Of a DNA stretch of 64,000 nucleotides, positions 1 through 64,000 are shown piece by piece. This DNA comes from a bacterium (GTDB lineage Bacteria > Bacillota > Clostridia > Oscillospirales > Oscillospiraceae), in the NCBI GenBank assembly GCA_963618015.1, contig CAVEQS010000009.1, positions 419-64,418 of the forward strand. Reading direction: 5' to 3'. The position numbers and the translations under genes were made by a program. The notes beneath the pieces were generated by a model. It searched no databases. It saw only the letters and a list, made by a program, of their open reading frames with translations, and was not told the DNA's origin. Positions within the stretch are counted from its first letter, which is position 1, and every line of letters begins with the position of its first letter.

Positions 1-1
1 C

Positions 2-1147
2 TGTGCGGACGCCGTCTCGGACATCGCCGCGGGATATGCCGCGCTTGTCTTCGACGGTGAGCACACCGCCCTCACCTTTGAGGTCAAAACCGGGGACAAG
101 CGCGGCGTGGATGCGCCGACGGTCGAAAAGAGCGTGCTCGGCGCGAAGGACGCCTTCGTGGAGTCTGTGCGCGTGAACACCGCGCTCCTCCGCCGCCGCG
201 TCGGGAAGCCGTCGCTCAAGCTCTGGGAGACGATGGTGGGCTCCAAGACGAAAACAAAGGTGGATATATTATATATAGAAGGTGTTGCCCCGGCAGAGCA
301 CGTCGAGCGTGTCAAGGCGCGCCTTTCGCTGCCCGATATTCCGGCGGTGCTCGCTGCCGGGGACGTGGAGCAATATCTCGCTCCGCCGCCGCGCGGCGTA
401 TTCCCGCAGGTGATCCACACCGAGCGCCCCGACCGGTTTGTGCTCGGTCTCGCGCGCGGGAAGATCGGCGTGCTCTGCGACGGGCTGCCCATCGGCTTTC
501 TCCTCCCGGCCACGCTGCCGGACATGCTGCGCGTGCAGGAGGACCGGGCGCGCCACGCCGCCGTTGCCACGGCGCTCGTGCTGCTGCGCTATCTTGCGCT
601 CTTCCTCTCGCTCGTGCTCCCGGCGCTGTACGTGGCGATCGCGATGTACCATCAGGAGATGATACCATATAAATTATTGCAGAGCGTCATCGACTCCAAG
701 CAGTCGGTGCCGTTCTCCACGGCGGCGGAAACGCTCGGAATGCTGCTCTCGTTCGAGCTCTTGCAGGAGGCGGGCATCCGTCTCCCCGACCCGGTCGGGC
801 AGACGGTCTCGGTCATCGGGGCGCTGATCGTCGGGCAGAGCGCGGTGGAGGCGAAGGTTTTGAGTCCGATTGTTATTATAGTAGTAGCCATGGCGGGCAT
901 CGCGGGCTACGCCCAGCCGAGCCAGGAGCTCGGCGCGGCGATCCGGCTGTGGCGCGTCGCGCTCGTGATCGGTGCGGTAGTGCTCGGGCTCTACGGCGTA
1001 ATGGCCGGGCTGATGCTCCTTTTGTGGCGGCTGTGCGATATGGAAAATCTCGGCGTGAGCTATCTCTCGCCGCTCACCGATTCCCGCCCCGGCGCTCTGC
1101 GGCGCGCCCTTCTCCGGCCGCCGCTCCGAAAGGAGGATCGGAAATGA
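2..1147 (+). CDS. Spore germination protein, GerA/GerKA (A-subunit) family; 5' end cut by window edge
   Basis: The frame is open from nt 2; the track ORF 107..1147 starts at an internal GTG. A soluble region is followed by a C-terminal block of hydrophobic helices. The stop overlaps the next start (ATGA) in an A-C-B germinant receptor operon. Confidence 0.85.
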   Translation, partial: CADAVSDIAAGYAALVFDGEHTALTFEVKTGDKRGVDAPTVEKSVLGAKDAFVESVRVNTALLRRRVGKPSLKLWETMVGSKTKTKVDILYIEGVAPAEHVERVKARLSLPDIPAVLAAGDVEQYLAPPPRGVFPQVIHTERPDRFVLGLARGKIGVLCDGLPIGFLLPATLPDMLRVQEDRARHAAVATALVLLRYLALFLSLVLPALYVAIAMYHQEMIPYKLLQSVIDSKQSVPFSTAAETLGMLLSFELLQEAGIRLPDPVGQTVSVIGALIVGQSAVEAKVLSPIVIIVVAMAGIAGYAQPSQELGAAIRLWRVALVIGAVVLGLYGVMAGLMLLLWRLCDMENLGVSYLSPLTDSRPGALRRALLRPPLRKEDRK

Positions 1148-2271
1148 AAAGCCTTTCCCGGCTCGGCGCGGCTCTTGCCGCGCTCGCGCTGCTTTCGGGC
1201 TGCTCGGCGCTGCCGCACCCGCGGCAGGTGGAGGACCTGCAGCTCATCCAGACGATCGGATTTGACGGCGGCGTCGGGGATATGACGGTCTCCGTTTCCT
1301 CGGGCGCAGCGAGCGAGGACGCCGTATCCGCGCAGCTCGCCGCGCATGGCGCGAGCATCCAGACCGCCGTGCAGCGCCTGCAGGACTTCTCGCCGCGGGA
1401 GGAGCTCTTTTTCGGGCACATCCGGTACGCCGCCGTGGGCGAGGACTGTGCCCGCGGCGGCATCGTGCCGGTGCTCGACTATTTTGAGCGCGGCACGCAG
1501 ACACAGCTGAGCGTTCCGCTCTTCGTCGTGAAGGGCGAGAGCGCCTATACGCTCATCGCTGAAAACGGCGGCGAGAGCGAGATCACCGCGGCGCTCTCCT
1601 CGCTCGAGGCGGACACCGAGCGGCAGGGCAGCGCGCATTGCTTCACGGTGCTGGAGATCGCCTCGCGGCTCAACCGCAGCGGCGCGGCGCTCGCCTGCGC
1701 GATCGACCCGGCTGCGCCGGAGGGGAGCGTTCCCGCCGCGGAGGACGGCACGACGCTCGCGCTGGAAGCCGGGTACGCCGTTTTTCGCGGCGAGGCGCTC
1801 TGCGGCTTTCTCGATACAGACGCCGCGCTCGGCGCGGATCTGCTGCTCGGGTTCGCACCGCAGGCGAGCTACGTTCTCTCCGACGGAGACGGCGGCACCG
1901 TGACCGTCCAGCTCCACACGGCAAAGGCCTCCCTCTCCCCTGTCCGGGACGAGGAAGGGGCAGCGCTCCAAATCGCGGTGCGCGTCCGCGCGGGGGTAAC
2001 GGAATCCTCCGGCGCAGACACCGCGGACGCCGAAGTGCTCGCACGGCTGGAAGAAGAGCTCTCCCGCGCCGTCACGGCGCAGATCAAAGCGGCGGTAGAG
2101 GCGTCACGGACGCTGGACGCCGACTTTCTGGAGCTCTGGCGCGTGCTGCCGGAGGTAAAGGACGAGGACGCTCTCGCCTCGCTGCGCACGGCCGTGCGCA
2201 CGGAGAGCGTGCTCGAGCGCTCCTACGATATTTACGGCAGCGCCCACGGGGAGGAGAGATCGCATGGATGA
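1144..2271 (+). CDS. Ger(x)C-family germination lipoprotein
   Basis: ATG at 1144 gives MKSLSRLGAALAALALLSGC (signal peptide plus lipobox). The upstream 65 codons of track ORF 949..2271 overlap the A-subunit gene and look non-coding. Coupled to both neighbouring genes. Confidence 0.8.
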   Translation: MKSLSRLGAALAALALLSGCSALPHPRQVEDLQLIQTIGFDGGVGDMTVSVSSGAASEDAVSAQLAAHGASIQTAVQRLQDFSPREELFFGHIRYAAVGEDCARGGIVPVLDYFERGTQTQLSVPLFVVKGESAYTLIAENGGESEITAALSSLEADTERQGSAHCFTVLEIASRLNRSGAALACAIDPAAPEGSVPAAEDGTTLALEAGYAVFRGEALCGFLDTDAALGADLLLGFAPQASYVLSDGDGGTVTVQLHTAKASLSPVRDEEGAALQIAVRVRAGVTESSGADTADAEVLARLEEELSRAVTAQIKAAVEASRTLDADFLELWRVLPEVKDEDALASLRTAVRTESVLERSYDIYGSAHGEERSHG

Positions 2272-3355
2272 GCGCACGGACGGCATATCCCGCCGTCAGC
2301 TTTCGATATTGCTTTTTGTTTCGGCGCTCTCGCCGCTCATCCGGCAGACGCCGGGCATGGCGGTGCGAAGCGCCGGGGGCGCGGTGTGGCTCTCGGCGCT
2401 GCTCGCGCTCGTGCCGCTGCCGCTCGCAGGGCTCCTGCTCGGGCGTCTGACGCGAAAGCGGCTCCCCGGCGAAGGGCTCGGCGGCGCGCTGCTGCGTATA
2501 TTCGGGCGCTTCGGCGGCACGGTGGCCGTGCTGTTTTATACGGGCTGGACGGTGTTCTATGCCGGGTTCGTGCTGCGCGCCGGGGCCGACCGGTTCGTGA
2601 CGGCGGTATATCCGGGAAGCCGCCCATGGCTTTTTATGGCGGTGATGGCGGCGCTGTGTGTTCCGGCGTGTCTCGGGCGACTCAAAACGCTGGGGCGCTG
2701 CGCGGAGATCGCGCTGCCGCTGCTCGCGCTCGTATTTCTTTTCGTGTTTCTCTTCTGCCTTCCGGGGCTGGACACGGCAAATCTCGCGCCGCTGTCGCGG
2801 GAAACCGTCATGGATGCCGCGCGCGGCACGCCGTGGCTTCTAAGCACGATGAGCGTCCTGTTGCTGCTCGCTTTTCTCTCCGACCGGACGGAGCCGGGGC
2901 CGCTTGCCGCGTCCTTCAACCGGGCGCTGCTCGCGCTTGGCGCGCTCGCGGCGCTTTTATGCGTCACGGTCGTCGGCACGTTCGGCGCATCGCTCACCGC
3001 CGAGATGCACTATCCGTTTTTCGTCATGATCCGGTGCATCCGCATTTTCCGGCTGCTGGAGCGCGTGGAGGCGCTCGTCGTGGCGCAATGGGTCGTGACG
3101 GACTTTCTGCTGCTCGGCGCGCTGCTCCAATCGGCCACCGGCAATCTCACTCTGTGCTTCCCGAAGCTCGGCCGGCGGCGCGGTGTTGTGGCTCTCTCGT
3201 GTCTCGCGCTCGCGTGTGTGGCCGGGGCGCTCTGCGCGCCGACGGCTTTCTCGCTGCGGGAACTCTCGCGCACGCTCGTCCCCATCGCCAGCGCCTCCGC
3301 CGCCGGCGTGCTCGTGCTCGCGTTCGTTGTCGGGCTGATAAGGAAAAAAATTTAG
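2264..3355 (+). CDS. Ger(x)B-family germination permease (APC-like polytopic membrane protein)
   Basis: 363 aa with about 10 hydrophobic segments. The N-terminal ISRRQLSILLFVSALSPLIRQTPG is typical of GerxB. Overlaps the gerxC stop. Confidence 0.8.
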   Translation: MDERTDGISRRQLSILLFVSALSPLIRQTPGMAVRSAGGAVWLSALLALVPLPLAGLLLGRLTRKRLPGEGLGGALLRIFGRFGGTVAVLFYTGWTVFYAGFVLRAGADRFVTAVYPGSRPWLFMAVMAALCVPACLGRLKTLGRCAEIALPLLALVFLFVFLFCLPGLDTANLAPLSRETVMDAARGTPWLLSTMSVLLLLAFLSDRTEPGPLAASFNRALLALGALAALLCVTVVGTFGASLTAEMHYPFFVMIRCIRIFRLLERVEALVVAQWVVTDFLLLGALLQSATGNLTLCFPKLGRRRGVVALSCLALACVAGALCAPTAFSLRELSRTLVPIASASAAGVLVLAFVVGLIRKKI

Positions 3356-3370
3356 ACTTACCGATGGGAG

Positions 3371-3496
3371 AAACCCCTCCGTCAAAACCTCCGGTTTTGC
3401 CACCTCCCCTATCGAGGGAGGCAAGTTTGTTATACACAAACTTACTTGGCTCCCCTATTAGGGGAGCTGGCAGCCGAAGGCTGACTGAGGGGTTTT
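3371..3496. repeat. Modular palindromic repeat cluster R1: B1> spacer <A1 (type-1 composite, ~126 bp)
   Basis: AAACCCCTCCGTC + hairpin (AAAACC/GGTTTT) + CCACC + hairpin (CTCCCCT/AGGGAGG) + CAAG, then a 21-nt spacer, then the inverted A module ending GACTGAGGGGTTTT. The termini form an imperfect inverted repeat. Confidence 0.85.
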
Positions 3497-3598
3497 CTTC
3501 TGTTCTTTTTACATTTTACGCCGATTTTACACGATCGGGGTTTCCCTCTTTACATTTTATATAGTATGATAGGCTCGATAATGAGAGGGGGCGTCCTT

Positions 3599-4270
3599 AT
3601 GATATATTGTGTGGAAGACGACGCCAGCATCCGCGAGCTGGTGCTCTATACGCTGCGCGCGTCCGGCTTTGAGGCGCGGGGCTTTGCCGAAAGCGGCGCA
3701 TTCTGGGAGGCCATGCGCGAGCATGTGCCGGATATCGTGCTGCTTGACATCATGCTTCCCGGCGAGGACGGTCTCGAAATACTGAAAAAGCTGCGCTCCT
3801 CCCCGCTCACGGCGCAGCTCCCCGTCATACTCGCCACCGCCCGCGGCAGCGAGTATGACAAGGTCGTCGGGCTGGATACCGGTGCGGACGACTATCTTGC
3901 CAAGCCCTTCGGCATGATGGAAATGGTATCGCGCATCCGCGCGGTGCTGCGCCGCACGGCGCGCCAGCCGTCCGGCGTGCTCTCCTGCGGCGGCGTCACG
4001 CTCGACGAGGGCCGCCACGCCGTCACAGTGAACGACCGTCCCGTCTCGCTCACGCTCAAGGAATACGAGCTTTTGAAGCTCTTTCTCGAAAACATCGGGC
4101 AGGTGTTCTCGCGCGAAGCGCTGCTCTCGCGCGTGTGGGATGCCGATTACGCCGGGGAGACGCGCACCGTAGACGTGCACGTCGGCACGCTGCGCACAAA
4201 GCTCGCCGAATGCGGCAGTCTCATCGAAACGGTGCGCGGCGTCGGCTATAAAATGGAGGGCGCGAAATGA
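3599..4270 (+). CDS. OmpR/PhoB-family response regulator
   Basis: Receiver domain (VEDD, IVLLDIMLPGEDG, LAKPF) plus winged-helix output (TRTVDVHVGTLRTKL, GVGYK). Start moved to ATG 3599 behind a GAGAGGGGG RBS. Confidence 0.9.
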   Translation: MIYCVEDDASIRELVLYTLRASGFEARGFAESGAFWEAMREHVPDIVLLDIMLPGEDGLEILKKLRSSPLTAQLPVILATARGSEYDKVVGLDTGADDYLAKPFGMMEMVSRIRAVLRRTARQPSGVLSCGGVTLDEGRHAVTVNDRPVSLTLKEYELLKLFLENIGQVFSREALLSRVWDADYAGETRTVDVHVGTLRTKLAECGSLIETVRGVGYKMEGAK

Positions 4271-5610
4271 GCCGGAAGATCTTCACCGCCATCTGGGGCG
4301 CGGCGCTCGCGGTGTTCGTTGCGTCGCTCGTCTTCATCATGGGCGTATCCTATAACTACTTTACCGGCGTGCAGATGAAGCAGCTGCACGCGGAAACGGC
4401 GCTCGCCGCGCAGGGCGTGGCGCTCAGCGGCAAGGACTACTTTACCGGTCTTTCGACCGGCGACTACCGTGTCACCTGGATCGACGCGGACGGCACGGTG
4501 CTCTTCGATACCGAAGCGGACGCCTCCCGCATGGAAAATCACCTCGAGCGTGAAGAGATCCAGCAGGCGCTCCAGACCGGCACGGGCGAAGCGCGCCGGT
4601 ATTCCCCCACGCTCGCCGACCGCCAGCTTTATGCCGCGCAGCGGCTCCCGGACGGGACGGTGCTCCGTCTCTCGGTCGTGCAGCTCGCGCTCTGGTCGCT
4701 CGTGCTCGGCTTTGCCCAGCCGATCTGCCTCGTGGCGCTGCTCGCGCTCGCGCTCTCGTTCTTCCTTGCCTCGCGGCTCACAAAAAAGATCGTCGCGCCC
4801 ATCAATGCCATTGACCCGGACAACCCGATGCAGTATTATGAAAGAGACGAGTACCGCGAGGTTGAGCCGCTTCTGCGGCGCATCGCCGCGCAGCAGGCGC
4901 AGCTCCGGCGCGACCGCGCCGAGATCGAGCGCGCCTCGCTCATCCGGCAGGAATTCACCGCGAACGTCTCCCATGAGCTGAAAACGCCGCTGCACGCCAT
5001 CTCCGGATATGCCGAGCTCCTGGAAAATGGGCTCGCGAGACCGGAGGACGTGAAGCCCTTCGCCGGAAAGATCCGCGCCGAGTCCGGCCGCATGACGAAG
5101 CTCGTCGAGGACATCATCGATCTCACCCGTCTCGACGCGGGCGGCGAGGACTACGTGTTCGAGTCCTGCGACCTTCTCCGCATCGCGGAAAACGCTGTGG
5201 ACAGCTTGGAGACCGAGGCCTCCGGCGCCAATGTGACGCTCTCGCTCAAGGGCGTGAGCGCACCCATGCAGGGCGTGCCGCAGCTTCTCCACAGCATCGT
5301 CTATAATCTCTGCGACAATGCCATCAAATATAACCGCCCCGGCGGGCGCGTCGATATCACCGTCACGCCGGAGGACGGCGCTGTCGTCCTCACGGTGAGC
5401 GATACCGGCGTCGGCATCCCGAAGGACAGCCAGAGCCGCATTTTTGAGCGATTTTACCGCGTGGACAAGAGCCGCTCCAAGGCCGTCGGCGGCACAGGGC
5501 TCGGCCTCTCCATCGTGAAGCACGCCGCGCTCATCCAGAAGGCGGACGTGCGCGTCGAAAGCGAGCCGGGCGAAGGCTCCACGTTTACCGTGACGTTCCC
5601 GGTACAATAA
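4267..5610 (+). CDS. Sensor histidine kinase (two N-terminal TM segments, HisKA + HATPase_c)
   Basis: H-box FTANVSHELKTPL and N/G boxes CDNAIKYN, DTGVGIP, GGTGLGLSIV. ATGA overlap with the regulator. Confidence 0.9.
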   Translation: MSRKIFTAIWGAALAVFVASLVFIMGVSYNYFTGVQMKQLHAETALAAQGVALSGKDYFTGLSTGDYRVTWIDADGTVLFDTEADASRMENHLEREEIQQALQTGTGEARRYSPTLADRQLYAAQRLPDGTVLRLSVVQLALWSLVLGFAQPICLVALLALALSFFLASRLTKKIVAPINAIDPDNPMQYYERDEYREVEPLLRRIAAQQAQLRRDRAEIERASLIRQEFTANVSHELKTPLHAISGYAELLENGLARPEDVKPFAGKIRAESGRMTKLVEDIIDLTRLDAGGEDYVFESCDLLRIAENAVDSLETEASGANVTLSLKGVSAPMQGVPQLLHSIVYNLCDNAIKYNRPGGRVDITVTPEDGAVVLTVSDTGVGIPKDSQSRIFERFYRVDKSRSKAVGGTGLGLSIVKHAALIQKADVRVESEPGEGSTFTVTFPVQ

Positions 5611-5624
5611 CATATCCCGCCCGA

Positions 5625-5646
5625 AGCCCGCTCACCGCGGGTTTTC
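5625..5646 (+). terminator. Possible intrinsic terminator after the kinase gene
   Basis: GCCCGC-tcac-CGCGGG hairpin followed by TTTT. Confidence 0.45.
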
Positions 5647-5680
5647 GGCGTATTCAGATTGAATTATAAGGAGGAATAGT

Positions 5681-6478
5681 ATGCTGAATTTTAACGAGAA
5701 AAAAGGCTTTATCTGCGATATGGACGGCGTGATCTATCACGGCAACAAAATTCTCCCCGGCGTGACGGAGTTTATCGACTGGCTCCAGCGCACGGGCAAG
5801 GAATATCTCTTTCTTACAAACAACAGCGGCTGCACGCCGCTCGAGCTCAAGCAGAAGCTCGCCCGCATGGGGCTGGACGTGCCGGAGGCGCGGTTTTATA
5901 CGAGCGCGCTCGCAACGGCAGCCTTCATCCGCGACCAGTCGCCGGGCTGCTCGGCCTATGTGATCGGCGAGGCGGGGCTTTTGAATGCTCTTTATGACGC
6001 GGGCATCACCATGAACGACGTGAATCCCGACTATGTGATCGTCGGCGAGGGACGAAACTACTCGCTCGATTCCCTCACGAAGGCGACGAATCTCGTGCTC
6101 GCGGGCGCCAAGCTCATCGGCGCGAACTCCGATCTCTCCGGCCCCATCGAAAACGGCATCGCCCCGGCGTGCCGCGCGCTCATCGCGCCCATCGAGATGG
6201 CCACCGGCAAGCAGGCGTACTTCTGCGGCAAGCCGAACCCGCTCATGATGCGCACCGGGCTCAAGCGTCTCGGCTGCCACAGCGCCGAGGCCGTCATGGT
6301 CGGCGACCGGATGGACACGGACGTCATCTCCGGCATGGAGTGCGGCATGTCCACGGTGCTCGTCCTCTCCGGCATCTCCACGGAGGCGACGCTCGACGAA
6401 TACGCCTACCGCCCCAGCGCGGTGCTCGACGGCGTCGGCGACATCGTCACCCTGGCCGAGGCCCAGCACGCGGAATAA
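5681..6478 (+). CDS. HAD-IIA (NagD-like) sugar-phosphate phosphatase family protein
   Basis: Motif I DMDGVIYHG, motif II LTNNS and motif IV GDRMDTD; 265 aa. Confidence 0.85.
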   Translation: MLNFNEKKGFICDMDGVIYHGNKILPGVTEFIDWLQRTGKEYLFLTNNSGCTPLELKQKLARMGLDVPEARFYTSALATAAFIRDQSPGCSAYVIGEAGLLNALYDAGITMNDVNPDYVIVGEGRNYSLDSLTKATNLVLAGAKLIGANSDLSGPIENGIAPACRALIAPIEMATGKQAYFCGKPNPLMMRTGLKRLGCHSAEAVMVGDRMDTDVISGMECGMSTVLVLSGISTEATLDEYAYRPSAVLDGVGDIVTLAEAQHAE

Positions 6479-6482
6479 AAGA

Positions 6483-6519
6483 ATACCGCTTGCGTGTCGC
6501 GGTATAATTGTGGTATAAT
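6483..6519 (+). promoter_or_regulatory. Putative TA-operon promoter with overlapping operator palindrome
   Basis: ATACCGC-n9-GCGGTAT inverted repeat (6483..6505) overlaps TTGCGT (-35-like) and two TATAAT hexamers (6503..6508, 6514..6519), just upstream of the antitoxin RBS AAAGGAG. Confidence 0.4.
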
Positions 6520-6544
6520 AATCCCACGAAAGGAGCTGACCCTT

Positions 6545-6805
6545 ATGCCGCGCATTATTCCGATCCGTGATCTCAAAGACACCGCCGCTATCTCCCAGAT
6601 GTGCAGCGAATCTCCCGAGCCGATCTACATCACCAAAAACGGCTATGGCGATATGGTCATCATGAGCATGCAGGCCTACGAGGAAAAGATGCTGCTGCTG
6701 GACGCTTACGAAAAGCTTTCCGCCGCGGAAGAGGAAGTGAAGTCCGGAAAGGTAACCGACGGCCGCGCTGCGCTGAAAGAGCTGAGGGCAAAGCATGGGC
6801 TATAA
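6545..6805 (+). CDS. Type II antitoxin, Phd/YefM-like
   Basis: MPRIIPIRDLKDTAAIS...PIYITKNGYGDMVIMSMQAYEE is the Phd/YefM N-terminal pattern. 86 aa, overlapping the toxin gene by 11 nt. Confidence 0.8.
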   Translation: MPRIIPIRDLKDTAAISQMCSESPEPIYITKNGYGDMVIMSMQAYEEKMLLLDAYEKLSAAEEEVKSGKVTDGRAALKELRAKHGL

Positions 6806-7106
6806 GGTTGCCCTTACGGAGCTCGCCGCCAGGGATCTTGATTCCATCACGGAATACATTGCCGAAAGGCTCTCCAATCCAACGGCCGCCGCCGCGTTTC
6901 TGGACGCTGTAGACGAGTGCTTCGGAGATCTGGAGACGATGCCGCCGATGTTTGCGCGCTGCCGCGATGCGCGGCTGCGCTCCATGGGTTACCGGCGCGC
7001 CGTCATAAAAAACTACGTAATGATCTACCGCGTGGCGGAGTCGAAGAAAACGGTATACATTCTCCGCTTCTTTTACGGCGCGCGAGACTATGAAAAACTG
7101 CTTTGA
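6795..7106 (+). CDS. Type II toxin, RelE/ParE family
   Basis: 103 aa. LTELAARDLDSITEYI N-terminus and VYILRFFYGARDYEKLL C-terminus, typical of ParE-type toxins. Translationally coupled to the antitoxin. Confidence 0.8.
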   Translation: MGYKVALTELAARDLDSITEYIAERLSNPTAAAAFLDAVDECFGDLETMPPMFARCRDARLRSMGYRRAVIKNYVMIYRVAESKKTVYILRFFYGARDYEKLL

Positions 7107-7119
7107 CATACAAAAATAC

Positions 7120-7147
7120 GCCTCCCCTTCGGGGAGGCATTTTCTTC
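7120..7147 (+). terminator. Intrinsic terminator after the TA pair
   Basis: GCCTCCCC-ttc-GGGGAGGC followed by ATTTTCTTC. Confidence 0.7.
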
Positions 7148-7207
7148 TTAACCTTTTAAGACTTTTCTTAATGTTTTCCGATACACTACGCTCCGAGGTG
7201 AACTGTC

Positions 7208-7879
7208 ATGCGAATTCTTGTGGCGGAGGATGAAAGAAATCTCAACCGCATTTTGACCGAGGCGCTGACCGACGAAGGGTACAGCGTCGATCCCTGCTTT
7301 GACGGGCAGGAGGCGTGGGACGCGCTCGCATGCGCGGAATACGACGTGCTCGTGCTCGATATCATGATGCCCCGCATGGACGGACTGACGCTCGTGCGGA
7401 AGCTGCGCGAGAGCGGCAGCACGACGCCCGTGCTGTTCCTCACATCCCGCGACAGCGTAGAGGACAAGGTCGAGGGGCTGGAAACGGGCGCGGATTACTA
7501 TCTCGTAAAGCCGTTCCACATGCAGGAGCTGCTCGCGGTGGTGCGCGTAATGGCGCGCAAATATACCGACACGCGCACGAACGTTTATACCATCGCCGAC
7601 CTCTCCGTGGACGTGAGCGCGCACACGGTCGTCCGCGCCGGGCGCGTCATTGAGCTGACGAGCCGCGAATACGCCCTGCTTGAATACATGATCCGGAATA
7701 AGGGCGTTGTGCTCTCGCGCGAGCGCATCGAAAACAATCTCTGGAACTACGATTACGAGGGCGGCACGAACGTTGTGGACGTGTACGTCGGGTATCTGCG
7801 CAAAAAGATCGACGCCGGGTTTTCCAAAAAACTCATCCATACCGTGTGGGGCACGGGCTGGGTGCTGCGGGAGGATTGA
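7208..7879 (+). CDS. OmpR-family response regulator
   Basis: MRILVAEDE, VLVLDIMMPRMDG and VKPF receiver motifs plus a winged-helix C-terminus. Confidence 0.9.
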   Translation: MRILVAEDERNLNRILTEALTDEGYSVDPCFDGQEAWDALACAEYDVLVLDIMMPRMDGLTLVRKLRESGSTTPVLFLTSRDSVEDKVEGLETGADYYLVKPFHMQELLAVVRVMARKYTDTRTNVYTIADLSVDVSAHTVVRAGRVIELTSREYALLEYMIRNKGVVLSRERIENNLWNYDYEGGTNVVDVYVGYLRKKIDAGFSKKLIHTVWGTGWVLRED

Positions 7880-7881
7880 AT

Positions 7882-9219
7882 ATGTCGGCAAAATGGCGGA
7901 TGGTGCTCTGGTTCACGCTGATGATGCTCCTGCTCGCGGGCGTCACGCTCACGTTCGTGCTGGTGATGAACGGCTCGGTGATCGCGAACCCGACGTCGCA
8001 GGTCGTCAAGGAGGTCTCCAAGCGCGCCGACAAGGTCGAATTTGATAACGGCACGTTCGACTGGGACGACATGAAGGAGTATAAACACGGGGTGTACTGC
8101 ACCTATTACGACGCCGGGGGGACGTATCTCCGCGGCGCCGCGCCGTTTGCGGAGACGGTCGAGCTGCCGCTTCAAACGGGCGCGGTGCGCCCCTATTCCG
8201 CCGATGGGAAAGACTGGCTCGTATACGATTCCTACGTCGATATGACGATCACGGGGCTCTGGGTGCGCGGCATCATCTCTGCAGACGCCGCGGCGGGGCC
8301 GGGGCGCGTTATCCTGCCGCTTACCTGGTCGCTGCTGCCGGTTTTGCTGCTGCTCTCGATCGGCGGCGGCTGGCTCATCGCGCGCGACTCGTTCCTGCCG
8401 CTCGAGCGCATCACCGAAGCCGCGGGCAACATCTCTGACGGCGACGATCTCTCCGCCCGGCTCAATCTCCGGCGCGGCCCGCGGGAGATGCGGCGGCTCG
8501 CCCGCACGTTTGACGGCATGTTCGCGCGGCTGGAAACCTCGTTCCTCTCCAAAAAGCAGTTCACGGCCGACGCCTCGCACGAGCTGCGCACGCCCGTGGC
8601 GGTGATCCTCGCCGAGTGCGACCGCGCCAAGCGCAAGGCGGAGACAAAGGAGGACTTTCTCGCCTCCATCGGCGTCATCGAGCAGCAGGGCAACAAGATG
8701 AACGCTCTCATCGAGCAGCTCCTCTCGCTCACGCGCATCCAGCAGGGCACGGAGAAATACCCGCTGCGCGTGTGCGATCTCTCCGGCTTTGTGGACGCCT
8801 GCTGCGACGAGTTCGTCCCCGCAGATGAGCGCGGCATCACGCTTACGACCGACATCGCACCGGATATTGAGGCCGCGTACAACCCCTCGCTCCTCTCGCG
8901 GGCGATGTTCAACCTGATGCAGAACGCCTATAAATACGGCGCGGAAAACGGCCACATCCGCGTTTCGCTCTATCGCGAGAACGGCTGCGCCGTGATCTCC
9001 GTAAAGGACGACGGCCCCGGCATCCCCAAGGCGGAGCAGGAAAAGATCTGGCAGCGGTTTTACCGGTGCGACGCCTCGCGTACCGAAGGCGGCACGGGAC
9101 TCGGCCTCTCGCTCGTGCGGGAGATCGCGCTGCTGCACCGCGCCCGCGCCGAGGTCATCAGCGAGCCCGGACAGGGCAGCGATTTCCGCATCGTTCTCCC
9201 GCCGGTCAAAAATTCGTAA
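7882..9219 (+). CDS. Sensor histidine kinase (TM-extracellular-TM-HAMP-HisKA-HATPase)
   Basis: H-box FTADASHELRTPV; QNAYKYG, DDGPGIP, GGTGLGLSLV. Start moved to ATG 7882 (MSAKWRMVLWF...), 2 nt after the regulator stop. Confidence 0.9.
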   Translation: MSAKWRMVLWFTLMMLLLAGVTLTFVLVMNGSVIANPTSQVVKEVSKRADKVEFDNGTFDWDDMKEYKHGVYCTYYDAGGTYLRGAAPFAETVELPLQTGAVRPYSADGKDWLVYDSYVDMTITGLWVRGIISADAAAGPGRVILPLTWSLLPVLLLLSIGGGWLIARDSFLPLERITEAAGNISDGDDLSARLNLRRGPREMRRLARTFDGMFARLETSFLSKKQFTADASHELRTPVAVILAECDRAKRKAETKEDFLASIGVIEQQGNKMNALIEQLLSLTRIQQGTEKYPLRVCDLSGFVDACCDEFVPADERGITLTTDIAPDIEAAYNPSLLSRAMFNLMQNAYKYGAENGHIRVSLYRENGCAVISVKDDGPGIPKAEQEKIWQRFYRCDASRTEGGTGLGLSLVREIALLHRARAEVISEPGQGSDFRIVLPPVKNS

Positions 9220-9345
9220 TAAAAAGTTTTTTTCAATTTTTCTTTCTTTTAATATTTCTCTTAGATTTCCTGTGTAAACTACAGCCAAGATGAAAAAAGC
9301 CCCGGTCCCAGAGACAAGGGAGTATTTACAAAGGAGATCTTACTT

Positions 9346-9573
9346 ATGAAGAACAACATTTTTGAACTGAATCTTACCGCCGCCGTCGCCCTGAGCGAGG
9401 CCGCCCGCAGCGCGGGTGTGAAAACCACCGAGATCACCGACGAGGAGATCACGCTCGATAACGGCTACTACGAAGTGCGCTTCACCAGCAACTGGCTGCA
9501 GTACGACTGCTACGTGGACGCCGCCACCGGCGAGGTCCCGGGCATCACTACCATGCCCCTCCCCGCGGCCTGA
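9346..9573 (+). CDS. Small PepSY-like domain protein
   Basis: 75 aa. The YYEVRF...YDCYVDAATGEV pattern resembles a PepSY fold. Good RBS (AAAGGAGA), directly downstream of the two-component pair. Confidence 0.5.
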   Translation: MKNNIFELNLTAAVALSEAARSAGVKTTEITDEEITLDNGYYEVRFTSNWLQYDCYVDAATGEVPGITTMPLPAA

Positions 9574-9591
9574 TCGATCCGGAACATGCAA

Positions 9592-9626
9592 AACCGGCGC
9601 CTCTCGTTTTTCGAGAGGCGCCGGTT
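9592..9626 (+). terminator. GC-rich hairpin after the PepSY gene (terminator-like, weak T tail)
   Basis: AACCGGCGCCTCTCG-ttttt-CGAGAGGCGCCGGTT. Confidence 0.5.
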
Positions 9627-9637
9627 GTTACTTTATA

Positions 9638-9877
9638 AGGCCCCCTTGTGCAAAGGGGGCTGTCAGCCGCCAGGTTGACTGGGGGATTGTTTCTCCTGCG
9701 GGGAACCCCTCCGTCACGGCTACGCCGTGCCACCTCCGCCCCCCTCTCTGTCGCCTGCGGCGACATCTCTCCCCGCCGGGGAGAGTCTGCCCCTATTAGG
9801 GGAGGCAAGAGAGTTTTCTGAAAAGCCACTTGGCTCCCCTAATAGGGGAGCTGTCAGCAAAGCTGACTGAGGGGTTT
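9638..9877. repeat. Repeat cluster R2: <A2 ; B1> (carrying a ~52-nt nested hairpin insertion) spacer <A1
   Basis: Solo type-2 module (CCCCCTTGTGCAAAGGGGG...GACTGGGGGATTG), then AACCCCTCCGTCACGGC-tacg-CCGTGCCACCTCC[insert 9738..9789]CCCCTATTAGGGGAGGCAAG, a spacer, and an inverted A1 ending GACTGAGGGGTTT. That terminus overlaps the MATE stop codon. Confidence 0.85.
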
Positions 9878-11234
9878 ATGCCGCAGCCTTTGCTTCGAGC
9901 GTCGCCTTGAACGGCTTCTTCCGCACGATGAAGTAGCATACGATGTGCGCCGCCGTCGTCATGATCCAGGAGATCGGGTAGGATACATAGAGGCTCTCGA
10001 GCGTTCCGACGGTCGCGAACACCGTATACACCCAGATGATGCGGAATACGCACGCGCCCACGAACGTCACCGCCGCGGAGAGCATGCTGTAGCCCAGTCC
10101 GCGGTTCACGCCGGACATGGCCGCCATGGTGCCGTCGAGCGCATACGTTGTGCAGACGATCATCATGCGGGTAAACGCCGCCTGCAGCTCCGCCTCGCTC
10201 GAGGTATAAAGCCCCAGCACCTGCCGCCGGAACACGATCGCGGGCACCGTCAGCACGGCGGTCAAAATCACGACGAGCGCCATCGACCACCGGGCAACGG
10301 AGCGCGAGCGCTCATACTCCTGCGCACCGACGTTCTGGCTCACAGCAGTGGTCGCCGCCTGCATTACGGCGTCCGACGGGCAGTAGAGCAGGCCCTCAAC
10401 GCTGACGCACGCGCTGTTGCCGGCGATGACCGCCGCGCCGAACGAGTTGACCGAGGCCTGGATGATAAAGTTCGAAATGGAAAAGAGCGAGCCCTGGATA
10501 CCGGCGGGGATGCCGATCTTCATCATTTTCTTGAACACGTGGCCGGAGAACTTCAGTTCTTTCACCTTCATCTCCTGCGAAGTAAGCAGGCAGCGCACCG
10601 TGAGGAAGCCGGACACGCACTGGCTGAGTACGGTAGCAATGGCGACGCCCGCCACGTCGATGCCGACGACGAGCACAAAGAAGAGGTTCATCATCACGTT
10701 CAGCACACCGGCGATGGCGAGATAGATGAGCGGCTGGCGCGTGTTGCCGAGCGCGCGCAGCGCCGCGGCGGAGAAGTTATAAAGCGCCATGACCGGCAGA
10801 CCGAGGAAGTAGATCCGCAGATACACCGTGGCGAGCGGCAGCACCTCGTCCGGGCTGCCGATGAGCCGCAGCAGCGGCACCGTGAGCGCAAAGCCGAGCG
10901 CGCCGGTGATCACACCGCCGATCACGCCGACGATGATCGTTGTTCCCACGGTGCGGTGCAGCTTGTCGGTCTGGTTCGCGCCGTAATACCGCGCGCAGAG
11001 CACGCCGCCGCCCGTGGCAAGTCCCAGAAGGACGTTGATGATCAGGTTGATCATCGCGCCGTTTGCGCCGACCGCCGCCATGGAGTGCGGCCGCCCAAAC
11101 CGCCCGACGACAATGAGGTCGGCGGCGTTGAACGCGATCTGCAGCATGGATGAAAGCATCAGCGGCAGGATAAACTGCAAAAGCTCCGGCAGCAGCGGGC
11201 CTTTTGTCATATTGATCTCAAATCTTTTTTTCAT
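9876..11234 (-). CDS. MATE-family efflux transporter
   Basis: About 452 aa and 12 TM with typical MATE repeat organisation. Start moved to MKKRFEINMTKGPLLP. Confidence 0.9.
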   Translation of the reverse strand: MKKRFEINMTKGPLLPELLQFILPLMLSSMLQIAFNAADLIVVGRFGRPHSMAAVGANGAMINLIINVLLGLATGGGVLCARYYGANQTDKLHRTVGTTIIVGVIGGVITGALGFALTVPLLRLIGSPDEVLPLATVYLRIYFLGLPVMALYNFSAAALRALGNTRQPLIYLAIAGVLNVMMNLFFVLVVGIDVAGVAIATVLSQCVSGFLTVRCLLTSQEMKVKELKFSGHVFKKMMKIGIPAGIQGSLFSISNFIIQASVNSFGAAVIAGNSACVSVEGLLYCPSDAVMQAATTAVSQNVGAQEYERSRSVARWSMALVVILTAVLTVPAIVFRRQVLGLYTSSEAELQAAFTRMMIVCTTYALDGTMAAMSGVNRGLGYSMLSAAVTFVGACVFRIIWVYTVFATVGTLESLYVSYPISWIMTTAAHIVCYFIVRKKPFKATLEAKAAA

Positions 11235-11437
11235 CTGCTCACCTCGACACATACAACCTTATAAAAGACGTATATAACAGAAAGAACACGAAAAAAATCC
11301 GAAAATTTTCTCCGTGTCCGCCTATACTATTCTTAGTTTGTGAAAATTTCAAGTACCTTCGGAAAATTATCCGTTCTGGATAGAAAGCGGCGGGTTTTCC
11401 CCGCCGCTTTCTATCCATTTTGCTATTGTGCGCGCAA

Positions 11438-12118
11438 TCAGTCCGACTTTGTCGGAAGATACGGGATGAGCGCGCTCGCAAAGGCGGGCAGCGCCATTGT
11501 CTGCAATACGACGCGCCCCGGCCCGGTGACAACGGTGTTGAAAAGGCCCTCGCCGCCGAAGAGGACATTCTTCGCGCCGCGGACGGTCTGAATGTCGATC
11601 TGGCACGTGGCGTCCACCATGGCGAGATTGCCGGTGTCCACAATGATCTGCTGTCCCGGCGCGAGCGTATATTCGACCGCCGAGCCGTCGATCTCCAAAA
11701 ACGCCATGCCGTGGCCGGAGAGCTTCTGCATGATGAACCCTTCGCCGCCGAAGAGGCCGGCACCAACTTTTTTCTGGAAGTGGATGGAGAGGTCAACGCC
11801 CGGCGTCGCGGCGAGGAACGCGCTCTTCTGCGCGATCACGGGCATGTTCGGCGTGATCTCCACGGCGCGGATCGCGCCCGGGAAGCTGGAGGCAAAGGCG
11901 ATCATGCCGGGGCCGCCCTCGGCGGTATAGGTGTTCTGGAAAAGGCTCTCGCCGCCGAACATGCGGCCAAGCGCCTTGCCGAGTCCGCCGGTCTTTGTCT
12001 CCATGCGCATGTTGGCGCTCATCCACACCATGGAGCCGCGCTCGGTGACCATGCTCTCGCCCGCTTCCAGATGGCAGATGACGACGGGCATCGGCTCGCC
12101 CTGAATGTTGTACTTCAT
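11438..12118 (-). CDS. TIGR00266 / AIM24 (DUF124) family protein
   Basis: 226 aa with three repeated GGE(S/G)(L/F)F motifs (FGGESLFQ, FGGEGFIM, FGGEGLFN) characteristic of the family. Confidence 0.75.
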   Translation of the reverse strand: MKYNIQGEPMPVVICHLEAGESMVTERGSMVWMSANMRMETKTGGLGKALGRMFGGESLFQNTYTAEGGPGMIAFASSFPGAIRAVEITPNMPVIAQKSAFLAATPGVDLSIHFQKKVGAGLFGGEGFIMQKLSGHGMAFLEIDGSAVEYTLAPGQQIIVDTGNLAMVDATCQIDIQTVRGAKNVLFGGEGLFNTVVTGPGRVVLQTMALPAFASALIPYLPTKSD

Positions 12119-12146
12119 GTCGTGTCCCCCTTATGTTGATATAATA

Positions 12147-12246
12147 AAGCCTCCCTCTTTGAGGGAGGTGGCTCGCCGAAGGCGAGACGGAAGGAGTCGA
12201 CTCCCTCAGTCTCGCTTCGCTCGACAGCTCCCTCTGGGAGGGAGCC
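12147..12246. repeat. Repeat cluster R3: <B3 A3> (type-3 modules, tail-to-tail)
   Basis: AAAGCCTCCCTCtttgAGGGAGGTGGCTCGCCgaagGCGAGACGGAAGGAGT-cg-ACTCCCTCAGTCTCGCttcgCTCGACAGCTCCCTCtgggAGGGAGCC. It ends 2 nt before the asnS stop. Confidence 0.85.
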
Positions 12247-12248
12247 TA

Positions 12249-13643
<1,395 letters not shown>

Positions 13644-13673
13644 ATTTCATTCCTCCCGGATCGTATGCCTTGT

Positions 13674-13702
13674 ATTATAGGCAGACGGTTTGGCTTTTTC
13701 AA
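13674..13702 (-). promoter_or_regulatory. Sigma-A-type promoter for asnS
   Basis: The minus strand reads TTGAAA-17 nt-TATAAT, about 30 nt upstream of the GGGAGGAA RBS. Confidence 0.55.
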
Positions 13703-13715
13703 TAGGATTATGAGG

Positions 13716-13847
13716 AAAACCCCTCAGTCAGCCTTGCGGCTGCCAGCCCCCCTGTTAGGGGGGCCAAGTGGGTTTGCGAAATGCTTTCTTGCCTCCCCTC
13801 GTTAGGGGAGGTGGATTTTGCCGAAGGCAAAAGACGGAGGGGTTTTT
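13716..13847. repeat. Repeat cluster R4: A1> spacer <B1 (type-1 composite)
   Basis: AAAACCCCTCAGTCAGCCttgcGGCTGCCAGCCCCCCTgttaGGGGGGCCAAG, spacer, CTTGCCTCCCCTcgttAGGGGAGGTGGATTTTGCCgaagGCAAAAGACGGAGGGGTTTTT. It ends 3 nt before the ABC exporter stop. Confidence 0.85.
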
Positions 13848-13850
13848 CCC

Positions 13851-15602
13851 TCACGATAGCCTCTGCGTATTCCAGAGCGCGGCATAGAGCCCGTTTTTCT
13901 CCATGAGCTCCGCATGCGTTCCGTATTCGCTCACGCCCTCTTTATCGATGACGGCGATATGATCTGCGCCGCGCACGGTGGCAAGCCGGTGCGCCACAAC
14001 GATCGTCGTCCGCCCGCGGCTGAGCTTTTCCAAAGACGCCTGAATGGCGGCCTCGGTCACGCTGTCCAGCGCGCTCGTCGCCTCGTCGAGCACGAGGATG
14101 GGCGGGTTTTTCAAGAATACGCGCGCAATGGCGATGCGCTGCTTCTGCCCGCCGGAGAGCATCGCGCCGCGCTCGCCGACGAACGTGTCGTACCCCTGCG
14201 GCATTTCCATGATCTCCTCGTGGATGGAGGCCAGGATCGCCGCCTCAGCGACCTCCTCGTCCGTCGCGTCCGGGCGGCCATAGCGGATATTCTCCCGCAC
14301 GGTGTCGGCAAAGAGGAACACATCCTGCTGGATGATGCCGATGTACCGGTGGAGAGAGGATTGCGTCACAGTGCGCACGTCCTGCCCGTCCACGAGGACT
14401 TGACCGCCGGTCACGTCGTAAAACCGCGGCAGGAGCTGGGAGAGCGTCGTCTTGCCGCTCCCGGACGGCCCCACGAGCGCGAGCGTTTCGCCGGGCGTGA
14501 TCGTGAGATTCACATGCCGCAGCACCTCTTCACCGTTCTGGTAGTGGAACGAAACGTCCCTGTACTCCACGCCGCCCTTTACGTCCGTGAGCTCTTTGGC
14601 GTCCGGCGCGTCCTTCACGTCCGGCTCGGTGCGCATGATCTCGAGAAACCGCAGGAAGCCGGAGCTTCCCTTCTGGAACTGCTCGACGAACTGCGTGAGC
14701 TTTCGGATCGGCGCCATGAACACCGAAACATACAGCGAGAACGTGATGAGATCGACCGCGTCCATTTTGCCCTGCATGATGAACACGCCGCCCGCGGCGA
14801 GCGTTACGAGCTGCATGAGCGCCATGGCGAATTCGGTCGAGGCGTTAAAGAGGCCGAACACACGGTTGAACGTTTTTTTTACCTTTTTGAACCGCCCGTT
14901 GGAGACGCGGAACTTCTCCATGGCATCCTGCTCGTTGGCGAACGCCTTGACGGTGCGGATGCCGGAAACGCCGGCCTCCACGGCGGTGTTGATCTCCGCC
15001 ATCTCGCTCCGCACGGCGAGACTGGCCTCGCGCAGCCGGATCCGCAGCCGCAGCACGACAGCGAGCAGCACCGGCAGCAGCAGAAGCAGAATGAGCGCCA
15101 GCTCCCAACGGATCGTTGCCAGAATGGCGATCGCTCCGACGATCGTGAGCGATGCCTGCACGATCGTCTCCGGCCCGTGGTGGGCAAGCTCGGTGATGTC
15201 GAAAAGGTCGGTCGTCATGCGACTCATGAGCTTGCCGGTGCGGTGCTTATCAAAAAACGAGAACGAGAGCGTCTGCACCTTTTCAAAAATGTCCTCGCGC
15301 ATGTCGGCCTCGACGCGCACGCCGAGCTCATGGCCGTATACCGATACGATATACTGCGCGAGCGCCCGCAGGAGATACGCACCGAGAAGCCCCGCCATCA
15401 GCAGGAAAAAGACCTTATAAAGGCCGTTCGGCAGCAGACGGTTGAGCGCATAGCGCGTGGCATACGGGAATACGAGCTCCGCCGCCACGGCGAGGATCGC
15501 CATCACGAGATCAAGCAGCAGCAGCTTCCAGTGCGGGGTATAGTAGGAAAAGAACACCCGCACGCTGCTCTGCGAAAAATCTTTCTTTCTCCTCACGGCC
15601 AT
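13851..15602 (-). CDS. ABC exporter, fused permease/ATP-binding protein (MsbA/MdlB-like)
   Basis: Six-TM domain plus NBD with Walker A GPSGSGKTT, signature LSGGQKQR and Walker B ILVLDEATSALD. Start moved to MAVRRKKDF at 15602, overlapping the rnhA stop (TAATG). Confidence 0.9.
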   Translation of the reverse strand: MAVRRKKDFSQSSVRVFFSYYTPHWKLLLLDLVMAILAVAAELVFPYATRYALNRLLPNGLYKVFFLLMAGLLGAYLLRALAQYIVSVYGHELGVRVEADMREDIFEKVQTLSFSFFDKHRTGKLMSRMTTDLFDITELAHHGPETIVQASLTIVGAIAILATIRWELALILLLLLPVLLAVVLRLRIRLREASLAVRSEMAEINTAVEAGVSGIRTVKAFANEQDAMEKFRVSNGRFKKVKKTFNRVFGLFNASTEFAMALMQLVTLAAGGVFIMQGKMDAVDLITFSLYVSVFMAPIRKLTQFVEQFQKGSSGFLRFLEIMRTEPDVKDAPDAKELTDVKGGVEYRDVSFHYQNGEEVLRHVNLTITPGETLALVGPSGSGKTTLSQLLPRFYDVTGGQVLVDGQDVRTVTQSSLHRYIGIIQQDVFLFADTVRENIRYGRPDATDEEVAEAAILASIHEEIMEMPQGYDTFVGERGAMLSGGQKQRIAIARVFLKNPPILVLDEATSALDSVTEAAIQASLEKLSRGRTTIVVAHRLATVRGADHIAVIDKEGVSEYGTHAELMEKNGLYAALWNTQRLS

Positions 15603-16036
15603 TACGCAAGCTTTTCGCGCTCTGCAACGGCGATCTCGTCGCAGCGGTTGTTCCACTCGTTGTCGGCATGGCCGCGCACCCAGACAGCGGTGACGCGGTG
15701 CTTCTGCAGCAGAGCATCCAGCTCCTGCCACATCTCCGCGTTTTTCAGCTCGCCGTCGCGCCGCTTCCAGCCGCGCTTTTTCCAGTCGCGAAGCCACCCG
15801 TTATTCAAAGCGTTCACGATATACTGGCTGTCGGAATAAAGCTCCACGGCGCAGGGCTCTTTGAGAGCTTTCAATCCCTCAATGACGCCGGTGAGCTCCA
15901 TGCGGTTGTTCGTTGTGTCCTTTTCGCCGCCGGAGAGCTCCTTGATGTTGCCGCCGTAGCGGAGGATGGACGCCCAGCCGCCGGGGCCGGGATTGCCGGA
16001 GCAGGCGCCGTCGGTATACAGAATGATGTTTTTCAT
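15602..16036 (-). CDS. rnhA: Ribonuclease HI
   Basis: YTDGACSGNPGPGGW, TNNRMEL, YSDSQY, VRGHADNEWNNRCDEIA (DEDD catalytic pattern). Start at MKNIILY. Confidence 0.92.
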   Translation of the reverse strand: MKNIILYTDGACSGNPGPGGWASILRYGGNIKELSGGEKDTTNNRMELTGVIEGLKALKEPCAVELYSDSQYIVNALNNGWLRDWKKRGWKRRDGELKNAEMWQELDALLQKHRVTAVWVRGHADNEWNNRCDEIAVAEREKLA

Positions 16037-16058
16037 AGCACTTCCTGTTATTGATTTT

Positions 16059-16445
16059 TTAAAGCCCGCGCTCATATCGATCGCGCAGCGTGCGGTACTC
16101 GGCCTTATCGATGATACCGTTTTTAAGGAAATCTTCGAGCTGCGCGATGCGCTGCGCCTTGTCGTGGGCGAAATGATCCTCGCCGGTATTGTCGCACACG
16201 ACGCACGCAGCGTCCGGCACGTCCGGCGGCGGCATCGGCCGCCGCGGAGGAACGCTGCGCTGCGGCGCGCCCTTCGGCGGAGCGGGACGGTACGGCGCGT
16301 CCTGCGCCTGCGCCATCCGCTCGCCGTTCTTTTCGAGTTCTTTTCCTATTGTTTTAACACCGCGGCGCGCGGCCTTCTGGGCGGAAACTTTTATCAGCGC
16401 CACGATGATAAACACGATTACAATAAAAAGAGAACGAGCTTCCAT
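16059..16445 (-). CDS. Small membrane protein with Pro-rich linker and SHOCT-like C-terminus
   Basis: N-terminal TM (LFIVIVFIIVALI), a proline-rich middle, and a C-terminal LEDFLKNGIIDKAEYRTLRDR that resembles SHOCT. The ATG immediately follows the gyrA stop (TAAATG). Confidence 0.55.
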   Translation of the reverse strand: MEARSLFIVIVFIIVALIKVSAQKAARRGVKTIGKELEKNGERMAQAQDAPYRPAPPKGAPQRSVPPRRPMPPPDVPDAACVVCDNTGEDHFAHDKAQRIAQLEDFLKNGIIDKAEYRTLRDRYERGL

Positions 16446-18962
<2,517 letters not shown>

Positions 18963-18974
18963 TATGCCGCCTCC

Positions 18975-20906
18975 TTAATAGTCCAGATTGACGACGTAGC
19001 GCGCCTTATTTTCGATCCACGCGCGGCGAGGCTCCACCTCGTCACCCATGAGAACGGTGAATATCTCGTCGGCGCGCTGCGCGTCCTCGAGCGTGACGCG
19101 GCGGAGCGTCCGGCGCTCGGGGTCCATGGTCGTCTCCCAGAGCTCGTGCGGATCCATCTCGCCGAGACCTTTGAAGCGGGAGATATCCACCTTTGCGTCC
19201 GGGTTATCGCCGCGCAGCTCGCGGGAGATCATGTCGCGCTCCGGTTCCGAATACGCCACGCGCTGCTGCTTGCCGCGGCTGAGCTTGAAGAGCGGCGGCA
19301 CGGCGGAATAGACATAGCCGTTTTCGATGAGCGGCCGCATATACCGGAAGAAGAACGTCAGCAGGAGCGTCCGGATGTGCGAGCCGTCCACATCGGCATC
19401 GGCCATGATGATGATCTTGTGATAGCGGAGCTTTTCAATGTTGAACTCGTTGCCGATGCCCGCGCCGAGCGCAACGATCAGCGGATAGAGCTTATCGTTG
19501 CCGTAGATCTTATCGACGCGCGCCTTCTCGACGTTGAGCATCTTGCCCCACATGGCGAGAATGGCCTGGAAGCGGGAGTCGCGCCCCTGAATGGCGCTGC
19601 CCGCGGCGCTGTCGCCCTCGACGATGTAAATTTCGCAGAGGGACGGGTCGCGCTCGTTGCAGTCCTGGAGCTTATCCGGCATCTGGCCGGATTCGAGCCC
19701 GGTCTTGCGGCGGACGCTGTCGCGCGCCTTGCGCGCGGCCTCGCGCGCGCGGGAGGCGGAAATGCCCTTCTCCAAAATCTGCTTGGCGACGCCGGGGTTT
19801 TCCTCGAAAAACTGCTCGAGCTTATCGCTCACGACGCTATCGACCATCGTGCGGATGTCGCTGTTGCCGAGCTTGGCCTTCGTCTGGCCCTCAAACTGCG
19901 GGTTTTCAAGCTTGACGGAGATCACGGCGGTCAGACCCTCGCGGCAGTCCTCGCCGGAGAGCGTCTCCTCGTCCTTGAGAATTTTGCGCGATTTGCCGTA
20001 GTTATTGATAACGCGGGTAAGCGCGGCGCGGAAGCCCGTCTCGTGCATGCCGCCTTCGGGCGTCAGAATATTGTTGGCGAAGGACTCTATGCGCTCGTCG
20101 TAGCCGTCGTTCCACTGCATGGCGATCTCGCACATGGAGGTGTCCCGCTCGCCGGACATGTAGATGACGCTCTCGTGCACCGGCGTTTTGTGGCGGTTGA
20201 GCTCGGTGACGAACTCGCGGATGCCGCCCTCGTAGCACAGCTCCTGGCGCTGCTCCTGCTCGGGGCGCTTGTCCTCCATGATGATGGTGAGTCCGGCGTT
20301 CAGAAATGCCTGCTCGCGCATGCGCTTGAAGAGCACGTCATAATGATAGACCGTGTCATCAAACATCTCCGGGTCGGGATGGAAGCGCACCTGCGTGCCG
20401 TGCTTATCGGTCTTGCCGACGATCTTCATCTCCTGCGTAATGTGGCCGCGGGAGAATTTCATCTCGTAGATATTGCCGTTTTTGAATACGCGCACCTCGA
20501 GCCAGTCCGAAAGAGCGTTTACGACGCTCGCGCCGACGCCGTGCAGACCGCCGGAGACCTTATAGCCCCCGCCGCCGAACTTGCCGCCCGCGTGCAGCAC
20601 CGTGTAGACGACCTCGAGCGCGGGCTTGCCCGTCTGCTCCTGAATGTCCACGGGGATGCCGCGGCCGTTATCGGTCACGCAGATGCTCTCGCCATCTTCG
20701 ATGGAGACCTCGATATGCGTGCAGAAGCCCGCGAGCGCCTCGTCGATGGCGTTATCGACAATCTCGTATACGAGGTGGTGCAAACCGCTCGAGCTCGTCG
20801 AGCCGATGTACATGCCCGGGCGCATACGCACCGCTTCCAGACCCTCCAGAACCTGGATCTGGCTGGCGTCATAGGAATTGGGATTGACTGGTGTATTTTC
20901 CGACAT
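18975..20906 (-). CDS. gyrB: DNA gyrase subunit B
   Basis: 643 aa. GHKL ATPase motifs ([24 protein letters not shown]), [34 protein letters not shown]. Confidence 0.97.
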
Positions 20907-20924
20907 GGGTGTTCCTCCATGAGT

Positions 20925-21185
20925 TTAATCAAAGGATATATTCTCCGCGCGCTTTAGGAGCGTCGCGGTGTTGAGCTGCGATAGATAGATCCGGGTGTTT
21001 CCGTCCTCCCGGCAGACGACGAACGATTTGGGAAGATCCTCCGCCACGTTTACGACCTTGCCCGCCTTCTCCGCGGCGCGGAGCGCTTCTCTCGTAATAT
21101 GCGAGGAGCTGGCATTATCGAGGTCGCACACGGCGACGATGCTGTCGGTCCGCACGACCGTATCCGCGCCTAAATGGAGGTACAT
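20925..21185 (-). CDS. remB: DUF370 / RemB(YaaB)-like protein
   Basis: 86 aa. Conserved Firmicutes position between recF and gyrB. Overlaps the recF 3' end by 16 nt. Confidence 0.75.
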   Translation of the reverse strand: MYLHLGADTVVRTDSIVAVCDLDNASSSHITREALRAAEKAGKVVNVAEDLPKSFVVCREDGNTRIYLSQLNTATLLKRAENISFD

Positions 21186-22288
21186 GCTTCGTTTACCCGT
21201 CCTTTTTCCATATAAAGTACGCGCCCGCCCGTCATGCGCTCCACGCTCGCCGCCTCGCAGCAGCTCACAAGCGTCTGTCCGCCGCCGATGCGGTTCAAAA
21301 CAAACTCCTGCCGGGCGCTGTCGAGCTCGGACAAAACGTCGTCCAGCAGCAGCACCGGCGTCTCGCCCGTCTCGGCGAGAAATATCTCCCGCTCGGCAAG
21401 CTTTAGAGAGAGCGCCGCCGTGCGCGTCTGTCCCTGAGAAGCGTAGCTTCGCGCGTCCGCGCCGTTGATGGCGATCTGGAGATCGTCCTTATGCGCGCCG
21501 ACGAGGCAGAGAGAGCTCTCGATTTCCGCGCTGCGGAGCTGGCGCTGCCGTTCGCTGACGGCCTCGTATATCTCCCGCTCACTCGCCGCCGGGTCAGATA
21601 CGGTCGAAACGGTGGTATAGGTGAGCGTAAGGTTTTCGGTGCCGCGGGAAAAATCGCTCTGTACGCTTTGCGCCTCCTCGGCAAGGCGCCGCGCGAACGA
21701 CGCGCGGTAGCGGATGATCTTTGCCGAGCAAAGGCACATCCCGTCCGAAAATACGTCCAGCGTATCGAGAAGCGAGGGCTTCTCCCGCCAGTCGCGCAGT
21801 ATGCGCGTTTTGTTTTCCTGCAAGCGGCGGTATTCGGCGATGAGCGCGCCGTATCCGGGGCGGAGCTGCGTAATGGCGGCATCGAGCATCCGCCGCCGGA
21901 GCGAGGCCGCACCGCGGATCATCGCAAGATCATCCGGGGAAAAGAGGATCGCCTTGAGACATTGCTCCGTCTCCCCCGCCGAGAGCTTCACGCCGTTGCG
22001 CTTCATCGTGCGCGTCCGTCCGCGGCGGAGCAGAACTTCCATGCGCTGTTCGCGCTCGGACGCGAAATACTCCCCGCGCACCGCCGCCTCGTCCTTTTCA
22101 AAGGCGATGAGTTCTTTGTCGTAATACGTGCGGAAGCTTTTTGCGCCGGTAAGCATGTACACCGCTTCCAAAAGCGTTGTTTTCCCCTGCGCGTTCGCGC
22201 CCGCAATGACGTTCACGCCCGGAGAAAATTCGCACCGCCCGCCCTGCAGCAGACGGAAGTTTTCCGTCTGTACCGCATCAACGCGCAT
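21170..22288 (-). CDS. recF: DNA replication/repair protein RecF
   Basis: Walker A GANAQGKTTLLEA, signature ASQGQTRTAALSLKLAE, Walker B VLLLDDVLSELD. The start overlaps the dnaN stop by 1 nt. Confidence 0.95.
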   Translation of the reverse strand: MRVDAVQTENFRLLQGGRCEFSPGVNVIAGANAQGKTTLLEAVYMLTGAKSFRTYYDKELIAFEKDEAAVRGEYFASEREQRMEVLLRRGRTRTMKRNGVKLSAGETEQCLKAILFSPDDLAMIRGAASLRRRMLDAAITQLRPGYGALIAEYRRLQENKTRILRDWREKPSLLDTLDVFSDGMCLCSAKIIRYRASFARRLAEEAQSVQSDFSRGTENLTLTYTTVSTVSDPAASEREIYEAVSERQRQLRSAEIESSLCLVGAHKDDLQIAINGADARSYASQGQTRTAALSLKLAEREIFLAETGETPVLLLDDVLSELDSARQEFVLNRIGGGQTLVSCCEAASVERMTGGRVLYMEKGRVNEACTSI

Positions 22289-23400
22289 CAGCTTTCCGCG
22301 CGCAGACGCACGGGCAGGATCATATAAAGGAAGCTGTCGCCGCCGTCCTCCGGCGTGATGATGCAGGGAGCGCTGCCGTTTACGATGTTGATGCGCAGCG
22401 TATCGGCGGGCGCGGCCTTAAAAGCGTCCATGAGATAGCTGTTGTTGAAGCCGACGATCATCCCACCGCCGTCGCCCTCGAGCGGGCAGCAGTCCTCGGC
22501 GCGGCCGAGCGGCGTGGAGCAGGTGATCGTGAGCAGGTTTTCCCCGAACACGCACCGGAGCGGGTTTTTCGTGCGGTCATCGATGATGAGGCTCACGCGG
22601 TCGGTGCAGCGGATGAGATCGGAGCGCTGCGCCTTGAGCTGAATGGGAAAATCGCCGGGAACGGTCTTGCGGAAGTTCAGAAATTCGCCCTCGAGACGGC
22701 GGGAGATGAGCACCGTATCGCCCACGGAGAACGAAACGTGCTTGCTGCCGACGGCGATCTTCACCGGCTCTTCGGGGCTCATGCAGATCTTTTCGAGATC
22801 GGAGAGCGCCGCGCCCGGCACGATGAATTTGAGGCTTTCCACATCGCAGGTTTCGACCGCTTCGCGGCGGAGCGCCATGCGGTAGCCGTCCACAGCCACC
22901 ATGGTCATGACATTGTTGTCCACCTCGATAAGCGCGCCGGTGTACACCGGGCGGGACTCGTTTGTGGAGATGGCAAAGCTCGTCTCGGCGATCATGCGTG
23001 CCATCGTATCCTGTGGCAGGGAGAGATTGCTGCAGTAGTCGAGCGACGGAAGATCGGGGAAATCGTCCGACGCCGTGCCGGAGATGTTGTAGTCGGCGTT
23101 GCCGCAGGCGATGTTCACGGCGTTATTCTCGTCCGAGCAGACGGAGACAATGCCGTCCGGCAGCTTGCGCACGATGTCGCCGAAGAGCTTGGCGTTGAGT
23201 ACCACGCTGCCCGGCGCGGAGACGTCCGCCTCAAATGTCGTATAAATGCCCTTTTTGAGATCGTAGCCCGTGACGCGGACGTTGTGCCCGGCCTCGATGA
23301 GCAGGCCCTCCATCGCCGGGATCGGGCTTTTGGAGGCGGCGGCGCGGCCGGCCGTGGCGACGGCGAGACTGAGCAGATATTTCTCACAGGTGAATTTCAT
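22288..23400 (-). CDS. dnaN: DNA polymerase III beta sliding clamp
   Basis: 370 aa with three-domain clamp length and pattern, immediately downstream of dnaA and the DnaA-box cluster. Confidence 0.95.
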   Translation of the reverse strand: MKFTCEKYLLSLAVATAGRAAASKSPIPAMEGLLIEAGHNVRVTGYDLKKGIYTTFEADVSAPGSVVLNAKLFGDIVRKLPDGIVSVCSDENNAVNIACGNADYNISGTASDDFPDLPSLDYCSNLSLPQDTMARMIAETSFAISTNESRPVYTGALIEVDNNVMTMVAVDGYRMALRREAVETCDVESLKFIVPGAALSDLEKICMSPEEPVKIAVGSKHVSFSVGDTVLISRRLEGEFLNFRKTVPGDFPIQLKAQRSDLIRCTDRVSLIIDDRTKNPLRCVFGENLLTITCSTPLGRAEDCCPLEGDGGGMIVGFNNSYLMDAFKAAPADTLRINIVNGSAPCIITPEDGGDSFLYMILPVRLRAES

Positions 23401-23473
23401 GGCAATTCCTCCGTTTCTTCCAGAAAGAAAGATAGAATATTTTTTAGAAGCGAGTATCAGTAGAGCAAAAACT

Positions 23474-23620
23474 TGTGGAAAACCCGGCGAAGGCCTTGAA
23501 AATCAAAGATTTTCGATGTGGAAAACTTGACCCTGATTTTTCCACAGTTTCCACAGAAGAGAGAAGCTGAAAAGTTTTGAACATTTATAAACAGTTTTTC
23601 CACATACATCTTGTGGAAAA
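23474..23620. promoter_or_regulatory. oriC DnaA-box cluster (dnaA-dnaN intergenic)
   Basis: Six 9-mers of the TTTTCCACA/TGTGGAAAA type: 23474..23482, 23517..23525, 23538..23546, 23547..23555 (GTTTCCACA), 23596..23604 and 23612..23620. An AT-rich stretch lies at about 23421..23468. Confidence 0.85.
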
Positions 23621-23634
23621 CTTTGTCTTAGCCG

Positions 23635-24945
23635 TTATGCCTTGGAATTGATGTTGTAGGTAACGTCACGGATGACCATGGCAAACTCCTGGCTGGCCTG
23701 CATCATGTCTTCGATCTTGCGGATGGAGGCGAGCACCGTGGCGTGGTTTCGGCCTTCAAACTGCGCGCCGATGTCGGTGAGCGCCATGTTTGTGAGATTC
23801 CGGCAGAGATACATGGCGACCTGCCGCGCCGTGGCGGTGTTCTTCTGGCGGGACTGCCCGCGCAGCGCTTCCTCCGAAACGGAGAAGTACCGTGCCGTCT
23901 CCGCAATGATGACGTTCGGCGTGGGGACATAGGTGCCGACGCGGATCACGTCCTTGATCGCGCGGCGGACGCTCGAAACGGTGATGTCGTCCTCTAAAAG
24001 ATCGCGGTAGGCGGTGAGCTTTTTTACAACGCCCTCCAGCTGGCGGATGTTCGATGTGACCGTCTCGCCGATGAACGTTACGACATCGTCCGGCAGCACA
24101 ACGCCGAACTGCGCGGCCTTGTTGCGCGTGATGGCCATGCGCGTTTCCAAATCGGGCGGCTGCACGTCCGCCATAAGGCCCCATTCGAGCCGCGTGCGGA
24201 TTCGATCCTCGAGCTTGTTCATCTCCATCGGTGGCCGGTCGGACGTAACGACGATCTGCTTTCCGGCCTCATAGAGCGTGTTGAACGTATGGAAGAATTC
24301 CTCCTGCGTCTGCTGCTTGCCGGCGATGAACTGGATATCGTCCATCAGCAGAAGATCGGCGCTGCGGTACTTCGCGCGCAGCTCCTCGCCGCCGCCGACC
24401 TGAATGGCGTGAACGAGGTCGTTTGTGAAGTCGTCGCCCTTGACGTATACGATCTTCGCCTTCGGGTTCTTTGCGTGGATGGCGCTGCCGATGGCCAGAA
24501 GAAGGTGCGTTTTGCCGAGGCCGGAGTTGCCGTAAATGAAAAGCGGGTTATAGAGCTTGCCGGGATTTTCCGCCACGGCGATGGCCGCGGCGTGGGCGTA
24601 TTTGTTCGAGGGACCCACGACGAAGTTATCGAACGTGAAGCCCGCGACCTCCGGGAGCGTGTCGTCCGTTTTCGTTTCGGAGATGTAGCTATCGAGCTCG
24701 TCCCCCGCGAGGATCGTCAGCTTGAATTCGGCGGAGAAAAGGTCGCTGAGCGCGTCAATGATCGTCTGCGCGAAGCGGGTCTGGATAATGTCGCGCTTGA
24801 ACTCCGTGGGGGTGTGAATGACGAGCCGGTTATTGACGATCTCGACCGGCGTACAGTCGTCAAACCAAGTGTTCAGCGCCGTGGCGGTCAGATTCTGCCC
24901 GAGAACGGCAAGAACGCTGTTCCATATGTCGTTGAGGGAATTCAT
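23635..24945 (-). CDS. dnaA: Chromosomal replication initiator DnaA
   Basis: Walker A GNSGLGKTHLL, Walker B LLLMDDIQF, C-terminal DNA-binding region GRNHATVLASIRKIE. Start could be 24945 (MNSLNDIW) or 24969. Confidence 0.96.
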   Translation of the reverse strand: MNSLNDIWNSVLAVLGQNLTATALNTWFDDCTPVEIVNNRLVIHTPTEFKRDIIQTRFAQTIIDALSDLFSAEFKLTILAGDELDSYISETKTDDTLPEVAGFTFDNFVVGPSNKYAHAAAIAVAENPGKLYNPLFIYGNSGLGKTHLLLAIGSAIHAKNPKAKIVYVKGDDFTNDLVHAIQVGGGEELRAKYRSADLLLMDDIQFIAGKQQTQEEFFHTFNTLYEAGKQIVVTSDRPPMEMNKLEDRIRTRLEWGLMADVQPPDLETRMAITRNKAAQFGVVLPDDVVTFIGETVTSNIRQLEGVVKKLTAYRDLLEDDITVSSVRRAIKDVIRVGTYVPTPNVIIAETARYFSVSEEALRGQSRQKNTATARQVAMYLCRNLTNMALTDIGAQFEGRNHATVLASIRKIEDMMQASQEFAMVIRDVTYNINSKA

Positions 24946-25014
24946 TCTTTCTCTCTCCTTATGATCCATAAAGCGCCCGGAGGCACTATTATCAGCATTA
25001 TAAAATTATACCAC

Positions 25015-25096
25015 TTTTCCACAATGGTGTAAAGATATATATTAATAATGTAATTACAGTTAATTAAGATAGACAGAATATTACAAATTTAACATA
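25015..25096. promoter_or_regulatory. Upstream oriC part: one DnaA box plus ~65-bp AT-rich tract (candidate DUE / dnaA promoter region)
   Basis: TTTTCCACA at 25015..25023, followed by a nearly pure A/T sequence at 25030..25096 (aaagatatatattaataatgtaattacagttaattaag...). Confidence 0.6.
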
Positions 25097-25230
25097 GCCT
25101 CCCTCGTCAGAGGGAGCCAGAAAACGAAAATTTACGCTTTACGAACATTTTACAACGGCGCGGTGACGGATTTTACACCCCCGGACGTAGAATACTCCCC
25201 GACAAGAAAGTCGGGGAGTATTGTGCTTTT

Positions 25231-26094
25231 ATGAAGAAAAAGCTTTTGGAAAACATCGTAAAATGGATCTTTCTCCTCTGCGGCATCGCGGCAGTAGGAT
25301 TCGTGCTGTGCATCTGCCTGTATCTTGTGATTTCCGGTGTCCCGGCGATCCAGGCAATCGGGCTCTGGAATTTTCTTTTCGGCGAGACGTGGAACGCCCC
25401 GACCAATGAATTCGGGATATTGCCGTTTATCCTCACGAGCATTTACGGCACGGCGGGCGCGCTGCTCCTCGGCGTGCCGCTCGGATTGTTCACGGCGGTG
25501 TTTCTCGCTAAGGCCGCCCCGCCGCGCGTTGCCGCCGCGGCGAGAAGCTGCGTGGCGCTGCTCGCGGGCATCCCCTCGGTCGTGTACGGCCTCGTGGGTA
25601 TGACGGTGCTCGTGCCGCTCGTGCAGAAAACGTTCTCCCTCTCCTCCGGCGCGTGCCTGCTCACGGCCATTCTTGTGCTTACGGTCATGATATTGCCGTA
25701 CATCGTATCCGTTTCGGAAACGGCGCTGCGCGCCGTGCCGCGCGAATACGAGGAAGCCTCCCTCGCGCTCGGCGCAACAAAGGTGGAAACGTGGTTTCTT
25801 GTCTCGCTTAAGGCGGCAAAAAGTGGCGTGATCGCCTCCATCATCCAGGGCACGGGCCGCGCCGTCGGCGAGGCGATGGCGATCCTTATGGTAGCGGGCA
25901 ACGTTGCCAACATGCCGTCGCTCTTTACATCCGTCCGCTTTCTCACAACGGCCATCGTCTCCGAAATGTCCTACGCCGCCTACGGCTCTCTCCAGCGCGA
26001 TGCGCTCTTCTCCGTGGGCCTGGTGCTGTTTCTCTTCATTCTTCTCATTAACGCCGCGCTGCGGCTTCTCAGCGAAAGGAGCGAAAAGGCATGA
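25231..26094 (+). CDS. pstC: Phosphate ABC transporter permease PstC
   Basis: 287 aa. FGILPFILTSIYGT and LLAGIPSVVYGL are PstC-type motifs. Followed by pstA and pstB. Confidence 0.92.
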   Translation: MKKKLLENIVKWIFLLCGIAAVGFVLCICLYLVISGVPAIQAIGLWNFLFGETWNAPTNEFGILPFILTSIYGTAGALLLGVPLGLFTAVFLAKAAPPRVAAAARSCVALLAGIPSVVYGLVGMTVLVPLVQKTFSLSSGACLLTAILVLTVMILPYIVSVSETALRAVPREYEEASLALGATKVETWFLVSLKAAKSGVIASIIQGTGRAVGEAMAILMVAGNVANMPSLFTSVRFLTTAIVSEMSYAAYGSLQRDALFSVGLVLFLFILLINAALRLLSERSEKA

Positions 26095-26924
26095 GAAAGC
26101 TCCGGGAGATTTTCTTGAAAGCCGCTCTCATCGCCGCGGCGGTGATCACCGGCGGTATTCTGCTCTTCCTGATCGGGATCATTGTAAAGCGCGGTCTGCC
26201 GCAGCTGAGCTGGTCGTTCCTCACGACGGCGACGAGCTATCTGGCCGGGACGACAGGTATCCTCCCCAACATCTGCAACACGCTCTATCTCATTCTCATC
26301 GCGATGGGCGTGGCGCTGCCGCTCGGCGTTGGCGCGGCGGTATACATCACCGAATACGCGGAAAATCCCCGCATCGTGCGGCTCATCAGCTTTGCCGCCG
26401 AAACGCTCACGGGCATCCCGTCCATTCTCTTCGGCCTCATCGGCATGCTATTTTTCATTAAGCTCGGCGGACTCAAGCAGGGCGTTCTCGCCGGCGGCCT
26501 TACGCTCGCGCTCATGGTGCTCCCCACGGTTATGGCGAACACGCGCGAGAGCCTGCTCGCCGTGCCGAGAGCTTACCGTGAAGGCGCTCTCGCGCTCGGC
26601 AGCGGCAAGTGGCACATGGTGCGTACCGTTGTGCTGCCAAACGCCGTGGACGGCATTGTGACCGGCTGCATCCTCTCCGTCGGACGTATCACCGGCGAGA
26701 GCGCGGCGCTCCTCTTCACCGCGGGCTTCGGTCTGCGGCTGCTGGAATTCAAAGCGGCGCTCGAATCCTCCTCGGCGTCGCTTTCCGTGGCGCTCTATCT
26801 TTACGCAAGCGAGCAGGGCAAGTTTGACATTGCCTTCGGCATCGCGGCGGTGCTGCTCGTGCTGACGCTCGCGCTCAATCTTCTCGCCTCGCTCACGGCG
26901 GGCAAGGCCAGAAAGGAACGGTAA
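26091..26924 (+). CDS. pstA: Phosphate ABC transporter permease PstA
   Basis: 277 aa. AVYITEYAENPRIVRLISFAAETLTGIPSILFGL. ATGA overlap with pstC. Confidence 0.92.
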   Translation: MRKLREIFLKAALIAAAVITGGILLFLIGIIVKRGLPQLSWSFLTTATSYLAGTTGILPNICNTLYLILIAMGVALPLGVGAAVYITEYAENPRIVRLISFAAETLTGIPSILFGLIGMLFFIKLGGLKQGVLAGGLTLALMVLPTVMANTRESLLAVPRAYREGALALGSGKWHMVRTVVLPNAVDGIVTGCILSVGRITGESAALLFTAGFGLRLLEFKAALESSSASLSVALYLYASEQGKFDIAFGIAAVLLVLTLALNLLASLTAGKARKER

Positions 26925-26930
26925 AAATTT

Positions 26931-27686
26931 ATGGAACCCATTCTGCAAACAAAAAAGCTCGACCTTCGCTACGGCGCGTTTCAGGCGCTCTACGGCATCG
27001 ATACGGACATCTTCCCCAACGAGATCACGGCGCTCATCGGCCCCTCCGGCTGCGGCAAATCCACGTATCTCAAAACGCTCAACCGCATGAACGATCTCGT
27101 GCCGGGCTGCAAGATCGACGGCGCGGTGCTCTTCCACGGCCACAACGTTTACGGCGATAAGATCGACGTTACGGAGCTTCGCAGCCGCATCGGCATGGTA
27201 TTCCAGAAGCCGAACCCGTTCCCGATGAGCATTTACGATAACATCGCCTACGCGCCCCGCCTGCACGGCGTGCGCGGCCGCGCGGAGCTCGACGAGATCG
27301 TCGAGAAATCGCTCAAAAGCGCCGCCATCTGGGACGAGACGAAAGATAAGCTCAAAAAGAGCGCCCTCGGCCTCTCCGGCGGCCAGCAGCAGAGACTCTG
27401 CATTGCCCGCGCTCTCGCCGCCGAGCCGGAAGTACTGCTGATGGACGAGCCGACGAGCGCGCTCGACCCCATTTCCACCGGGCGCATCGAAGAGCTCGCG
27501 CTCGAGCTCAAAAAGACATACACCATCGTTATCGTCACGCACAACATGCAGCAGGCCGCGCGTATTTCGGATAAGACGGCGTTTTTCCTGCTTGGCAAGC
27601 TCGTGGAGATGGACGACACGGCGAAGATCTTTAATGAAGCCGAAGATCCCCGCACACGGGATTATGTCCAGGGCAAATTCGGCTAA
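26931..27686 (+). CDS. pstB: Phosphate ABC transporter ATP-binding protein PstB
   Basis: [41 protein letters not shown]; 251 aa. Confidence 0.95.
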
Positions 27687-27696
27687 TAAACAAAAA

Positions 27697-27926
27697 GGCT
27701 CCCTCACCAGAGGGAGCCTTCTGAGCAAAGCAAAAGGATTTGTTGTAAACCCCTCAGCCAGCTTCGCTGCCAGCTCCCCTATTAGGGGAGCCAAGTGGGT
27801 TTGCAGAAAACGATCTTGCCTCCCCTAAAACCGGAGGTTTTGACGGAGGGGTTGTCGTTTTCCGAAGACTACAATCCCTCAGTCTCGCTTCGCTCGACAG
27901 CTCCCTTTACACAAGGGAGCCTTTTT
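27697..27926. repeat. Repeat cluster R6: hp2-like hairpin ; A1> spacer <B1(internally deleted) spacer A2/3>
   Basis: GGCTCCCTCaccaGAGGGAGCC at 27697..27718, then an A1 module at 27747..27795. A truncated B module lacking one hp2 arm follows at 27815..27853. It ends with ACAATCCCTCAGTCTCGCttcgCTCGACAGCTCCCTTTacacAAGGGAGCCTTTTT (27871..27926), which stops 3 nt before the PsuG-like stop codon. Confidence 0.8.
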
Positions 27927-27929
27927 GTT

Positions 27930-28574
27930 TTATACCGCCGAGATCTTTCTCTTGATATCCATCGCCACGGCGGAGGCCTTCTCGGCAATATCGCCGAGCG
28001 TGTCGCCGCAGGGGATGACCGTGCACTCGTTCACTTCCAAATCGCGCTGCACGAGATAGGCGTCTGCAAGCTCCTCCGCGGGCAGACGTAGCACCGGCAC
28101 GCCGCGCGAGGAAAAGAGCAGCGCTTTGTCCGGCGAGACCTTCCCGCAGAACACGAGCCGTGAAGAGCCGGAGAGCGCGTCCAGATCGGCGAGAGAATCG
28201 CGCAGCCCCGGCGCCATGACCGGGATGATACCCGCCATGCGCGCAATGGCCAGCGTAGCGGAGGGACCCGTGCCGGAGGTAGACCCGCCGCCGACGAGCG
28301 CGGGGATCTGCGAGCGCGTGCAGCTGCCGCCGCTGCGGCAGAGCGTTTCCATATCCTGTTTGGAAAGGCCGGCCTTGAGCCGCCCGTTCACGATGCCGAC
28401 GCAGCACGGCACGCAGTCGCGCCGGTAAAACGCCTGCTCGCACTCCTGCAGCGCCTCTAAATTGCGCGGGTACGGCAGCTGCATGAAAAATCCGGTCTCG
28501 ATGGCGATGATCGGCGTTCCCGCCTTGAGCGACGCCAGCACCGGCGGACACATATCCAGATATTTGCTTGCCAT
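27930..28574 (-). CDS. Short, divergent pseudouridine-5'-phosphate glycosidase (PsuG/IndA)-like protein
   Basis: PIIAIETGFFMQLPYPRNLEALQECEQAFYRRDCVPCCVGIVNGRLKAGLSKQDMETLC parallels the PsuG N-terminus (VALESTIIsHGmPYPqN...G.vPAtiai.dG...vGLs.eEle.L). It is only about 214 aa and the GGIGGVHRG-type motif is replaced. Start set to the ATG behind GGAGGAGG (MASKYLDM). Confidence 0.6.
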   Translation of the reverse strand: MASKYLDMCPPVLASLKAGTPIIAIETGFFMQLPYPRNLEALQECEQAFYRRDCVPCCVGIVNGRLKAGLSKQDMETLCRSGGSCTRSQIPALVGGGSTSGTGPSATLAIARMAGIIPVMAPGLRDSLADLDALSGSSRLVFCGKVSPDKALLFSSRGVPVLRLPAEELADAYLVQRDLEVNECTVIPCGDTLGDIAEKASAVAMDIKRKISAV

Positions 28575-28596
28575 AGAGATTGCCTCCTCCATATTC

Positions 28597-28724
28597 AAGC
28601 CTCCCTTGTGTAAAGGGAGGTGTCACGGCGCGCAGCGCCGTGACGGAGGGATTGTCATTTTCTTGAGACTACAATCCCCCAGTCAGCTTTGCTGACAGCC
28701 CCCTTTGCACAAGGGGGCCTTTTT
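28597..28724. repeat. Repeat cluster R7: <B2 spacer A2> (type-2 composite)
   Basis: AAGCCTCCCTTgtgtAAAGGGAGGTGTCACGGCGCgcaGCGCCGTGACGGAGGGATTGT, a 16-nt spacer, then ACAATCCCCCAGTCAGCtttGCTGACAGCCCCCTTTgcacAAGGGGGCCTTTTT. Confidence 0.85.
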
Positions 28725-28848
28725 CAAACATTTATGATACCGTAAAAGCACAAAAAATGCAATACCGCGGAAAATTCCCGGCTTGTTCATGCATTTGTCA
28801 CAACTCCTCGCTATAATAGGGTCAAAATCTTGGAGAGGAGCGGCAGGT

Positions 28849-29574
28849 ATGAGCGAAAAACCCATGCGCGAACGATCCGTCGGCTTTACCGACGCAAGCT
28901 ATATACGGCAGGACGACGCGCCGAACACGCCGCGCTGCTACTCTTTTTCGGACGAAAGATCGTCCAGCTCGAAGAAGACGGTCTCGCCGCTCCGCGTGGC
29001 GGGGCTCTGTCTCGTGTTTTTTGTGCTCGGCTCGCTGCTCACCTCGGCGCTCTCCGATGCGGAAACGCCTTCCGCGTCCGTCAAGTCCGCCGTTCCTTCC
29101 GCCTCGCCGGAGGCCGTTTTGCCCGCATCGGACATTTCCGGCAGCGCGGCGATCTCCGCCGCCGTAAATGCCGATACGCCCCCCTCCGCGACGAGCGCCC
29201 CCACCGGGGAGCGCCCTTATCTCGGCATGATCGTCCAGACCGTGAGCTGCGCTGCGGCGGAGTATTATAACCGCTCGGACAGCAACGCCATGGTGCCCGG
29301 CGTGCAGGTCTATGCCGTGGAGGACGGCGGCCCGGCGTGTCTCGCGGGGCTTTGCAGCGGCGACATCATCATCCGGCTCGACGGCACCGACATTGTCTCC
29401 GCCGCCGATCTCACCGCCGCGGAAAACACTCTCAGCCCCGGCCAGGAAGCGGTGCTCACCGTCTACCGCGCCGGAGAATACCGGGAGATCCCGGTCATCT
29501 TCGGCAAGCTTCCCGAAGAGTGCGGCGAAGAGGACGTGGACGAAGCCTGGTGTGATTTTGATAACGCTTGGTAA
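28849..29574 (+). CDS. Membrane-anchored PDZ-domain protein
   Basis: Start at MSEKPMRE behind GGAGAGGAG. Single TM (LRVAGLCLVFFVLGSLL), a Ser/Ala/Pro-rich linker, a PDZ-like PGVQVYAVEDGGPACLAGLCSGDIIIRLDG, and an acidic C-terminus. Confidence 0.7.
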   Translation: MSEKPMRERSVGFTDASYIRQDDAPNTPRCYSFSDERSSSSKKTVSPLRVAGLCLVFFVLGSLLTSALSDAETPSASVKSAVPSASPEAVLPASDISGSAAISAAVNADTPPSATSAPTGERPYLGMIVQTVSCAAAEYYNRSDSNAMVPGVQVYAVEDGGPACLAGLCSGDIIIRLDGTDIVSAADLTAAENTLSPGQEAVLTVYRAGEYREIPVIFGKLPEECGEEDVDEAWCDFDNAW

Positions 29575-29579
29575 TAATC

Positions 29580-29787
29580 GGCTCCCTCTTTGAGGGAGCC
29601 GTCGAGCGCAGCGAGACTGAGGGAGTAACTCCTTTCGTCTCGCCTTCGGCGAGCCACCTTCCTCAAAGAGGAAGGCAAGCCGGTTATCGTAAAACTTTCT
29701 TGGCTCCCCTCGTTAGGGAAGCTGGCGCGGCGCGCAGCGCCGTGACTGAGGGGTTTCTACCTCCCCGTATTCCGGGGAGGCTTTTTT
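29580..29787. repeat. Repeat cluster R8: <A3 B3> spacer <A1 ; terminal terminator hairpin
   Basis: GGCTCCCTCtttgAGGGAGCC...GACTGAGGGAGT | AACTCCTTTCGTCTCGCCttcGGCGAGCCACCTTCCTCaaaGAGGAAGGCAAG | spacer | CTTGGCTCCCCTcgttAGGGAAGC...GACTGAGGGGTTT, then CCTCCCCGtattCCGGGGAGGCTTTTTT. It starts 5 nt after the PDZ gene stop. Confidence 0.85.
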
Positions 29788-29825
29788 CTTGCAAACGACA
29801 CGAAAAAGGTGTATTCTCTATACTT

Positions 29826-32800
29826 ATGGACGCCATAATCAAAGCCATAGGAAAGACACCCTCCCTTGCTACCCTCCCCCTGAGGGTTGAGGAGGGTTAT
29901 TTGCCTGCCCTTTTGACCCAATCGGGCGGCGCGATGCGCGCTCTCGGCGCGGCGATGCTCCGCCGCGAGACCGACCGACCCATTTTCGTTCTCTGCACCG
30001 ATGATTCAAACGCCGGAACCCTCGCCGCCGATCTCGAAGCGCTGCTCGGCGAGAGCGTTGTGCAGCTCACGGGGCGCGATCTTGCGCTGCGCGATATCGA
30101 GGTCGTCTCCCGGCAGGAGGAGCAGCGGCGGCTGCGCGCGCTCGACGCGCTCTATGCCGGCGCTTCGGTCGCGGTATGCACCGTTTCCGGCCTTTTGCAG
30201 CGCACGCTGCCGCCGGATATTCTGGAAAACGCCGCCTTTACGCTCCGCGTCGGCGAGGGCGAGGGCCCGGAAGCGCTGGAGCCGCGCCTGCTCGCGTGCG
30301 GCTACCGCCGCAGCGACATGGTGGAGGGCCCCGGCCAATTTTCGCGCCGCGGCGGCATTCTCGATATCTTCTCCCCCGGCGCGGAGCGCCCGGTGCGCGC
30401 CGAGTTCTGGGGCGACGAGATCGACTCCATGGGCTTTTTCGATACCGACACGCAGCGCCGCACGGAGAATGTCGAATCATTCCGCGTGCTGCCCGCGTGT
30501 GAAGCGCTCGTCGACCCAAACCGCGCCGAGAGCATCGCCAAGGCGCTTTTGAGCCGCGCTGCTCGCGCCGAGCGGCGCGAGCAGGGGGAGCTTGCCCGCC
30601 GTCTTCGCCGCGATGCCGAGCGCGTTTCCTCCGGCGCGCCCCTGCCGTGGAGCGACCGGTATCTCCCGGAATTATACTCAGAGTATTCAACGGCGCTCGA
30701 TTTCATCGCGCCGGACGCCATATTTTATATCGATGCGCCGAACCGCTGCGCCGAGAAAGCCAAGGACATTGCCGACTCTCTCGCGGACGATCTGAAAATT
30801 TTGCGCGAGGGCGCATTCCCGGTCGTGGACACGGGAGATTACCTCCTGCCGTGGAAGGACGCCTGTGAAAAGATTGCGGATTTCGCGGTCGTGATGGCGG
30901 ACGCCTTCAGCGCGGGGCGCTATCCCCTCTCTCCCCGGTCGGTGCTCGATACGAACGTCCGCCAGCTGCCCAGCTACGGCGGCAGCGCGGAAACGGCGCT
31001 CGCCGATGTGCAGCGGTATCTCGAAAACGGCTTTCGCGTTGTGGTGTTCGCCTCGGACGAGCGCCGGGCGGACGTGCTTGCCTCGATGCTCGAGCGCAAT
31101 GGCATACCGCCGCTGCGCGGCTTCCCGAACGGCGCTCTGCCGCCGGAGGGGCGCGCCACCGTCGCGGTGGGGGCGCTCTCCGCGGGACTCGAAGCGCCGG
31201 AGGCACATCTTGCCGTATTGACCGATACGCAGATTGCCGCGGGCGCGCTGCGAAGCCGCAAGCGAAAGCGCGCCATGGCGGATCGCGAAAAGCTCGGCTC
31301 CTGCGCCGATCTCTCCGTCGGCGATCTCGTCGTGCACGAGCACCACGGCATCGGCCGCTTTGCCGGCATTTTCAAGCTGCCGGTGGACGGCGTCGAGAAG
31401 GACTACATTAAAATATGCTACGCCGGGTCGGACAGCCTGTACGTTCCGGCGACGCAGCTCGACCTTGTGTCGAAATACATCGGCGGCGGCGAAGATCGCC
31501 CCGTGAAGCTCTCGCGCATGGGCGGCGCGGAGTGGAAAAAGACGACGACGCGCGCCAAGGCCGCGGCCAAGGAGCTCGCTGCCGAACTCACGAAGCTCTA
31601 TGCCGCGCGCGCCCGCACGCCGGGCTTCGCGTTCTCGCCGGACAGCCCGTGGCAGACCGAGTTTGAGGAGTCGTTCGGCTATGCCGAAACGGACGACCAG
31701 CTCCGGTGCATTCAGGAGATCAAGGACGACATGGAAAAGGCCGTGCCGATGGATCGCCTGCTCTGCGGCGACGTCGGCTATGGCAAAACGGAAGTCGCGA
31801 TGCGCGCGGCGATGAAGTGCATTCTGGACGGCAAGCAGTGCGCCATTCTCGTCCCCACCACGGTGCTCGCCCGCCAGCATTACCAGACCGCGATGCGCCG
31901 CTTCTTCGGCTACCCGGTCGAGATCGCGCTCCTCTCGCGCTACAGCACGCCCAGCCAGAAAAAGGACATTCTCAAAAAGACACTCGCCGGCAGCATCGAT
32001 CTTCTCATCGGCACGCACAGCCTGCTGCAAAAGAGCGTCGCCTTCCGTGACCTCGGCCTTCTCATCGTGGACGAGGAGCAGCGCTTCGGCGTGACGCACA
32101 AGGAAAAGCTCAAGGAAATGTCGAAGGGCGTCGACGTATTGACGCTCTCTGCTACGCCCATCCCGCGCACGCTCAACATGGCGCTCTCGGGACTGCGCAG
32201 CATGTCCACCATCGAGGAGCCGCCGCGCGACCGCCAGCCGGTGCAGACGTTCGTGATGGAGCAGGACGAAAAGGCCGTGTGCGACGCCATCCGGCGCGAG
32301 CTTCTGCGCGGCGGACAGGTGTACTATCTCCACAACCGCGTGGAAAACATCGAGCACGTGGCGCTGCGGCTGCAAAAGCAGCTCGGCGGCGGGGTCTCCG
32401 TCGGCGTGGCGCACGGCAAGATGGACGAGGAACAGCTCTCCCGCGTTATGGACGATATGGTCGAGGGAAAAATTCAGGTGCTCGTCTGTACAACGATCAT
32501 CGAGACCGGCATCGATATCCCGAACGTCAACACCCTTATTGTGGAGGACGCCGACCGGCTCGGCCTTGCCCAGCTCCACCAGCTGCGCGGCCGCGTCGGG
32601 CGCAGCGCGCGGCGCGCGAGCGCCTATCTTCTCTACCGCCCGAGCAAGGCACTCACGGAGATCGCCGAAAAGCGCCTCACTGCCATCCGCGAGTTTGCCG
32701 AGTTCAACGCCGGCTTCCAGATCGCCATGCGCGATTTGGAAATTCGCGGCGCGGGCAACCTTCTCGGCGCGGAGCAGTCGGGCCACATGATGGACGTTGG

Positions 32801-33344
32801 CTACGATATGTATCTGAAGCTGCTTGAGGAGGCCGTACTCGAGGAAAAGGGCGAAAAGCCGCCCGTGCGCACCGAGTGCGCCGCCGATCTCTCCGTTACG
32901 GCGAACATCCCGGAAAAGTATGTCCCCAGCGCCGAGCAGCGCATGGATCTTTACCGCCGCATCGCGCTCATCCGCACCGAGGCGGATGCCGACGATCTCA
33001 CCGACGAGCTCATCGACCGCTTCGGCGACCCGCCGGGCGCCGTCAACGCGCTCATCCACGTGGCGCTTCTGCGCGGCGAGGCCGGGCGCGCCGGTATCTC
33101 GGACATCTCCCAGAAGGGGAACATGCTCTATTTCAAGGTAGAGAATTTCGACATGGAGACCCTCTCCGCGCTCTATGCGCAGAAGGAGTTCAAAGGCCGC
33201 GTCAAGCTCGAAGCCGGACGCGAACCGCGCCTGGGGCTGAAGCTCAAGCCCGGCGCCAAGCCCATACCGGAAGCCCGCGCGCTCATCGCCGCGTGGCACA
33301 AACTGCAAAAACCGGCGGCGGAGCCCGCCGCGGAAAAGGAGTAA
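29826..33344 (+). CDS. mfd: Transcription-repair coupling factor
   Basis: 1172 aa from ATG 29826 (MDAIIKAIGK). The ORF-track N-terminal 86 aa are read-through of repeat R8. RNAP-interaction domain VGDLVVHEHHGIGRF; SF2 helicase motifs CGDVGYGKTEVAMRAA, DEEQRFGV, LSATPIPRTL, QLHQLRGRVGRS. Confidence 0.96.
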   Translation: MDAIIKAIGKTPSLATLPLRVEEGYLPALLTQSGGAMRALGAAMLRRETDRPIFVLCTDDSNAGTLAADLEALLGESVVQLTGRDLALRDIEVVSRQEEQRRLRALDALYAGASVAVCTVSGLLQRTLPPDILENAAFTLRVGEGEGPEALEPRLLACGYRRSDMVEGPGQFSRRGGILDIFSPGAERPVRAEFWGDEIDSMGFFDTDTQRRTENVESFRVLPACEALVDPNRAESIAKALLSRAARAERREQGELARRLRRDAERVSSGAPLPWSDRYLPELYSEYSTALDFIAPDAIFYIDAPNRCAEKAKDIADSLADDLKILREGAFPVVDTGDYLLPWKDACEKIADFAVVMADAFSAGRYPLSPRSVLDTNVRQLPSYGGSAETALADVQRYLENGFRVVVFASDERRADVLASMLERNGIPPLRGFPNGALPPEGRATVAVGALSAGLEAPEAHLAVLTDTQIAAGALRSRKRKRAMADREKLGSCADLSVGDLVVHEHHGIGRFAGIFKLPVDGVEKDYIKICYAGSDSLYVPATQLDLVSKYIGGGEDRPVKLSRMGGAEWKKTTTRAKAAAKELAAELTKLYAARARTPGFAFSPDSPWQTEFEESFGYAETDDQLRCIQEIKDDMEKAVPMDRLLCGDVGYGKTEVAMRAAMKCILDGKQCAILVPTTVLARQHYQTAMRRFFGYPVEIALLSRYSTPSQKKDILKKTLAGSIDLLIGTHSLLQKSVAFRDLGLLIVDEEQRFGVTHKEKLKEMSKGVDVLTLSATPIPRTLNMALSGLRSMSTIEEPPRDRQPVQTFVMEQDEKAVCDAIRRELLRGGQVYYLHNRVENIEHVALRLQKQLGGGVSVGVAHGKMDEEQLSRVMDDMVEGKIQVLVCTTIIETGIDIPNVNTLIVEDADRLGLAQLHQLRGRVGRSARRASAYLLYRPSKALTEIAEKRLTAIREFAEFNAGFQIAMRDLEIRGAGNLLGAEQSGHMMDVGYDMYLKLLEEAVLEEKGEKPPVRTECAADLSVTANIPEKYVPSAEQRMDLYRRIALIRTEADADDLTDELIDRFGDPPGAVNALIHVALLRGEAGRAGISDISQKGNMLYFKVENFDMETLSALYAQKEFKGRVKLEAGREPRLGLKLKPGAKPIPEARALIAAWHKLQKPAAEPAAEKE

Positions 33345-33349
33345 AATCT

Positions 33350-34858
33350 ATGAACGCAAAGAAACTGCTCGCCCTGCTGATGAGTCTTGTGCTGCTGCTC
33401 GGCGCGCTGGGCATCCCGGCGCTTGCCGCCGACGAGAAGACCGCCTCCCCCGAAGCGACCGGCACGCCCACCGAGGGCGTCACAGACAGCGCTTCCGACG
33501 ACGCGAACGCCGCCGTCAATGAGATGCAGGAAAAGTATGCGCAGATCGAAGCCCAGCTTGACGCGGCGGGCAAGAAGTACGACGGCTCCGCCGTCGTCGC
33601 CACCGTGAACGGCACGGAAGTCACCTGGACGCTCTGCTACTATCTCATCGGCAGCCTGACGAGCCAGTACATCAACTACACCGTGTCGATCCCCGACTTT
33701 TCCACCGACATGGGCGACGGCGTCACGCTTCAGGACGCGATGCGCGAGGCGGTCGAAGCGCGGATGAAGTATTATACCGTCGCGACCGCCGAAGCGGAAA
33801 AGCGCGGCCTGACCGACACGGTGAACGCCGAGGTCGAGGAGCAGTGGCAGAGTGTGGTAGAGAGCTTCGGCGGCGTGGATGCGTTGATGGAGGCCATCGA
33901 AAATGCATATCTCGATGAGCCGACCTACCGGCAGCTCCTTGCGACCAACGCCGCGTTCAACGCCATCATGGTGGATTCCTACGGCACCGCGGGCGAGAAG
34001 CTCACGGACGAGGAAGTCCTCTCCTGGGCGAACGACAACAATTACCTCCGCTGCAAGCACATCCTCTTCCTCACGCAGAACGACGACGGCACCGACAAGA
34101 CCGACGAGGAGAAGGCGGAGATCCGCAAGGAGGCCGAGGCGACGCTCAAGGAGCTGCGCGCGCTGGAGGGCGACCGCGAGGCGATGATGGAGCGCTTTGA
34201 TGCTCTCATGGCGGAAGCCGACGACCCCGGCATGACAACGTTCCCGGACGGCTATACCTTTACGGAAAACCAGATGGTGCAGGAGTTTGAGGACGGCACC
34301 CGTGCGCTCGAAGAGTACGCGATTTCCGACATTGTGGAGTCGAGCTACGGCTACCACATCATTCTCCGCCTGCCGCTCGATCCCGACGGCAAGACCCTCT
34401 CGCAGGATTCCGGCACGGGCGATTATATGACGCTGCGCACCGACGCCGCCAACGAGCTCTTCAACGCCATGCTCATCGACTGGATCGAGAACGCCACGGT
34501 CGAGTGGAAGGACGATTTCGGCTCGCTGGACTATAACGAACTCTTCGCCGTGCCGGAGGACGGAACGGCGGACGATACCGCTGCGCCGGAGAGCACGGGC
34601 TCCTCCCGCGTGTGGATGTATATCGCCATCGCGGCGATCGTTGTTGTCATCGCACTTGCGGCGGTGCTGCTCGGCAATAAGAAGAAGTCTGCCGCGCCGG
34701 AAGTGACGGAAACCGCCGGGACCGCGGAAGAAACTCCCGCCGAAGAGCCGGAAAAGACGGAAGAGCCGGAGACCGCGCCGGAGGAAGCTCCCGCCGAAAC
34801 CGAGAAAGCCGAAGAGCCGGAGGCGGAACCGGAGACGAAAAAGGAAGAGGACGAATGA
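33350..34858 (+). CDS. PrsA/SurA-like parvulin peptidyl-prolyl isomerase with C-terminal TM anchor and acidic tail
   Basis: Signal peptide MNAKKLLALLMSLVLLLGALGIPALAA and parvulin core SSYGYHIILRL. A late TM (VWMYIAIAAIVVVIALAAVLL) is followed by a PAEE/PE-rich tail. Real start is 33350, not the track's 32876. Confidence 0.85.
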   Translation: MNAKKLLALLMSLVLLLGALGIPALAADEKTASPEATGTPTEGVTDSASDDANAAVNEMQEKYAQIEAQLDAAGKKYDGSAVVATVNGTEVTWTLCYYLIGSLTSQYINYTVSIPDFSTDMGDGVTLQDAMREAVEARMKYYTVATAEAEKRGLTDTVNAEVEEQWQSVVESFGGVDALMEAIENAYLDEPTYRQLLATNAAFNAIMVDSYGTAGEKLTDEEVLSWANDNNYLRCKHILFLTQNDDGTDKTDEEKAEIRKEAEATLKELRALEGDREAMMERFDALMAEADDPGMTTFPDGYTFTENQMVQEFEDGTRALEEYAISDIVESSYGYHIILRLPLDPDGKTLSQDSGTGDYMTLRTDAANELFNAMLIDWIENATVEWKDDFGSLDYNELFAVPEDGTADDTAAPESTGSSRVWMYIAIAAIVVVIALAAVLLGNKKKSAAPEVTETAGTAEETPAEEPEKTEEPETAPEEAPAETEKAEEPEAEPETKKEEDE

Positions 34859-35433
34859 TCCTCTTCCATTACTCCGTGGATTCCTACACGGACTCGCCCA
34901 GTCTCACGAACGACTTTGCCGGGCATTATAAATACGCCGAGCCGTTCCTGCTCGCACTCGAGCGGGGGCGGCAGGTGTTCGATGCGGTGTTTTATTCCGC
35001 AATGTACGCCTCCCGTGATCTCGTTGATCTTGGGCTGCGCAAAAACGAGAATTACCGCAAGGACGCCGTCGAGGGCATTTTTGAATATGTCCGCCGGACG
35101 GAATTCGGCGGCGTACCGGTGAGCCGCCTGCACTGCGTGTACTACTGCGCTTCCCTGGAAGAGGCGCGGAAGTATGCCTATGACGATGCGCTCGCCGACG
35201 GCGGCTTCGCAAAGGAGCAGGTAAAGCTCCTCACCGTGGAAACGGAGGAGAGCCGCGCCTACGCCTACGATCAGCAGTTTTATAACGCCGCCAAGGAAGA
35301 GATCGACAAAAACAACATCGACGCGGTGTTCGCCCTCGCGCGGAAATACTTTGCGCTCGAGCGCACCGAAAGCCCCCTTATCGAGATCCTCGCCGACGGC
35401 GACAACCGCGTGCTGAAGGTTGAGACATACTAA
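34855..35433 (+). CDS. Hypothetical cytoplasmic protein (192 aa), translationally coupled to the PPIase gene
   Basis: ATGA overlap with the upstream stop. Codon usage looks native. No motif I can assign to a family. Confidence 0.6.
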   Translation: MILFHYSVDSYTDSPSLTNDFAGHYKYAEPFLLALERGRQVFDAVFYSAMYASRDLVDLGLRKNENYRKDAVEGIFEYVRRTEFGGVPVSRLHCVYYCASLEEARKYAYDDALADGGFAKEQVKLLTVETEESRAYAYDQQFYNAAKEEIDKNNIDAVFALARKYFALERTESPLIEILADGDNRVLKVETY

Positions 35434-35436
35434 CTA

Positions 35437-35565
35437 AAAAAGCCTCCCTTGTGTAAAGGGAGGTGGCGCGGCGCAAAGCGCCGTGACGGAGGGATTGTCT
35501 TTCTCCGGAAACTACAATCCCCCAGTCAGCTTTGCGGCTGACAGCCCCCTTTACACAAGGGGGCC
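35437..35565. repeat. Repeat cluster R9: <B2 spacer A2> (type-2 composite)
   Basis: AAAAAGCCTCCCTTgtgtAAAGGGAGGTGGCGCGGCGCaaaGCGCCGTGACGGAGGGATTGT, a 15-nt spacer, then ACAATCCCCCAGTCAGC..GCTGACAGCCCCCTTTacacAAGGGGGCC. It starts 3 nt after the stop of the hypothetical gene. Confidence 0.85.
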
Positions 35566-35570
35566 ATTGA

Positions 35571-35617
35571 CTTGAAAAAGCAGCCTCCTGTGAACATCGT
35601 GTCACGGGAGGCTGCTT
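35571..35617 (-). terminator. Intrinsic terminator of the XRE gene
   Basis: The minus strand reads AAGCAGCCTCCC-gtgacacgatgttcaca-GGAGGCTGCTT followed by TTTCAAG. The 5' arm overlaps the stop codon. Confidence 0.65.
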
Positions 35618-35924
35618 ATTCATTCATCTTTTTCATAATGCCGAGGATGTACTCCATCGACTTGGCGTCCAGCCGCTTTGCTTCCCGGATGAGTTCCCGC
35701 AGAGCTGCGGGGTCGGCGTTCTCTTCATCGAAAAATTCCTTTGGCGTGACGCCCAAATACTCGCAGATATAGAAGAAGGACTGCATGGCGGGCAGAGATT
35801 TTTTGTTTTCGATGTTGTTGATATAGTTGTTCGCCTGCCCCAGCGACAGAGACATATCCCGCGCCGATACGCCTTTCTTTGCGCGCAGCTGCGCGATCCG
35901 CTCCGGGACAAAATCTTCGTACAT
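35616..35924 (-). CDS. XRE-family helix-turn-helix transcriptional regulator
   Basis: IAQLRAKKGVSARDMSLSLGQANNYINNIENKKSLPAMQSFFYICEYLGVTPKEFF is a classical Cro/C1 HTH. Start set to ATG 35924, 8 nt after GAGGAGG. Confidence 0.85.
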   Translation of the reverse strand: MYEDFVPERIAQLRAKKGVSARDMSLSLGQANNYINNIENKKSLPAMQSFFYICEYLGVTPKEFFDEENADPAALRELIREAKRLDAKSMEYILGIMKKMNE

Positions 35925-36079
35925 CCGCTTCGCCTCCTCGTAATACAATAGATTGTACTTTACGAGAGCGCTTAAACCGATAGAACAAAAGGGGCGTTTT
36001 TATTGACGTAAAGACATTAACCTATTACAATGAAATAAACGATAGATTAAAACTATCTTTCCGCGAGGGGGACGTTTCT

Positions 36080-36589
36080 ATGCGGGGAAAAAAGTGCTGT
36101 GTTACCGGGCATCGCGATATCCCGTCGGATTGCATTGACTATGTAAAGACGTCTTTGGAACAGGAGATCGACTGTGCGATCAACGACGGCTTTTCCTGCT
36201 TTATCTCCGGCTTTGCGGATGGAGCCGACCTGCTGTTTGCGGAGATCGTTGCGGATCGGATCGCAAAGTATCCGGCGCTTCGGATGATCGCAGCCATTCC
36301 GTACCGGAAGCGCCTGGATAAACTGAAAAAATCGGAGCATACAAAAGCACTGCTTGATCGTTGTGCTGAAATCTATGTTGCCGCGGAAGAATATCATCCC
36401 GGTGTTTTTGCCAAGCGGAACCGCTATATGGTCGAGTGTTCGGAGCGGGTGATCGCCGTCTATGACGGCCGTGAGAAGGGCGGTACCGCCGGGACGATTC
36501 AACTGGCGCACACCATGAAAAAGGAACTGCGGCAAATAAAAACAGCTCCCTCTGACGAGGGAGCTGGCAGCGGCATTGCCGCTGACTGA
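36080..36589 (+). CDS. SLOG-superfamily protein (DUF1273 / YpsA-like)
   Basis: CCVTGHRDIP, FISGFADGADLLFAEIV, RNRYMVECSERVIAVYDGREKGGTAGT match the DUF1273/YpsA Rossmannoid pattern. The last ~15 codons (TAPSDEGAGSGIAAD) and the stop codon lie inside repeat module R10. Confidence 0.75.
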   Translation: MRGKKCCVTGHRDIPSDCIDYVKTSLEQEIDCAINDGFSCFISGFADGADLLFAEIVADRIAKYPALRMIAAIPYRKRLDKLKKSEHTKALLDRCAEIYVAAEEYHPGVFAKRNRYMVECSERVIAVYDGREKGGTAGTIQLAHTMKKELRQIKTAPSDEGAGSGIAAD

Positions 36590-36594
36590 GGGAG
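36543..36594. repeat. Repeat R10: solo inverted A module
   Basis: CAGCTCCCTCtgacGAGGGAGCTGGCAGCGGCattGCCGCTGACTGAGGGAG. It overlaps the 3' end of the SLOG gene. Confidence 0.75.
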
Positions 36595-36611
36595 AGAAAA
36601 CTGAGGCAACT

Positions 36612-37001
36612 TTACAATTGCGCAGCGCCCTGCGCCTCGTGCTTTGCGAGATGACGCTTGATGGCCTGGAACGTCTCGTCGCTGATGTAGTGCTCCACGC
36701 GGCAGGCGTCCTCGGCGGCGGTCTCCTCGTTCACGCCGAGCATGGTGAACATCTTCGTGAGACAGGTGTGGCGCTCAAAAATGTACTGCGCGCGCGCCTT
36801 GCCCGTTTCCGTGAGCGTGATGGCGCCGAACTTGTCCACCGTGATGAGCTCCTGCTTTTTCAAAATGCCGATCGCCCGGCTGACCGAGGGCTTCGAGTAG
36901 CCAATGTATTCGCTCACGTCGATCGAGCGCACGACCGGCAGCGACTTGCTCAGCCGATATATGGTTTCGAGGTACATTTCCCCGGATTCCTGCATGACCA
37001 T
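36612..37001 (-). CDS. DtxR/IdeR/MntR-family metal-dependent transcriptional repressor (no SH3-like domain)
   Basis: MYLETIYRLS...VRSIDVSEYIGYSKPSVSRAIGILKKQELI HTH plus a metal-binding/dimerisation helix region. 129 aa, divergent from the feo operon. Confidence 0.88.
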   Translation of the reverse strand: MVMQESGEMYLETIYRLSKSLPVVRSIDVSEYIGYSKPSVSRAIGILKKQELITVDKFGAITLTETGKARAQYIFERHTCLTKMFTMLGVNEETAAEDACRVEHYISDETFQAIKRHLAKHEAQGAAQL

Positions 37002-37146
37002 GAAAAAAACTCCGTTTCGTTGGATGATTATTTATTACCATATCACAATCAATTTCAAAAAACAAGCGAAATTCCACCTTCGTGCCGTGTCGGCCCCGGT
37101 CGTTTTGTGCCGAATATACAAAGATGAAAAAACAGTGAATTCCCTC

Positions 37147-37175
37147 TTGACAAGTTAGTCCGGGGTAACTATTAT
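37147..37175 (+). promoter_or_regulatory. Sigma-A-type promoter of the feo operon
   Basis: TTGACA (37147..37152), 17 nt, TATTAT (37170..37175). Confidence 0.6.
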
Positions 37176-37182
37176 ATAAGGC

Positions 37183-37200
37183 GGTTAGCGAGAACTAACC
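37183..37200. promoter_or_regulatory. Putative DtxR-family operator 1
   Basis: GGTTAG-cgagaa-CTAACC palindrome directly downstream of the -10. The arms equal the IdeR/DtxR half-site core GGTTAG/CTAACC. Confidence 0.5.
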
Positions 37201-37217
37201 GCTTATTTTTGCGCATA

Positions 37218-37235
37218 TGTTAGCGTGAGCTAACA
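37218..37235. promoter_or_regulatory. Putative DtxR-family operator 2
   Basis: TGTTAGC-gtga-GCTAACA palindrome just before the feoA RBS GGGAGGAGG. Confidence 0.5.
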
Positions 37236-37254
37236 TTTGGGAGGAGGATGCGGC

Positions 37255-37467
37255 ATGATGCCGTTGGTACTGGCGAGTGTCGGAGAACCGCAGATCGTAA
37301 AGCGCATCGGCGGAAATCCGGAGACGAAGCGCCATCTCGAAGATCTTGGCTTCACGGTCGGCGGCGAGGTCTGCATCGTGAGCACGCTGGGCGGAAACGT
37401 GATCGTGAAGGTCAAAGAGTCCCGCGTGGCCGTCAGCGATGAGCTGGCGCGCAAGATCATGGTCTGA
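37255..37467 (+). CDS. feoA: FeoA-family protein (copy 1)
   Basis: About 70 aa SH3-like FeoA pattern (GEPQIVKRIGG...RHLEDLGFTVGGEV.V......G.VIVKV..SRVAV). Start at the ATG after the RBS. Confidence 0.85.
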   Translation: MMPLVLASVGEPQIVKRIGGNPETKRHLEDLGFTVGGEVCIVSTLGGNVIVKVKESRVAVSDELARKIMV

Positions 37468-37506
37468 TTTGGAAAGAAAAGAAAATAATAATAAGGAGGC
37501 AATGGC

Positions 37507-37728
37507 ATGAAAACTCTGCGCGAAGTGCCGGTCGGCTCGACCGTCAAGGTCGTGAAGCTCCATGGCGAGGGTGCGGTGAAGCGCCGCATCATGGACATGG
37601 GCATCACGAGAGGCACCCAGGTCTTTGTTCGCAAGGTAGCGCCCCTCGGCGACCCCATCGAAGTCACCGTCCGCAATTACGAGCTTTCGATCCGCAAGGC
37701 GGACGCTGAGATGATCGAGGTCGAGTAA
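37507..37728 (+). CDS. feoA: FeoA-family protein (copy 2)
   Basis: LREVPVGSTVKVVKLHGEGAVKRRIMDMGITRGTQVFVRKVAPLGDPIEV..R.YELSIRK.DAEMIEV is a classical FeoA. Confidence 0.88.
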   Translation: MKTLREVPVGSTVKVVKLHGEGAVKRRIMDMGITRGTQVFVRKVAPLGDPIEVTVRNYELSIRKADAEMIEVE

Positions 37729-37768
37729 AAAACTTTTCGGGGAGAGCCCCCCAATTTTTTCGAGCAGC

Positions 37769-37786
37769 GGTTAGCGAGAGCAAACC
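37769..37786. promoter_or_regulatory. Third, imperfect copy of the operator-like palindrome upstream of feoB
   Basis: GGTTAGCGAGAGCAAACC, flanked by GC..GC. Same 5' half as operator 1. Confidence 0.35.
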
Positions 37787-37824
37787 GCAGAAAAGCTTTT
37801 TGAGAGCAGAAAGGAAGCGTGAAA

Positions 37825-40230
37825 ATGGATTTGCGCATCGCCCTTGCGGGCAACCCGAACAGCGGCAAAACCACCCTGTTCAACGCTCTGACCGGCTCCA
37901 ACCAGTTCGTCGGCAACTGGCCGGGCGTCACGGTCGAGAAAAAGGAAGGCAAGCTCAAAGGTCATGAAGGTGTCATCATCACCGACCTTCCGGGCATTTA
38001 TTCTCTGTCCCCCTACACGCTGGAGGAAGTCGTAGCGAGAAATTACCTCATCGGCACGCGCCCCGATGCCATTTTGAACATCATCGACGGCACGAACCTG
38101 GAGCGTAACCTCTACCTCACCACCCAGCTCACCGAGCTCGGCATCCCCGTGGTGCTGGCGGTGAACATGATGGACGTCGTCCGCAAGAACGGCGACAAGA
38201 TCGACGTTGCGGAGCTGTCCCGTCAGCTCGGCTGCCCGGTCGTGGAGATCTCCGCGCTGAAGGGCGACGGCGTCAAGGAAGCCGCCGAGACCGCCATCAA
38301 AGCCGCAAAGGGCGGCAAGACCATCCCGATGCACAAGTTCTCCGGCCCGGTCGAGCACGCCATTGCCCACATCGAAGAGGCTGCCGTGCACACCATGCCC
38401 GAAGAGCAGCAGCGCTGGTACGCCGTCAAGGTGTTCGAGCGCGACGATAAGGTCCTCGAATCCCTGAACATCCCGGCCGACGTCAAGGCTCACATCGAGC
38501 AGGACATCGAAGCCGCCGAGAAGGAACTCGACGACGACGCCGAGAGCATCATCACCAACGAGCGTTACGTTTACATCGCCGAGGTCATCAAGGCCTGCTA
38601 CAAGAAGAAAAACGCCGGCGCTCTCACCACCTCCGATAAGATCGATAAGATCGTCACGAACCGCTGGCTGGGTCTCCCGATCTTCGCGGTCGTGATGTTC
38701 CTCGTTTACTGGATCGCCATGGTCGCCGTCGGCGCCCCCGCGACCGACTGGGCCAACGACGGCCTGTTCGGCGACGGCTGGCACCTGTTCGGCATCGGCT
38801 CTGCCGCATACGAAGAAGTCGCTGAGCAGTACGGCGACGCCTCCGCCATCGTGGACGGCTACGACGCTTACGTCGAAGAAAACGGCACCGCTCCCGAAGG
38901 CGAATTTACTTACGAAGTAGAAGACGAAGAGACCCTCGAGATCACCGAAGAGACCGCGACGCTCGCCGATTACGAAGAGGCTGTCGCCACGCTCGACGAG
39001 ATCGGCGATGAGCCCGATCCGGCGGATTACGGTGTTTGGGTCCCCGGCATCCCCGTGCTGATCGGCAACGCTCTTGAGGCGGCCGGCGCGGCGGAATGGC
39101 TCAGCGGCCTGATCCTTGACGGTATCGTCGCCGGTGTCGGCGCGGTGCTCGGCTTCGTGCCGCAGATGCTCGTCCTCTTCCTGCTCCTCGCGTTCCTCGA
39201 GGCCTGCGGCTACATGGCCCGTATCGCGTTCGTTCTTGACCGTGTGTTCCGCAAGTTCGGCCTTTCCGGTAAGTCCTTCATCCCGATGCTCATCGGCGTC
39301 GGCTGCGGCGTGCCGGGCGTCATGGCCTCGCGTACCATTGAAAATGAGCGCGACCGCCGTATGACGATCATGACCACCACGTTCATCCCCTGCGGCGCGA
39401 AGGTTCCGTTCATCGCCATGATCGCCGGTGCGATCTTCGGCGGCAGCGCCTGGGTCTCCACCTCCGCGTACTTCATCGGCATGGCCGCCATCGTTATTTC
39501 CGGCATCATGCTCAAGAAGACCAAGATGTTCGCCGGCGACCCCGCTCCGTTCGTCATGGAGCTGCCCGCCTACCACTGGCCGACTCTCGGCAACGTTCTC
39601 CGCAGCATGTGGGAGCGCGGCTGGAGCTTCATCAAGAAGGCCGGCACGATCATCCTGCTCTCCACCATCCTTGTCTGGTTCACCACGTACTTCGGCTGGG
39701 TTGACGGCCAGTTCCAGATGCTCTCCGAGGATCAGATCGACTACTCCATCCTCGCGGCCATCGGCGGCGCGATCTGCTGGATCTTTGCTCCTCTCGGCTG
39801 GGGCAACTGGCAGGCGACGGTCGCTTCCATCACCGGCCTCGTCGCCAAGGAGAACATCGTCGGCACGCTCGGCATTCTCTACGGCGCTGGCGAAGGCACC
39901 GTGTGGCAGCACATCGGCGCGGCGTTCACCGGCATCACCGGCTACTCGTTCCTCGTGTTCAACCTGCTGTGCGCTCCGTGCTTCGCGGCCATCGGCGCTA
40001 TCAAGCGCGAGATGAACAACGCCAAGTGGACGTGGTTCGCCATCGGCTACCAGTGCGTGTTCGCTTACGGCATCGCCCTGATGATCAACCAGTTCGGCGG
40101 CCTCTTCACCGGCAACGTCAACGTTATCGGCCTGATCTTCGCGCTGCTCGTGCTTGCGTTCATCATCTACATGCTCTTCTTCAAGAAGTACACCGAGGCC
40201 ACCCGCCTCAGCGACAAGGCTGTTAAGTAA
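37825..40230 (+). CDS. feoB: Ferrous iron transporter FeoB
   Basis: G-domain GNPNSGKTTLFN, DLPGIYSL, NMMD, followed by a long polytopic membrane domain. ATG 37825 is 8 nt after AAGGAAG. Confidence 0.95.
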   Translation: MDLRIALAGNPNSGKTTLFNALTGSNQFVGNWPGVTVEKKEGKLKGHEGVIITDLPGIYSLSPYTLEEVVARNYLIGTRPDAILNIIDGTNLERNLYLTTQLTELGIPVVLAVNMMDVVRKNGDKIDVAELSRQLGCPVVEISALKGDGVKEAAETAIKAAKGGKTIPMHKFSGPVEHAIAHIEEAAVHTMPEEQQRWYAVKVFERDDKVLESLNIPADVKAHIEQDIEAAEKELDDDAESIITNERYVYIAEVIKACYKKKNAGALTTSDKIDKIVTNRWLGLPIFAVVMFLVYWIAMVAVGAPATDWANDGLFGDGWHLFGIGSAAYEEVAEQYGDASAIVDGYDAYVEENGTAPEGEFTYEVEDEETLEITEETATLADYEEAVATLDEIGDEPDPADYGVWVPGIPVLIGNALEAAGAAEWLSGLILDGIVAGVGAVLGFVPQMLVLFLLLAFLEACGYMARIAFVLDRVFRKFGLSGKSFIPMLIGVGCGVPGVMASRTIENERDRRMTIMTTTFIPCGAKVPFIAMIAGAIFGGSAWVSTSAYFIGMAAIVISGIMLKKTKMFAGDPAPFVMELPAYHWPTLGNVLRSMWERGWSFIKKAGTIILLSTILVWFTTYFGWVDGQFQMLSEDQIDYSILAAIGGAICWIFAPLGWGNWQATVASITGLVAKENIVGTLGILYGAGEGTVWQHIGAAFTGITGYSFLVFNLLCAPCFAAIGAIKREMNNAKWTWFAIGYQCVFAYGIALMINQFGGLFTGNVNVIGLIFALLVLAFIIYMLFFKKYTEATRLSDKAVK

Positions 40231-40275
40231 TCTCTCCTCTCCAACAAGCAAATTCCTCAAAGGAGGTAAGGTTTC

Positions 40276-40461
40276 ATGCTCAGCTGGATCATGGAAAACA
40301 TCGGAACGATCCTCATCACGATCGTTCTGGCGGTAATTGTCGTATTGATCATACGCTCGCTCGTAAAGGACAAGAAACAGGGAAAGTCGTCCTGCGGCGG
40401 AAACTGCGGCCATTGTCCGATGGGCGGCTCCTGCCACGAAGGAGGAAAACATCATGGTTAA
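40276..40461 (+). CDS. FeoB-associated Cys-rich membrane protein
   Basis: One TM plus a CGGNCGHCPMGGSC tail, directly after feoB. Confidence 0.8.
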   Translation: MLSWIMENIGTILITIVLAVIVVLIIRSLVKDKKQGKSSCGGNCGHCPMGGSCHEGGKHHG

Positions 40462-40708
40462 AACCGTACTCACGATCGACGGAATGGCTTGCGGAATGTG
40501 CGAAAGTCATGTGAATGACGCCATCCGCAACGCCCTCCGCGTGAAAAAAGTTACCTCGTCTCATGCAAAAGGCGAAACGGAGATCCTCTCCGAAGAGCCG
40601 CTGAGCGAAGAAGAGCTGCATCGTGTGCTTGATGGCACCGGGTACACGATCACAGCCGTTCGCTCGGAGCCTTATGAGAAGAAATTCTCTCTTTTTGGGA
40701 AAAAGTAA
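40454..40708 (+). CDS. Heavy-metal-associated (HMA) domain protein
   Basis: LTIDGMACGMCESHV metal-binding motif. 84 aa, overlapping the previous stop. Confidence 0.8.
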   Translation: MVKTVLTIDGMACGMCESHVNDAIRNALRVKKVTSSHAKGETEILSEEPLSEEELHRVLDGTGYTITAVRSEPYEKKFSLFGKK

Positions 40709-40718
40709 ATAAGGCGAG

Positions 40719-40756
40719 AACACCCCGATGGATTGCTCCATCGGGGTGTTTTCATA
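40719..40756 (+). terminator. Intrinsic terminator of the feo operon
   Basis: AACACCCCGATGG-attgct-CCATCGGGGTGTT followed by TTC. Confidence 0.7.
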
Positions 40757-40764
40757 CCTTATAG

Positions 40765-40894
40765 AGGCTCCCTTGTGTAAAGGGAGCTGTCAGCCGCCAG
40801 GCTGACTGAGGGATTGCAGTCATCGGAAAATGACAATCCCTCCGTCACGGCGCTATGCGCCGCGCCACCTCCCTTTACACAAGGGAGGCTTTTT
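40765..40894. repeat. Repeat cluster R11: <A2 spacer B2> (type-2 composite)
   Basis: AGGCTCCCTTgtgtAAAGGGAGCTGTCAGCCgccaGGCTGACTGAGGGATTG, a 16-nt spacer, then ACAATCCCTCCGTCACGGCGC..GCGCCGCGCCACCTCCCTTTacacAAGGGAGGCTTTTT. It ends 2 nt before the nucleotidyltransferase stop. Confidence 0.85.
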
Positions 40895-40896
40895 CA

Positions 40897-41805
40897 TCAT
40901 TCCCAAAGCTTCTTCGGGTACACGCCTTTCGCCTTCATCTCCGCCACGGCGGACTGGACGCGCGGGAGGTCTTCGCGGTACGTTACGCCGTACCACGTCT
41001 CCTCGCACGGCAGCACCTGCACGCGCGCGAGCCCGGCGTGCATCTCCTTATCCGCGACCCACGGCAGGAAATACTCGGCCTTGAGCGGATTTTTCGGCAG
41101 GATCTCGCGCACGAAATCCTCAAACCGCTCGTCGAAGGCGCGCATCATCCGCTTCCGGAAGCCCCAGAAGTTCATGGATACGAGCGTGTCGCCGGGGAGA
41201 TCGATGTACGTTTTTCCGTCGGTCGTGTAGGCGGCGTGGTCGCCGCGCTTTTCAATGTGCGTCCGCTCGGTGATCGAGGTGAGGAAGCCGTTCTCCGTTT
41301 CGCACACGCCGCGTGCAACGTAACCGTTTTCGGTCACGGTGTTGCGCATGCGGTAGCCGACCATGGCGTTCTCGCTCTCCGCCATCGGCTCGGAGAGGAA
41401 AGCGTACAGCGCGCGGAACGCGCCCGCACCATAGAAGTCATCGGCGTTGATGACGGCGAACGGGCCGTCGATCACGTTCCGGCACGCGCGCACGGCATGC
41501 GCCGTGCCCCACGGCTTCTCGCGCCCCTCGGGAACGGTAAACCATTCCGGCACGTCGTTTGGCGACTGGAACACATACTGCACGTCCATCCGGCTTTCCA
41601 CGTGGCTGCCGACGATGGCGCGGAAATCCGCCTCGCGTTCCTTTTTGATGACGAACACGACCTTGCGAAAGCCCGCCTGGTAGGCGTCGTACAGCGAGAA
41701 GTCCATGATGATCTCGCCGTTGTCGCCCACGGGTGTGATCTGCTTGAGCCCGCCGAAGCGGCTGCCCATACCGGCGGCCATGATGATAAGCGCAGGATTT
41801 TCCAT
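40897..41805 (-). CDS. Sugar-phosphate nucleotidyltransferase (NTP_transferase family)
   Basis: Start at MENPALIIMAAGMGSRFGG (G-x-G-S-R signature) behind GGAGGA. KPWGTAHAV, INADDFYG. The track's 71 extra N-terminal codons overlap the upstream gene. Confidence 0.85.
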   Translation of the reverse strand: MENPALIIMAAGMGSRFGGLKQITPVGDNGEIIMDFSLYDAYQAGFRKVVFVIKKEREADFRAIVGSHVESRMDVQYVFQSPNDVPEWFTVPEGREKPWGTAHAVRACRNVIDGPFAVINADDFYGAGAFRALYAFLSEPMAESENAMVGYRMRNTVTENGYVARGVCETENGFLTSITERTHIEKRGDHAAYTTDGKTYIDLPGDTLVSMNFWGFRKRMMRAFDERFEDFVREILPKNPLKAEYFLPWVADKEMHAGLARVQVLPCEETWYGVTYREDLPRVQSAVAEMKAKGVYPKKLWE

Positions 41806-41893
41806 AGAGGGTTCCTCCGAAAAATTTTTACATTGTAAGACCCGCCGGGATATCCCGGCGGGTCGGGTTTTGTCAGAAGGGGTTATCCGCGTC

Positions 41894-43063
41894 TCAGAGA
41901 AGCAGGGACTTCTCGGTCTCGCGGTCGAAGAGGTGGATGCTGTCCTCGTGCAGTTCGAGAGCGACCTGCTGGCCGTAAGACGGGATGGCGTCCAGCTCGA
42001 GCGTCGGCACGATGACAACGGCGTCGTGGCCGGCGGCGGTGAGGTGCAGATGCACGCTGGAGCCCATCATCTCGGACACGTCCACGCGCGCGGGGATGCC
42101 GCCGTTCTTCGCGAGCACGATGTGCTCCGGACGGATGCCGAGCGTCACGGGGCCGGACTTCACATCGTTGCGCAGAAGCGCTGCCTGCTTATCCTCGGTG
42201 AGGTTGACCTGCTCGCCGCAGACCTCCACGGTGTACTTGTCGCCGTCGCGCTTGAGCTCGGCGTCGAAGAAGTTCATCTGCGGCGTGCCGATGAACCCGG
42301 CGACGAACAGGTTGGCGGGCTTATCGAACACTTCCTGCGGCGTGCCGATCTGCTGGATGAAGCCGTCGCGCATGATGACGATGCGGTCGCCAAGCGTCAT
42401 GGCCTCGGTCTGGTCGTGGGTGACGTAGATGAACGTGGTGTCGATCTTGTCGCGCAGCTTGATGATCTCGGCGCGCATCTGGTTGCGGAGCTTGGCGTCG
42501 AGGTTGGAGAGCGGCTCGTCCATGAGGAACACCTTGGGGCTGCGCACGATGGCGCGGCCGATGGCGACGCGCTGGCGCTGGCCGCCGGAGAGCGCCTTCG
42601 GCTTGCGGTCGAGCAGGGCGGTGATGTCCAGAATTTCCGCGGCCTCGCGGACCTTCTTGTCGATCTCGGCCTTCGGGAGCTTTTTGAGCTTGAGCGAGAA
42701 CGCCATGTTCTCGTAAACGGTCATGTGGGGGTAAAGAGCGTAGTTCTGGAATACCATGGCGATGTCGCGGTCCTTGGGGGCGACGTCGTTCATACGCTTG
42801 CCGTCGATGAAAAGATCGCCCGAGGTGATCTCCTCGAGACCGGCGATCATGCGCAGCGTCGTGGACTTGCCGCAGCCGGACGGGCCGACGAGCACGATGA
42901 ATTCCCGGTCGGCGATGTCCAGCGAGAACTGCTGCACCGCAACGACACCCTCATCGGTGATCTGCAGATTGTGCTTCTTCTCGGGGGCTTCGCCCTTTTT
43001 CTTCTTCGTGCCGCCCTGATTGGGATAGATTTTTTTGATGTCTACCAGACGTACTTCTGCCAT
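41894..43063 (-). CDS. Orphan sugar ABC transporter ATP-binding protein (MalK/MsmK/MsiK type)
   Basis: Walker [35 protein letters not shown], plus a C-terminal MalK-type regulatory domain. No permease or binding protein adjacent. Start at MAEVRLVDIKK (43063). Confidence 0.9.
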   Translation of the reverse strand: MAEVRLVDIKKIYPNQGGTKKKKGEAPEKKHNLQITDEGVVAVQQFSLDIADREFIVLVGPSGCGKSTTLRMIAGLEEITSGDLFIDGKRMNDVAPKDRDIAMVFQNYALYPHMTVYENMAFSLKLKKLPKAEIDKKVREAAEILDITALLDRKPKALSGGQRQRVAIGRAIVRSPKVFLMDEPLSNLDAKLRNQMRAEIIKLRDKIDTTFIYVTHDQTEAMTLGDRIVIMRDGFIQQIGTPQEVFDKPANLFVAGFIGTPQMNFFDAELKRDGDKYTVEVCGEQVNLTEDKQAALLRNDVKSGPVTLGIRPEHIVLAKNGGIPARVDVSEMMGSSVHLHLTAAGHDAVVIVPTLELDAIPSYGQQVALELHEDSIHLFDRETEKSLLL

Positions 43064-43250
43064 GCGTACCGATCCTGATCTGAGAGCCTCCGCTTGCTCA
43101 GACCTTACCTCCGCCGAATATGTACGGAGGCTATACGGCAGGTCTCCACACTGCCGCACCGCGGATCCTGCGGGGAAAACAAACTCCTTTCATCGAACCG
43201 CGCACCGCTCGTAAGGTGGAGAGCGGAGGCGATCCGGTTATTGTATCTAA
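43064..43250 (-). promoter_or_regulatory. Long structured 5' leader of the orphan ATPase gene (candidate cis-regulatory RNA)
   Basis: In minus-strand reading, the 5' segment ACCGGATCGCCTCCGCT can pair with AGCGGAGGC...GATCGGT just before the ATG. This encloses three local hairpins (CCGC/GCGG, GGCAG/CTGCC, CCTCCG/CGGAGG). A TTGGAA...TGGTAGATT promoter-like sequence lies upstream, at about 43255..43285. Confidence 0.3.
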
Positions 43251-43304
43251 TCTACCATAAAACCGTTTCCAACGCAACCCCCACTATGGCATTTCGCCAA
43301 AACT

Positions 43305-44486
43305 TTACCTGGTTTTTGCCTGCATGGCGCGCAGCACCTCGCCGATCCGGTGCGCGACGGCGATGAAGTCCGCTTCGGTATACCCTTTCGTCGTCATCGC
43401 GGCGGTGCCGATGCGCACGCCGGAGGTCTGCTGGGGGCTTCTCGTCTCGTTCGGGACGCAGTTTTTGTTGAGCGTGATGCCGTGGCGGTCGAGCTCGTCC
43501 TGTACTGCTTTGCCGGTGAGACCCGTTTTTGTGAGATCGAGGAGGAACAGATGGTTGTCCGTGCCGCCGGTCACAACGTCGTAGCCCATTTTCAGGAACT
43601 CTTCGCACATCGCGCGGCAGTTGCGCACCACGGCGTGGATGTATTCGCGGTATTCGTCCGTGCAGGCCTCCTCGGCGGCGACGGCCTTGCCAGCGATCAC
43701 GTGCTCGAGCGGCCCGCCCTGCGTGCCGGGGAACACGGCGCTGTCCACCGTCTTCGCAAGCTCCGGCCGGCAGAAGATCATGCCGCCGCGCGGCCCGCGC
43801 AGCGTTTTGTGCGTCGTGGTCGTGATGATATCGGCGAGACCGAACGGCGACGGATGATCCCCCGCCGCAATGAGCCCCGCGATATGCGCCATATCCACCA
43901 TAAAGTATGCGCCGGCGCTCTTCGCGATGTCCGCAAAGCGTGCAAAGTCAATGACGCGGCTGTAGGCCGAGGCGCCTGCGAGAATGAGCTTTGGCTTATA
44001 TTCGGCAGCTTTGCGCTCCACGTCCGCGAAATCAATGAAGCCCTGATCGTCCACATCGTAGAATTTCATGTCGTAGAGCTTGCCGCTGAAGTTGACGGCA
44101 GAGCCGTGCGTGAGATGCCCGCCGTTATTCAGCGACATGGCGAGGATCGTGTCGCCCGGCTGCAGCACGCTCATATACGCCGCGAGATTGGCGTTCGAGC
44201 CGCTGTGCGGCTGGACGTTTACGTGGTAGTCGGTCGCAAATACCTTTTTCCACATCGCGCAGCAGTATTCCTCGAGCTCGTTCACGATCTCGCAGCCGCC
44301 GTAGTAGCGCCCGCGGTTTCCGGAAACGCGCTCGGCAGGGTAGCCCTCGGCGTACTTGTTCGTAAGGCACGAGCCGACGGCGCGAAGGACCGCGTCGCTC
44401 ACGAAGTTCTCGCTCGCGATCAGCTCCACGGTCGCGTCCTGCCGCGCCTTCTCGCGGGCGATATAATCAAATACTTTGGATTCCAT
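43305..44486 (-). CDS. glyA: Serine hydroxymethyltransferase
   Basis: VELIASENF, PLP-lysine motif TTTTHKTLRGPRGG; 393 aa. Confidence 0.95.
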   Translation of the reverse strand: MESKVFDYIAREKARQDATVELIASENFVSDAVLRAVGSCLTNKYAEGYPAERVSGNRGRYYGGCEIVNELEEYCCAMWKKVFATDYHVNVQPHSGSNANLAAYMSVLQPGDTILAMSLNNGGHLTHGSAVNFSGKLYDMKFYDVDDQGFIDFADVERKAAEYKPKLILAGASAYSRVIDFARFADIAKSAGAYFMVDMAHIAGLIAAGDHPSPFGLADIITTTTHKTLRGPRGGMIFCRPELAKTVDSAVFPGTQGGPLEHVIAGKAVAAEEACTDEYREYIHAVVRNCRAMCEEFLKMGYDVVTGGTDNHLFLLDLTKTGLTGKAVQDELDRHGITLNKNCVPNETRSPQQTSGVRIGTAAMTTKGYTEADFIAVAHRIGEVLRAMQAKTR

Positions 44487-44502
44487 ACTTTTTTCTCCTT
44501 AT

Positions 44503-44537
44503 AAAAAACCCTGCGCCGCACATGTGCATGCGCAGGG
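44503..44537 (-). terminator. Intrinsic-terminator-like hairpin 17 nt upstream of the glyA start
   Basis: The minus strand reads CCCTGCGC-atgcacatgtgcg-GCGCAGGG followed by TTTTTT, then ATAAGGAGAAAAAAGT-ATG. Confidence 0.6.
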
Positions 44538-44552
44538 ACGATCCGGCGGGGC

Positions 44553-44678
44553 AAACCCCTCCGTCAAAAACTTCGTTTTTGCCACCTCCCCTGTTAGGGG
44601 AGGCAAGCCGGTATTCTGCAAATCTCCTTGGCTCCCCTAATAGGGGAGCTGGCTCGCCATAGGCGAGACTGAGGGGTT
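44553..44678. repeat. Repeat cluster R12: B1> spacer <A1 (type-1 composite)
   Basis: AAACCCCTCCGTCAAAAACttcGTTTTTGCCACCTCCCCTgttAGGGGAGGCAAG, spacer, CTTGGCTCCCCTaatAGGGGAGCTGGCTCGCCataGGCGAGACTGAGGGGTT. The terminus runs into the galE stop codon (TCA on +). Confidence 0.85.
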
Positions 44679-45703
44679 CATTCCCCGTCCGCCGCAAACC
44701 CGTTCGGGTTTTTGCTCTGCCAGTTCCAGCTGTCGCGGCACATATCCTCGAGCGAATACTCCGCCTTCCAGCCGAGCTCCCGCTCGGCCTTGCTCGGATC
44801 GCAGTACACCTCGGCAACGTCCCCGGCGCGGCGCGGCGCAATGACATAGGGGATGTGTTTCCCTGTTGCTGCCTCAAAGGCGTGCACCATGTCGAGCACG
44901 CTGTAGCCGTGGCCGGTGCCGAGATTGAAGATATGGACGCCGGGGTGCTCCGCCATATAGTCCATCGCCGCAACATGGCCGCGCGCGAGATCGACAACGT
45001 GCAGATAGTCGCGCACGCCCGTGCCGTCCGGCGTGGGATAGTCGTCGCCGAATACGCTGAGCTTCTCGCGCCGCCCGGCGGCGGTCTGCGAAATATACGG
45101 CATCAGGTTGTTCGGGATGCCGCGCGGGTCCTCGCCGATGAGGCCGCTCGGATGCGCGCCGACGGGGTTGAAGTACCGCAGCAGCATGACCGTCCACTCG
45201 CTGTCGGCCTTCGCCGTGTCGGTGAGGATCTGCTCGCTCATGTACTTCGTCCAGCCGTAGGGGTTCGTGCAGCCGCCGGTGCGGGCGCTCTCGTCCACGG
45301 GCATGGCGTTGTCCGGCGAATACACCGTCGCGGACGAGGAGAAGAGAATTTTCTTCACGCCGTGCGCTGCCATCGTCTGGCAGAGATGGATGGTGGTGCC
45401 GAGATTGTTGTTATAGTACCGCAGCGGCTGCTGCACCGACTCCCCCACCGCCTTGAGCCCGGCAAAGTGGAGCACGCAGTCAAACTGGTGCGTATCGAAA
45501 AGCTCATTGAGTGCCGCGCGGTTTAAAAGATCCATTTCGTGAAATTCGAGCGTCTTTCCGGTGATGCGCTCCACACGCCGCAGACACTCCGCATTGGAGT
45601 TTACGAGATTATCCACCACAACGACCGAATGCCCCGCGTTCAGAAGCTCCACGCAGGCGTGGCTGCCGATGTATCCGGCGCCGCCGGTTACGAGAACGTT
45701 CAT
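44678..45703 (-). CDS. galE: UDP-glucose 4-epimerase
   Basis: [15 protein letters not shown] Rossmann motif, PYGWTKYM (YxxxK), 341 aa. Start at 45703. Confidence 0.93.
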
Positions 45704-45746
45704 GAAAACGACCTCCTTTAGTATCATAAAATGTCATCTTATTCTA

Positions 45747-45780
45747 ACCGAAAACCCCTGCTCTTTCAAGAGCAGGGGTT
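45747..45780 (-). terminator. Intrinsic terminator of the RND gene
   Basis: The minus strand reads AACCCCTGCTC-ttgaaa-GAGCAGGGGTT followed by TTCGGTT. Confidence 0.7.
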
Positions 45781-45792
45781 TCCAAACCGGAT

Positions 45793-48700
45793 TTATTTTT
45801 CGCTGAGCTCGAGATCGGCCTCGTCCACGTGGTAGAGCTCCTTTTTGGAGAGCGCGTCGTACATGACGGGCACAACATAGAGCGTCATAAGCGTGGCGTA
45901 CAGCAGTCCGCCGATGCACGTTACGGCGAGCGGCTGGATGAGCGACGTTGCCTCGCTCTGGCCGAGCGCCATGACGATAAGGCCGAGGATCGTCGTGATG
46001 CTCGTCATGAGGATCGGGCGCAGACGGGTGACGGCGGCGTCCGCGATCGCCTCGCGCCGCTCCATGCCGCCGATGCGCAGCTGGTTGATATAGTCCACGA
46101 GCACGATGCCGTTATTGACGATGATGCCGACGAGCATGATCATGCCGAGCATCGAGAGCAGGTTGATATCCAGCCCCGCGATGAGCAGCGCGAGGAAGCC
46201 GCCGGTGAACGCGAGCGGGATCGTGAACATGACGATGAACGGCGATTTGAGATCCTGGAACTGCGCGACCATCACGAGATACACGAGCAGAATGCCGACC
46301 GCGAGCATAAGGATCAGCTGCCTGAGCGCTTCCACGATGGATTCGCGCTCGCCGGTGAAGCTGACGGCCGCGCCGTCCGCCGGGGTGAACGAGGCGAGCG
46401 CCTCCTCGGCGGAATTCGTCACGAGCGTTACGTTGTACCCCTCCGAGATATCGGCGGTCACGTCGATATACCGGCGCTGGTTGAGGCGGTGGATGCTCGA
46501 AAGGCTCTCGGTCTCCTCGACTGTGGCAATATCCTTCAAAGCGACGGAGTGCACCGTGCCGTCCTTCGCCGTCACATCGAACGTGAGCGAGCGGACGTAC
46601 TCGGGCGTGATCGTATCCTTTCCGGCGGTCTGCACGCTGACGGCATAGGTGTCGCCGCCGTCCGAGAGCTCAATGAGATCGGCCGAGCCGGTGAGTGCCG
46701 AGGCCACCTGCATATACACCTGCGCCACGGTGAGCTGTTCCTTCGCCGCCTTTTCCTTGTCTACGGTGAAGTGCAGCTCGGCGGTGGGCTCCTCCTCCCC
46801 GGCGGCAACGTTTTCCGTGCCCTCCACGCCGCGCAGTACCTCGGCCACGGCGTCGGCGGTCTCGCGAAGATCGTCCAGGTCGTTCGAGTATACGCGCACC
46901 GTGATGCCGCTGCTCGTGAGCATCTGCGTCATCGAGGACATGAGGGAGTTCGCGTCCGCGTTCACATCCGCGTCCATATCGGCGCAGGCTTCGTTGATCT
47001 CTTTCGCGACGCGGCTCGCCTTATACCCCTTTTCGAGCAGGACATAGAACGAAACGTCGCCGTCGGAGGCCATGAACGAAAGGCTTCCGGCGCTGTCGCC
47101 GATGGCACCGCCGACGGTCTCAACGCCCGGCACGGTGAGCATACGGTTAGCCGCCTCGTCCGCCGCGGCGGTCGTGTCGGCAAAGGAGCTGCCCTCCGGC
47201 ATCGTGAGCGTTACCATCATCTGCTCCATCTCCATATCGGGGAGGAACGTGAAGCCCTTCGTGAGCACCGCCGCGCCGCTTGCAATGAGCAGCGCTACGG
47301 CGGTGAGGAGCGTGACGGCCTTGTGGTTCACCGCCCAGAGGACGGACTTTCTGTATTTCGGCATGAAGCGCGTGAACGCCGTTTCGCTCTGGGGCTTTGC
47401 GTGCGCAAGGAGCTTGCCCGCAAGCGCGGGGACGAGCGTGAGCGCTACGATGAGACTGGCGATGAGCGCGTAGCTGAGCGTGAGCACCATGTCGGTGAAG
47501 AGCTCACGCGTAAGCCCTTCCACGAACGCGATGGGGATAAAGACGCAGATCGTCGTGAGCGTGGAGGCCGCGATCGCGCCGCCGACCTGCCGTGCGCCGG
47601 ACACGGTGGACTTGACCGTCGATTCGCCGAGCGCACGCAGGCGGTACGTATTTTCGATGACGACGACGGAGTTATCCACCAGCATGCCGACCGATATTGA
47701 GAGACCGGAAAGTGACATGATGTTGATGGAGACGCCGGTGAAGTACATGAGCGTGAACGCAAAGAGCAGGCTGATCGGGATCGAGCAGAGCGTGATGACC
47801 GTCGGCCGCCAGTCGCGCAAAAAGAGGAAGAGGATGATGACCGAGAACAGCGCGCCCCAGAGAAGGCTGGAGAGAATGGAGTCGCGCAGAAGGTAAATAT
47901 AGTCGCCCTGATCCATGAGCGCGGTGAACGTGAGCCCCGGATACTCCGCGCTCAGCTCCTCAAACGCGGCGCGGATGTTATCAGACACCTTCGCCGTCGC
48001 GTAGTTCGACTGCTTGGAGAACATGAGGATGAGCCCGTTGTTGCCGTTGAGCGAGGCATAGATCTCTCCGGCGTTGTCGGCGCGGACAACGTCCGCCACG
48101 TCGCACACGCGGATGGGGTCAAGCCCCTCGATGCCGAGATCGAGCAGCACAAGATTTTCGAGATCGTCGCCGTCCTGGATGGCGTCGCCGACGGTGACGA
48201 TGATGCCGTTGCCGTTCTCGTCGTACACATACCCCGCGGGCATGTCGAGATTCTGCGCGGCAATGAGACTGCTCACCGTTTCGAGCGTCATGACGCCGTG
48301 GAGATCGGCGGCGTCGAGTGCGGAGGCGAGCTGATCCTCGAGCGTCTGCACCGCCGCATCGAGCTGCGTCTGCGCGCTCGTGAGCGCGGTCTGCGCCGCG
48401 GCGAGCTGGCCGCCCGCGAGCGAGATCTGCGTCACGCCGCCCATGAGCTCGCCCGGCAGCTCTTCGAGCTGCTTCTGCAGATTTTCGAGCGACTCCATCT
48501 GCTTTTTCGCGTCGGCCTCCAGCGCGGCATAATTCTCCTCCGCCGCGGCGATCTGCGTGCGAAGCTCTTCGACCTGCACGCGCGCTGTCTCCACCGCAAC
48601 GGCCTGCGCCGCGCGGGCGGTGCGCTGCGCGGAGAGATTTACTTCGTTGAGATTATTCATCGTGCGGACGCTGCCGAGATCGGTGCAGCCCTTGGCGTTG

Positions 48701-49722
48701 AGCGCGGCAATGGTGTCCGCGTCCAGCCCGGCGTCCTCCAGCGTCGTGGCATCGTCCATGGAGTCGTAGGGCTCGCCGAGCGCCTTGGCGTAGAGCGCGC
48801 TGTCCGCCTCAAGCGAAGCAATGCGCGCGTCGGTCTCGGCGAGCTGCGCCTCGGCTGCGGCGAGAGCTTCCTCCGCCTGCGCGAGCTGTTCGTTCAAAAG
48901 ATCGATAGCCGCGCGCGCCGCGGCAAGCTTGGCCGCGCTCTCCCCGGCGGCGGTGACGGTGTCGGCGAGATCGCTCTCGCTCTGCTTGATGGAATCGTTG
49001 ATGCCGCTGGATGCGCCGAGCAGCTGATTCTTTCCGGCTTCGACCGCGCCGCGGTTTTCGTCGATCTCCTTCTGCGCGTCCTCAAGCTGCTGCCGCGCGT
49101 CCTCCATCGCGGCGTTGATCGCCTCGGCGATCTTTTCGTTCATTTTGTCGAGCTTCTTCTCGTTGACCTCAATAGTCATCGTCCGCTCGATCATGCCGCC
49201 GGTCGTGATGCTCGCCACGCCCGTTGTGCCCTCGAGCGTTGGGATCACGGTGTCCTTGGCAAAGCGCGAGAGCTCGTACCGGTCCATCTCGGACGAGTCG
49301 ACCGCCGCGACCATCACGGGGATCATGTTCGGGTTGATGCGGATGATGCTCGGCGTGCCGATGGAATCGTCCCAGCTGCCGGTGAGCATCTGTGTTTTCT
49401 GCAGGATATCCACCACGGCGCTGTCCATGTTTGTGTCCTGCTCAAATTCGAGCACGAGCATGGAGTAGTTCTCCGCCGAGGTGGAGGTTACGGTCTTAAT
49501 ATCGTTGAGCGTCGCCATGCTCTGCTCCATGGGCTTGGTGACGACGGCCTCGACCTCCTCGGGCGCCGCGCCCGGATACGTCGTCACGATGACGGCGTAG
49601 GGGTAGTCCATGTTCGGCATCAGATCGGGCGTCATTTTGACGCACGACATCACGCCGAACACCAAAATGGCGACTACCGCCACGAACACGGTAAAAGGTT
49701 TTTTTACACTAAAGGAGGTCAT
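45793..49722 (-). CDS. RND-superfamily efflux transporter (AcrB/SwrC-like) with a ~280-aa coiled-coil insertion in the first extracytoplasmic loop
   Basis: 1309 aa. N-terminal KKPFTVFVAVVAILVFG and TM/loop architecture with GLSISVGMLVDNSVVVIEN and GMIMLVGIIVNNGIVLVDY (RND TM4/TM10 motifs). Residues ~195-475 are Ala/Glu/Gln/Leu-rich heptad-like sequence absent from canonical ~1000-1050-aa RND pumps. Confidence 0.9.
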   Translation of the reverse strand: MTSFSVKKPFTVFVAVVAILVFGVMSCVKMTPDLMPNMDYPYAVIVTTYPGAAPEEVEAVVTKPMEQSMATLNDIKTVTSTSAENYSMLVLEFEQDTNMDSAVVDILQKTQMLTGSWDDSIGTPSIIRINPNMIPVMVAAVDSSEMDRYELSRFAKDTVIPTLEGTTGVASITTGGMIERTMTIEVNEKKLDKMNEKIAEAINAAMEDARQQLEDAQKEIDENRGAVEAGKNQLLGASSGINDSIKQSESDLADTVTAAGESAAKLAAARAAIDLLNEQLAQAEEALAAAEAQLAETDARIASLEADSALYAKALGEPYDSMDDATTLEDAGLDADTIAALNAKGCTDLGSVRTMNNLNEVNLSAQRTARAAQAVAVETARVQVEELRTQIAAAEENYAALEADAKKQMESLENLQKQLEELPGELMGGVTQISLAGGQLAAAQTALTSAQTQLDAAVQTLEDQLASALDAADLHGVMTLETVSSLIAAQNLDMPAGYVYDENGNGIIVTVGDAIQDGDDLENLVLLDLGIEGLDPIRVCDVADVVRADNAGEIYASLNGNNGLILMFSKQSNYATAKVSDNIRAAFEELSAEYPGLTFTALMDQGDYIYLLRDSILSSLLWGALFSVIILFLFLRDWRPTVITLCSIPISLLFAFTLMYFTGVSINIMSLSGLSISVGMLVDNSVVVIENTYRLRALGESTVKSTVSGARQVGGAIAASTLTTICVFIPIAFVEGLTRELFTDMVLTLSYALIASLIVALTLVPALAGKLLAHAKPQSETAFTRFMPKYRKSVLWAVNHKAVTLLTAVALLIASGAAVLTKGFTFLPDMEMEQMMVTLTMPEGSSFADTTAAADEAANRMLTVPGVETVGGAIGDSAGSLSFMASDGDVSFYVLLEKGYKASRVAKEINEACADMDADVNADANSLMSSMTQMLTSSGITVRVYSNDLDDLRETADAVAEVLRGVEGTENVAAGEEEPTAELHFTVDKEKAAKEQLTVAQVYMQVASALTGSADLIELSDGGDTYAVSVQTAGKDTITPEYVRSLTFDVTAKDGTVHSVALKDIATVEETESLSSIHRLNQRRYIDVTADISEGYNVTLVTNSAEEALASFTPADGAAVSFTGERESIVEALRQLILMLAVGILLVYLVMVAQFQDLKSPFIVMFTIPLAFTGGFLALLIAGLDINLLSMLGMIMLVGIIVNNGIVLVDYINQLRIGGMERREAIADAAVTRLRPILMTSITTILGLIVMALGQSEATSLIQPLAVTCIGGLLYATLMTLYVVPVMYDALSKKELYHVDEADLELSEK

Positions 49723-49810
49723 GGAGCAGGATCCTTTCCGGAAAACTGGTTTATTTGCCTATCATAGCACCGCGTTTTGACGAATGCGTGAATTTTTGTT
49801 GAATTTTAAC

Positions 49811-49847
49811 GAAAAAATAAGACGCAGCTTAATTTTAGCTGCGTCTT
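49811..49847 (-). terminator. Intrinsic terminator after the TRAP operon (downstream of repeat R13)
   Basis: The minus strand reads AAGACGCAGC-taaaattaa-GCTGCGTCTT followed by ATTTTTTC. Confidence 0.7.
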
Positions 49848-49859
49848 GTATGGGAAGGG

Positions 49860-49986
49860 AAAACCCCTCCGTCAAAAATTTCATTTTTGCCACCTCCCCT
49901 TTTAGGGGAGGCAAGATCGTTTACCGCGAACCCACTTGGCTCCCCTAATAGGGGAGCTGTCAGCCGTGAGGCTGACTGAGGGGTTT
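49860..49986. repeat. Repeat cluster R13: B1> spacer <A1 (type-1 composite)
   Basis: AAAACCCCTCCGTCAAAAATttcATTTTTGCCACCTCCCCTtttAGGGGAGGCAAG, spacer ATCGTTTACCGCGAACCCA, CTTGGCTCCCCTaatAGGGGAGCTGTCAGCCgtgaGGCTGACTGAGGGGTTT. The last T is the first base of the TRAP permease stop (TCA on +). Confidence 0.88.
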
Positions 49987-51911
49987 CACGCCGCTTTCAG
50001 CGTCTTTTTCTCCTTGAGGATCTGCATCGCCACGATTCCGCCGACAACGATGATACCGATGACGTCCGTCACCGTGCCGGGGTACACGAGGCACAGACCG
50101 CCCGCGGCGGAGAGGATGCGCAGATACCAGGGAATGCTCCCGCGGTAGTAGCCCTCGAGCGCCATACCGATGCCAAACATACCGATGAGAGAGGTGATTG
50201 CGATGACGATGATCTCCGTGGCGGTCGTATCCACGAGCACCATGGCGGGGTTGTAGGCGAGAATGTACGGGATGATGAACGCCGCGATGGCGAGCTTTGT
50301 TGCGTTGAGCGCGGTTTTCATGGGGTTTGCGCCGGCGATGGCGGCGCCGGCGTATGCGGCGAGCGCGACCGGCGGCGTGAGATCGGCCACGATGCCGAAG
50401 TAGAACACGAAGAAGTGCGCCGCGATGGTTGGAATACCCATCTTCACGAGAATGGGGGCGCACGTCGTCGCCATGATGCAGTAGTTGGCGGTCGTCGGAA
50501 CGCCCATGCCAAGAACGATGCAGCAGACCATGGTCAGCACAAGAGCCAGAAGCTTCGCGTTGCCAGAGAGGTTGACAATGGCATTGATGAGGTCGTTGGC
50601 CAGACCGGTCATTGTAAGGCAGCCGGCGACGATGCCCGCTATGCCGCACGCCACGCCCACGGAGATGCACCCCTGCGTGCCGGCGGCCAGCGCTTCAAAG
50701 AACTTCTTCGGCGTCATGCGCGTTTCGCTGGAGAACATGCTCACGACGATGGCGGCAATCGTGGCAAGAGCCGCGGAAAAGGCCATGGTATGCCTGTTGG
50801 AGGAAACAAGGTAAATGAGCAGAGCCAACGGCAGCAGCAGATAGATCTTCCCCAGTAGCGGTCGCAGCGACGGCAGCTCATTGCGCGGCACGCCTTTCAG
50901 CCCAGTTTTTTTCGCCTCCAGATGGACGCAGATGAAAATTCCGGTGAAGTAAAGAACCGCAGGGAGAATGGCGCGCACCACGATGTTGGAGTATGGCAGC
51001 GAGACATAGTCCACCATGAGGAACGCTGCCGCGCCCATGATGGGCGGCATGATCTGCCCGCCGGTAGAGGCCGCGGCCTCCACGGCACCGGCAAATTCGG
51101 GCTTGTAGCCCATTTTTTTCATCATGGGGATCGTGACGGAACCCGAGCCGACGGTGTTGGCGACGGAGGAGCCGGACACCATGCCCTCAAGCGCACTGGC
51201 GATGACGGCGGCCTTCGCCGGTCCGCCGGACGCCCAGCCGGTGAGGGCGTTGGCAAACTGAATGAACAGGTCAGCGATGCCGGTACGCTCAAGGAACGCA
51301 CCGAAGATGATGAATACGGCGATGTACTTCGAGCAGACGTTGACCGGCGTGGAGAGAATGCCCGTCTTCTTATAGAAGATCGAGCAGACGAGCGATTTGA
51401 ACGCCCCCGTGCCGAGTCCGCGCTTGACGCCGTAATAGTAGAATGCGTACACGATGAAAATGCCCGCCACGATCATGATGGGCACGCCGGTGCTCCGGCG
51501 GCAGAGCTCAAAGAGCGCCGCGATGCCGATCACGCCGAGCACGACTTCATACGTTTTAAGCGCCGGGAGCTGCTGCACGATGGTGTTGGCGTTGAAGCAG
51601 AAATAGAAGAACGATGCCGCGCCGAGCGCCATGATGATCCAGTCGTACCAGGGGACAAAGTTCACGCGGAACTCGTGCTTGTGGCTGGGAAAGATGAGGA
51701 AGCCCGCGATCAGCAGACCGCCGACGAACGACGTGAGCCGCACCTCGTCGAGCATCGTGCCGAACAGCGTAACATACACCTCAAAGATCGCGAACGCCGC
51801 AAGATACGCCTGCACGGCGATCTTCGGCTTGCCCTCCCAGGCGCGGGTATTCGATTCGCGGTCATATTTTCGCATGACCTCGTTGAGATTTTTTGTCGCG
51901 TCGTGAGACAT
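49986..51911 (-). CDS. TRAP transporter fused permease (TAXI-type, DctQM-like)
   Basis: About 641 aa and highly hydrophobic, with about 18 TM. Start at MSHDATKNLNEVMRKYDRESNTR behind GGGAGGT. Partnered with a TAXI binding protein upstream. Confidence 0.9.
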   Translation of the reverse strand: MSHDATKNLNEVMRKYDRESNTRAWEGKPKIAVQAYLAAFAIFEVYVTLFGTMLDEVRLTSFVGGLLIAGFLIFPSHKHEFRVNFVPWYDWIIMALGAASFFYFCFNANTIVQQLPALKTYEVVLGVIGIAALFELCRRSTGVPIMIVAGIFIVYAFYYYGVKRGLGTGAFKSLVCSIFYKKTGILSTPVNVCSKYIAVFIIFGAFLERTGIADLFIQFANALTGWASGGPAKAAVIASALEGMVSGSSVANTVGSGSVTIPMMKKMGYKPEFAGAVEAAASTGGQIMPPIMGAAAFLMVDYVSLPYSNIVVRAILPAVLYFTGIFICVHLEAKKTGLKGVPRNELPSLRPLLGKIYLLLPLALLIYLVSSNRHTMAFSAALATIAAIVVSMFSSETRMTPKKFFEALAAGTQGCISVGVACGIAGIVAGCLTMTGLANDLINAIVNLSGNAKLLALVLTMVCCIVLGMGVPTTANYCIMATTCAPILVKMGIPTIAAHFFVFYFGIVADLTPPVALAAYAGAAIAGANPMKTALNATKLAIAAFIIPYILAYNPAMVLVDTTATEIIVIAITSLIGMFGIGMALEGYYRGSIPWYLRILSAAGGLCLVYPGTVTDVIGIIVVGGIVAMQILKEKKTLKAA

Positions 51912-51964
51912 GGGACGTACCTCCCGTTTTAGAATCAATCGTTGAATACGCAACGGGAGGAGCA

Positions 51965-52200
51965 GAGCCCCTCCCCTACAGGCCGGCCAAAGAAGCCTCG
52001 CAGAGTTTGCGCCCGCAGGCGCAAAAAGACTTGATTATTTTCTCCGGCGACATGCGCGTCGGAGAAAATACCGCTCGGCTTGCAAACGTGCGAGCGAAGC
52101 GAGTGCGCTGCGGCAAGCCGCAGCCTTTTCAAACGAGAGCCCAACGCAGTGGGTCTCGTTTGAGGGCGTGTCAAAAAGAATTTTTGGCACGCCCAATGGG
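51965..52200. repeat. Cluster of at least five GC-rich hairpins in the binding-protein/permease intergenic region of the TRAP operon (R16; related to hp1-type stems of the repeat family)
   Basis: Stems GCGCC/GGCGC (52018..), TTTTCTCCGGCGAC/GTCGGAGAAAA (52039..52068), CTTGC...GCAAG enclosing GTGCGAGCgaaGCGAGTGC, AAACGAGAGCCC/GGGTCTCGTTT and GCGTGTCAAAAA/TTTTTGGCACGC. The loop/stem pieces GCGAGCGAAGCGAG resemble the A3 hp1. Confidence 0.55.
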
Positions 52201-52204
52201 AGGA

Positions 52205-53191
52205 TCAGCCGGCGGTCTCGACGGTGATGCCGTTTTCGGCGAAGTACTTCGCAGCGCCCGCGGCGAACGGAACGGCGATGCCTTCGGTGGCGAAGGTCAG
52301 ATCAATGCTGTTGCCTTTCTCGTGCAGAGCGGTGATGTCTTCCTTGCTCTCCATGATGGTCTTGACGATAGTGTAAGCGGTGTCATCGTCGAGATCGGCG
52401 CGGCAGACGAGCGTGGCCTTCACGGTGATGGTGGAGCAGTCCTCGTCAAACCCGGCGTAGGTACCGGCGGGCAGAACGAGCTTGGCGTACCAGGGGCAGC
52501 TCGCGAGCAGCTTTTCCATGTGCGCATCGTCAAAGCCGACGAGATACACGGTCTTGGAAGCGGCGAGCTCGGTAACGGCCGGGGTCGGAGCACCGGCGCA
52601 CAGGAACGCGGCGTCGATCTTGCCGTCCTTGAGGCTTTCGGTGCTGTCGCCGAAGGACTGGTACACGGGGGAAACGTCGTCGATGGTCATGTCGTAGGCG
52701 GCGAACACGTCGATGGCGTTGAAGTACGTGCCGCTGCCGACGTCGCCGACGCACACGCGCTTACCGCGCAGATCCTCCACCGTCTTGAGCGAGGGATCGG
52801 TCGTGACGATCTGCACCGTTTCGGGATACAGCGCGCACAGAACGCGGAAGCCGTCGATCTTGCCGGAATCGGCAAAGGAGTTCGTGCCGTTGTAGGCATA
52901 GGTCATAACGTCGGACTGGACGGTCGCGAGATCGTACATGCCGTCCTGCATGCTCACGAGGTTATCCTTGGAGCCGCCGGTCGCGACGACCGTGAGCTTG
53001 ATGTCGGTCTTCTGGCCGATCACGGTGCCGAGGATGCCGGTGTAGCCGTAATACGTGCCGCTCTCACCGCCGGTGCCAACGTTCAGCGAAACGCTGCTCG
53101 CCGCCGGGGTGGAATCGCCCGAGCTGCTGCCGCAGGCGCACAGCGCAAACACCATGCACAGCGCCAAAACCAGAGCCAATACTTTTTTCAT
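52205..53191 (-). CDS. TAXI-family TRAP transporter solute-binding lipoprotein
   Basis: MKKVLALVLALCMVFALCACGSS lipobox. GGESGTYYGYTGILG...ATGGSKDNL is TAXI (TIGR02122-like) sequence. Start at 53191. Confidence 0.9.
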   Translation of the reverse strand: MKKVLALVLALCMVFALCACGSSSGDSTPAASSVSLNVGTGGESGTYYGYTGILGTVIGQKTDIKLTVVATGGSKDNLVSMQDGMYDLATVQSDVMTYAYNGTNSFADSGKIDGFRVLCALYPETVQIVTTDPSLKTVEDLRGKRVCVGDVGSGTYFNAIDVFAAYDMTIDDVSPVYQSFGDSTESLKDGKIDAAFLCAGAPTPAVTELAASKTVYLVGFDDAHMEKLLASCPWYAKLVLPAGTYAGFDEDCSTITVKATLVCRADLDDDTAYTIVKTIMESKEDITALHEKGNSIDLTFATEGIAVPFAAGAAKYFAENGITVETAG

Positions 53192-53485
53192 TTCCTTTTC
53201 CTCCTTGTCATTCTGACGGCTGCCTCTCGCGGAAAACCGCGAAATTTGCAAGCCGCAGGAAATTTCTTTCGTATGGACGCATTATAAACGCTCAAAACGC
53301 CGATTGCAAGACTAAATTTGAATTTTGCACGAAATTATTATGCAAAAAATTTAGCAGAGTAAATTCGGAAACTGTGCACAATAGCGAAACGCCCCCGCGC
53401 CGCTCTCGGAGGGAGGCGCGGCACGGGGGCATATATGGAAATTCGCCGCCGGAAACCCGGCGGCGAACCACTATATTTTGTGCTT

Positions 53486-54382
53486 TCAGCAGTAAATGTC
53501 CACGGCGTGGTGGTGCGAGCGCAGCGTAAGAGTCTGGTGCGCGCCGCCGTCCTCGCCGTCGCGCGTCCAGGGGACGGGCTCCTCAAACGTGAATTTCACG
53601 AAGCTCGACTGCACGATGGTGAGGCAGGGGCTGTCGTAGGTCTTGTTCAGCACACCGGTGAGGATGCTGTTGATCTCCATCACGTCCTTCGGGCGGCGGA
53701 CGAGCAATATTTCAAACTTGCCGTCCGAGAGATCGACGAGCTCGTCATTTAGGCGCACCATGCCCGCAACGCTCAGGGAGTTGGACATCGCGCCATAGAT
53801 GAAATCGCCCTCGGTGACGCCGTGCTCGTGCTCGATGACGGCTTTGTAGCTCTTGATGGTGGAAAGAGCGTTCAGCCCGCCAAGCACATACGCTAAATGG
53901 CCGAGCGTGCGCTTGAGCTCCTGGTCGGTCTTGTAGCTCACCTCGGTGAATGCGCCGAATGCTGCGATGTACGTGAAGAAGCCGACGCCGTCCATCTCGC
54001 CGACGTCATAGTGCAGCGGCTTCCCGGCGAGGATCATCTCGGCGGCGCGTCCCGGCTGGCGCATCGGAAGGCCGAGCGTGTTCGCCACGTCGTTCGCGGT
54101 GCCCATCGGGATATAGCCGAGCTTCGGGCGCTTCTCCTCCGGCAGCGTCATGAGACCCGCGATCGTGTCGGAGAGTGTGCCGTCGCCGCCGAGACAGACA
54201 AGCCGCTCATAGTTCGCGGCGTTCTCCGCAACGATTTTCGACGCCGTCCCCGGCGCGGTCGTATAAAATACGGTCGGGCAGTACCCGTTCACGGCGAACG
54301 TGGAAACCGCCGTGCCGAGATTGAGATCGGACATCGACCGCCCGGCGGCGGGATTCACCAGCATCATTAAGGACTTGGCCAT
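53486..54382 (-). CDS. Diacylglycerol/lipid kinase family protein (YegS/DagK-like)
   Basis: MLVNPAAGR, CLGGDGTLSD (GGDGT catalytic motif); 298 aa from MAKSLMM. Confidence 0.88.
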   Translation of the reverse strand: MAKSLMMLVNPAAGRSMSDLNLGTAVSTFAVNGYCPTVFYTTAPGTASKIVAENAANYERLVCLGGDGTLSDTIAGLMTLPEEKRPKLGYIPMGTANDVANTLGLPMRQPGRAAEMILAGKPLHYDVGEMDGVGFFTYIAAFGAFTEVSYKTDQELKRTLGHLAYVLGGLNALSTIKSYKAVIEHEHGVTEGDFIYGAMSNSLSVAGMVRLNDELVDLSDGKFEILLVRRPKDVMEINSILTGVLNKTYDSPCLTIVQSSFVKFTFEEPVPWTRDGEDGGAHQTLTLRSHHHAVDIYC

Positions 54383-54491
54383 AGCATATACCTCGCTGTA
54401 ATAATTATAATAGTATACACTCTTTACGAGTTCTTTATGATAATAGAAAAACGATGCGGCAGGAATCTGCCGCATCGTCCATGTTTGAGGA

Positions 54492-54758
54492 TTATTCGCT
54501 CAGCGCGTTCATCTTGGAAGCCATGCTGGACTTCTTGCGAGCTGCGTTGTTCTTGTGGAGCAGACCCTTGGACACCGCGCGGTCAACCGACTTGACAGCG
54601 GCTTTGTAGGCAGCCTCGGCGTTCTCCTTATTTCCTTCCGTCGCAGCGGCGTCAAACTTTTTGATCGTGGTCTTGAGCTCAGACTTGTCCGCCTTGTTGC
54701 GCTCGGCGCGAACACGGGAGACGAGAACCCTCTTGGCCGAAGACTTGATGTTGGCCAT
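54492..54758 (-). CDS. rpsT: 30S ribosomal protein S20
   Basis: 88 aa, basic, with a MANIKSSAKR N-terminus. Confidence 0.95.
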   Translation of the reverse strand: MANIKSSAKRVLVSRVRAERNKADKSELKTTIKKFDAAATEGNKENAEAAYKAAVKSVDRAVSKGLLHKNNAARKKSSMASKMNALSE

Positions 54759-54914
54759 TCTTTAGCCACCTCCTCCATTCAATACTCCTGCGGATCGACG
54801 AACCCGCGTTTTGATATTATAAAGGAGGATTCTTGATTTTGCAAGCACTTTTTTCGTTTTCTCTGCAAAAATTTTGCATACTTTTGTGCCTCTTTCAAAT
54901 ACTGACCACAAGAT

Positions 54915-55814
54915 ATGGCACAGGAGGAAAATCTTTTGAAAAATTCTTTCCGAACCGACCTCGCGTGCGAGTCGCGCGACGTATGGACAAGAACGCGCGG
55001 CGCCGATCTCGAGGGCGTCTCGGCGCGGTCAGAAACCCGCGACGGCCTCGGCGTTGAGACCGTAGAAATTTTAAATGAGGAAGCGGCTGAGGAATTATGT
55101 AAACCGATGGGGCGCTACACCACCATCTCGCTCGACGCGCTCATCCGCCGCGAGGAGGATGCCTTTCGCCGCGCCTGCGGCGTGCTCGCGCGCGAGATAC
55201 GGACGCAGCTCGCCATGGAGCCGGACGAGAGCGTTCTCGTCGTCGGGCTCGGCAACCCGGATATTACGCCGGACGCCATTGGGCCGCTCGCGGCGGAGTG
55301 CGTCCTTGTCACGCGCCATTTGAAATCGCGCCTGCCGGAGGAGTTTGCTGCGTTCCGTCCGGTGAGCGTTTTCCGTACCGGCGTTCTCGGCACGACCGGT
55401 ATCGAGAGCGCGGCGCTCGTCCGCGGCGTTGTGTCGCTCGTCCGGCCGGACAGGGTGATCGCGGTGGACGCGCTTTGCGCGCGGGAGGCCGCGCGCCTCT
55501 GCCGCGCGGTACAGGTGACGAACGCGGGCATCGTCCCCGGCTCCGGCGTCGGCAATGCGCGCAGCGCTCTTACGGAGGAAACGCTCGGCGTTCCGGTCGT
55601 CGCCGTCGGCGTGCCGACAGTCGTGGATGCGCGCACGCTCTGTGCCGACCTATGCGGCACGGAGACTGCCCTCCCGGAGGATACGGAGATGTTCGTCACG
55701 CCGCGGGACATCGATAGCCGCGTGCGCGACAGTGCCCGCCTCGCTGGCTATGCGATCGATCTTGCGCTGCACGATGCGCTGACCATCGAGGACATTGACA
55801 TGTTCCTTGCTTGA
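54915..55814 (+). CDS. gpr: Germination protease (GPR endopeptidase)
   Basis: FRTDLACES, VVGLGNPDITPDAIGP, GVPVVAVGVPTVVD. The divergent rpsT-gpr arrangement matches Bacillus/Clostridium. Confidence 0.92.
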   Translation: MAQEENLLKNSFRTDLACESRDVWTRTRGADLEGVSARSETRDGLGVETVEILNEEAAEELCKPMGRYTTISLDALIRREEDAFRRACGVLAREIRTQLAMEPDESVLVVGLGNPDITPDAIGPLAAECVLVTRHLKSRLPEEFAAFRPVSVFRTGVLGTTGIESAALVRGVVSLVRPDRVIAVDALCAREAARLCRAVQVTNAGIVPGSGVGNARSALTEETLGVPVVAVGVPTVVDARTLCADLCGTETALPEDTEMFVTPRDIDSRVRDSARLAGYAIDLALHDALTIEDIDMFLA

Positions 55815-55826
55815 CGTTTTACGTGA

Positions 55827-55842
55827 TGTTTCACGTGAAACA
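55827..55842. promoter_or_regulatory. parS site 1 (perfect 16-bp palindrome)
   Basis: TGTTTCACGTGAAACA, identical to the Firmicutes parS consensus. Confidence 0.9.
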
Positions 55843-55872
55843 TTGCTCGCCATAGAAAACCACCGCGAAAAA

Positions 55873-55888
55873 TGTTTCACGTGAAACA
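55873..55888. promoter_or_regulatory. parS site 2 (perfect 16-bp palindrome)
   Basis: TGTTTCACGTGAAACA, 46 bp from site 1, upstream of parA. Confidence 0.9.
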
Positions 55889-55945
55889 GTTGCAAAATGG
55901 GGAACGCATCATTATAATAAACGATGCTAAGAAAACAGAGACGGT

Positions 55946-56056
55946 AAAACTCCCTCAGTCTCGCCTTTGGCGAGCCAGCTCCCTCAAAGAGGGAGCCAAT
56001 TTGCCTCCCTCCCCGAGGGAGGTGGCCCGGTGCTTCGCGCCGGGACGGAAGGAGTT
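55946..56056. repeat. Repeat cluster R14: A3> <B3 (head-to-head, no spacer)
   Basis: AAAACTCCCTCAGTCTCGCCtttGGCGAGCCAGCTCCCTCaaaGAGGGAGCCAA | TTTGCCTCCCTCcccGAGGGAGGTGGCCCGGtgcttcgcgCCGGGACGGAAGGAGTT. It lies between the parS pair and the parA start. Confidence 0.85.
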
Positions 56057-56087
56057 CCCCCGTACAGACACCAAAGGGGGCAAAGAA

Positions 56088-56843
56088 ATGGGCAAAGTGA
56101 TCGCCGTCGCCAATCAGAAGGGCGGCGTCGGCAAAACGACAACGAGCGTGAATCTCACGGCAGCGCTGGCACGGCTCGGCAAAAAGACGCTGCTCGTGGA
56201 CTTCGATCCGCAGGGCAACAGCACGTCCGGTATGGGCGTATCCAAGCGCAGCAACCCGACGGCTTACGATGTTGTGATGGGCAGCGCGAGCGCGGAGGAC
56301 GCCGTCATCCGTCTGCCGTACGGCTGGGTGCTGCCGTCGAACACCGACCTTTCCGGCGCGGAAGTCGAGCTTGCCAACGTGGAGCGGCGCGAATACCGCC
56401 TGCGCGAGGCCATCGACACCATCCGGGACGACTTTGACTACATATTCATCGATTGTCCGCCGTCGCTGGGCATTCTGACGCTCAACGCCTTCACCGCGGC
56501 GGACAGCCTGCTCGTGCCGCTGCAATGCGAGTATTACGCGATGGAGGGCGTGGCGGATCTCACGACCTCGGTGAAGATCGCAAACCGGCGGTTGAACAAA
56601 AATCTCTATATTGAGGGCATTCTGCTCACAATGTACGATAACCGCCTGAACTTCTCCACGCAGGTGGCCGAGGAGCTGCGGCGGTATTTCGGCGCGCGGG
56701 TGTATGATACGGTCATCCCGCGCAACGTCCGTCTGGCCGAGGCACCGAGCCACGGCCGCCCGATCACGGAGTACGACGCCGGGTCGAAGGGCGCGCGGGC
56801 GTATCTCGCCGCCGCCGAGGAATTTTTGCAGAGGCAGGGATGA
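56088..56843 (+). CDS. soj: Chromosome partitioning ATPase ParA/Soj
   Basis: MGKVIAVANQKGGVGKTTTS deviant Walker A, FIDCPPSLG, 251 aa. The ORF-track N-terminal extension is read-through of repeat R14. Confidence 0.93.
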   Translation: MGKVIAVANQKGGVGKTTTSVNLTAALARLGKKTLLVDFDPQGNSTSGMGVSKRSNPTAYDVVMGSASAEDAVIRLPYGWVLPSNTDLSGAEVELANVERREYRLREAIDTIRDDFDYIFIDCPPSLGILTLNAFTAADSLLVPLQCEYYAMEGVADLTTSVKIANRRLNKNLYIEGILLTMYDNRLNFSTQVAEELRRYFGARVYDTVIPRNVRLAEAPSHGRPITEYDAGSKGARAYLAAAEEFLQRQG

Positions 56844-57733
56844 AGATGGCAAAAGAAAAGACATCACGGCTCGGAACCGGGCTTTCCGCCCTGTTCGGCG
56901 AGGAGGAGAACGTCCTCGAAAACGAAACGGTGCAGACCCTGCCGATCTCACGGGTCGAGCCGCGCAAGGATCAGCCGCGCCGGGAGTTTGACCCCGCGGC
57001 GATCGAGGAGCTGGCAGCGTCCATCCGGGAATACGGACTCATCCAGCCCATCACGGTGCGTCCGCTGGATAAAGGCTATTATCAGATCATCGCGGGTGAG
57101 CGCCGCTGGCGCGCCTCCCGCGCCGCGGGACTCAAGGAAGTGCCGGTGCGCATTTTGGAGGCGGACGATAAGCTCGCCATGGAGCTTGCGCTCGTGGAAA
57201 ACCTCCAGCGCGAGGACTTAAACCCCATGGAAGAGGCCGCAGGCTATAAAAAGCTCATGGACGATTACGGCCTTACGCAGGAGCAGGTCGCCTCGCGCGT
57301 GCAGAAGTCGCGTCCCGCGGTCACGAACGCGCTGCGCCTTTTGTCGCTCGGCGAGACGCTGCAAAAGAAGGTCTCCGCCGGGAAGCTCTCCGCCGGTCAC
57401 GCGCGCGCCCTTCTGCCGCTCAAGACCGAGGCGCTGCGCGAAAAGGCGGCCGCCGAGGTCGAATCGCGCGGCTTGAGCGTCCGGCAGACGGAAACGCTCG
57501 TCGCTTCCCTGCTCCGCCAGGCGGAGCAGCCGGAAAAGGAAGAGAAGAAGCCGCCGGTCGTGGACTACGTCCGCGAGGCGGAAAAAGCGCTCAGCGACGC
57601 GCTGGGACGCGGCGTAAAGTTCCAGGGCGGGCAGAAAAAAGGCCGCATCGCGCTGGAGTTCTATTCCGCGGACGACCGCGAGGCGCTGATGGAAGCGCTC
57701 AAACATATGGACAAGCCCTGGAAAAAGAAATAA
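56840..57733 (+). CDS. spo0J: Chromosome partitioning protein ParB/Spo0J
   Basis: [52 protein letters not shown] overlap with parA. Confidence 0.93.
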
Positions 57734-57751
57734 TTTTGAGGAGAATATATC

Positions 57752-59053
57752 ATGCTGGACATTCGTTTTATTCGTGAGAATCCGGAACTCGTGCGCGAAA
57801 ACATCCGCAAGAAGTTCCAGGACAAGAAGCTCCCCCTCGTGGACGAGGTGCTGGAGCTGGATGAAAAGCTGCGCGCGGCGAAGACCGAGGCAAACGAGCT
57901 TCGCGCCAACCGCAACGCCCTTTCCAAGAAGATCGGCATGCTGATGGGTCAGGCGAAGAAGGATCCCTCCAAGCTCGAAGAGGCCGAGAGCGTCAAGGCC
58001 GAGGTCGCGCGCGAGGCCGCGCGGCTTGCCGAGCTCGAAAAGCTTGAGCCGGAGTACGAGGCGCAGCTCAAAGAGCGCATGATGGTCATCCCACAGATGA
58101 TCGATCCGAGCGTCCCCATCGGCCCGGACGACAGCTGCAACGTTGAGGTGCAGCGCTTCGGCGAGGCGACCGTGCCCGACTTTGAGATCCCCTACCACAC
58201 CGAGATCATGGAGAGCTTCAACGGCGTCGATCTGGACGCGGCGCGCCGCGTCTCCGGCAACGGCTTCTACTATCTCCGCGGCGATATCGCCCGCCTGCAC
58301 TCCGCCGTGCTGGCGTATGCGCGCGACTTCATGATCGATAAGGGCTTTGTCTACTATATCCCGCCGTACATGATCCACGGCGACGTGGTGCAGGGCGTCA
58401 TGTCCCAGACCGATATGGACGCCATGATGTACAAGATCGAGGGCGAGGACCTTTATCTCATCGGCACGAGCGAGCACTCCATGATCGGCTCGTTCATCGA
58501 CCGCATTGTCCCGGAGAAGGAGCTCCCCATCACCTATACGAGCTATTCTCCGTGCTTCCGCAAGGAAAAGGGCGCGCACGGCATCGAGGAGCGCGGCGTT
58601 TACCGCATCCACCAGTTCGAAAAGCAGGAGATGATCGTCGTCTGCAAGCCCGAGGAGAGCATGGAGTGGTACGAGAAAATGTGGCGCTACAGCGTGGAGC
58701 TGTTCCGCTCGCTCGAAATTCCGGTGCGTCAGCTCGAATGCTGCTCCGGCGACCTTGCCGATCTCAAGGTGAAGAGCTGCGATATCGAAGCCTGGAGCCC
58801 GCGCCAGCAGAAGTACTTTGAGGTCTGCTCCTGCTCGAATCTCGGCGATGCGCAGGCGCGCCGCCTGAAGATCCGCGTCCGCGGCGAAGACGGTAAGCTT
58901 TATCTTGCCCATACGCTCAACAACACCGTCGTTGCGCCTCCGCGCATGCTCATCGCGTTCCTGGAGAACCACCTGCACGCCGACGGCAGCGTCGATATCC
59001 CCGAGGTGCTTCGTCCGTACATGGGCGGCAAGGATCATCTCGAAAAGAAGTAA
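57752..59053 (+). CDS. serS: Serine--tRNA ligase
   Basis: N-terminal coiled-coil arm (MLDIRFIRENPELVRENI...), class II core FRKEKGAHG..RGVYRIHQFEK, TLNNTVVAPPRMLIAFLEN; 433 aa. Confidence 0.95.
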   Translation: MLDIRFIRENPELVRENIRKKFQDKKLPLVDEVLELDEKLRAAKTEANELRANRNALSKKIGMLMGQAKKDPSKLEEAESVKAEVAREAARLAELEKLEPEYEAQLKERMMVIPQMIDPSVPIGPDDSCNVEVQRFGEATVPDFEIPYHTEIMESFNGVDLDAARRVSGNGFYYLRGDIARLHSAVLAYARDFMIDKGFVYYIPPYMIHGDVVQGVMSQTDMDAMMYKIEGEDLYLIGTSEHSMIGSFIDRIVPEKELPITYTSYSPCFRKEKGAHGIEERGVYRIHQFEKQEMIVVCKPEESMEWYEKMWRYSVELFRSLEIPVRQLECCSGDLADLKVKSCDIEAWSPRQQKYFEVCSCSNLGDAQARRLKIRVRGEDGKLYLAHTLNNTVVAPPRMLIAFLENHLHADGSVDIPEVLRPYMGGKDHLEKK

Positions 59054-59080
59054 AACGTAAAATTCCAACGGGAACAACCA

Positions 59081-59908
59081 ATGGAAAACACCGTTCGTAT
59101 CCGTATTCTGCGCTGCGGAACGATGACTCCCCCGGCGGCAGCGTATCCGGGCGTGCCGAAGCGGTACGTCCGGCGCGGCCGCGTCGAGCTGCCGGTGAGC
59201 GCATTTCTCATCGAGACGCCGGGGCATAAGCCGGTGCTCGTCGATACCGGCTGGGGGCGTGCGATCAGCCCCGCGGGCGTATACGACCACGCCGCGGCGC
59301 GCGCGAAGCTCCCGCCGCGCTTGTGCGCCTACTGGCAGCCCGTCACGCCGCCGGGGTGGAGCGTGCGTGAGCAGCTTGCAAAGCTCGGCTTCTCCCCTGC
59401 CGAGCTCGAAACGGTTCTGCTCACATCGCTGGAGCCGGATCATGTTGCGGGCGTGGATGAGGTGAGCGATGCGCCTCTCATTGAGCTGCCGGAACAGGAG
59501 AAATACTGGACGCCGCGCACCGTGTACGCGCTGCGCCAGCCGCGCTCGCTCTGGGAGCACCTGCCGGTAAAGCCGTTTTATTACCGCGGCGTGCCGGACG
59601 GGCCATTCCGCCGGACGTGGGATCTCCTCGGCGACGGGAGCATCCTCTGCATCAGCACCCCGGGGTATACCGAGGGCGCGTGCGTCCTGCGCGTAAATTC
59701 CCCGAGCGGGAAATATGTGCTCGTGCAGTCCTCGATTGCCGTGTGCCGGGATGTGCTCGGCACGGAGAATGTGCCGCTTGCGGGCTTCAACCGTGAATTT
59801 CAAAAGCGCTCGCTCGCCTGGCTCTCGGATGTGAGCCGTGAGGAAAACTGCGCCGCCGTCCTCTTCGGGCATGACCCGGAGGAGATCCCGCGCGTGATCG
59901 AATTTTGA
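59081..59908 (+). CDS. MBL-fold hydrolase-like protein with degenerate metal motif
   Basis: Overall lactonase/MBL-like layout (SAFLIETPGHKPVLVDTG...). The position of HxHxDH reads SLEPDH. 275 aa. Confidence 0.6.
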   Translation: MENTVRIRILRCGTMTPPAAAYPGVPKRYVRRGRVELPVSAFLIETPGHKPVLVDTGWGRAISPAGVYDHAAARAKLPPRLCAYWQPVTPPGWSVREQLAKLGFSPAELETVLLTSLEPDHVAGVDEVSDAPLIELPEQEKYWTPRTVYALRQPRSLWEHLPVKPFYYRGVPDGPFRRTWDLLGDGSILCISTPGYTEGACVLRVNSPSGKYVLVQSSIAVCRDVLGTENVPLAGFNREFQKRSLAWLSDVSREENCAAVLFGHDPEEIPRVIEF

Positions 59909-59917
59909 GGTGACAAT

Positions 59918-60340
59918 GTGAAAGAAAAGCTGAAAGCCCTCTATGAAAAATACAAGGATCTCGTCCCCTACGTGTTCTTCGGCGTGCTGACGACGATCGT
60001 GAACTATGTCTCCTACTGGCTGTTTGCGCATCCGCTCGGCTGCAGCACGGTGGTCAGCACCGCCGTTGCGTGGCTTTTGAGCGTGCTGTTCGCCTATGTG
60101 ACGAACCGCCGCTGGGTCTTCCACAGCGAGGCGAAGGGCAGAAAGGAGATCGGGAAGGAGTTTGCCGCATTTTTCAGCGCCCGCCTGGGGACGGGGCTTC
60201 TGGATATGCTCATCATGTACCTGTGCGTCGATCTGCTCGGCTGGAACGACATGGTCATGAAGCTCGCCTCGAACGTCATCGTTGTCATTCTCAATTACAT
60301 TCTGAGCAAGTTCTTCATCTTCAAGAAAAAGGAAAAATAA
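59918..60340 (+). CDS. GtrA-family membrane protein
   Basis: 140 aa, 4 TM, with FGVLTTIVNYVSYWLF and NRRWVF motifs typical of GtrA. GTG start. The stop TAA lies in the first bases of repeat R15. Confidence 0.85.
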   Translation: MKEKLKALYEKYKDLVPYVFFGVLTTIVNYVSYWLFAHPLGCSTVVSTAVAWLLSVLFAYVTNRRWVFHSEAKGRKEIGKEFAAFFSARLGTGLLDMLIMYLCVDLLGWNDMVMKLASNVIVVILNYILSKFFIFKKKEK

Positions 60341-60467
60341 CCCCCTCCGGCTTTTGCCTGCGGCAAAATCCACCTCCCCTGGCGAGGGGAGACAAGATCG
60401 TTTACTGCAAACCCACTTGGCTCCCCTAATAGGGGAGCTGGCAGCGAAGCTGACTGAGGGTTTTTTT
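60337..60467. repeat. Repeat cluster R15: B1> spacer <A1 (type-1 composite)
   Basis: ATAACCCCCTCCGGCTTTTGCCtgcGGCAAAATCCACCTCCCCTggcgAGGGGAGACAAG, spacer ATCGTTTACTGCAAACCCA, CTTGGCTCCCCTaatAGGGGAGCTGGCAGCgaaGCTGACTGAGGGTTTTTTT. Confidence 0.85.
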
Positions 60468-60478
60468 CACCGTCAAAG

Positions 60479-60514
60479 CAGCAAAAGCGCCATCCGAGCG
60501 GATGGCGCTTTTGC
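60479..60514 (+). terminator. Long hairpin downstream of R15 (terminator-like)
   Basis: AGCAAAAGCGCCATCC-gagc-GGATGGCGCTTTTGCT. Confidence 0.45.
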
Positions 60515-60641
60515 TATACCCTGCGGCTGGTAAGGAAAGCGCTTTCGCTTTTTTTCGTTGACCGATTTTTGGCAGGTATATATACTTAGCACAACAAAAG
60601 GCGCTTTCCTTTTGTGACAAAAGAATAAAGGAGCGGAAAAG

Positions 60642-61889
60642 ATGAAGAAGATTCTTGCACTGCTGATGGCAGTATGCCTGATCGTTGCGATGCTGGCCGG
60701 CTGCGGCAGCACCCCGGCCGAACCGGTGCAGGCCACAGAGAAACCGGCGGCGGAGCAGCCCGCCGCGGAGCCGAGCGCGGAAAAGGAGACCGTCGCGCTG
60801 AAGGTGTGGGCGGATCAGGTCGAGCTGGAGCTGACGGAAAAGCTCTGCAATGATTTCGCCGCCGCGCATCCGGAAAAGGAATACGTTTTTGAGTTCGGCG
60901 CCGTCGGTGCGGTGGACGGCAAGTCCCGCTATCTCGAGGACCCCGCGGCCGCGGCGGACGTGTTCGTCTTTGCCGATGACCAGCTCATCGACCTCGTGAA
61001 GGCGGACGCGCTTTACGAAGTGACCCGCAACACCGATGCGATCGTTGCGGCGAACACCGCCGGCTCGATCAACGCCGCGTCCTACGACGGCGTGCTCTAC
61101 GGCTACCCCATGACCTCCGATAACGGCTACTTCCTGTACTACGATAAGTCGGTGTTCACCGAGGAAGACCTCAAAACGCTCGACGGCATTCTTGCCGCCG
61201 CCAACGCCGCCGGCAAGCAGGTACATATGGATGTTTCGAACGGCTGGTATCTCGCCTCCTTCTTCCTCGGCAACGGCTGCACGCTGACCATCGAGGACGG
61301 CAAGCAGGTCATGGACTTCAATAACGCCAACGGCCTCGCCGCGGCGGAAGCCATCCGCGAGTTCTGCAACAACCCGGCGTTCGTGACCGGCGACGACTCC
61401 GTCCTCTCCGGCGGCATCGGCGATTCCATCGCCTGCGGCGTCTCCGGCACGTGGGTCGCCACCGCCATTAAGGAAAAGCTCGGCGATAACTACGGCTGCT
61501 GCAAGCTGCCGACCTTTACGTGCGACGGCAAGCAGGTGCAGATGGGCTCCTTCCTCGGCTGCAAGATCTACGGTGTGAACTCCCAGACAGCCTACCCGGT
61601 GGACGCCATGGAGCTCGCGGAGTTTCTGACCTCCGAGCAGTCGCAGCTCGAGCGCTATGAAGCGCTCAACTACGGCCCGTCCAACGTGAACGCTCTGGCG
61701 AGCGACGCGGTCTCGTCCAACCTCGCGCTGCGCGCTCTCGGCGAGCAGAGCAACTACGCCGTGACGCAGCTCGTCCTCGGCGGCTTCTGGGTGCCGGCGG
61801 AGGCGTTCGGCGCCGAGCTGGAAGCTCACACCACCGCCGATCTGCAGACGCTGCTCGACCAGCTGGTGGAGCAGGCCACGGCGGGCTGA
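60642..61889 (+). CDS. Sugar ABC transporter substrate-binding lipoprotein (MalE/maltodextrin-like)
   Basis: MKKILALLMAVCLIVAMLAGCGS lipobox. 415 aa cluster-B SBP pattern, followed by MalF/MalG-like permeases. Confidence 0.88.
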   Translation: MKKILALLMAVCLIVAMLAGCGSTPAEPVQATEKPAAEQPAAEPSAEKETVALKVWADQVELELTEKLCNDFAAAHPEKEYVFEFGAVGAVDGKSRYLEDPAAAADVFVFADDQLIDLVKADALYEVTRNTDAIVAANTAGSINAASYDGVLYGYPMTSDNGYFLYYDKSVFTEEDLKTLDGILAAANAAGKQVHMDVSNGWYLASFFLGNGCTLTIEDGKQVMDFNNANGLAAAEAIREFCNNPAFVTGDDSVLSGGIGDSIACGVSGTWVATAIKEKLGDNYGCCKLPTFTCDGKQVQMGSFLGCKIYGVNSQTAYPVDAMELAEFLTSEQSQLERYEALNYGPSNVNALASDAVSSNLALRALGEQSNYAVTQLVLGGFWVPAEAFGAELEAHTTADLQTLLDQLVEQATAG

Positions 61890-61913
61890 TAACCTGTAAC
61901 TTGTACGGATAAA

Positions 61914-61938
61914 AGGGGCTGGCAACAGCCCCTTTTCC
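61914..61938 (+). terminator. Intra-operon hairpin/attenuator between binding-protein and permease genes
   Basis: AGGGGCTG-gcaa-CAGCCCCT followed by TTTCC. Confidence 0.55.
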
Positions 61939-61980
61939 GGGTTTCTTCCGAAGTGAACCGAGAAATTGCGGAGGTGCGCC

Positions 61981-63340
61981 ATGCACAGAGAAACAAAACG
62001 TCACATACTTCTGGATGCCGCGGCGAGAGGCAGTCTTTGGACGCGCCTGTCGTTTCTCGTCATGGGCGCGGGCTGCATCCGGTATAAGCAGTTCGTCCGC
62101 GGGGCGGCATATCTGCTCAGCGAGATCGGATTCATTTTCTTCTTCCGGGATTTCGCGCTGCAATATCTCTCCAAATTCGCAACGCTCGGCACGGAAACGC
62201 AGCGAAAGGTCTGGAACGAAGAATTGCAGATCTTCCAGCGTATCCCCGGGGATAACTCCATGCTGATACTGCTTTTCAGCGTGATGTCCATCGCCGTGTG
62301 CGCCGTGTTTCTCTATCTCTGGTACGCCAACGTCCGGGACGCCTGGCGCGCGCAGGAAAACGCCGAGCACGGCTGCGCGATCGCTTCCTTCCGGGACGAT
62401 CTCCGTGCCATGCCGCCACGAGAAATTCCATGTGACGCTGCTCGCCCTCCCTATGCTCACCATGGTGCTCTTCACGGTGCTGCCGATCGTTTTCATGATC
62501 CTCATCGCTTTCACGAATTTCGATGCCGACCACCAGCCCCCCGGAAACCTGTTCACCTGGGTCGGCATGACGAACGTGACCGATATCTTCCTCGGCAACG
62601 CGATCAAGACCCGCACGTTCTTCGGCCTGCTCGGCTGGACGATCGTATGGGCGATCCTCGCCACGTTCACGAACTACTTTTTCGGCATGCTGCTGGCCGT
62701 AGCCATCAACAGCAAGCTCGTAAAGCTCAAAAAGGTCTGGCGCACCTGCTTTGTCATCGCGATCGCCATTCCGCAGTTTGTAAGTCTCCTGCTCATCTCC
62801 CGCGCGCTGGAACCGGCGGGCGCGGTGAATGTGCTGCTCATGAAGCTCGGCATCATCCAATCGCCGCTGCCGTTCCTTCTCGATCCAACGCTCGCGCGCA
62901 TCGTCGCGGTCGTGATCAATATGTGGATCGGCATTCCGTATTCGATGATCACGTTCTCCGGCGTTTTGATGAACATCCCCGCGGAGCTCTACGAGAGCGC
63001 CGAGATCGACGGCGCAGGCCCCATGCGGAAATTCATCTCTATCACGCTGCCGTACATGTTCTTCGTCACCGCCCCGGCGACGATCACAACGTTTGTTACA
63101 AACTTCAATAACTTCAACGTCATTTACCTTCTCACCGCCGGCGGGCCGTTCTCGCTCGACTACTACCAGGCGGGCAAGACCGACCTTCTTGTCACCTGGC
63201 TCTATAAGCTCACCGTGAACCGCAACGACTATTCTCTCGCCTCCACCATCGGCATTTTCATCTTCCTGCTGGTGGGCACCTGCTCGCTTCTCGTCTATAA
63301 CCGTACCGGAGCCGTAACGAAGGAGGATCAGTTCCAATGA
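61981..63340 (+). pseudogene. MalF-like sugar ABC permease interrupted by a +1 frameshift near 62410..62416 (pseudogene or sequencing error)
   Basis: Frame 1 from ATG 61981 gives a plausible MalF N-terminus, up to ...SFRDDLRAM. Its continuation (PPREIPCDAARPPYAHHG...) is Arg/His/Pro-rich junk. The permease body HEKFHVTLLALPMLTMVLFTVLPIVFMILIAFTNFD... continues in the next frame (track ORF 62405..63340). Removing one C from GCCGCC at ~62411..62416 joins them as RAMRHEKFHV. Confidence 0.65.
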
Positions 63341-64000
63341 AAAATGCACGTATCCGCCGCCGTATTTCGGCCATTGCCTTAAACGCGCTCATCGCCATCC
63401 TCGCCATACTGTGGCTCGTGCCGGTGTTCTGGCTGATCGTTTCGTCCTTCCGCGCCGAGCAGGGCGCCTATACGCCCTATCTCTGGCCGAAGGCGTTCAC
63501 CTTTGATAATTATATCCGCCTGTTCACCGACCGGCGGCTGTTCGATTTCCCACGCTGGCTCGGCAACACGCTCTTCGTCGCCGGGTGCAGCTGCGTCCTC
63601 ACGACGATGCTCACGCTGATGGTGGCGTATGTCTATTCCCGCCTGCGCTTCCCGAAGCGCCGCTTTCTCATGAACGCTTCGCTCGTGCTGGGGATGTTCC
63701 CGGGCTTCATGAGCATCATTGCGATTTACCATTTCATGAAGGCCATCGGGCTGGATCAGACGCTTTTAGCGCTGATTTTGGTATATTCCGGCGGCGCAGC
63801 GCTCAATTATTACATCGCCAAGGGCTATTTTGATACCATCCCCAAATCGCTGGACGAGGCCGCGATCTTAGACGGCGCCTCAAACAGCACGGTGTTCTGG
63901 AAGATCATCCTGCCGAACGCCAAGCCCGTCATCGCCACGACCGCCATCAACGCCTTTATAAACCCCATCGTCGATTACATCTTCGTCTCGGTCATCATGA
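63337..64000 (+). CDS. MalG-like sugar ABC permease, 3' end cut by window edge
   Basis: Hand translation from ATG 63337 (ATGA overlap) gives MKNARIRRRISAIALNALIAILAILWLVPVFWLIVSSFRAEQG...DTIPKSLDEAAILDGASNSTVFWKIILPNAKP (EAA loop). Open to the end of the window, so it is not in the ORF track. Confidence 0.85.
   Translation, partial: MKNARIRRRISAIALNALIAILAILWLVPVFWLIVSSFRAEQGAYTPYLWPKAFTFDNYIRLFTDRRLFDFPRWLGNTLFVAGCSCVLTTMLTLMVAYVYSRLRFPKRRFLMNASLVLGMFPGFMSIIAIYHFMKAIGLDQTLLALILVYSGGAALNYYIAKGYFDTIPKSLDEAAILDGASNSTVFWKIILPNAKPVIATTAINAFINPIVDYIFVSVIM

What the first reader, a model, noticed from the sequence alone, without database searches (positions are those of the whole stretch)
3371..60467. 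Very dense family of modular two-hairpin intergenic repeats with A/B dimorphism and BIME-like alternating grammar
I found 14 intergenic clusters (R1-R15 in the feature list) holding about 30 copies of a ~50-nt module, roughly 2 kb or 3% of the window by hand count. Each module is a terminus, then hairpin 1, a 4-5 nt linker, hairpin 2, and CAAG/CTT. There are three terminus and hp2 sequence subfamilies. Type 1 is AAACCCCTC with CTCCCCT-loop-AGGGGAG. Type 2 is ACAATCCCYC with C(T/C)CCCTT-loop-AAGGG(A/G)G. Type 3 is AACTCC(C/T)T with CTCCCTC-loop-GAGGGAG. Every subfamily exists in two flavours. A has CAGTC after the terminus and CAGC-GCTCCC..GGGAGC-CAAG. B has CCGTC and CCAC-CCTCCC..GGGAGG-CAAG. 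The G/C swap in hp2 is therefore compensated on both arms. Modules nearly always occur as an A plus a B in opposite orientation. They are joined head-to-head through a semi-conserved ~21-nt spacer (e.g. ATCGTTTACYGCRAACCCA) or tail-to-tail through 0-16 nt. Longer clusters alternate A>,<B,A>. This is the grammar of E. coli BIMEs (alternating Y/Z REP units), but the sequence is unrelated and the host is a GC-rich Firmicute. Type-1 composites could also fold as a ~125-nt multi-branch structure closed by the termini, with a single C.U or G.A mismatch. No transposase or RAYT lies in the window.
Basis: partly seen in the sequence, partly recalled or inferred. Interest (0 to 1): 0.8.

Follow-up and report, generated by a model that had tools for sequence, protein, structure and literature searches.

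The report
Triplex-shaped REP-like intergenic repeat family
About a quarter of the non-coding DNA in this gut Firmicute window is a real, unstable family of ~50-base two-hairpin repeats, related to the known "CGTC-tagged REP" repeats, found almost unchanged in several bacterial phyla, and built so that each copy could fold into a three-stranded helix.

Summary
The window holds 27 complete and 3 damaged ~50-nt modules, plus one nested module, in 14 intergenic clusters (1.86 kb, 2.9% of the window). A/B linkage is perfect at three positions, and orientation and flavour alternate strictly.

It is not a new kind of element. The tag, variable hairpin and CCA core match the description of CGTC-tagged REPs (Di Nocera 2013). 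A pattern scan found the whole two-hairpin module in Clostridia, Deinococcus, alpha-proteobacteria, Bacteroidota, Verrucomicrobiota and some phage contigs.

Relatives 92-97% identical show filled and empty sites, replacement, inversion and collapse of clusters. A fourth module type is nested at the same position of hairpin 2 in four different host modules. The elements are therefore mobile or unstable. No transposase was found in the window, or in 2.16 Mb of sequence in total (window plus 286 fetched loci).

The new point is that each module's terminus is the mirror image of the 5' arm of hairpin 2, and the two co-vary across at least 7 asymmetric haplotypes. This is the signature of an intrastrand triplex (BoxC/PIT/TM-ECO kind) with the REP hairpin as its connecting loop. 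Stable one-mismatch subfamilies show the rule is not absolute.

Verdict: a new variant of a known kind. The triplex reading is plausible but unproven.

The parts
3371..3425 (+). R1 module, type 1, flavour B
   Evidence: CM 57.7 bits; two-hairpin fold; 15 nt after the stop of the germination permease gene 2264-3355
3445..3495 (-). R1 module, type 1, flavour A; joined tail-to-tail through the 19-nt spacer 3426-3444
   Evidence: CM 70 bits; in relative L138 the two hp2 hairpins are collapsed into one
9636..9690 (-). R2 module, type 2, flavour A
   Evidence: CM 55.9 bits; the whole R2 cluster is absent from 10 relatives, L137-L146
9703..9809 (+). R2 module, type 1, flavour B; its hp2 5' arm is interrupted by a nested module
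   Evidence: uninterrupted in L031
9736..9789 (+). Nested type-4 module: CCCCCCTCTCT-GTC-hp1-AT-CTCTCCCC..GGGGAGAG-TCTG
   Evidence: 54-nt insertion relative to L031; the same type is nested at the same position in other host modules in L157-L162
9829..9877 (-). R2 module, type 1, flavour A; its terminus supplies the TAA stop of the MatE gene 9876-11234
   Evidence: CM 65.4 bits; comparison with the empty site
12146..12198 (-). R3 module, type 3, flavour B
   Evidence: CM 58.2 bits; relatives carry a type-1 composite here, in either orientation
12199..12249 (+). R3 module, type 3, flavour A; head-to-head with no spacer; abuts the asnS stop
   Evidence: CM 54.7 bits
13717..13768 (+). R4 module, type 1, flavour A
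   Evidence: CM 69.9 bits; relatives carry a different palindrome at this site
13788..13845 (-). R4 module, type 1, flavour B; 5 nt from the stop of the ABC transporter gene
   Evidence: CM 47.8 bits
27747..27795 (+). R5 module, type 1, flavour A
   Evidence: CM 61.7 bits
27815..27855 (-). R5 module, type 1, flavour B, with an internal deletion (linker and hp2 5' arm missing)
   Evidence: 25.8 bits
27871..27924 (+). R5 module, type 2, flavour A; hp2 plus T-run is terminator-like
   Evidence: CM 56.6 bits; terminator scan
28596..28655 (-). R6 module, type 2, flavour B
   Evidence: CM 57.1 bits; the R6 pair is absent from L159, L162, L164, L165 and L166
28671..28722 (+). R6 module, type 2, flavour A; head-to-head through the 15-nt spacer 28656-28670
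   Evidence: CM 55.2 bits; terminator-like
29577..29627 (-). R7 module, type 3, flavour A
   Evidence: CM 50.1 bits
29627..29679 (+). R7 module, type 3, flavour B
   Evidence: CM 54.5 bits
29699..29756 (-). R7 module, type 1, flavour A
   Evidence: CM 50.8 bits; content of this site varies among relatives and L166 is empty
35439..35498 (-). R8 module, type 2, flavour B
   Evidence: CM 58.5 bits; in L162 this module carries a nested type-4 module
35514..35568 (+). R8 module, type 2, flavour A
   Evidence: CM 62.6 bits
36541..36596 (-). R9, a solitary type-3-like flavour A module
   Evidence: CM 41.7 bits; terminator-like
40764..40817 (-). R10 module, type 2, flavour A
   Evidence: CM 63.6 bits; content of this site varies among relatives
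40833..40892 (+). R10 module, type 2, flavour B
   Evidence: CM 57 bits; terminator-like
44553..44607 (+). R12 module, type 1, flavour B
   Evidence: CM 60.1 bits
44627..44679 (-). R12 module, type 1, flavour A; overlaps the stop of the epimerase gene 44678-45727
   Evidence: CM 61.6 bits; this site is empty or filled differently in relatives
49861..49915 (+). R13 module, type 1, flavour B
   Evidence: CM 56.5 bits
49935..49986 (-). R13 module, type 1, flavour A; overlaps the stop of the DctM gene
   Evidence: CM 69.6 bits; composite fold z = -9.4
55948..56000 (+). R14 module, type 3, flavour A
   Evidence: CM 63.7 bits
56000..56056 (-). R14 module, type 3, flavour B; tail-to-tail with no spacer
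   Evidence: CM 48.1 bits; more distant relatives have 69 nt less at this site
60369..60396 (+). R15 remnant of a flavour B module (hp2 only)
   Evidence: 29 bits
60416..60464 (-). R15 module, type 1, flavour A
   Evidence: CM 63.3 bits

Best explanation
These are REP/BIME-type, non-coding, non-autonomous repeats. The unit is a ~50-nt module. It consists of a pyrimidine terminus, one 'flavour' base, GTC, a hairpin of free sequence (hp1), CCA, a second hairpin with a pyrimidine 5' arm and a purine 3' arm (hp2), and a 4-nt tail. The tag-hp1-CCA core fits the CGTC-tagged REP superfamily. The whole module is conserved almost base for base in several phyla.

Shown: the modules sit just after stop codons and form inverted A/B dimers and alternating clusters. 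They differ between close relatives by presence or absence, replacement, inversion and collapse. One subtype is nested at one fixed position in the hp2 of other modules.

Inferred: the modules are copied or moved in trans by an enzyme that is not encoded next to them. That enzyme probably acts on folded single strands. The terminus is the mirror image of the hp2 5' arm. The G-rich strand could therefore fold into a class II purine-motif intrastrand triplex, and the C-rich strand into a class IV pyrimidine-motif triplex, with hp1 as the connecting hairpin. The A and B flavours differ by one base triple. Pairing A with B puts mismatches into what would otherwise be a long perfect palindrome.

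Secondary use (inferred): outward-facing type-2 hp2 hairpins followed by T-runs act as intrinsic terminators, so whole dimers end up in 3' UTRs.
For: The family is real and dense. Hairpins are kept by covariation: 92.8% of cells are paired against 79.6% in shuffles, 10 of 11 pairs change on both sides, and one hp1 pair reads AU 73, GC 28, UA 22, CG 12. The core fits the published text description of CGTC REPs: CGTC tag, CCA tail, location near 3' ends of genes, and no transposase. These include isolate genomes of Deinococcus, Novosphingobium, Brevundimonas and Allomuricauda. There are 181 model hits in 99 loci and 16 viral contigs. Mobility or instability: R2 is empty in 10 relatives and R6 in 5. 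The asnS 3' site has three different fillings, including the same composite in both orientations. R1 is collapsed in L138. Type 4 is nested after CCACC[T/C] in four different host modules, with matched empty sites for two of them. Mirror rule: 0.90 identity in register against 0.49-0.57 when shifted. All asymmetric haplotypes are mirrored: CCCCTC|CTCCCC, TCCCTC|CTCCCT, TCCCCC|CCCCCT, CTCTCC|CCTCTC, CCCTTC|CTTCCC and CCCCTCTC|CTCTCCCC. Of 23 modules found without using the terminus and carrying a non-consensus hp2, 16 are exactly mirrored and 1 has the consensus terminus. Of 127 metagenome hits chosen only by tag and an hp2 variant, 114 have the co-varying terminus and none the consensus. Flavour base: C goes with C:G, T with T:A and A with G:C. 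Precedent: repeated intrastrand triplex motifs (BoxC/PIT/TM-ECO) form triplexes in vitro and mark unstable loci. Type-2 hp2 hairpins score as terminators.
Against: No transposase or RAYT was found in the window. None recurred beside the 119 genome loci. None lay between split module halves. None appeared among six-frame ORFs of 2.16 Mb of fetched sequence, searched with 14 RAYT/TIRYT queries. The copying mechanism is therefore inferred only. Most filled-versus-empty comparisons are replacements without clean ends. The target duplication of the nested insertion is ambiguous (none, or CC). The mirror rule has stable exceptions. One A-type subfamily has terminus CCTCTC with hp2 CTCCCC (59 of 71 matches). 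The window's B3 modules carry one mismatch. A third strand with runs of C needs protonation. Purine-motif triplexes are reported not to form in RNA. No biophysical or expression data exist. The cross-phylum scan was exact-match by design, so it cannot show how typical these flanks are among CGTC REPs. The consensus figures of the 2013 paper could not be read.
Confidence: 0.7

Rival explanations
1. The modules are primarily cis-acting RNA elements. They would act as bidirectional terminators and 3'-UTR stabilisers or ribosome-stalling structures, and are kept by selection at each gene rather than spread as selfish DNA.
For: Nine of 14 clusters lie within 0-5 nt of a stop codon or overlap it, and 13 of 14 lie downstream of at least one gene. 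Type-2 hp2 hairpins plus T-runs, and stand-alone hp2-like hairpins, score as terminators. hp1 pairing is maintained in every copy. REPs are thought to act as RNA elements.
Against: Type-1 composites have no T-run. Composites occur in both orientations relative to the upstream gene: three have B first and three have A first. The same site is empty, filled or filled differently in relatives that encode the same flanking genes. One pair lies between divergent promoters. Nested insertion destroys the host hairpin.
Confidence: 0.2
2. Type-1 composites are classical MITEs. They would be ~125-bp elements with 13-bp terminal inverted repeats (AAACCCCTCNGTC), moved as double-stranded DNA by a DDE transposase encoded elsewhere, with target-site duplication.
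For: The composite has perfect terminal inverted repeats and a polar internal spacer. It appears in both orientations at one site.
Against: Single modules, head-to-head dimers and a nested single module exist and propagate. No direct repeats flank the composites. hp1 has free sequence but conserved pairing, which is unlike a transposase-binding inverted repeat. No transposase gene carrying these ends turned up in 2.16 Mb.
Confidence: 0.07
3. The composites are genes for a structured small RNA, or a riboswitch-like family.
For: The predicted multibranch fold is very stable (z = -6.8 to -9.4) and shows covariation.
Against: There are ~30 copies in 64 kb. Strand preference is absent. No promoter is conserved. 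Copies are truncated, nested, collapsed or deleted between close relatives. No Rfam family matches.
Confidence: 0.03

Closest known systems
CGTC-tagged REPs (Di Nocera, De Gregorio and Rocco 2013, PMC3733652)
   Same: Both have an unpaired CGTC tag, a short hairpin of variable sequence often opening with A-T, a CCA tail and inverted dimers. Both lie at 3' ends of genes between co-directional or convergent ORFs. Neither has an associated transposase. Both occur in alpha-proteobacteria and Bacteroidetes.
   Different: The 2013 text describes only the single hairpin, with 8-9 bp stems, 4-5 nt loops and mostly head-to-head dimers. It reports five phyla, with no Firmicutes or Deinococcus. Here the unit is a two-hairpin module with a conserved pyrimidine terminus and hp2. 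There is an AGTC-tagged partner flavour. hp1 stems are 5-9 bp with 3-5 nt loops. Tail-to-tail junctions are slightly more common in the window than head-to-head ones (8 versus 6). The published consensus figures could not be read, so the match rests on the text.
E. coli REP/BIME (Y and Z REPs alternating in inverted orientation)
   Same: Both show extragenic palindromic units in two flavours, strict alternation of orientation and flavour, fixed linker motifs, clusters of 2-3 units and occupancy that varies between strains.
   Different: The sequence is unrelated. There is no GTAG tag. Each unit has two hairpins. No RAYT was found. IHF, gyrase or Pol I binding is unknown.
BoxC / PIT elements / TM-ECO intrastrand triplex motifs (Hoyne and Maher 2000; Holder et al. 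2015, PMC4666352)
   Same: Both are repeated intergenic G/C-rich elements made of a pyrimidine block, its complementary purine block and a third block related to the purine block. That gives a class II purine-motif triplex on one strand and a pyrimidine-motif triplex on the other. Both come in two types, and both mark loci that are rearranged among close strains.
   Different: In TM-ECO both loops are 3-6 nt and the stems are 9 nt. Here the stems are 7-8 nt, and the second loop is a 25-45 nt segment holding a REP-type hairpin. The sequence is different. Triplex formation has not been tested here.
REPINs and RAYTs (REP doublets moved by domesticated Y1 transposases)
   Same: Both form inverted doublets that behave as one unit. 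Single units appear to be remnants of doublets.
   Different: No RAYT or TIRYT homologue was found in the window or in 2.16 Mb of fetched sequence. Single modules also insert on their own.
IS200/IS605-derived miniature elements (peel-and-paste single-strand transposition; from my own knowledge)
   Same: Both have subterminal hairpins near each end. Insertion occurs next to a fixed short sequence, with little or no target duplication and in one orientation relative to the host module.
   Different: The two hairpins are unlike each other. No TnpA was found. The strand and replication bias could not be tested.

Membership tests
CGTC-tagged REP superfamily | Unpaired tetranucleotide CGTC (variants TGTC, CCTC) at one end of the hairpin | tested here: met
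   All 11 complete B modules read C-GTC directly 5' of hp1. A modules read A-GTC, a variant not listed in the paper.
CGTC-tagged REP superfamily | Stem of 8-9 bp opening with A-T pairs, and a loop of 4-5 nt | tested here: inconclusive
   hp1 stems are 5-9 bp and loops 3-5 nt. The first pair is A-T in about half of 144 modules (AU 73, UA 22, GC 28, CG 12).
CGTC-tagged REP superfamily | Short unpaired 3' tail fitting CCA | tested here: met
   CCA or ACA follows hp1 in nearly every module.
CGTC-tagged REP superfamily | Intergenic, close to 3' ends of ORFs, mostly between co-directional or convergent genes; inverted dimers | tested here: met
   Eight clusters are co-directional, five convergent and one divergent. 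Nine of 14 are within 0-5 nt of a stop or overlap it. All pairs are inverted.
CGTC-tagged REP superfamily | Sequence match to the published CGTC-1 to CGTC-4 consensus sequences | not testable with these tools
   The consensus sequences are in figures that are not held. The supplements carry no DNA sequences. Indirect support: exact module matches in Novosphingobium, Sphingomonas and Brevundimonas, genera related to species listed in the paper.
E. coli-type REP/BIME with RAYT | GTAG tag 5' of the palindrome | tested here: not met
   The tag is CGTC or AGTC.
E. coli-type REP/BIME with RAYT | Two unit types alternating in inverted orientation with defined linkers | tested here: met
   All 13 adjacent pairs in the window are A plus B and inverted. 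The 19-nt and 15-nt spacers have a consensus and a polarity tied to the B-to-A order. This shows that it works like a BIME, not that it belongs to that family.
E. coli-type REP/BIME with RAYT | A Y1 (HUH) transposase gene flanked by the repeats | tested here: not met
   None among 46 window proteins scanned against Pfam; the other window genes were named only from Pfam hits in syntenic relatives. No phmmer hit at E<1e-3 with 14 RAYT/TIRYT queries in six-frame ORFs of 2.16 Mb. The rest of the source genome could not be searched.
Intrastrand triplex motifs (PIT/BoxC/TM-ECO; ITxF classes I-IV) | Three consecutive blocks: a pyrimidine block, the complementary purine block, and a third block that is the mirror of the purine block; stem at least 6-7 nt | tested here: met
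   There are 7 mirrored positions. In-register identity is 0.90 against about 0.5 when shifted. All asymmetric haplotypes are mirrored.
Intrastrand triplex motifs (PIT/BoxC/TM-ECO; ITxF classes I-IV) | Short loops (1-6 nt in ITxF, 0-10 nt in Hoyne et al.) | tested here: not met
   The connection between the third strand and the duplex is GTC-hp1-CCA, 25-45 nt.
Intrastrand triplex motifs (PIT/BoxC/TM-ECO; ITxF classes I-IV) | Triplex formation shown by CD, NMR or footprinting | not testable with these tools
   No tool here models triplexes. The folding tools use Watson-Crick and G-U pairs only.
Intrinsic (Rho-independent) terminators | G+C-rich hairpin followed directly by a T-run | tested here: inconclusive
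   Met by the type-2 hp2 hairpins at 27900, 28698, 35463 and 40868 and by R9. Not met by type-1 or most type-3 modules.
Any Rfam RNA family | Match to a curated covariance model | tested here: not met
   Only malK-I (RF03069) passes its threshold, and it is not a module. Weak hits over modules have E-values of 0.14-0.89.

The most novel reading that the evidence does not exclude
The module would be a distinct, ancient and horizontally spread class of mobile element, and its functional form would be a folded single strand of DNA. In that form, a 7-triple intrastrand triple helix (G.G-C and A.A-T, plus T.C-G in flavour A) is clamped by a REP-type hairpin. This fold would be what an unidentified, unlinked enzyme recognises for copying and for site-specific insertion into other modules. 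It would give the long-orphaned CGTC REPs both a defined structure and a handle for finding their mobilising protein.
Probability: 0.3. Interest if true: 0.85.

Novelty: new variant of a known kind. Interest (0 to 1): 0.66.

Why it matters
The family fills about a quarter of the intergenic DNA in this window, donates stop codons and changes 3' and 5' UTRs. It is the main source of structural difference between strains that are otherwise 92-97% identical. It therefore affects annotation, assembly and strain typing of abundant gut Clostridia.

It extends the CGTC-REP superfamily, whose means of spread and function have been open since 2013. The new hosts are Firmicutes, Deinococcus and Verrucomicrobiota. 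It also shows that the conserved unit is larger than the published hairpin.

The mirror-repeat covariation links two literatures that have been separate, REPs and intrastrand triplex repeats. It turns "what do these repeats fold into, and what recognises them?" into experiments that can be done with oligonucleotides, compensatory mutants and pull-downs. The site-specific nested insertion gives a natural assay for mobility.

Tried and rejected
- **Rfam:** scans at gathering and at E-value thresholds gave nothing for the modules.
- **Literature by sequence:** a full-text search for the exact terminus strings found only primers.
- **First alignment:** MAFFT plus RNAalifold missed hp1 because stem lengths differ. 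I supplied the structure by hand.
- **Neighbouring proteins:** all-against-all clustering of ORFs from 119 loci found only generic ABC transporters.
- **Autonomous element:** I looked for a gene sitting between a left half and a right half of a module. The four candidates were Ffh, RNase J, a short 236-nt interval (L081) and a coding-region chance match.
- **RAYT/TIRYT search:** no hits in any fetched DNA.
- **Plasmid collection:** only three Novosphingobium replicons matched, without annotation, and nothing matched the window composite.
- **Exact-protein look-ups:** five of nine window proteins returned nothing.
- **Metagenome test:** it confirmed that terminus and hp2 co-vary. However, the variant I chose (CCTCTCC) is mirror-symmetric, so the test cannot separate a mirror repeat from a direct repeat.
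- **Rejected readings:** integron attC sites (the AAC/GTT polarity is wrong); G-quadruplex or i-motif (only three G- or C-runs per strand of a dimer, and variants without runs keep the rule); and terminus pairing with hp2 by Watson-Crick pairs (impossible for the asymmetric types).
- **Strand bias:** orientation relative to transcription or to oriC showed no bias in this small sample.
- **Unverified point:** that T.C-G is the preferred triple at C-G inversions is from memory and was not confirmed in the review I read.

Full report

Yes. I delimited 30 modules by eye. Each folds on its own as terminus, hp1, linker, hp2, tail.

A covariance model built from the 27 complete modules was run without filters on both strands. 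It returned those 27 (41.7-70 bits), the three damaged copies, and otherwise only isolated hp2-like hairpins.

The 14 clusters span 1858 nt. That is 2.9% of the window and about 26% of its intergenic DNA. None lies in a confident coding region.

The A/B dimorphism is exact. Tag A goes with linker G and hp2 closing pair G:C in 16 modules. Tag C goes with linker C and closing pair C:G in 11 modules. Every adjacent pair is A plus B in opposite orientation, and the three-module clusters alternate.

The 19-nt tail-to-tail spacer and the 15-nt head-to-head spacer each have a consensus. Their polarity follows the B-to-A order.

The match near 43182 belongs to a malK-I RNA and is not a module.

**2. 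Context**

The window is the replication-origin region of a sporulating Firmicute. It carries dnaA, dnaN, recF, a remA-like gene, gyrB and gyrA. It also carries GerA-family germination genes, the GPR protease, and a cluster of DnaA boxes at 23474-23620.

Eight clusters lie between co-directional genes, five between convergent genes and one between divergent genes. Nine lie within 0-5 nt of a stop codon or overlap it. At R2 the module terminus supplies the TAA stop of the MatE gene.

**3. What kind of thing is it?**

No Rfam family matches the modules.

The segment "CGTC, hairpin of free sequence, CCA" fits the text description of CGTC-tagged REPs. That description includes a CGTC tag, a CCA tail, inverted dimers, location next to 3' ends of genes, and no associated transposase. 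The repeats were reported mainly in alpha-proteobacteria.

I ran one exact-pattern scan of one genome per species, using terminus, tag and the start of hp2. They came from Oscillospiraceae and other Clostridia MAGs. They also came from isolate genomes of Deinococcus, Novosphingobium, Brevundimonas and Allomuricauda, and from Bacteroidales, Tidjanibacter and Coraliomargarita.

Deinococcus carries the same A, CAAG, spacer, CTTG, B composite. Alpha-proteobacteria carry B-B dimers with a longer hp2. The model finds 181 modules in 99 of these loci, and 16 viral contigs also carry the pattern.

Across 144 distinct modules, 92.8% of cells are paired against 79.6% in shuffles. Ten of 11 pairs show changes on both sides. 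hp1 pairs use all four Watson-Crick types. So hp1 is conserved as a structure, not as a sequence.

**4. Mobility**

Exact-protein look-ups brought in contigs 92-97% identical to the window. The differences include:

- The R2 cluster is present in the window and in L031 but absent from ten relatives. Those relatives keep the upstream terminator and a slightly longer MatE gene.
- The R6 pair is absent from five relatives.
- The site after asnS holds a type-3 pair in the window, a type-1 composite in the order B then A in L001 and L031, and the same composite inverted in L137 and L139.
- R4 is replaced by an unrelated palindrome in relatives. R1 is collapsed to one hybrid hairpin in L138.
- A 54-nt type-4 module interrupts the hp2 5' arm of the R2 B module. 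L031 has the uninterrupted arm.
- The same module type sits at the same position, after CCACC[T/C], in three other host modules of different types in relatives. At one of these sites the window has the empty form.

Single modules therefore insert site-specifically. The target duplication is either none or CC.

**5. The mirror rule**

While aligning modules I saw that the terminus plus flavour base (for example CCCCTC-C) is the reverse, not the reverse complement, of the hp2 5' arm (C-CTCCCC).

Over 169 distinct modules, identity in register is 0.90 against 0.49-0.57 at shifts of one or two. Every asymmetric haplotype found is mirrored:

- CCCCTC | CTCCCC
- TCCCTC | CTCCCT
- TCCCCC | CCCCCT
- CTCTCC | CCTCTC
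- CCCTTC | CTTCCC
- CCCCTCTC | CTCTCCCC

Symmetric variants (CTCCCTC, CTCCTC, CCTCTCC) co-vary as well. These haplotypes come from different genomes and phyla.

I then defined modules without using the terminus. Of 23 with a non-consensus hp2, 16 had the exactly mirrored terminus and only one had the family consensus.

In a metagenome scan I chose hits only by CGTC and the hp2 variant CCTCTCC/GGAGAGG. Of 127 hits, 114 had terminus CCTCTC and none had CCCCTC. Among the concordant distinct modules there were 61 different hp1 sequences. That variant is mirror-symmetric, so this test proves co-variation but not the mirror sense.

The flavour base follows the same logic. C goes with closing pair C:G and T with T:A, seen in four genomes. 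A goes with G:C.

A mirror repeat next to its complementary arm is the defining layout of an intrastrand triplex. It gives class IV (pyrimidine motif) on the C-rich strand and class II (purine motif: G.G-C, A.A-T) on the G-rich strand.

Repeated elements of this layout are known. BoxC/PIT/TM-ECO form triplexes in vitro and mark unstable loci.

There are exceptions. One A-type subfamily has terminus CCTCTC but hp2 CTCCCC (59 of the 71 matches are A-type), while its B partners are exact. The window's B3 modules carry one stable mismatch. The rule is therefore strong but not absolute. Pairing of the two termini within a dimer is a second constraint.

**6. How it probably works**

Shown: this is a conserved, structured, repeated and unstable element placed next to stop codons.

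Inferred: it spreads in trans through an enzyme that is not linked to it. No RAYT, TIRYT or other recurrent protein was found in the window, beside the genome loci, between split halves, or in 2.16 Mb of six-frame ORFs. The recognised form is probably a folded single strand, namely hairpin plus triplex. A/B heterodimers put three mismatches into an otherwise perfect ~125-bp palindrome.

Type-2 hp2 hairpins with T-runs, and stand-alone hp2-like hairpins, look like the organism's usual terminators. Use as terminators or 3'-UTR structures is therefore likely, at least as a secondary role.

**7. Novelty and verdict**

The element is not categorically new. It combines a known REP superfamily (CGTC-tagged) with a known structural class (intrastrand triplex repeats).

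As far as the searched literature shows, four points are new. The unit is a two-hairpin module. That module is conserved across phyla, including Firmicutes and Deinococcus. Terminus and hp2 show mirror covariation. Single modules nest site-specifically inside other modules.

I rate it a new variant of a known kind. Confidence in the main explanation is 0.7. The probability of the triplex-recognition reading is 0.3.

Noticed in passing
window 43058-43238 (-): A full-length malK-I RNA (RF03069, 120.4 bits, E = 4e-22) lies directly upstream of a MalK-type ABC ATPase gene (41894-43063, -).
   Followed up: partly
window 6479-7109 (+): A Phd/YefM antitoxin and ParE toxin gene pair (6545-6805, 6795-7106) sits on a 631-bp segment. 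Several 94-97% identical relatives (L137, L140, L142, L143) lack this segment, so it is a strain-specific toxin-antitoxin insertion.
   Followed up: partly
window 23474-23620: Five TTTTCCACA DnaA boxes lie in the dnaA-dnaN intergenic region. This is probably oriC, so the window straddles the replication origin.
   Followed up: partly
window 7118-7140, 25097-25118, 27697-27718, 29759-29780: Stand-alone hairpins have the same arm sequences as hp2 ([G/C]CTCCC[C/T]..[A/G]GGGAG[C/G]), and several are followed by T-runs. They are either ordinary terminators that resemble hp2 or solo remnants of modules.
   Followed up: partly
L001 9880-9945, L137 about 6840-6910, L157 at the R12 site: Relatives carry a different long palindromic repeat (GGCGGAGCAGAGCCCCGCC ... 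GGCGGGGCTCTGCTCCGCC) at sites where the window has type-1 composites. This is a second, unrelated intergenic repeat family in this species group.
   Followed up: no
L138 about 340-420, compared with window 3371-3495: In one relative the R1 dimer is collapsed. The two hp2 hairpins and the spacer are replaced by a single hybrid hairpin (5' arm from B, 3' arm from A). This looks like recombination between the repeated arms.
   Followed up: partly
window 28590-28620: The hp2 3' arm of the R6 B module (AAGGGAGG) lies just upstream of the Shine-Dalgarno and start region of the Indigoidine_A-like gene (27930-28592, -). The gene is called 6 codons longer in genomes with the insertion (220 versus 214 aa).
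   Followed up: partly
L031 (CAVIVK010000149.1): This contig, from a bin labelled Bifidobacteriaceae, is 92-97% identical and syntenic to this sporulating Firmicute. The bin is probably contaminated or mislabelled.
   Followed up: no
L005, L008, L020, L027, L041: A rarer third flavour has tag T and hp2 closing pair T:A, and replaces B as the partner of A. A further variant has tag CCACC and linker TCCCC (for example in L004, L029, L084, L090).
   Followed up: partly
window 55872-56056: The R14 pair overlaps the longest possible ORF of the ParA/Soj gene. Relatives annotate a 300-aa ParA whose N-terminal extension would cover this region. The true start in the window is probably downstream, at about 56022.
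   Followed up: no

Follow-up and report, generated by a model that had tools for sequence, protein, structure and literature searches.

Repeat clusters next to host-owned stop codons in an Oscillospiraceae-like genome are mosaics of a module that also brackets DUF559 genes

Here, we observe that the repeat clusters in a stretch of 64,000 nt of clostridial DNA (the window) are REP/BIME-like mosaics of a module of ~50 nt, that the stop codons beside them are the genes' own and not the repeats', and that the clusters, which lack a gene, are related to a cassette that places a DUF559 gene between two inverted modules. The reading that we prefer, and to which we give about even chances, is that elements related to this cassette occupy the terminator slot next to host-owned stops, mainly as a result of purifying selection. 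An insertion would survive only where it damages neither coding sequence nor native terminator hairpin nor the promoter/RBS of the following gene. In a compact genome (89% coding in our case) the sites left would be the few nucleotides between stop and terminator, together with the stretch just beyond the terminator.

The window (G000:C9:419-64418) is part of a metagenome-assembled genome (MAG) of gut Clostridia of 2.55 Mb with 59% GC in 68 contigs, which is 93.6% complete. Our own ORF calls together with Pfam confirmed the gene identities given earlier: MatE, asnS, ABC exporter, Indigoidine_A/PsuG-like, PDZ, YpsA-SLOG, NTP_transferase, galE-type epimerase and DctM TRAP. The motif AACCCCTC was counted 14 times against 1.05 expected. 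A search with nhmmer recovered ~200 modules in 107 intergenic clusters across the genome, and strict-pattern matches number 109 here and at most 68 in its relatives, which makes this the richest set in the genus. The clusters of the window are listed in Table 1.

Each module has three parts. The first is a C-rich terminus, CCCTC[C/A]GTC; the second a hairpin of variable sequence with a CGTC or AGTC tag and a (G)CCA tail, i.e., a CGTC-type REP; and the third a hairpin CCTCCC..GGGAGG, here called X, whose 5' arm mirrors the terminus in the manner of the BoxC/PIT or 'triplex-motif' layout. Modules pair in inverted orientation, so that either the termini (T..T) or the hairpins (X..X) point outwards. 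Among 180 modules, 156 carry the tag CGTC (85) or AGTC (71), and the tails are GCCA (104), its ACA variant GACA (40) and TCCA (18), with GCCA and TCCA ending in CCA. The REP hairpins show 39 distinct stem arms; by our own count stems have 4-7 bp in 145 of the 180 modules and 10 bp in one more, most loops have 3 nt, to which a closing pair may be added, and about half of the stems begin with AA, TT or AG. Position 6 of the mirror between terminus and X 5' arm is concordant in 174/180 modules, the mirror run averages 5.28 as compared to 4.54 for shuffled partners, and the tag base is coupled to the X-arm class in 173/180. The second loop of the module, as read from the sequence, spans 20-30 nt and holds a hairpin of its own. 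Outward termini of the AACCCCTC type follow the consensus GG-A(2-4)-CCCCTC.

Table 1. Repeat clusters of the window and their position relative to neighbouring genes.
Feature	Coordinates	Strand	Context
Two-module element, T..T (AACCCCTC type)	3371..3496	.	15 nt past stop at 3355
Four-module cluster	9639..9878	.	Right terminus (9869-9876) overlaps MATE stop (9876-9878) by 1 nt, a shared A; shared native terminator to left
Nested 52-nt mini-module in X-hairpin 5' arm	9738..9789	+	Site without module in relative G010
Two-module X..X element	12150..12245	.	3 nt from asnS stop (12249-12251)
T..T element	13716..13847	.	3-6 nt from ABC-exporter stop (13851-13853)
Solo X hairpin near three-module cluster 27746..27921	about 27698-27719		
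Three-module cluster, convergent intergenic region	27746..27921	.	X end and T-run 8-9 nt from PsuG-like stop (27930-27932)
X..X element, divergent intergenic region, 5' end of PsuG-like gene	28599..28719	.	Absent in G001, G002, G004
Three-module cluster	29579..29756	.	4-5 nt from PDZ stop (29572-29574); conserved native terminator on other side (~29762-29790)
X..X element	35442..35565	.	8 nt past stop of hypothetical (35431-35433); convergent gene's native terminator comes next
Single module	36543..36597	-	Encodes last ~15 residues of YpsA/SLOG gene and supplies its TGA (36587-36589), the TGA of GACTGAGGG
X..X element	40766..40889	.	7 nt from nucleotidyltransferase stop (40897-40899)
T..T element	44553..44679	.	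Abuts galE stop (44678-44680), which shares one A with terminus 44671-44678; native terminator beyond, ~44497-44530
T..T element	49859..49986	.	Abuts TRAP DctM stop (49986-49988), which comes immediately past AAACCCCTC; native terminator ~49805-49845
Two-module cluster	55947..56050	.	Upstream of gene starting near 56022
T..T element	60338..60463	.	Directly past GtrA TAA (60338-60340), which is immediately followed by CCCCCTCC

Each of the genome's two DUF559 genes sits precisely between a pair of inverted modules, and the terminus of the upstream module, GGAGGG, forms the Shine-Dalgarno sequence 7 nt before the ATG. The genes match Pfam PF04480 (E=5.5e-29 and 1.9e-28). The protein matches 3HRL by sequence (E=1.2e-14), its structural model (pLDDT 89) is closest in fold to 3HRL and 3R3P (TM 0.81-0.83), and residues D51, E62, D64 and H68 are invariant. 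It is predicted to be a PD-(D/E)XK nuclease of the Vsr/EDxHD fold, which may mobilise the modules. Flanking modules were found at 20 of 29 DUF559 loci in other genomes of the order. The arrangement extends to other phyla; it was seen in Sphingobium, in Phascolarctobacterium and in further Clostridia. Within the genus, gene and module abundance do not co-occur strictly: G002 and G004 have 44-47 modules and no DUF559 gene was found in these genomes (72-82% complete), and G011 has the gene and zero modules. As regards an IS-derived MITE, terminal inverted repeats are present, while the length of the target duplication varies between insertions (see below). A full-length IS partner with matching ends was not found: no terminus pair in the genome encloses a transposase-like gene, the sole enclosed gene type being DUF559.

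A sequence-only reading of the window had noted that many cluster ends overlap a stop codon or lie at most 5 nt from it. The five overlaps or abutments, at MATE, SLOG, galE, TRAP and GtrA, are all real, as read from the sequence. For the six short gaps we measured from strict hairpin or terminus boundaries; asnS, the ABC exporter and PDZ have gaps of 3-6 nt, while PsuG-like (8-9 nt), the hypothetical ending at 35433 (8 nt) and the nucleotidyltransferase (7 nt) reach the claimed 2-3 nt only when the flanking A/T run is counted. The observation extends to the whole genome, where 28 of 138 stop-facing cluster ends (accurate to about +/-3 nt, with genes called by a home-made caller) lie at most 5 nt from a stop. 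Uniform placement within each intergenic region predicts 10.5 +/- 2.7 such ends, and 28 was reached in 0 of 20,000 simulations; without the contig of the window the numbers are 20 observed and 8.5 expected. When hairpins and the 40 nt upstream of starts are forbidden to the placed elements, the excess drops from 2.7-fold to ~1.35-fold, with 33 ends observed against 24.3 expected at up to 10 nt (P=0.005) and 20 against 15.0 at up to 5 nt (P=0.067). Terminator and promoter/RBS constraints therefore explain most of the stop-proximal excess; the residue speaks against filtering by these constraints alone. The earlier suggestion of selection within the 3' UTR finds support in part, as regards the location, where the elements do sit. 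The promoter rule is not absolute, since 22 of the 107 clusters have a start codon at a distance below 40 nt.

Elements take one of two places, between a stop codon and the native terminator or just past the latter. Distances to stops fall into two classes (up to 18 nt, or 49-75 nt), of which the long ones contain a strong native terminator; for 28 of 43 stop-abutting ends a strong native hairpin lies beyond the cluster. Convergent intergenic regions hold 39 of the 107 clusters but make up 11% of intergenic regions; 8 clusters fall into divergent ones. Comparison with relatives shows that the slot is shared. At asnS the element stands in the place that a native terminator has in G001 and G003, the ABC-exporter slot carries other subfamilies in G003 and G004, and the nucleotidyltransferase slot contains a solo X hairpin in G003 and a T..T element in G010. 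The galE slot is an empty intergenic region of 46 nt in G001. The GtrA element is absent in all five relatives compared; at the empty site a spacer of 12 nt precedes the native terminator. Sister species have different subfamilies as well as an unrelated repeat family in the same slots, at differing offsets. We infer that this placement results mainly from purifying selection and not from targeting.

The stops themselves are conserved. Element-free orthologous sites retain the same stop position for TRAP (kept in G001), the ABC exporter, asnS and GtrA, and the MATE stop lies within one codon in an element-free orthologue; these sites speak against an insertion preference for T(A/G)A. The 'overlap' of stop and terminus has its origin in the final A of TAA and TGA, which coincides with the A-run at the start of the element. 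SLOG and six further genes belong to a minority of ORFs that run into a module and end on a module-borne TGA or TAA.

It is possible, though on the doubtful side, that insertion is directed by structure, at or beside GC-rich hairpins such as native terminators and the elements' own X hairpins, with the putative DUF559 nuclease perhaps nicking DNA in hairpin or triplex form. Elements would then end next to stops because terminators begin 5-20 nt past them. Two of the three clean young insertions, both within the 5' arm of a GC-rich hairpin, hint at this: the nested 52-nt module, of which all 8 near-identical copies in the genome sit at the same point of the X-hairpin 5' arm (the copy in the window is absent in G010), and the element at C21:21681, which sits in the 5' arm of a native terminator and has no counterpart in G004 despite flanks of 97-99% identity. 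The third, at GtrA, lies 12 nt before the terminator stem. The position of the asnS element, the repeated colonisation of the same intergenic regions and the residual ~1.35-fold excess are in agreement with this view. Three insertions are few, however. They share no apparent target sequence, and the duplications are inconsistent (none at GtrA, ~15 nt at C21:21681, 0-2 nt for the nested module). Furthermore, the presence of an unrelated repeat family in the same slots fits filtering better than a common targeting mechanism.

A selected function in the 3' UTR, i.e., mRNA 3'-end protection, a role as terminator or insulator, or lowered upstream translation via ribosome stalling, appears rather improbable to us. 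Stop-facing ends lie at most 15 nt from the stop in 52 of 138 cases, a distance at which E. coli REPs stall ribosomes (cited in PMC12306157), and many REPs have been argued to be RNA elements (Di Nocera 2013, PMC3733652). As regards a role as intrinsic terminator, TTTT follows 32 of 98 outward X hairpins as compared to 12 of 120 termini; besides the replacement of the asnS terminator, solo X hairpins with T-runs persist at matching sites in G003 and G004. However, sister species show high turnover of elements, and one and the same site can carry interchangeable families. Either end of an element may point to the stop, behind most T..T elements that abut a stop there is a separate native terminator, and PIT elements showed neither promoter nor terminator activity in E. 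coli (PMC4666352).

That the element targets or duplicates a T(A/G)A triplet, the stops being insertion sites or element-borne, is hardly credible and already contradicted by the present data: although the five window junctions read T(A/G)A followed by an A-run and CCCCTC, and galE, with its stop at the junction, is two codons longer than in G001, direct abutment of a AACCCCTC terminus to a stop occurs at only 6 of 62 outward termini genome-wide, 5 of them in the window, T(A/G)A precedes 15 of the 56 (27%) non-gene-abutting outward termini of this type against ~33% that composition would predict in view of the terminal A-run, a G precedes this A-run in 62% of cases, empty sites conserve the stops, and none of the clean young insertions adjoins T(A/G)A, their sites being hairpin arms or the stop-terminator spacer.

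Stop-proximal placement of REPs has been published before (Di Nocera 2013, PMC3733652; Liang 2015). CGTC-tagged REPs (Di Nocera, De Gregorio and Rocco 2013, PMC3733652), which include Neisseria dRS3 and Rickettsia RPE-4/6, are defined by a CGTC (or TGTC/CCTC) tag, a stem-loop and a CCA tail; within this superfamily the stem has 8-9 bp and starts with A-T pairs, and the loop has 4-5 nt. PMC3733652 places REPs, those with a CGTC tag included, at under 20 bp from the 3' ends of ORFs and notes that they may provide stops. Our modules likewise combine an unpaired CGTC tag, a variable hairpin and a CCA-type tail, come mostly as inverted dimers, cluster between convergent or tandem genes less than 20 bp from ORF 3' ends, and lack a RAYT. 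In contrast, their REP hairpin is flanked by a CCCTC terminus and by a second hairpin, CCTCCC/GGGAGG; AGTC, a variant that is not listed in PMC3733652, replaces CGTC in half of the units, and the host belongs to a group that is not listed there either, being a Clostridia (Oscillospiraceae-like) MAG. The units also bracket a DUF559 gene, whereas PMC3733652 states that CGTC REPs have no dedicated enzyme.

With the BoxC/PIT/triplex motif TM_ECO (Bergler 1992; Hoyne and Maher 2000; Holder et al. 2015, PMC4666352) the modules share three G/C-rich blocks, two of them mirror repeats, the inverted pairing of type A and type B units, the intergenic location, and the rearrangement of loci between close relatives. 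They differ in the second loop, which is 3 nt in that motif, and in position: E. coli TMs have no preferred distance to ORFs and are more often upstream, while the modules are 3'-biased. REP/BIME-REPIN systems with a RAYT (REPtrons) resemble the modules in one small enzyme gene between inverted copies of a tagged extragenic palindromic unit, in the many copies of this unit, often as inverted dimers and scattered as gene-less doublets in 3' intergenic DNA, and in stop-proximal placement with some repeat-supplied stops. The enzyme, however, is of the PD-(D/E)XK Vsr/EDxHD fold and not a Y1 HUH transposase. A REP/BIME system with RAYT was rejected, as Y1_Tnp (PF01797) is absent from the genome at its 93.6% completeness and the Y1 genes of four relatives have no flanking modules. 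Finally, EDxHD homing endonucleases (I-Bth0305I, PDB 3R3P) and Vsr share the fold of the DUF559 protein, but the DUF559 gene is located outside any intron or intein and is bracketed by hairpin repeats, which also occur gene-less.

We tentatively suggest, as a somewhat unlikely proposition, that the modules form one system that unites two orphan classes of repeats, CGTC REPs with BoxC/PIT/triplex motifs, is transposase-less and still active in the lineage, and is moved or copied by the bracketed DUF559 nuclease. By nicking hairpin- or triplex-forming DNA, this enzyme would let copies enter at or beside GC-rich hairpins, e.g., terminators. Some insertions are missing from relatives with flanks of 91-99% identity, which under such nuclease-driven movement points to present activity.

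The stop-proximal placement itself repeats a published REP-type property in a new host. For genome annotation it means that some C-termini and stop codons are repeat-encoded, as in SLOG and the six other genes. With the richest module set, copies that differ between close relatives and two intact bracketed DUF559 genes, this genome lends itself to testing two old questions: which agent moves CGTC REPs and BoxC/triplex repeats, and whether their position in 3' UTRs stems from targeting, filtering or function.

The genome analysed here (G000) is a 2.55-Mb MAG with 59% GC in 68 contigs and is 93.6% complete. Its genes were called with a home-made ORF caller based on codon usage (2288 genes, 89% coding), and the gene names used in the sequence-only reading were confirmed by Pfam. 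One stretch of 515 nt in the window received no gene call; it is GC-rich, carries a long ORF and looks coding, and judging from its sequence it is probably a gene overlooked by the caller. In a search of the window against Rfam, only the malK-I motif (RF03069, 120 bits, full length), located in a 241-nt region upstream of a gene, scored above threshold, and the repeats were covered by no family.

The repeat terminus AACCCCTC has 14 matches in the window versus 1.05 expected, with plus and minus pairs about 120 nt apart. It belongs to a module of about 50 nt, which consists of a C-rich T end and two hairpins, X and Y. The T end reads CCCTC[C/A]GTC, with an extension in front of it that differs between subfamilies (AAAC, ACAAT, AACT or TCTCT), the stem of Y varies from copy to copy, and X follows the pattern GCCA[C/G]CTCCC(T/C)-loop-(A/G)GGGAG[G/C]. 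Inverted modules form T..T elements (124 nt, AACCCCTC type, T ends outward) or X..X elements, where the X hairpins point outward and the T ends face a linker of 12-16 nt. With nhmmer, about 200 modules were found throughout G000, and 14 clusters lie within the window. The same motif occurs in public genomes, mostly Oscillospiraceae, Faecousia and other Clostridia MAGs.

RNAalifold, applied to a MAFFT alignment of the modules, recovered the X hairpin and nothing else. The Y hairpin is missed because its length varies, and its stems were therefore tallied directly instead of being read from the consensus. Among 180 modules we count 39 distinct Y stem arms, the tags CGTC (85) and AGTC (71), and the tails GCCA (104), GACA (40) and TCCA (18). 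The T-end block and the X 5' arm form a mirror repeat, with position 6 concordant in 174 of the 180 modules, and the tag base is coupled to the class of the X arm in 173; common descent within subfamilies could also be the source of both observations.

CGTC-tagged REPs, as defined by Di Nocera et al. 2013 (PMC3733652), carry the tag CGTC ahead of a stem-loop and end in a CCA tail. Most are inverted dimers, most come from Alphaproteobacteria, and they "apparently lack a dedicated transposase". The Y hairpin agrees with this description. The BoxC/PIT/triplex motif has three G/C-rich blocks, its type A and type B units are inverted-paired, and it is intergenic, at rearranged loci (Holder et al. 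2015, PMC4666352); in our module the T-end block mirrors the X 5' arm. The module thus is a CGTC-type REP in the enlarged second loop of a BoxC/TM-type mirror repeat. A literature search with the repeat sequence strings returned chance matches only.

In the T..T elements of G000, T(3-5)CCCC(TC) usually comes next after the CCGTC-type terminus and repeats a short piece of it in inverted orientation (GAGGGG-TTTT-CCCCTC). This flank resembles a T-linker-T junction whose partner module may have been cut after 6-8 nt. Since GGGG-TTTT-CCCC does not form a true palindrome at the DNA level, a P-nucleotide-like origin was rejected. A C/T mismatch conserved between the paired termini had also been considered as a Vsr-type substrate; as a general feature this was dropped, since sphingomonad copies carry identical CCGTC on both sides.

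No RAYT was found in G000, the Y1 genes of its relatives are unlinked to modules, and no parent IS with the same ends was found. Near 120 public module-pattern loci a single protein family recurs, DUF559 (PF04480) of about 125 aa. G000 has two such genes, each located exactly between two inverted ACAAT-type modules with their T ends toward the gene. On the upstream side, the T end (GACGGAGGGATTGTC-ATG) doubles as the Shine-Dalgarno sequence, and the ORFs terminate inside the downstream module. From their arrangement, the X..X elements look like this cassette minus the gene. A reverse search starting from the gene, in other genomes of the order, placed modules within 250 nt of 20 out of 29 DUF559 loci, 11 of these 20 being flanked on either side with the geometry seen in G000. 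The arrangement was also seen in Sphingobium indicum, Sphingomonas, Croceibacterium, a Proteobacteria MAG, Phascolarctobacterium and other Clostridia, though only some DUF559 paralogues there are flanked. On a tree of 51 sequences the module-flanked genes group together (11 label changes vs 17.3 shuffled, P=0.001, a value inflated by relatedness). In the protein, D51, E62, D64 and H68 are invariant; its model (pLDDT 89) has as best structural matches the Neisseria DUF559 protein 3HRL and the EDxHD homing endonuclease I-Bth0305I, with Vsr lower. Strict-pattern module counts across the genus range from 109 in G000 down to 0, and one relative (G005) has only two modules, both flanking its DUF559 gene. 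Co-occurrence is not strict: in G002 and G004, which are incomplete MAGs with 44-47 modules, the gene was not found.

Five overlaps or abutments of clusters with stop codons had been claimed from the sequence (MATE, SLOG, galE, TRAP and GtrA), and all are present. The stops of MATE and galE each have one A in common with the element terminus, the elements at TRAP and GtrA begin directly after the stop, and the SLOG ORF extends about 46 nt into a module and ends at the TGA within GACTGAGGG. By strict boundaries, the six short gaps claimed alongside are 3-9 nt; three of them reach 2-3 nt only if the A/T run by the X hairpin is counted. Cluster ends are accurate to about +/-3 nt.

Genome-wide, merging of modules gave 107 intergenic clusters having both neighbour genes. 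Convergent regions hold 39 of them, yet make up 11% of intergenic regions; 8 clusters are divergent. From the stop, 28 of 138 stop-facing ends lie at <=5 nt and 43 at <=10 nt, and only 4 of 76 start-facing ends lie at <=10 nt from the start. When each cluster was slid uniformly inside its own intergenic region, 10.5 +/- 2.7 ends were expected at <=5 nt from a stop, and not one of 20,000 simulated placements came up to 28. Leaving out the window's contig (20 vs 8.5) or taking convergent regions alone (14 vs 6.5) does not remove the excess. Stop-proximity, as the sequence-only reading had supposed, is thus real against this naive null.

The gaps from clusters to stops have a bimodal distribution (<=18 nt or 49-75 nt), and nearly all long gaps hold a strong native terminator hairpin (-22 to -40 kcal/mol). 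A strong native hairpin lies on the far side of the cluster in 28 of the 43 stop-abutting ends; in the window, the elements at galE, TRAP, GtrA and PDZ have the stop on one side and a conserved native terminator on the other. A constrained null model forbids strong hairpins and the 40 nt upstream of start codons. Its first version fitted perfectly (28 observed vs 27.1 expected) and was set aside as partly circular, because 22 clusters violating the 40-nt rule kept their observed positions. The strict version drops these rule-breaking clusters and tiny intergenic regions, and gives 20 vs 15.0 at <=5 nt (P=0.067) and 33 vs 24.3 at <=10 nt (P=0.005). The constraints therefore take away most of the 2.7-fold excess, and a roughly 1.35-fold excess near stops is left over. 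The stop-proximal position is largely as tolerated insertion in a compact genome predicts.

Clusters of the window were compared with five to ten congeneric genomes; clean empty sites are few. At TRAP, ABC exporter, asnS and GtrA the stop position is equal with or without the element (the TRAP stop is TAA in G001 and TGA in G000); the MATE stop shifts by one codon among genomes, and the galE frame of G000 exceeds that of the element-free G001 by two codons. Sister species often hold a different subfamily in the same intergenic region, at another stop offset, and sometimes an unrelated repeat (GGGAGGGGCAGAGCCCCTCCCCTACAGG...) replaces the modules. At asnS, a native terminator is found in two relatives (G001, G003) exactly where G000, G002, G004 and G010 carry the element. 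The GtrA element is missing in all five relatives; the site in G010 reads TAA, 12-nt spacer, terminator, and against it no target duplication is visible. An element on contig C21 is absent from G004, whose flanking sequences are 97-99% identical; the element lies in the 5' arm of a bidirectional native terminator, and a duplication of about 15 nt keeps one terminator intact. On C42, the empty intergenic region in G010 comprises 13 nt (stop, RBS, start). A 52-nt mini-module, with 8 near-identical copies, is constantly inserted at one point of the X-hairpin 5' arm, and is lacking at the window's site in G010. The region on contig C34 has an orthologue in none of five relatives and thus yields no empty sites. 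The clean empty sites show that the modules were recently mobile, and hint that they enter GC-rich hairpins or the DNA next to them. Given the modest excess left near stops after constraints and the two insertions in hairpin arms, such structure-directed insertion may play a part.

Other features were seen at these loci (see table below). Synteny breaks at the GtrA element: the downstream DNA differs in all five relatives, where the corresponding G000 genes are found on other contigs or at other positions. Two further repeats occupy the same kind of intergenic slot: a GC-rich family unrelated to the modules, GGGAGG(G/A)GCAGAGCCCCTCCCCTACAGG ... TAGGGGCGGGGCTCTGCTCC, which fills the same slots as modules in sister species, and a recurrent palindromic repeat, CAAACGAGAGCCC..GGGCTCTCGTTTGA. 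The PsuG-like (Indigoidine_A) ORF has 222 aa and covers profile positions 3-114 of 291; given its short length and partial match it may be truncated. An X..X element adjoins its start in G000 and G003 and supplants the first codons and RBS of G001, G002 and G004, with the X hairpin GGGAGG falling 7 nt before the ATG. At locus L190, a T..T element is split by an insert of about 750 nt between the X hairpin and the last T end; the insert has an ORF on the opposite strand and may itself represent cargo or another mobile element that entered the module.

Coordinates of modules, other repeats and associated features (contigs of G000 unless another genome is named)
Feature	Location	Strand
T(3-5)CCCC(TC) flanks (examples)	window 13840-13853; C10:8572; C17:18253	
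L190, split T..T element	G001:C55 (orthologue of window 27687-27929)	
PsuG-like ORF	window 27930-28598	-
X..X element at PsuG-like start	window 28599-28719	
malK-I motif	window 43058-43238	-
Gene downstream of malK-I	window 41894-43063	
Second GC-rich repeat family	window ~51950-52010; TRAP site in G004, G001; G004 C42:16846; G009 C17:11577	
Third palindromic repeat	window ~52110-52150; G004 C11:51595 and c5 intergenic region; G001 after GtrA	
GtrA element	window 60338-60641 (region of the synteny break)	
Stretch without gene call	window 61890-62404	
Element absent from G004	C21:21681	
Element with 13-nt empty region in G010	C42:9078	
Genes with module-borne stops	C6:64127; C3:33920; C12:9374; C12:55606; C15:39558; C11:34568; window 36587	

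A 3' UTR function had been proposed as one cause of the placement. The elements do sit there; their position is largely what would be expected of tolerated insertion, and is a published property of REPs. In E. coli, REPs at <=15 nt from the stop stall ribosomes and reduce translation, according to work cited by RepRanger (PMC12306157). The other proposal, an insertion preference for T(A/G)A, fails: only 6 of 62 outward AACCCCTC-type termini adjoin a stop (5 of them within the window), 15 (27%) of the other 56 show T(A/G)A overlapping the A-run vs about 33% predicted by composition, and G precedes the A-run in 62%, so the junction is the gene's own stop meeting an A-starting element.

Seven genes of at least 100 aa have their stop codon inside a module, either a TGA within GACTGAGGG or a TAA/TGA located in the loop of the X hairpin (GTGTAAAG), and their C-terminal residues are therefore repeat-encoded. 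For REPs it was reported that GTAG termini frequently provide a stop codon, that copies between convergent genes lie <20 bp from both ORF 3' ends, and that copies between tandem genes lie near the 3' end of the upstream ORF (PMC3733652). The stop-proximal placement of the modules matches this already published property of REPs.
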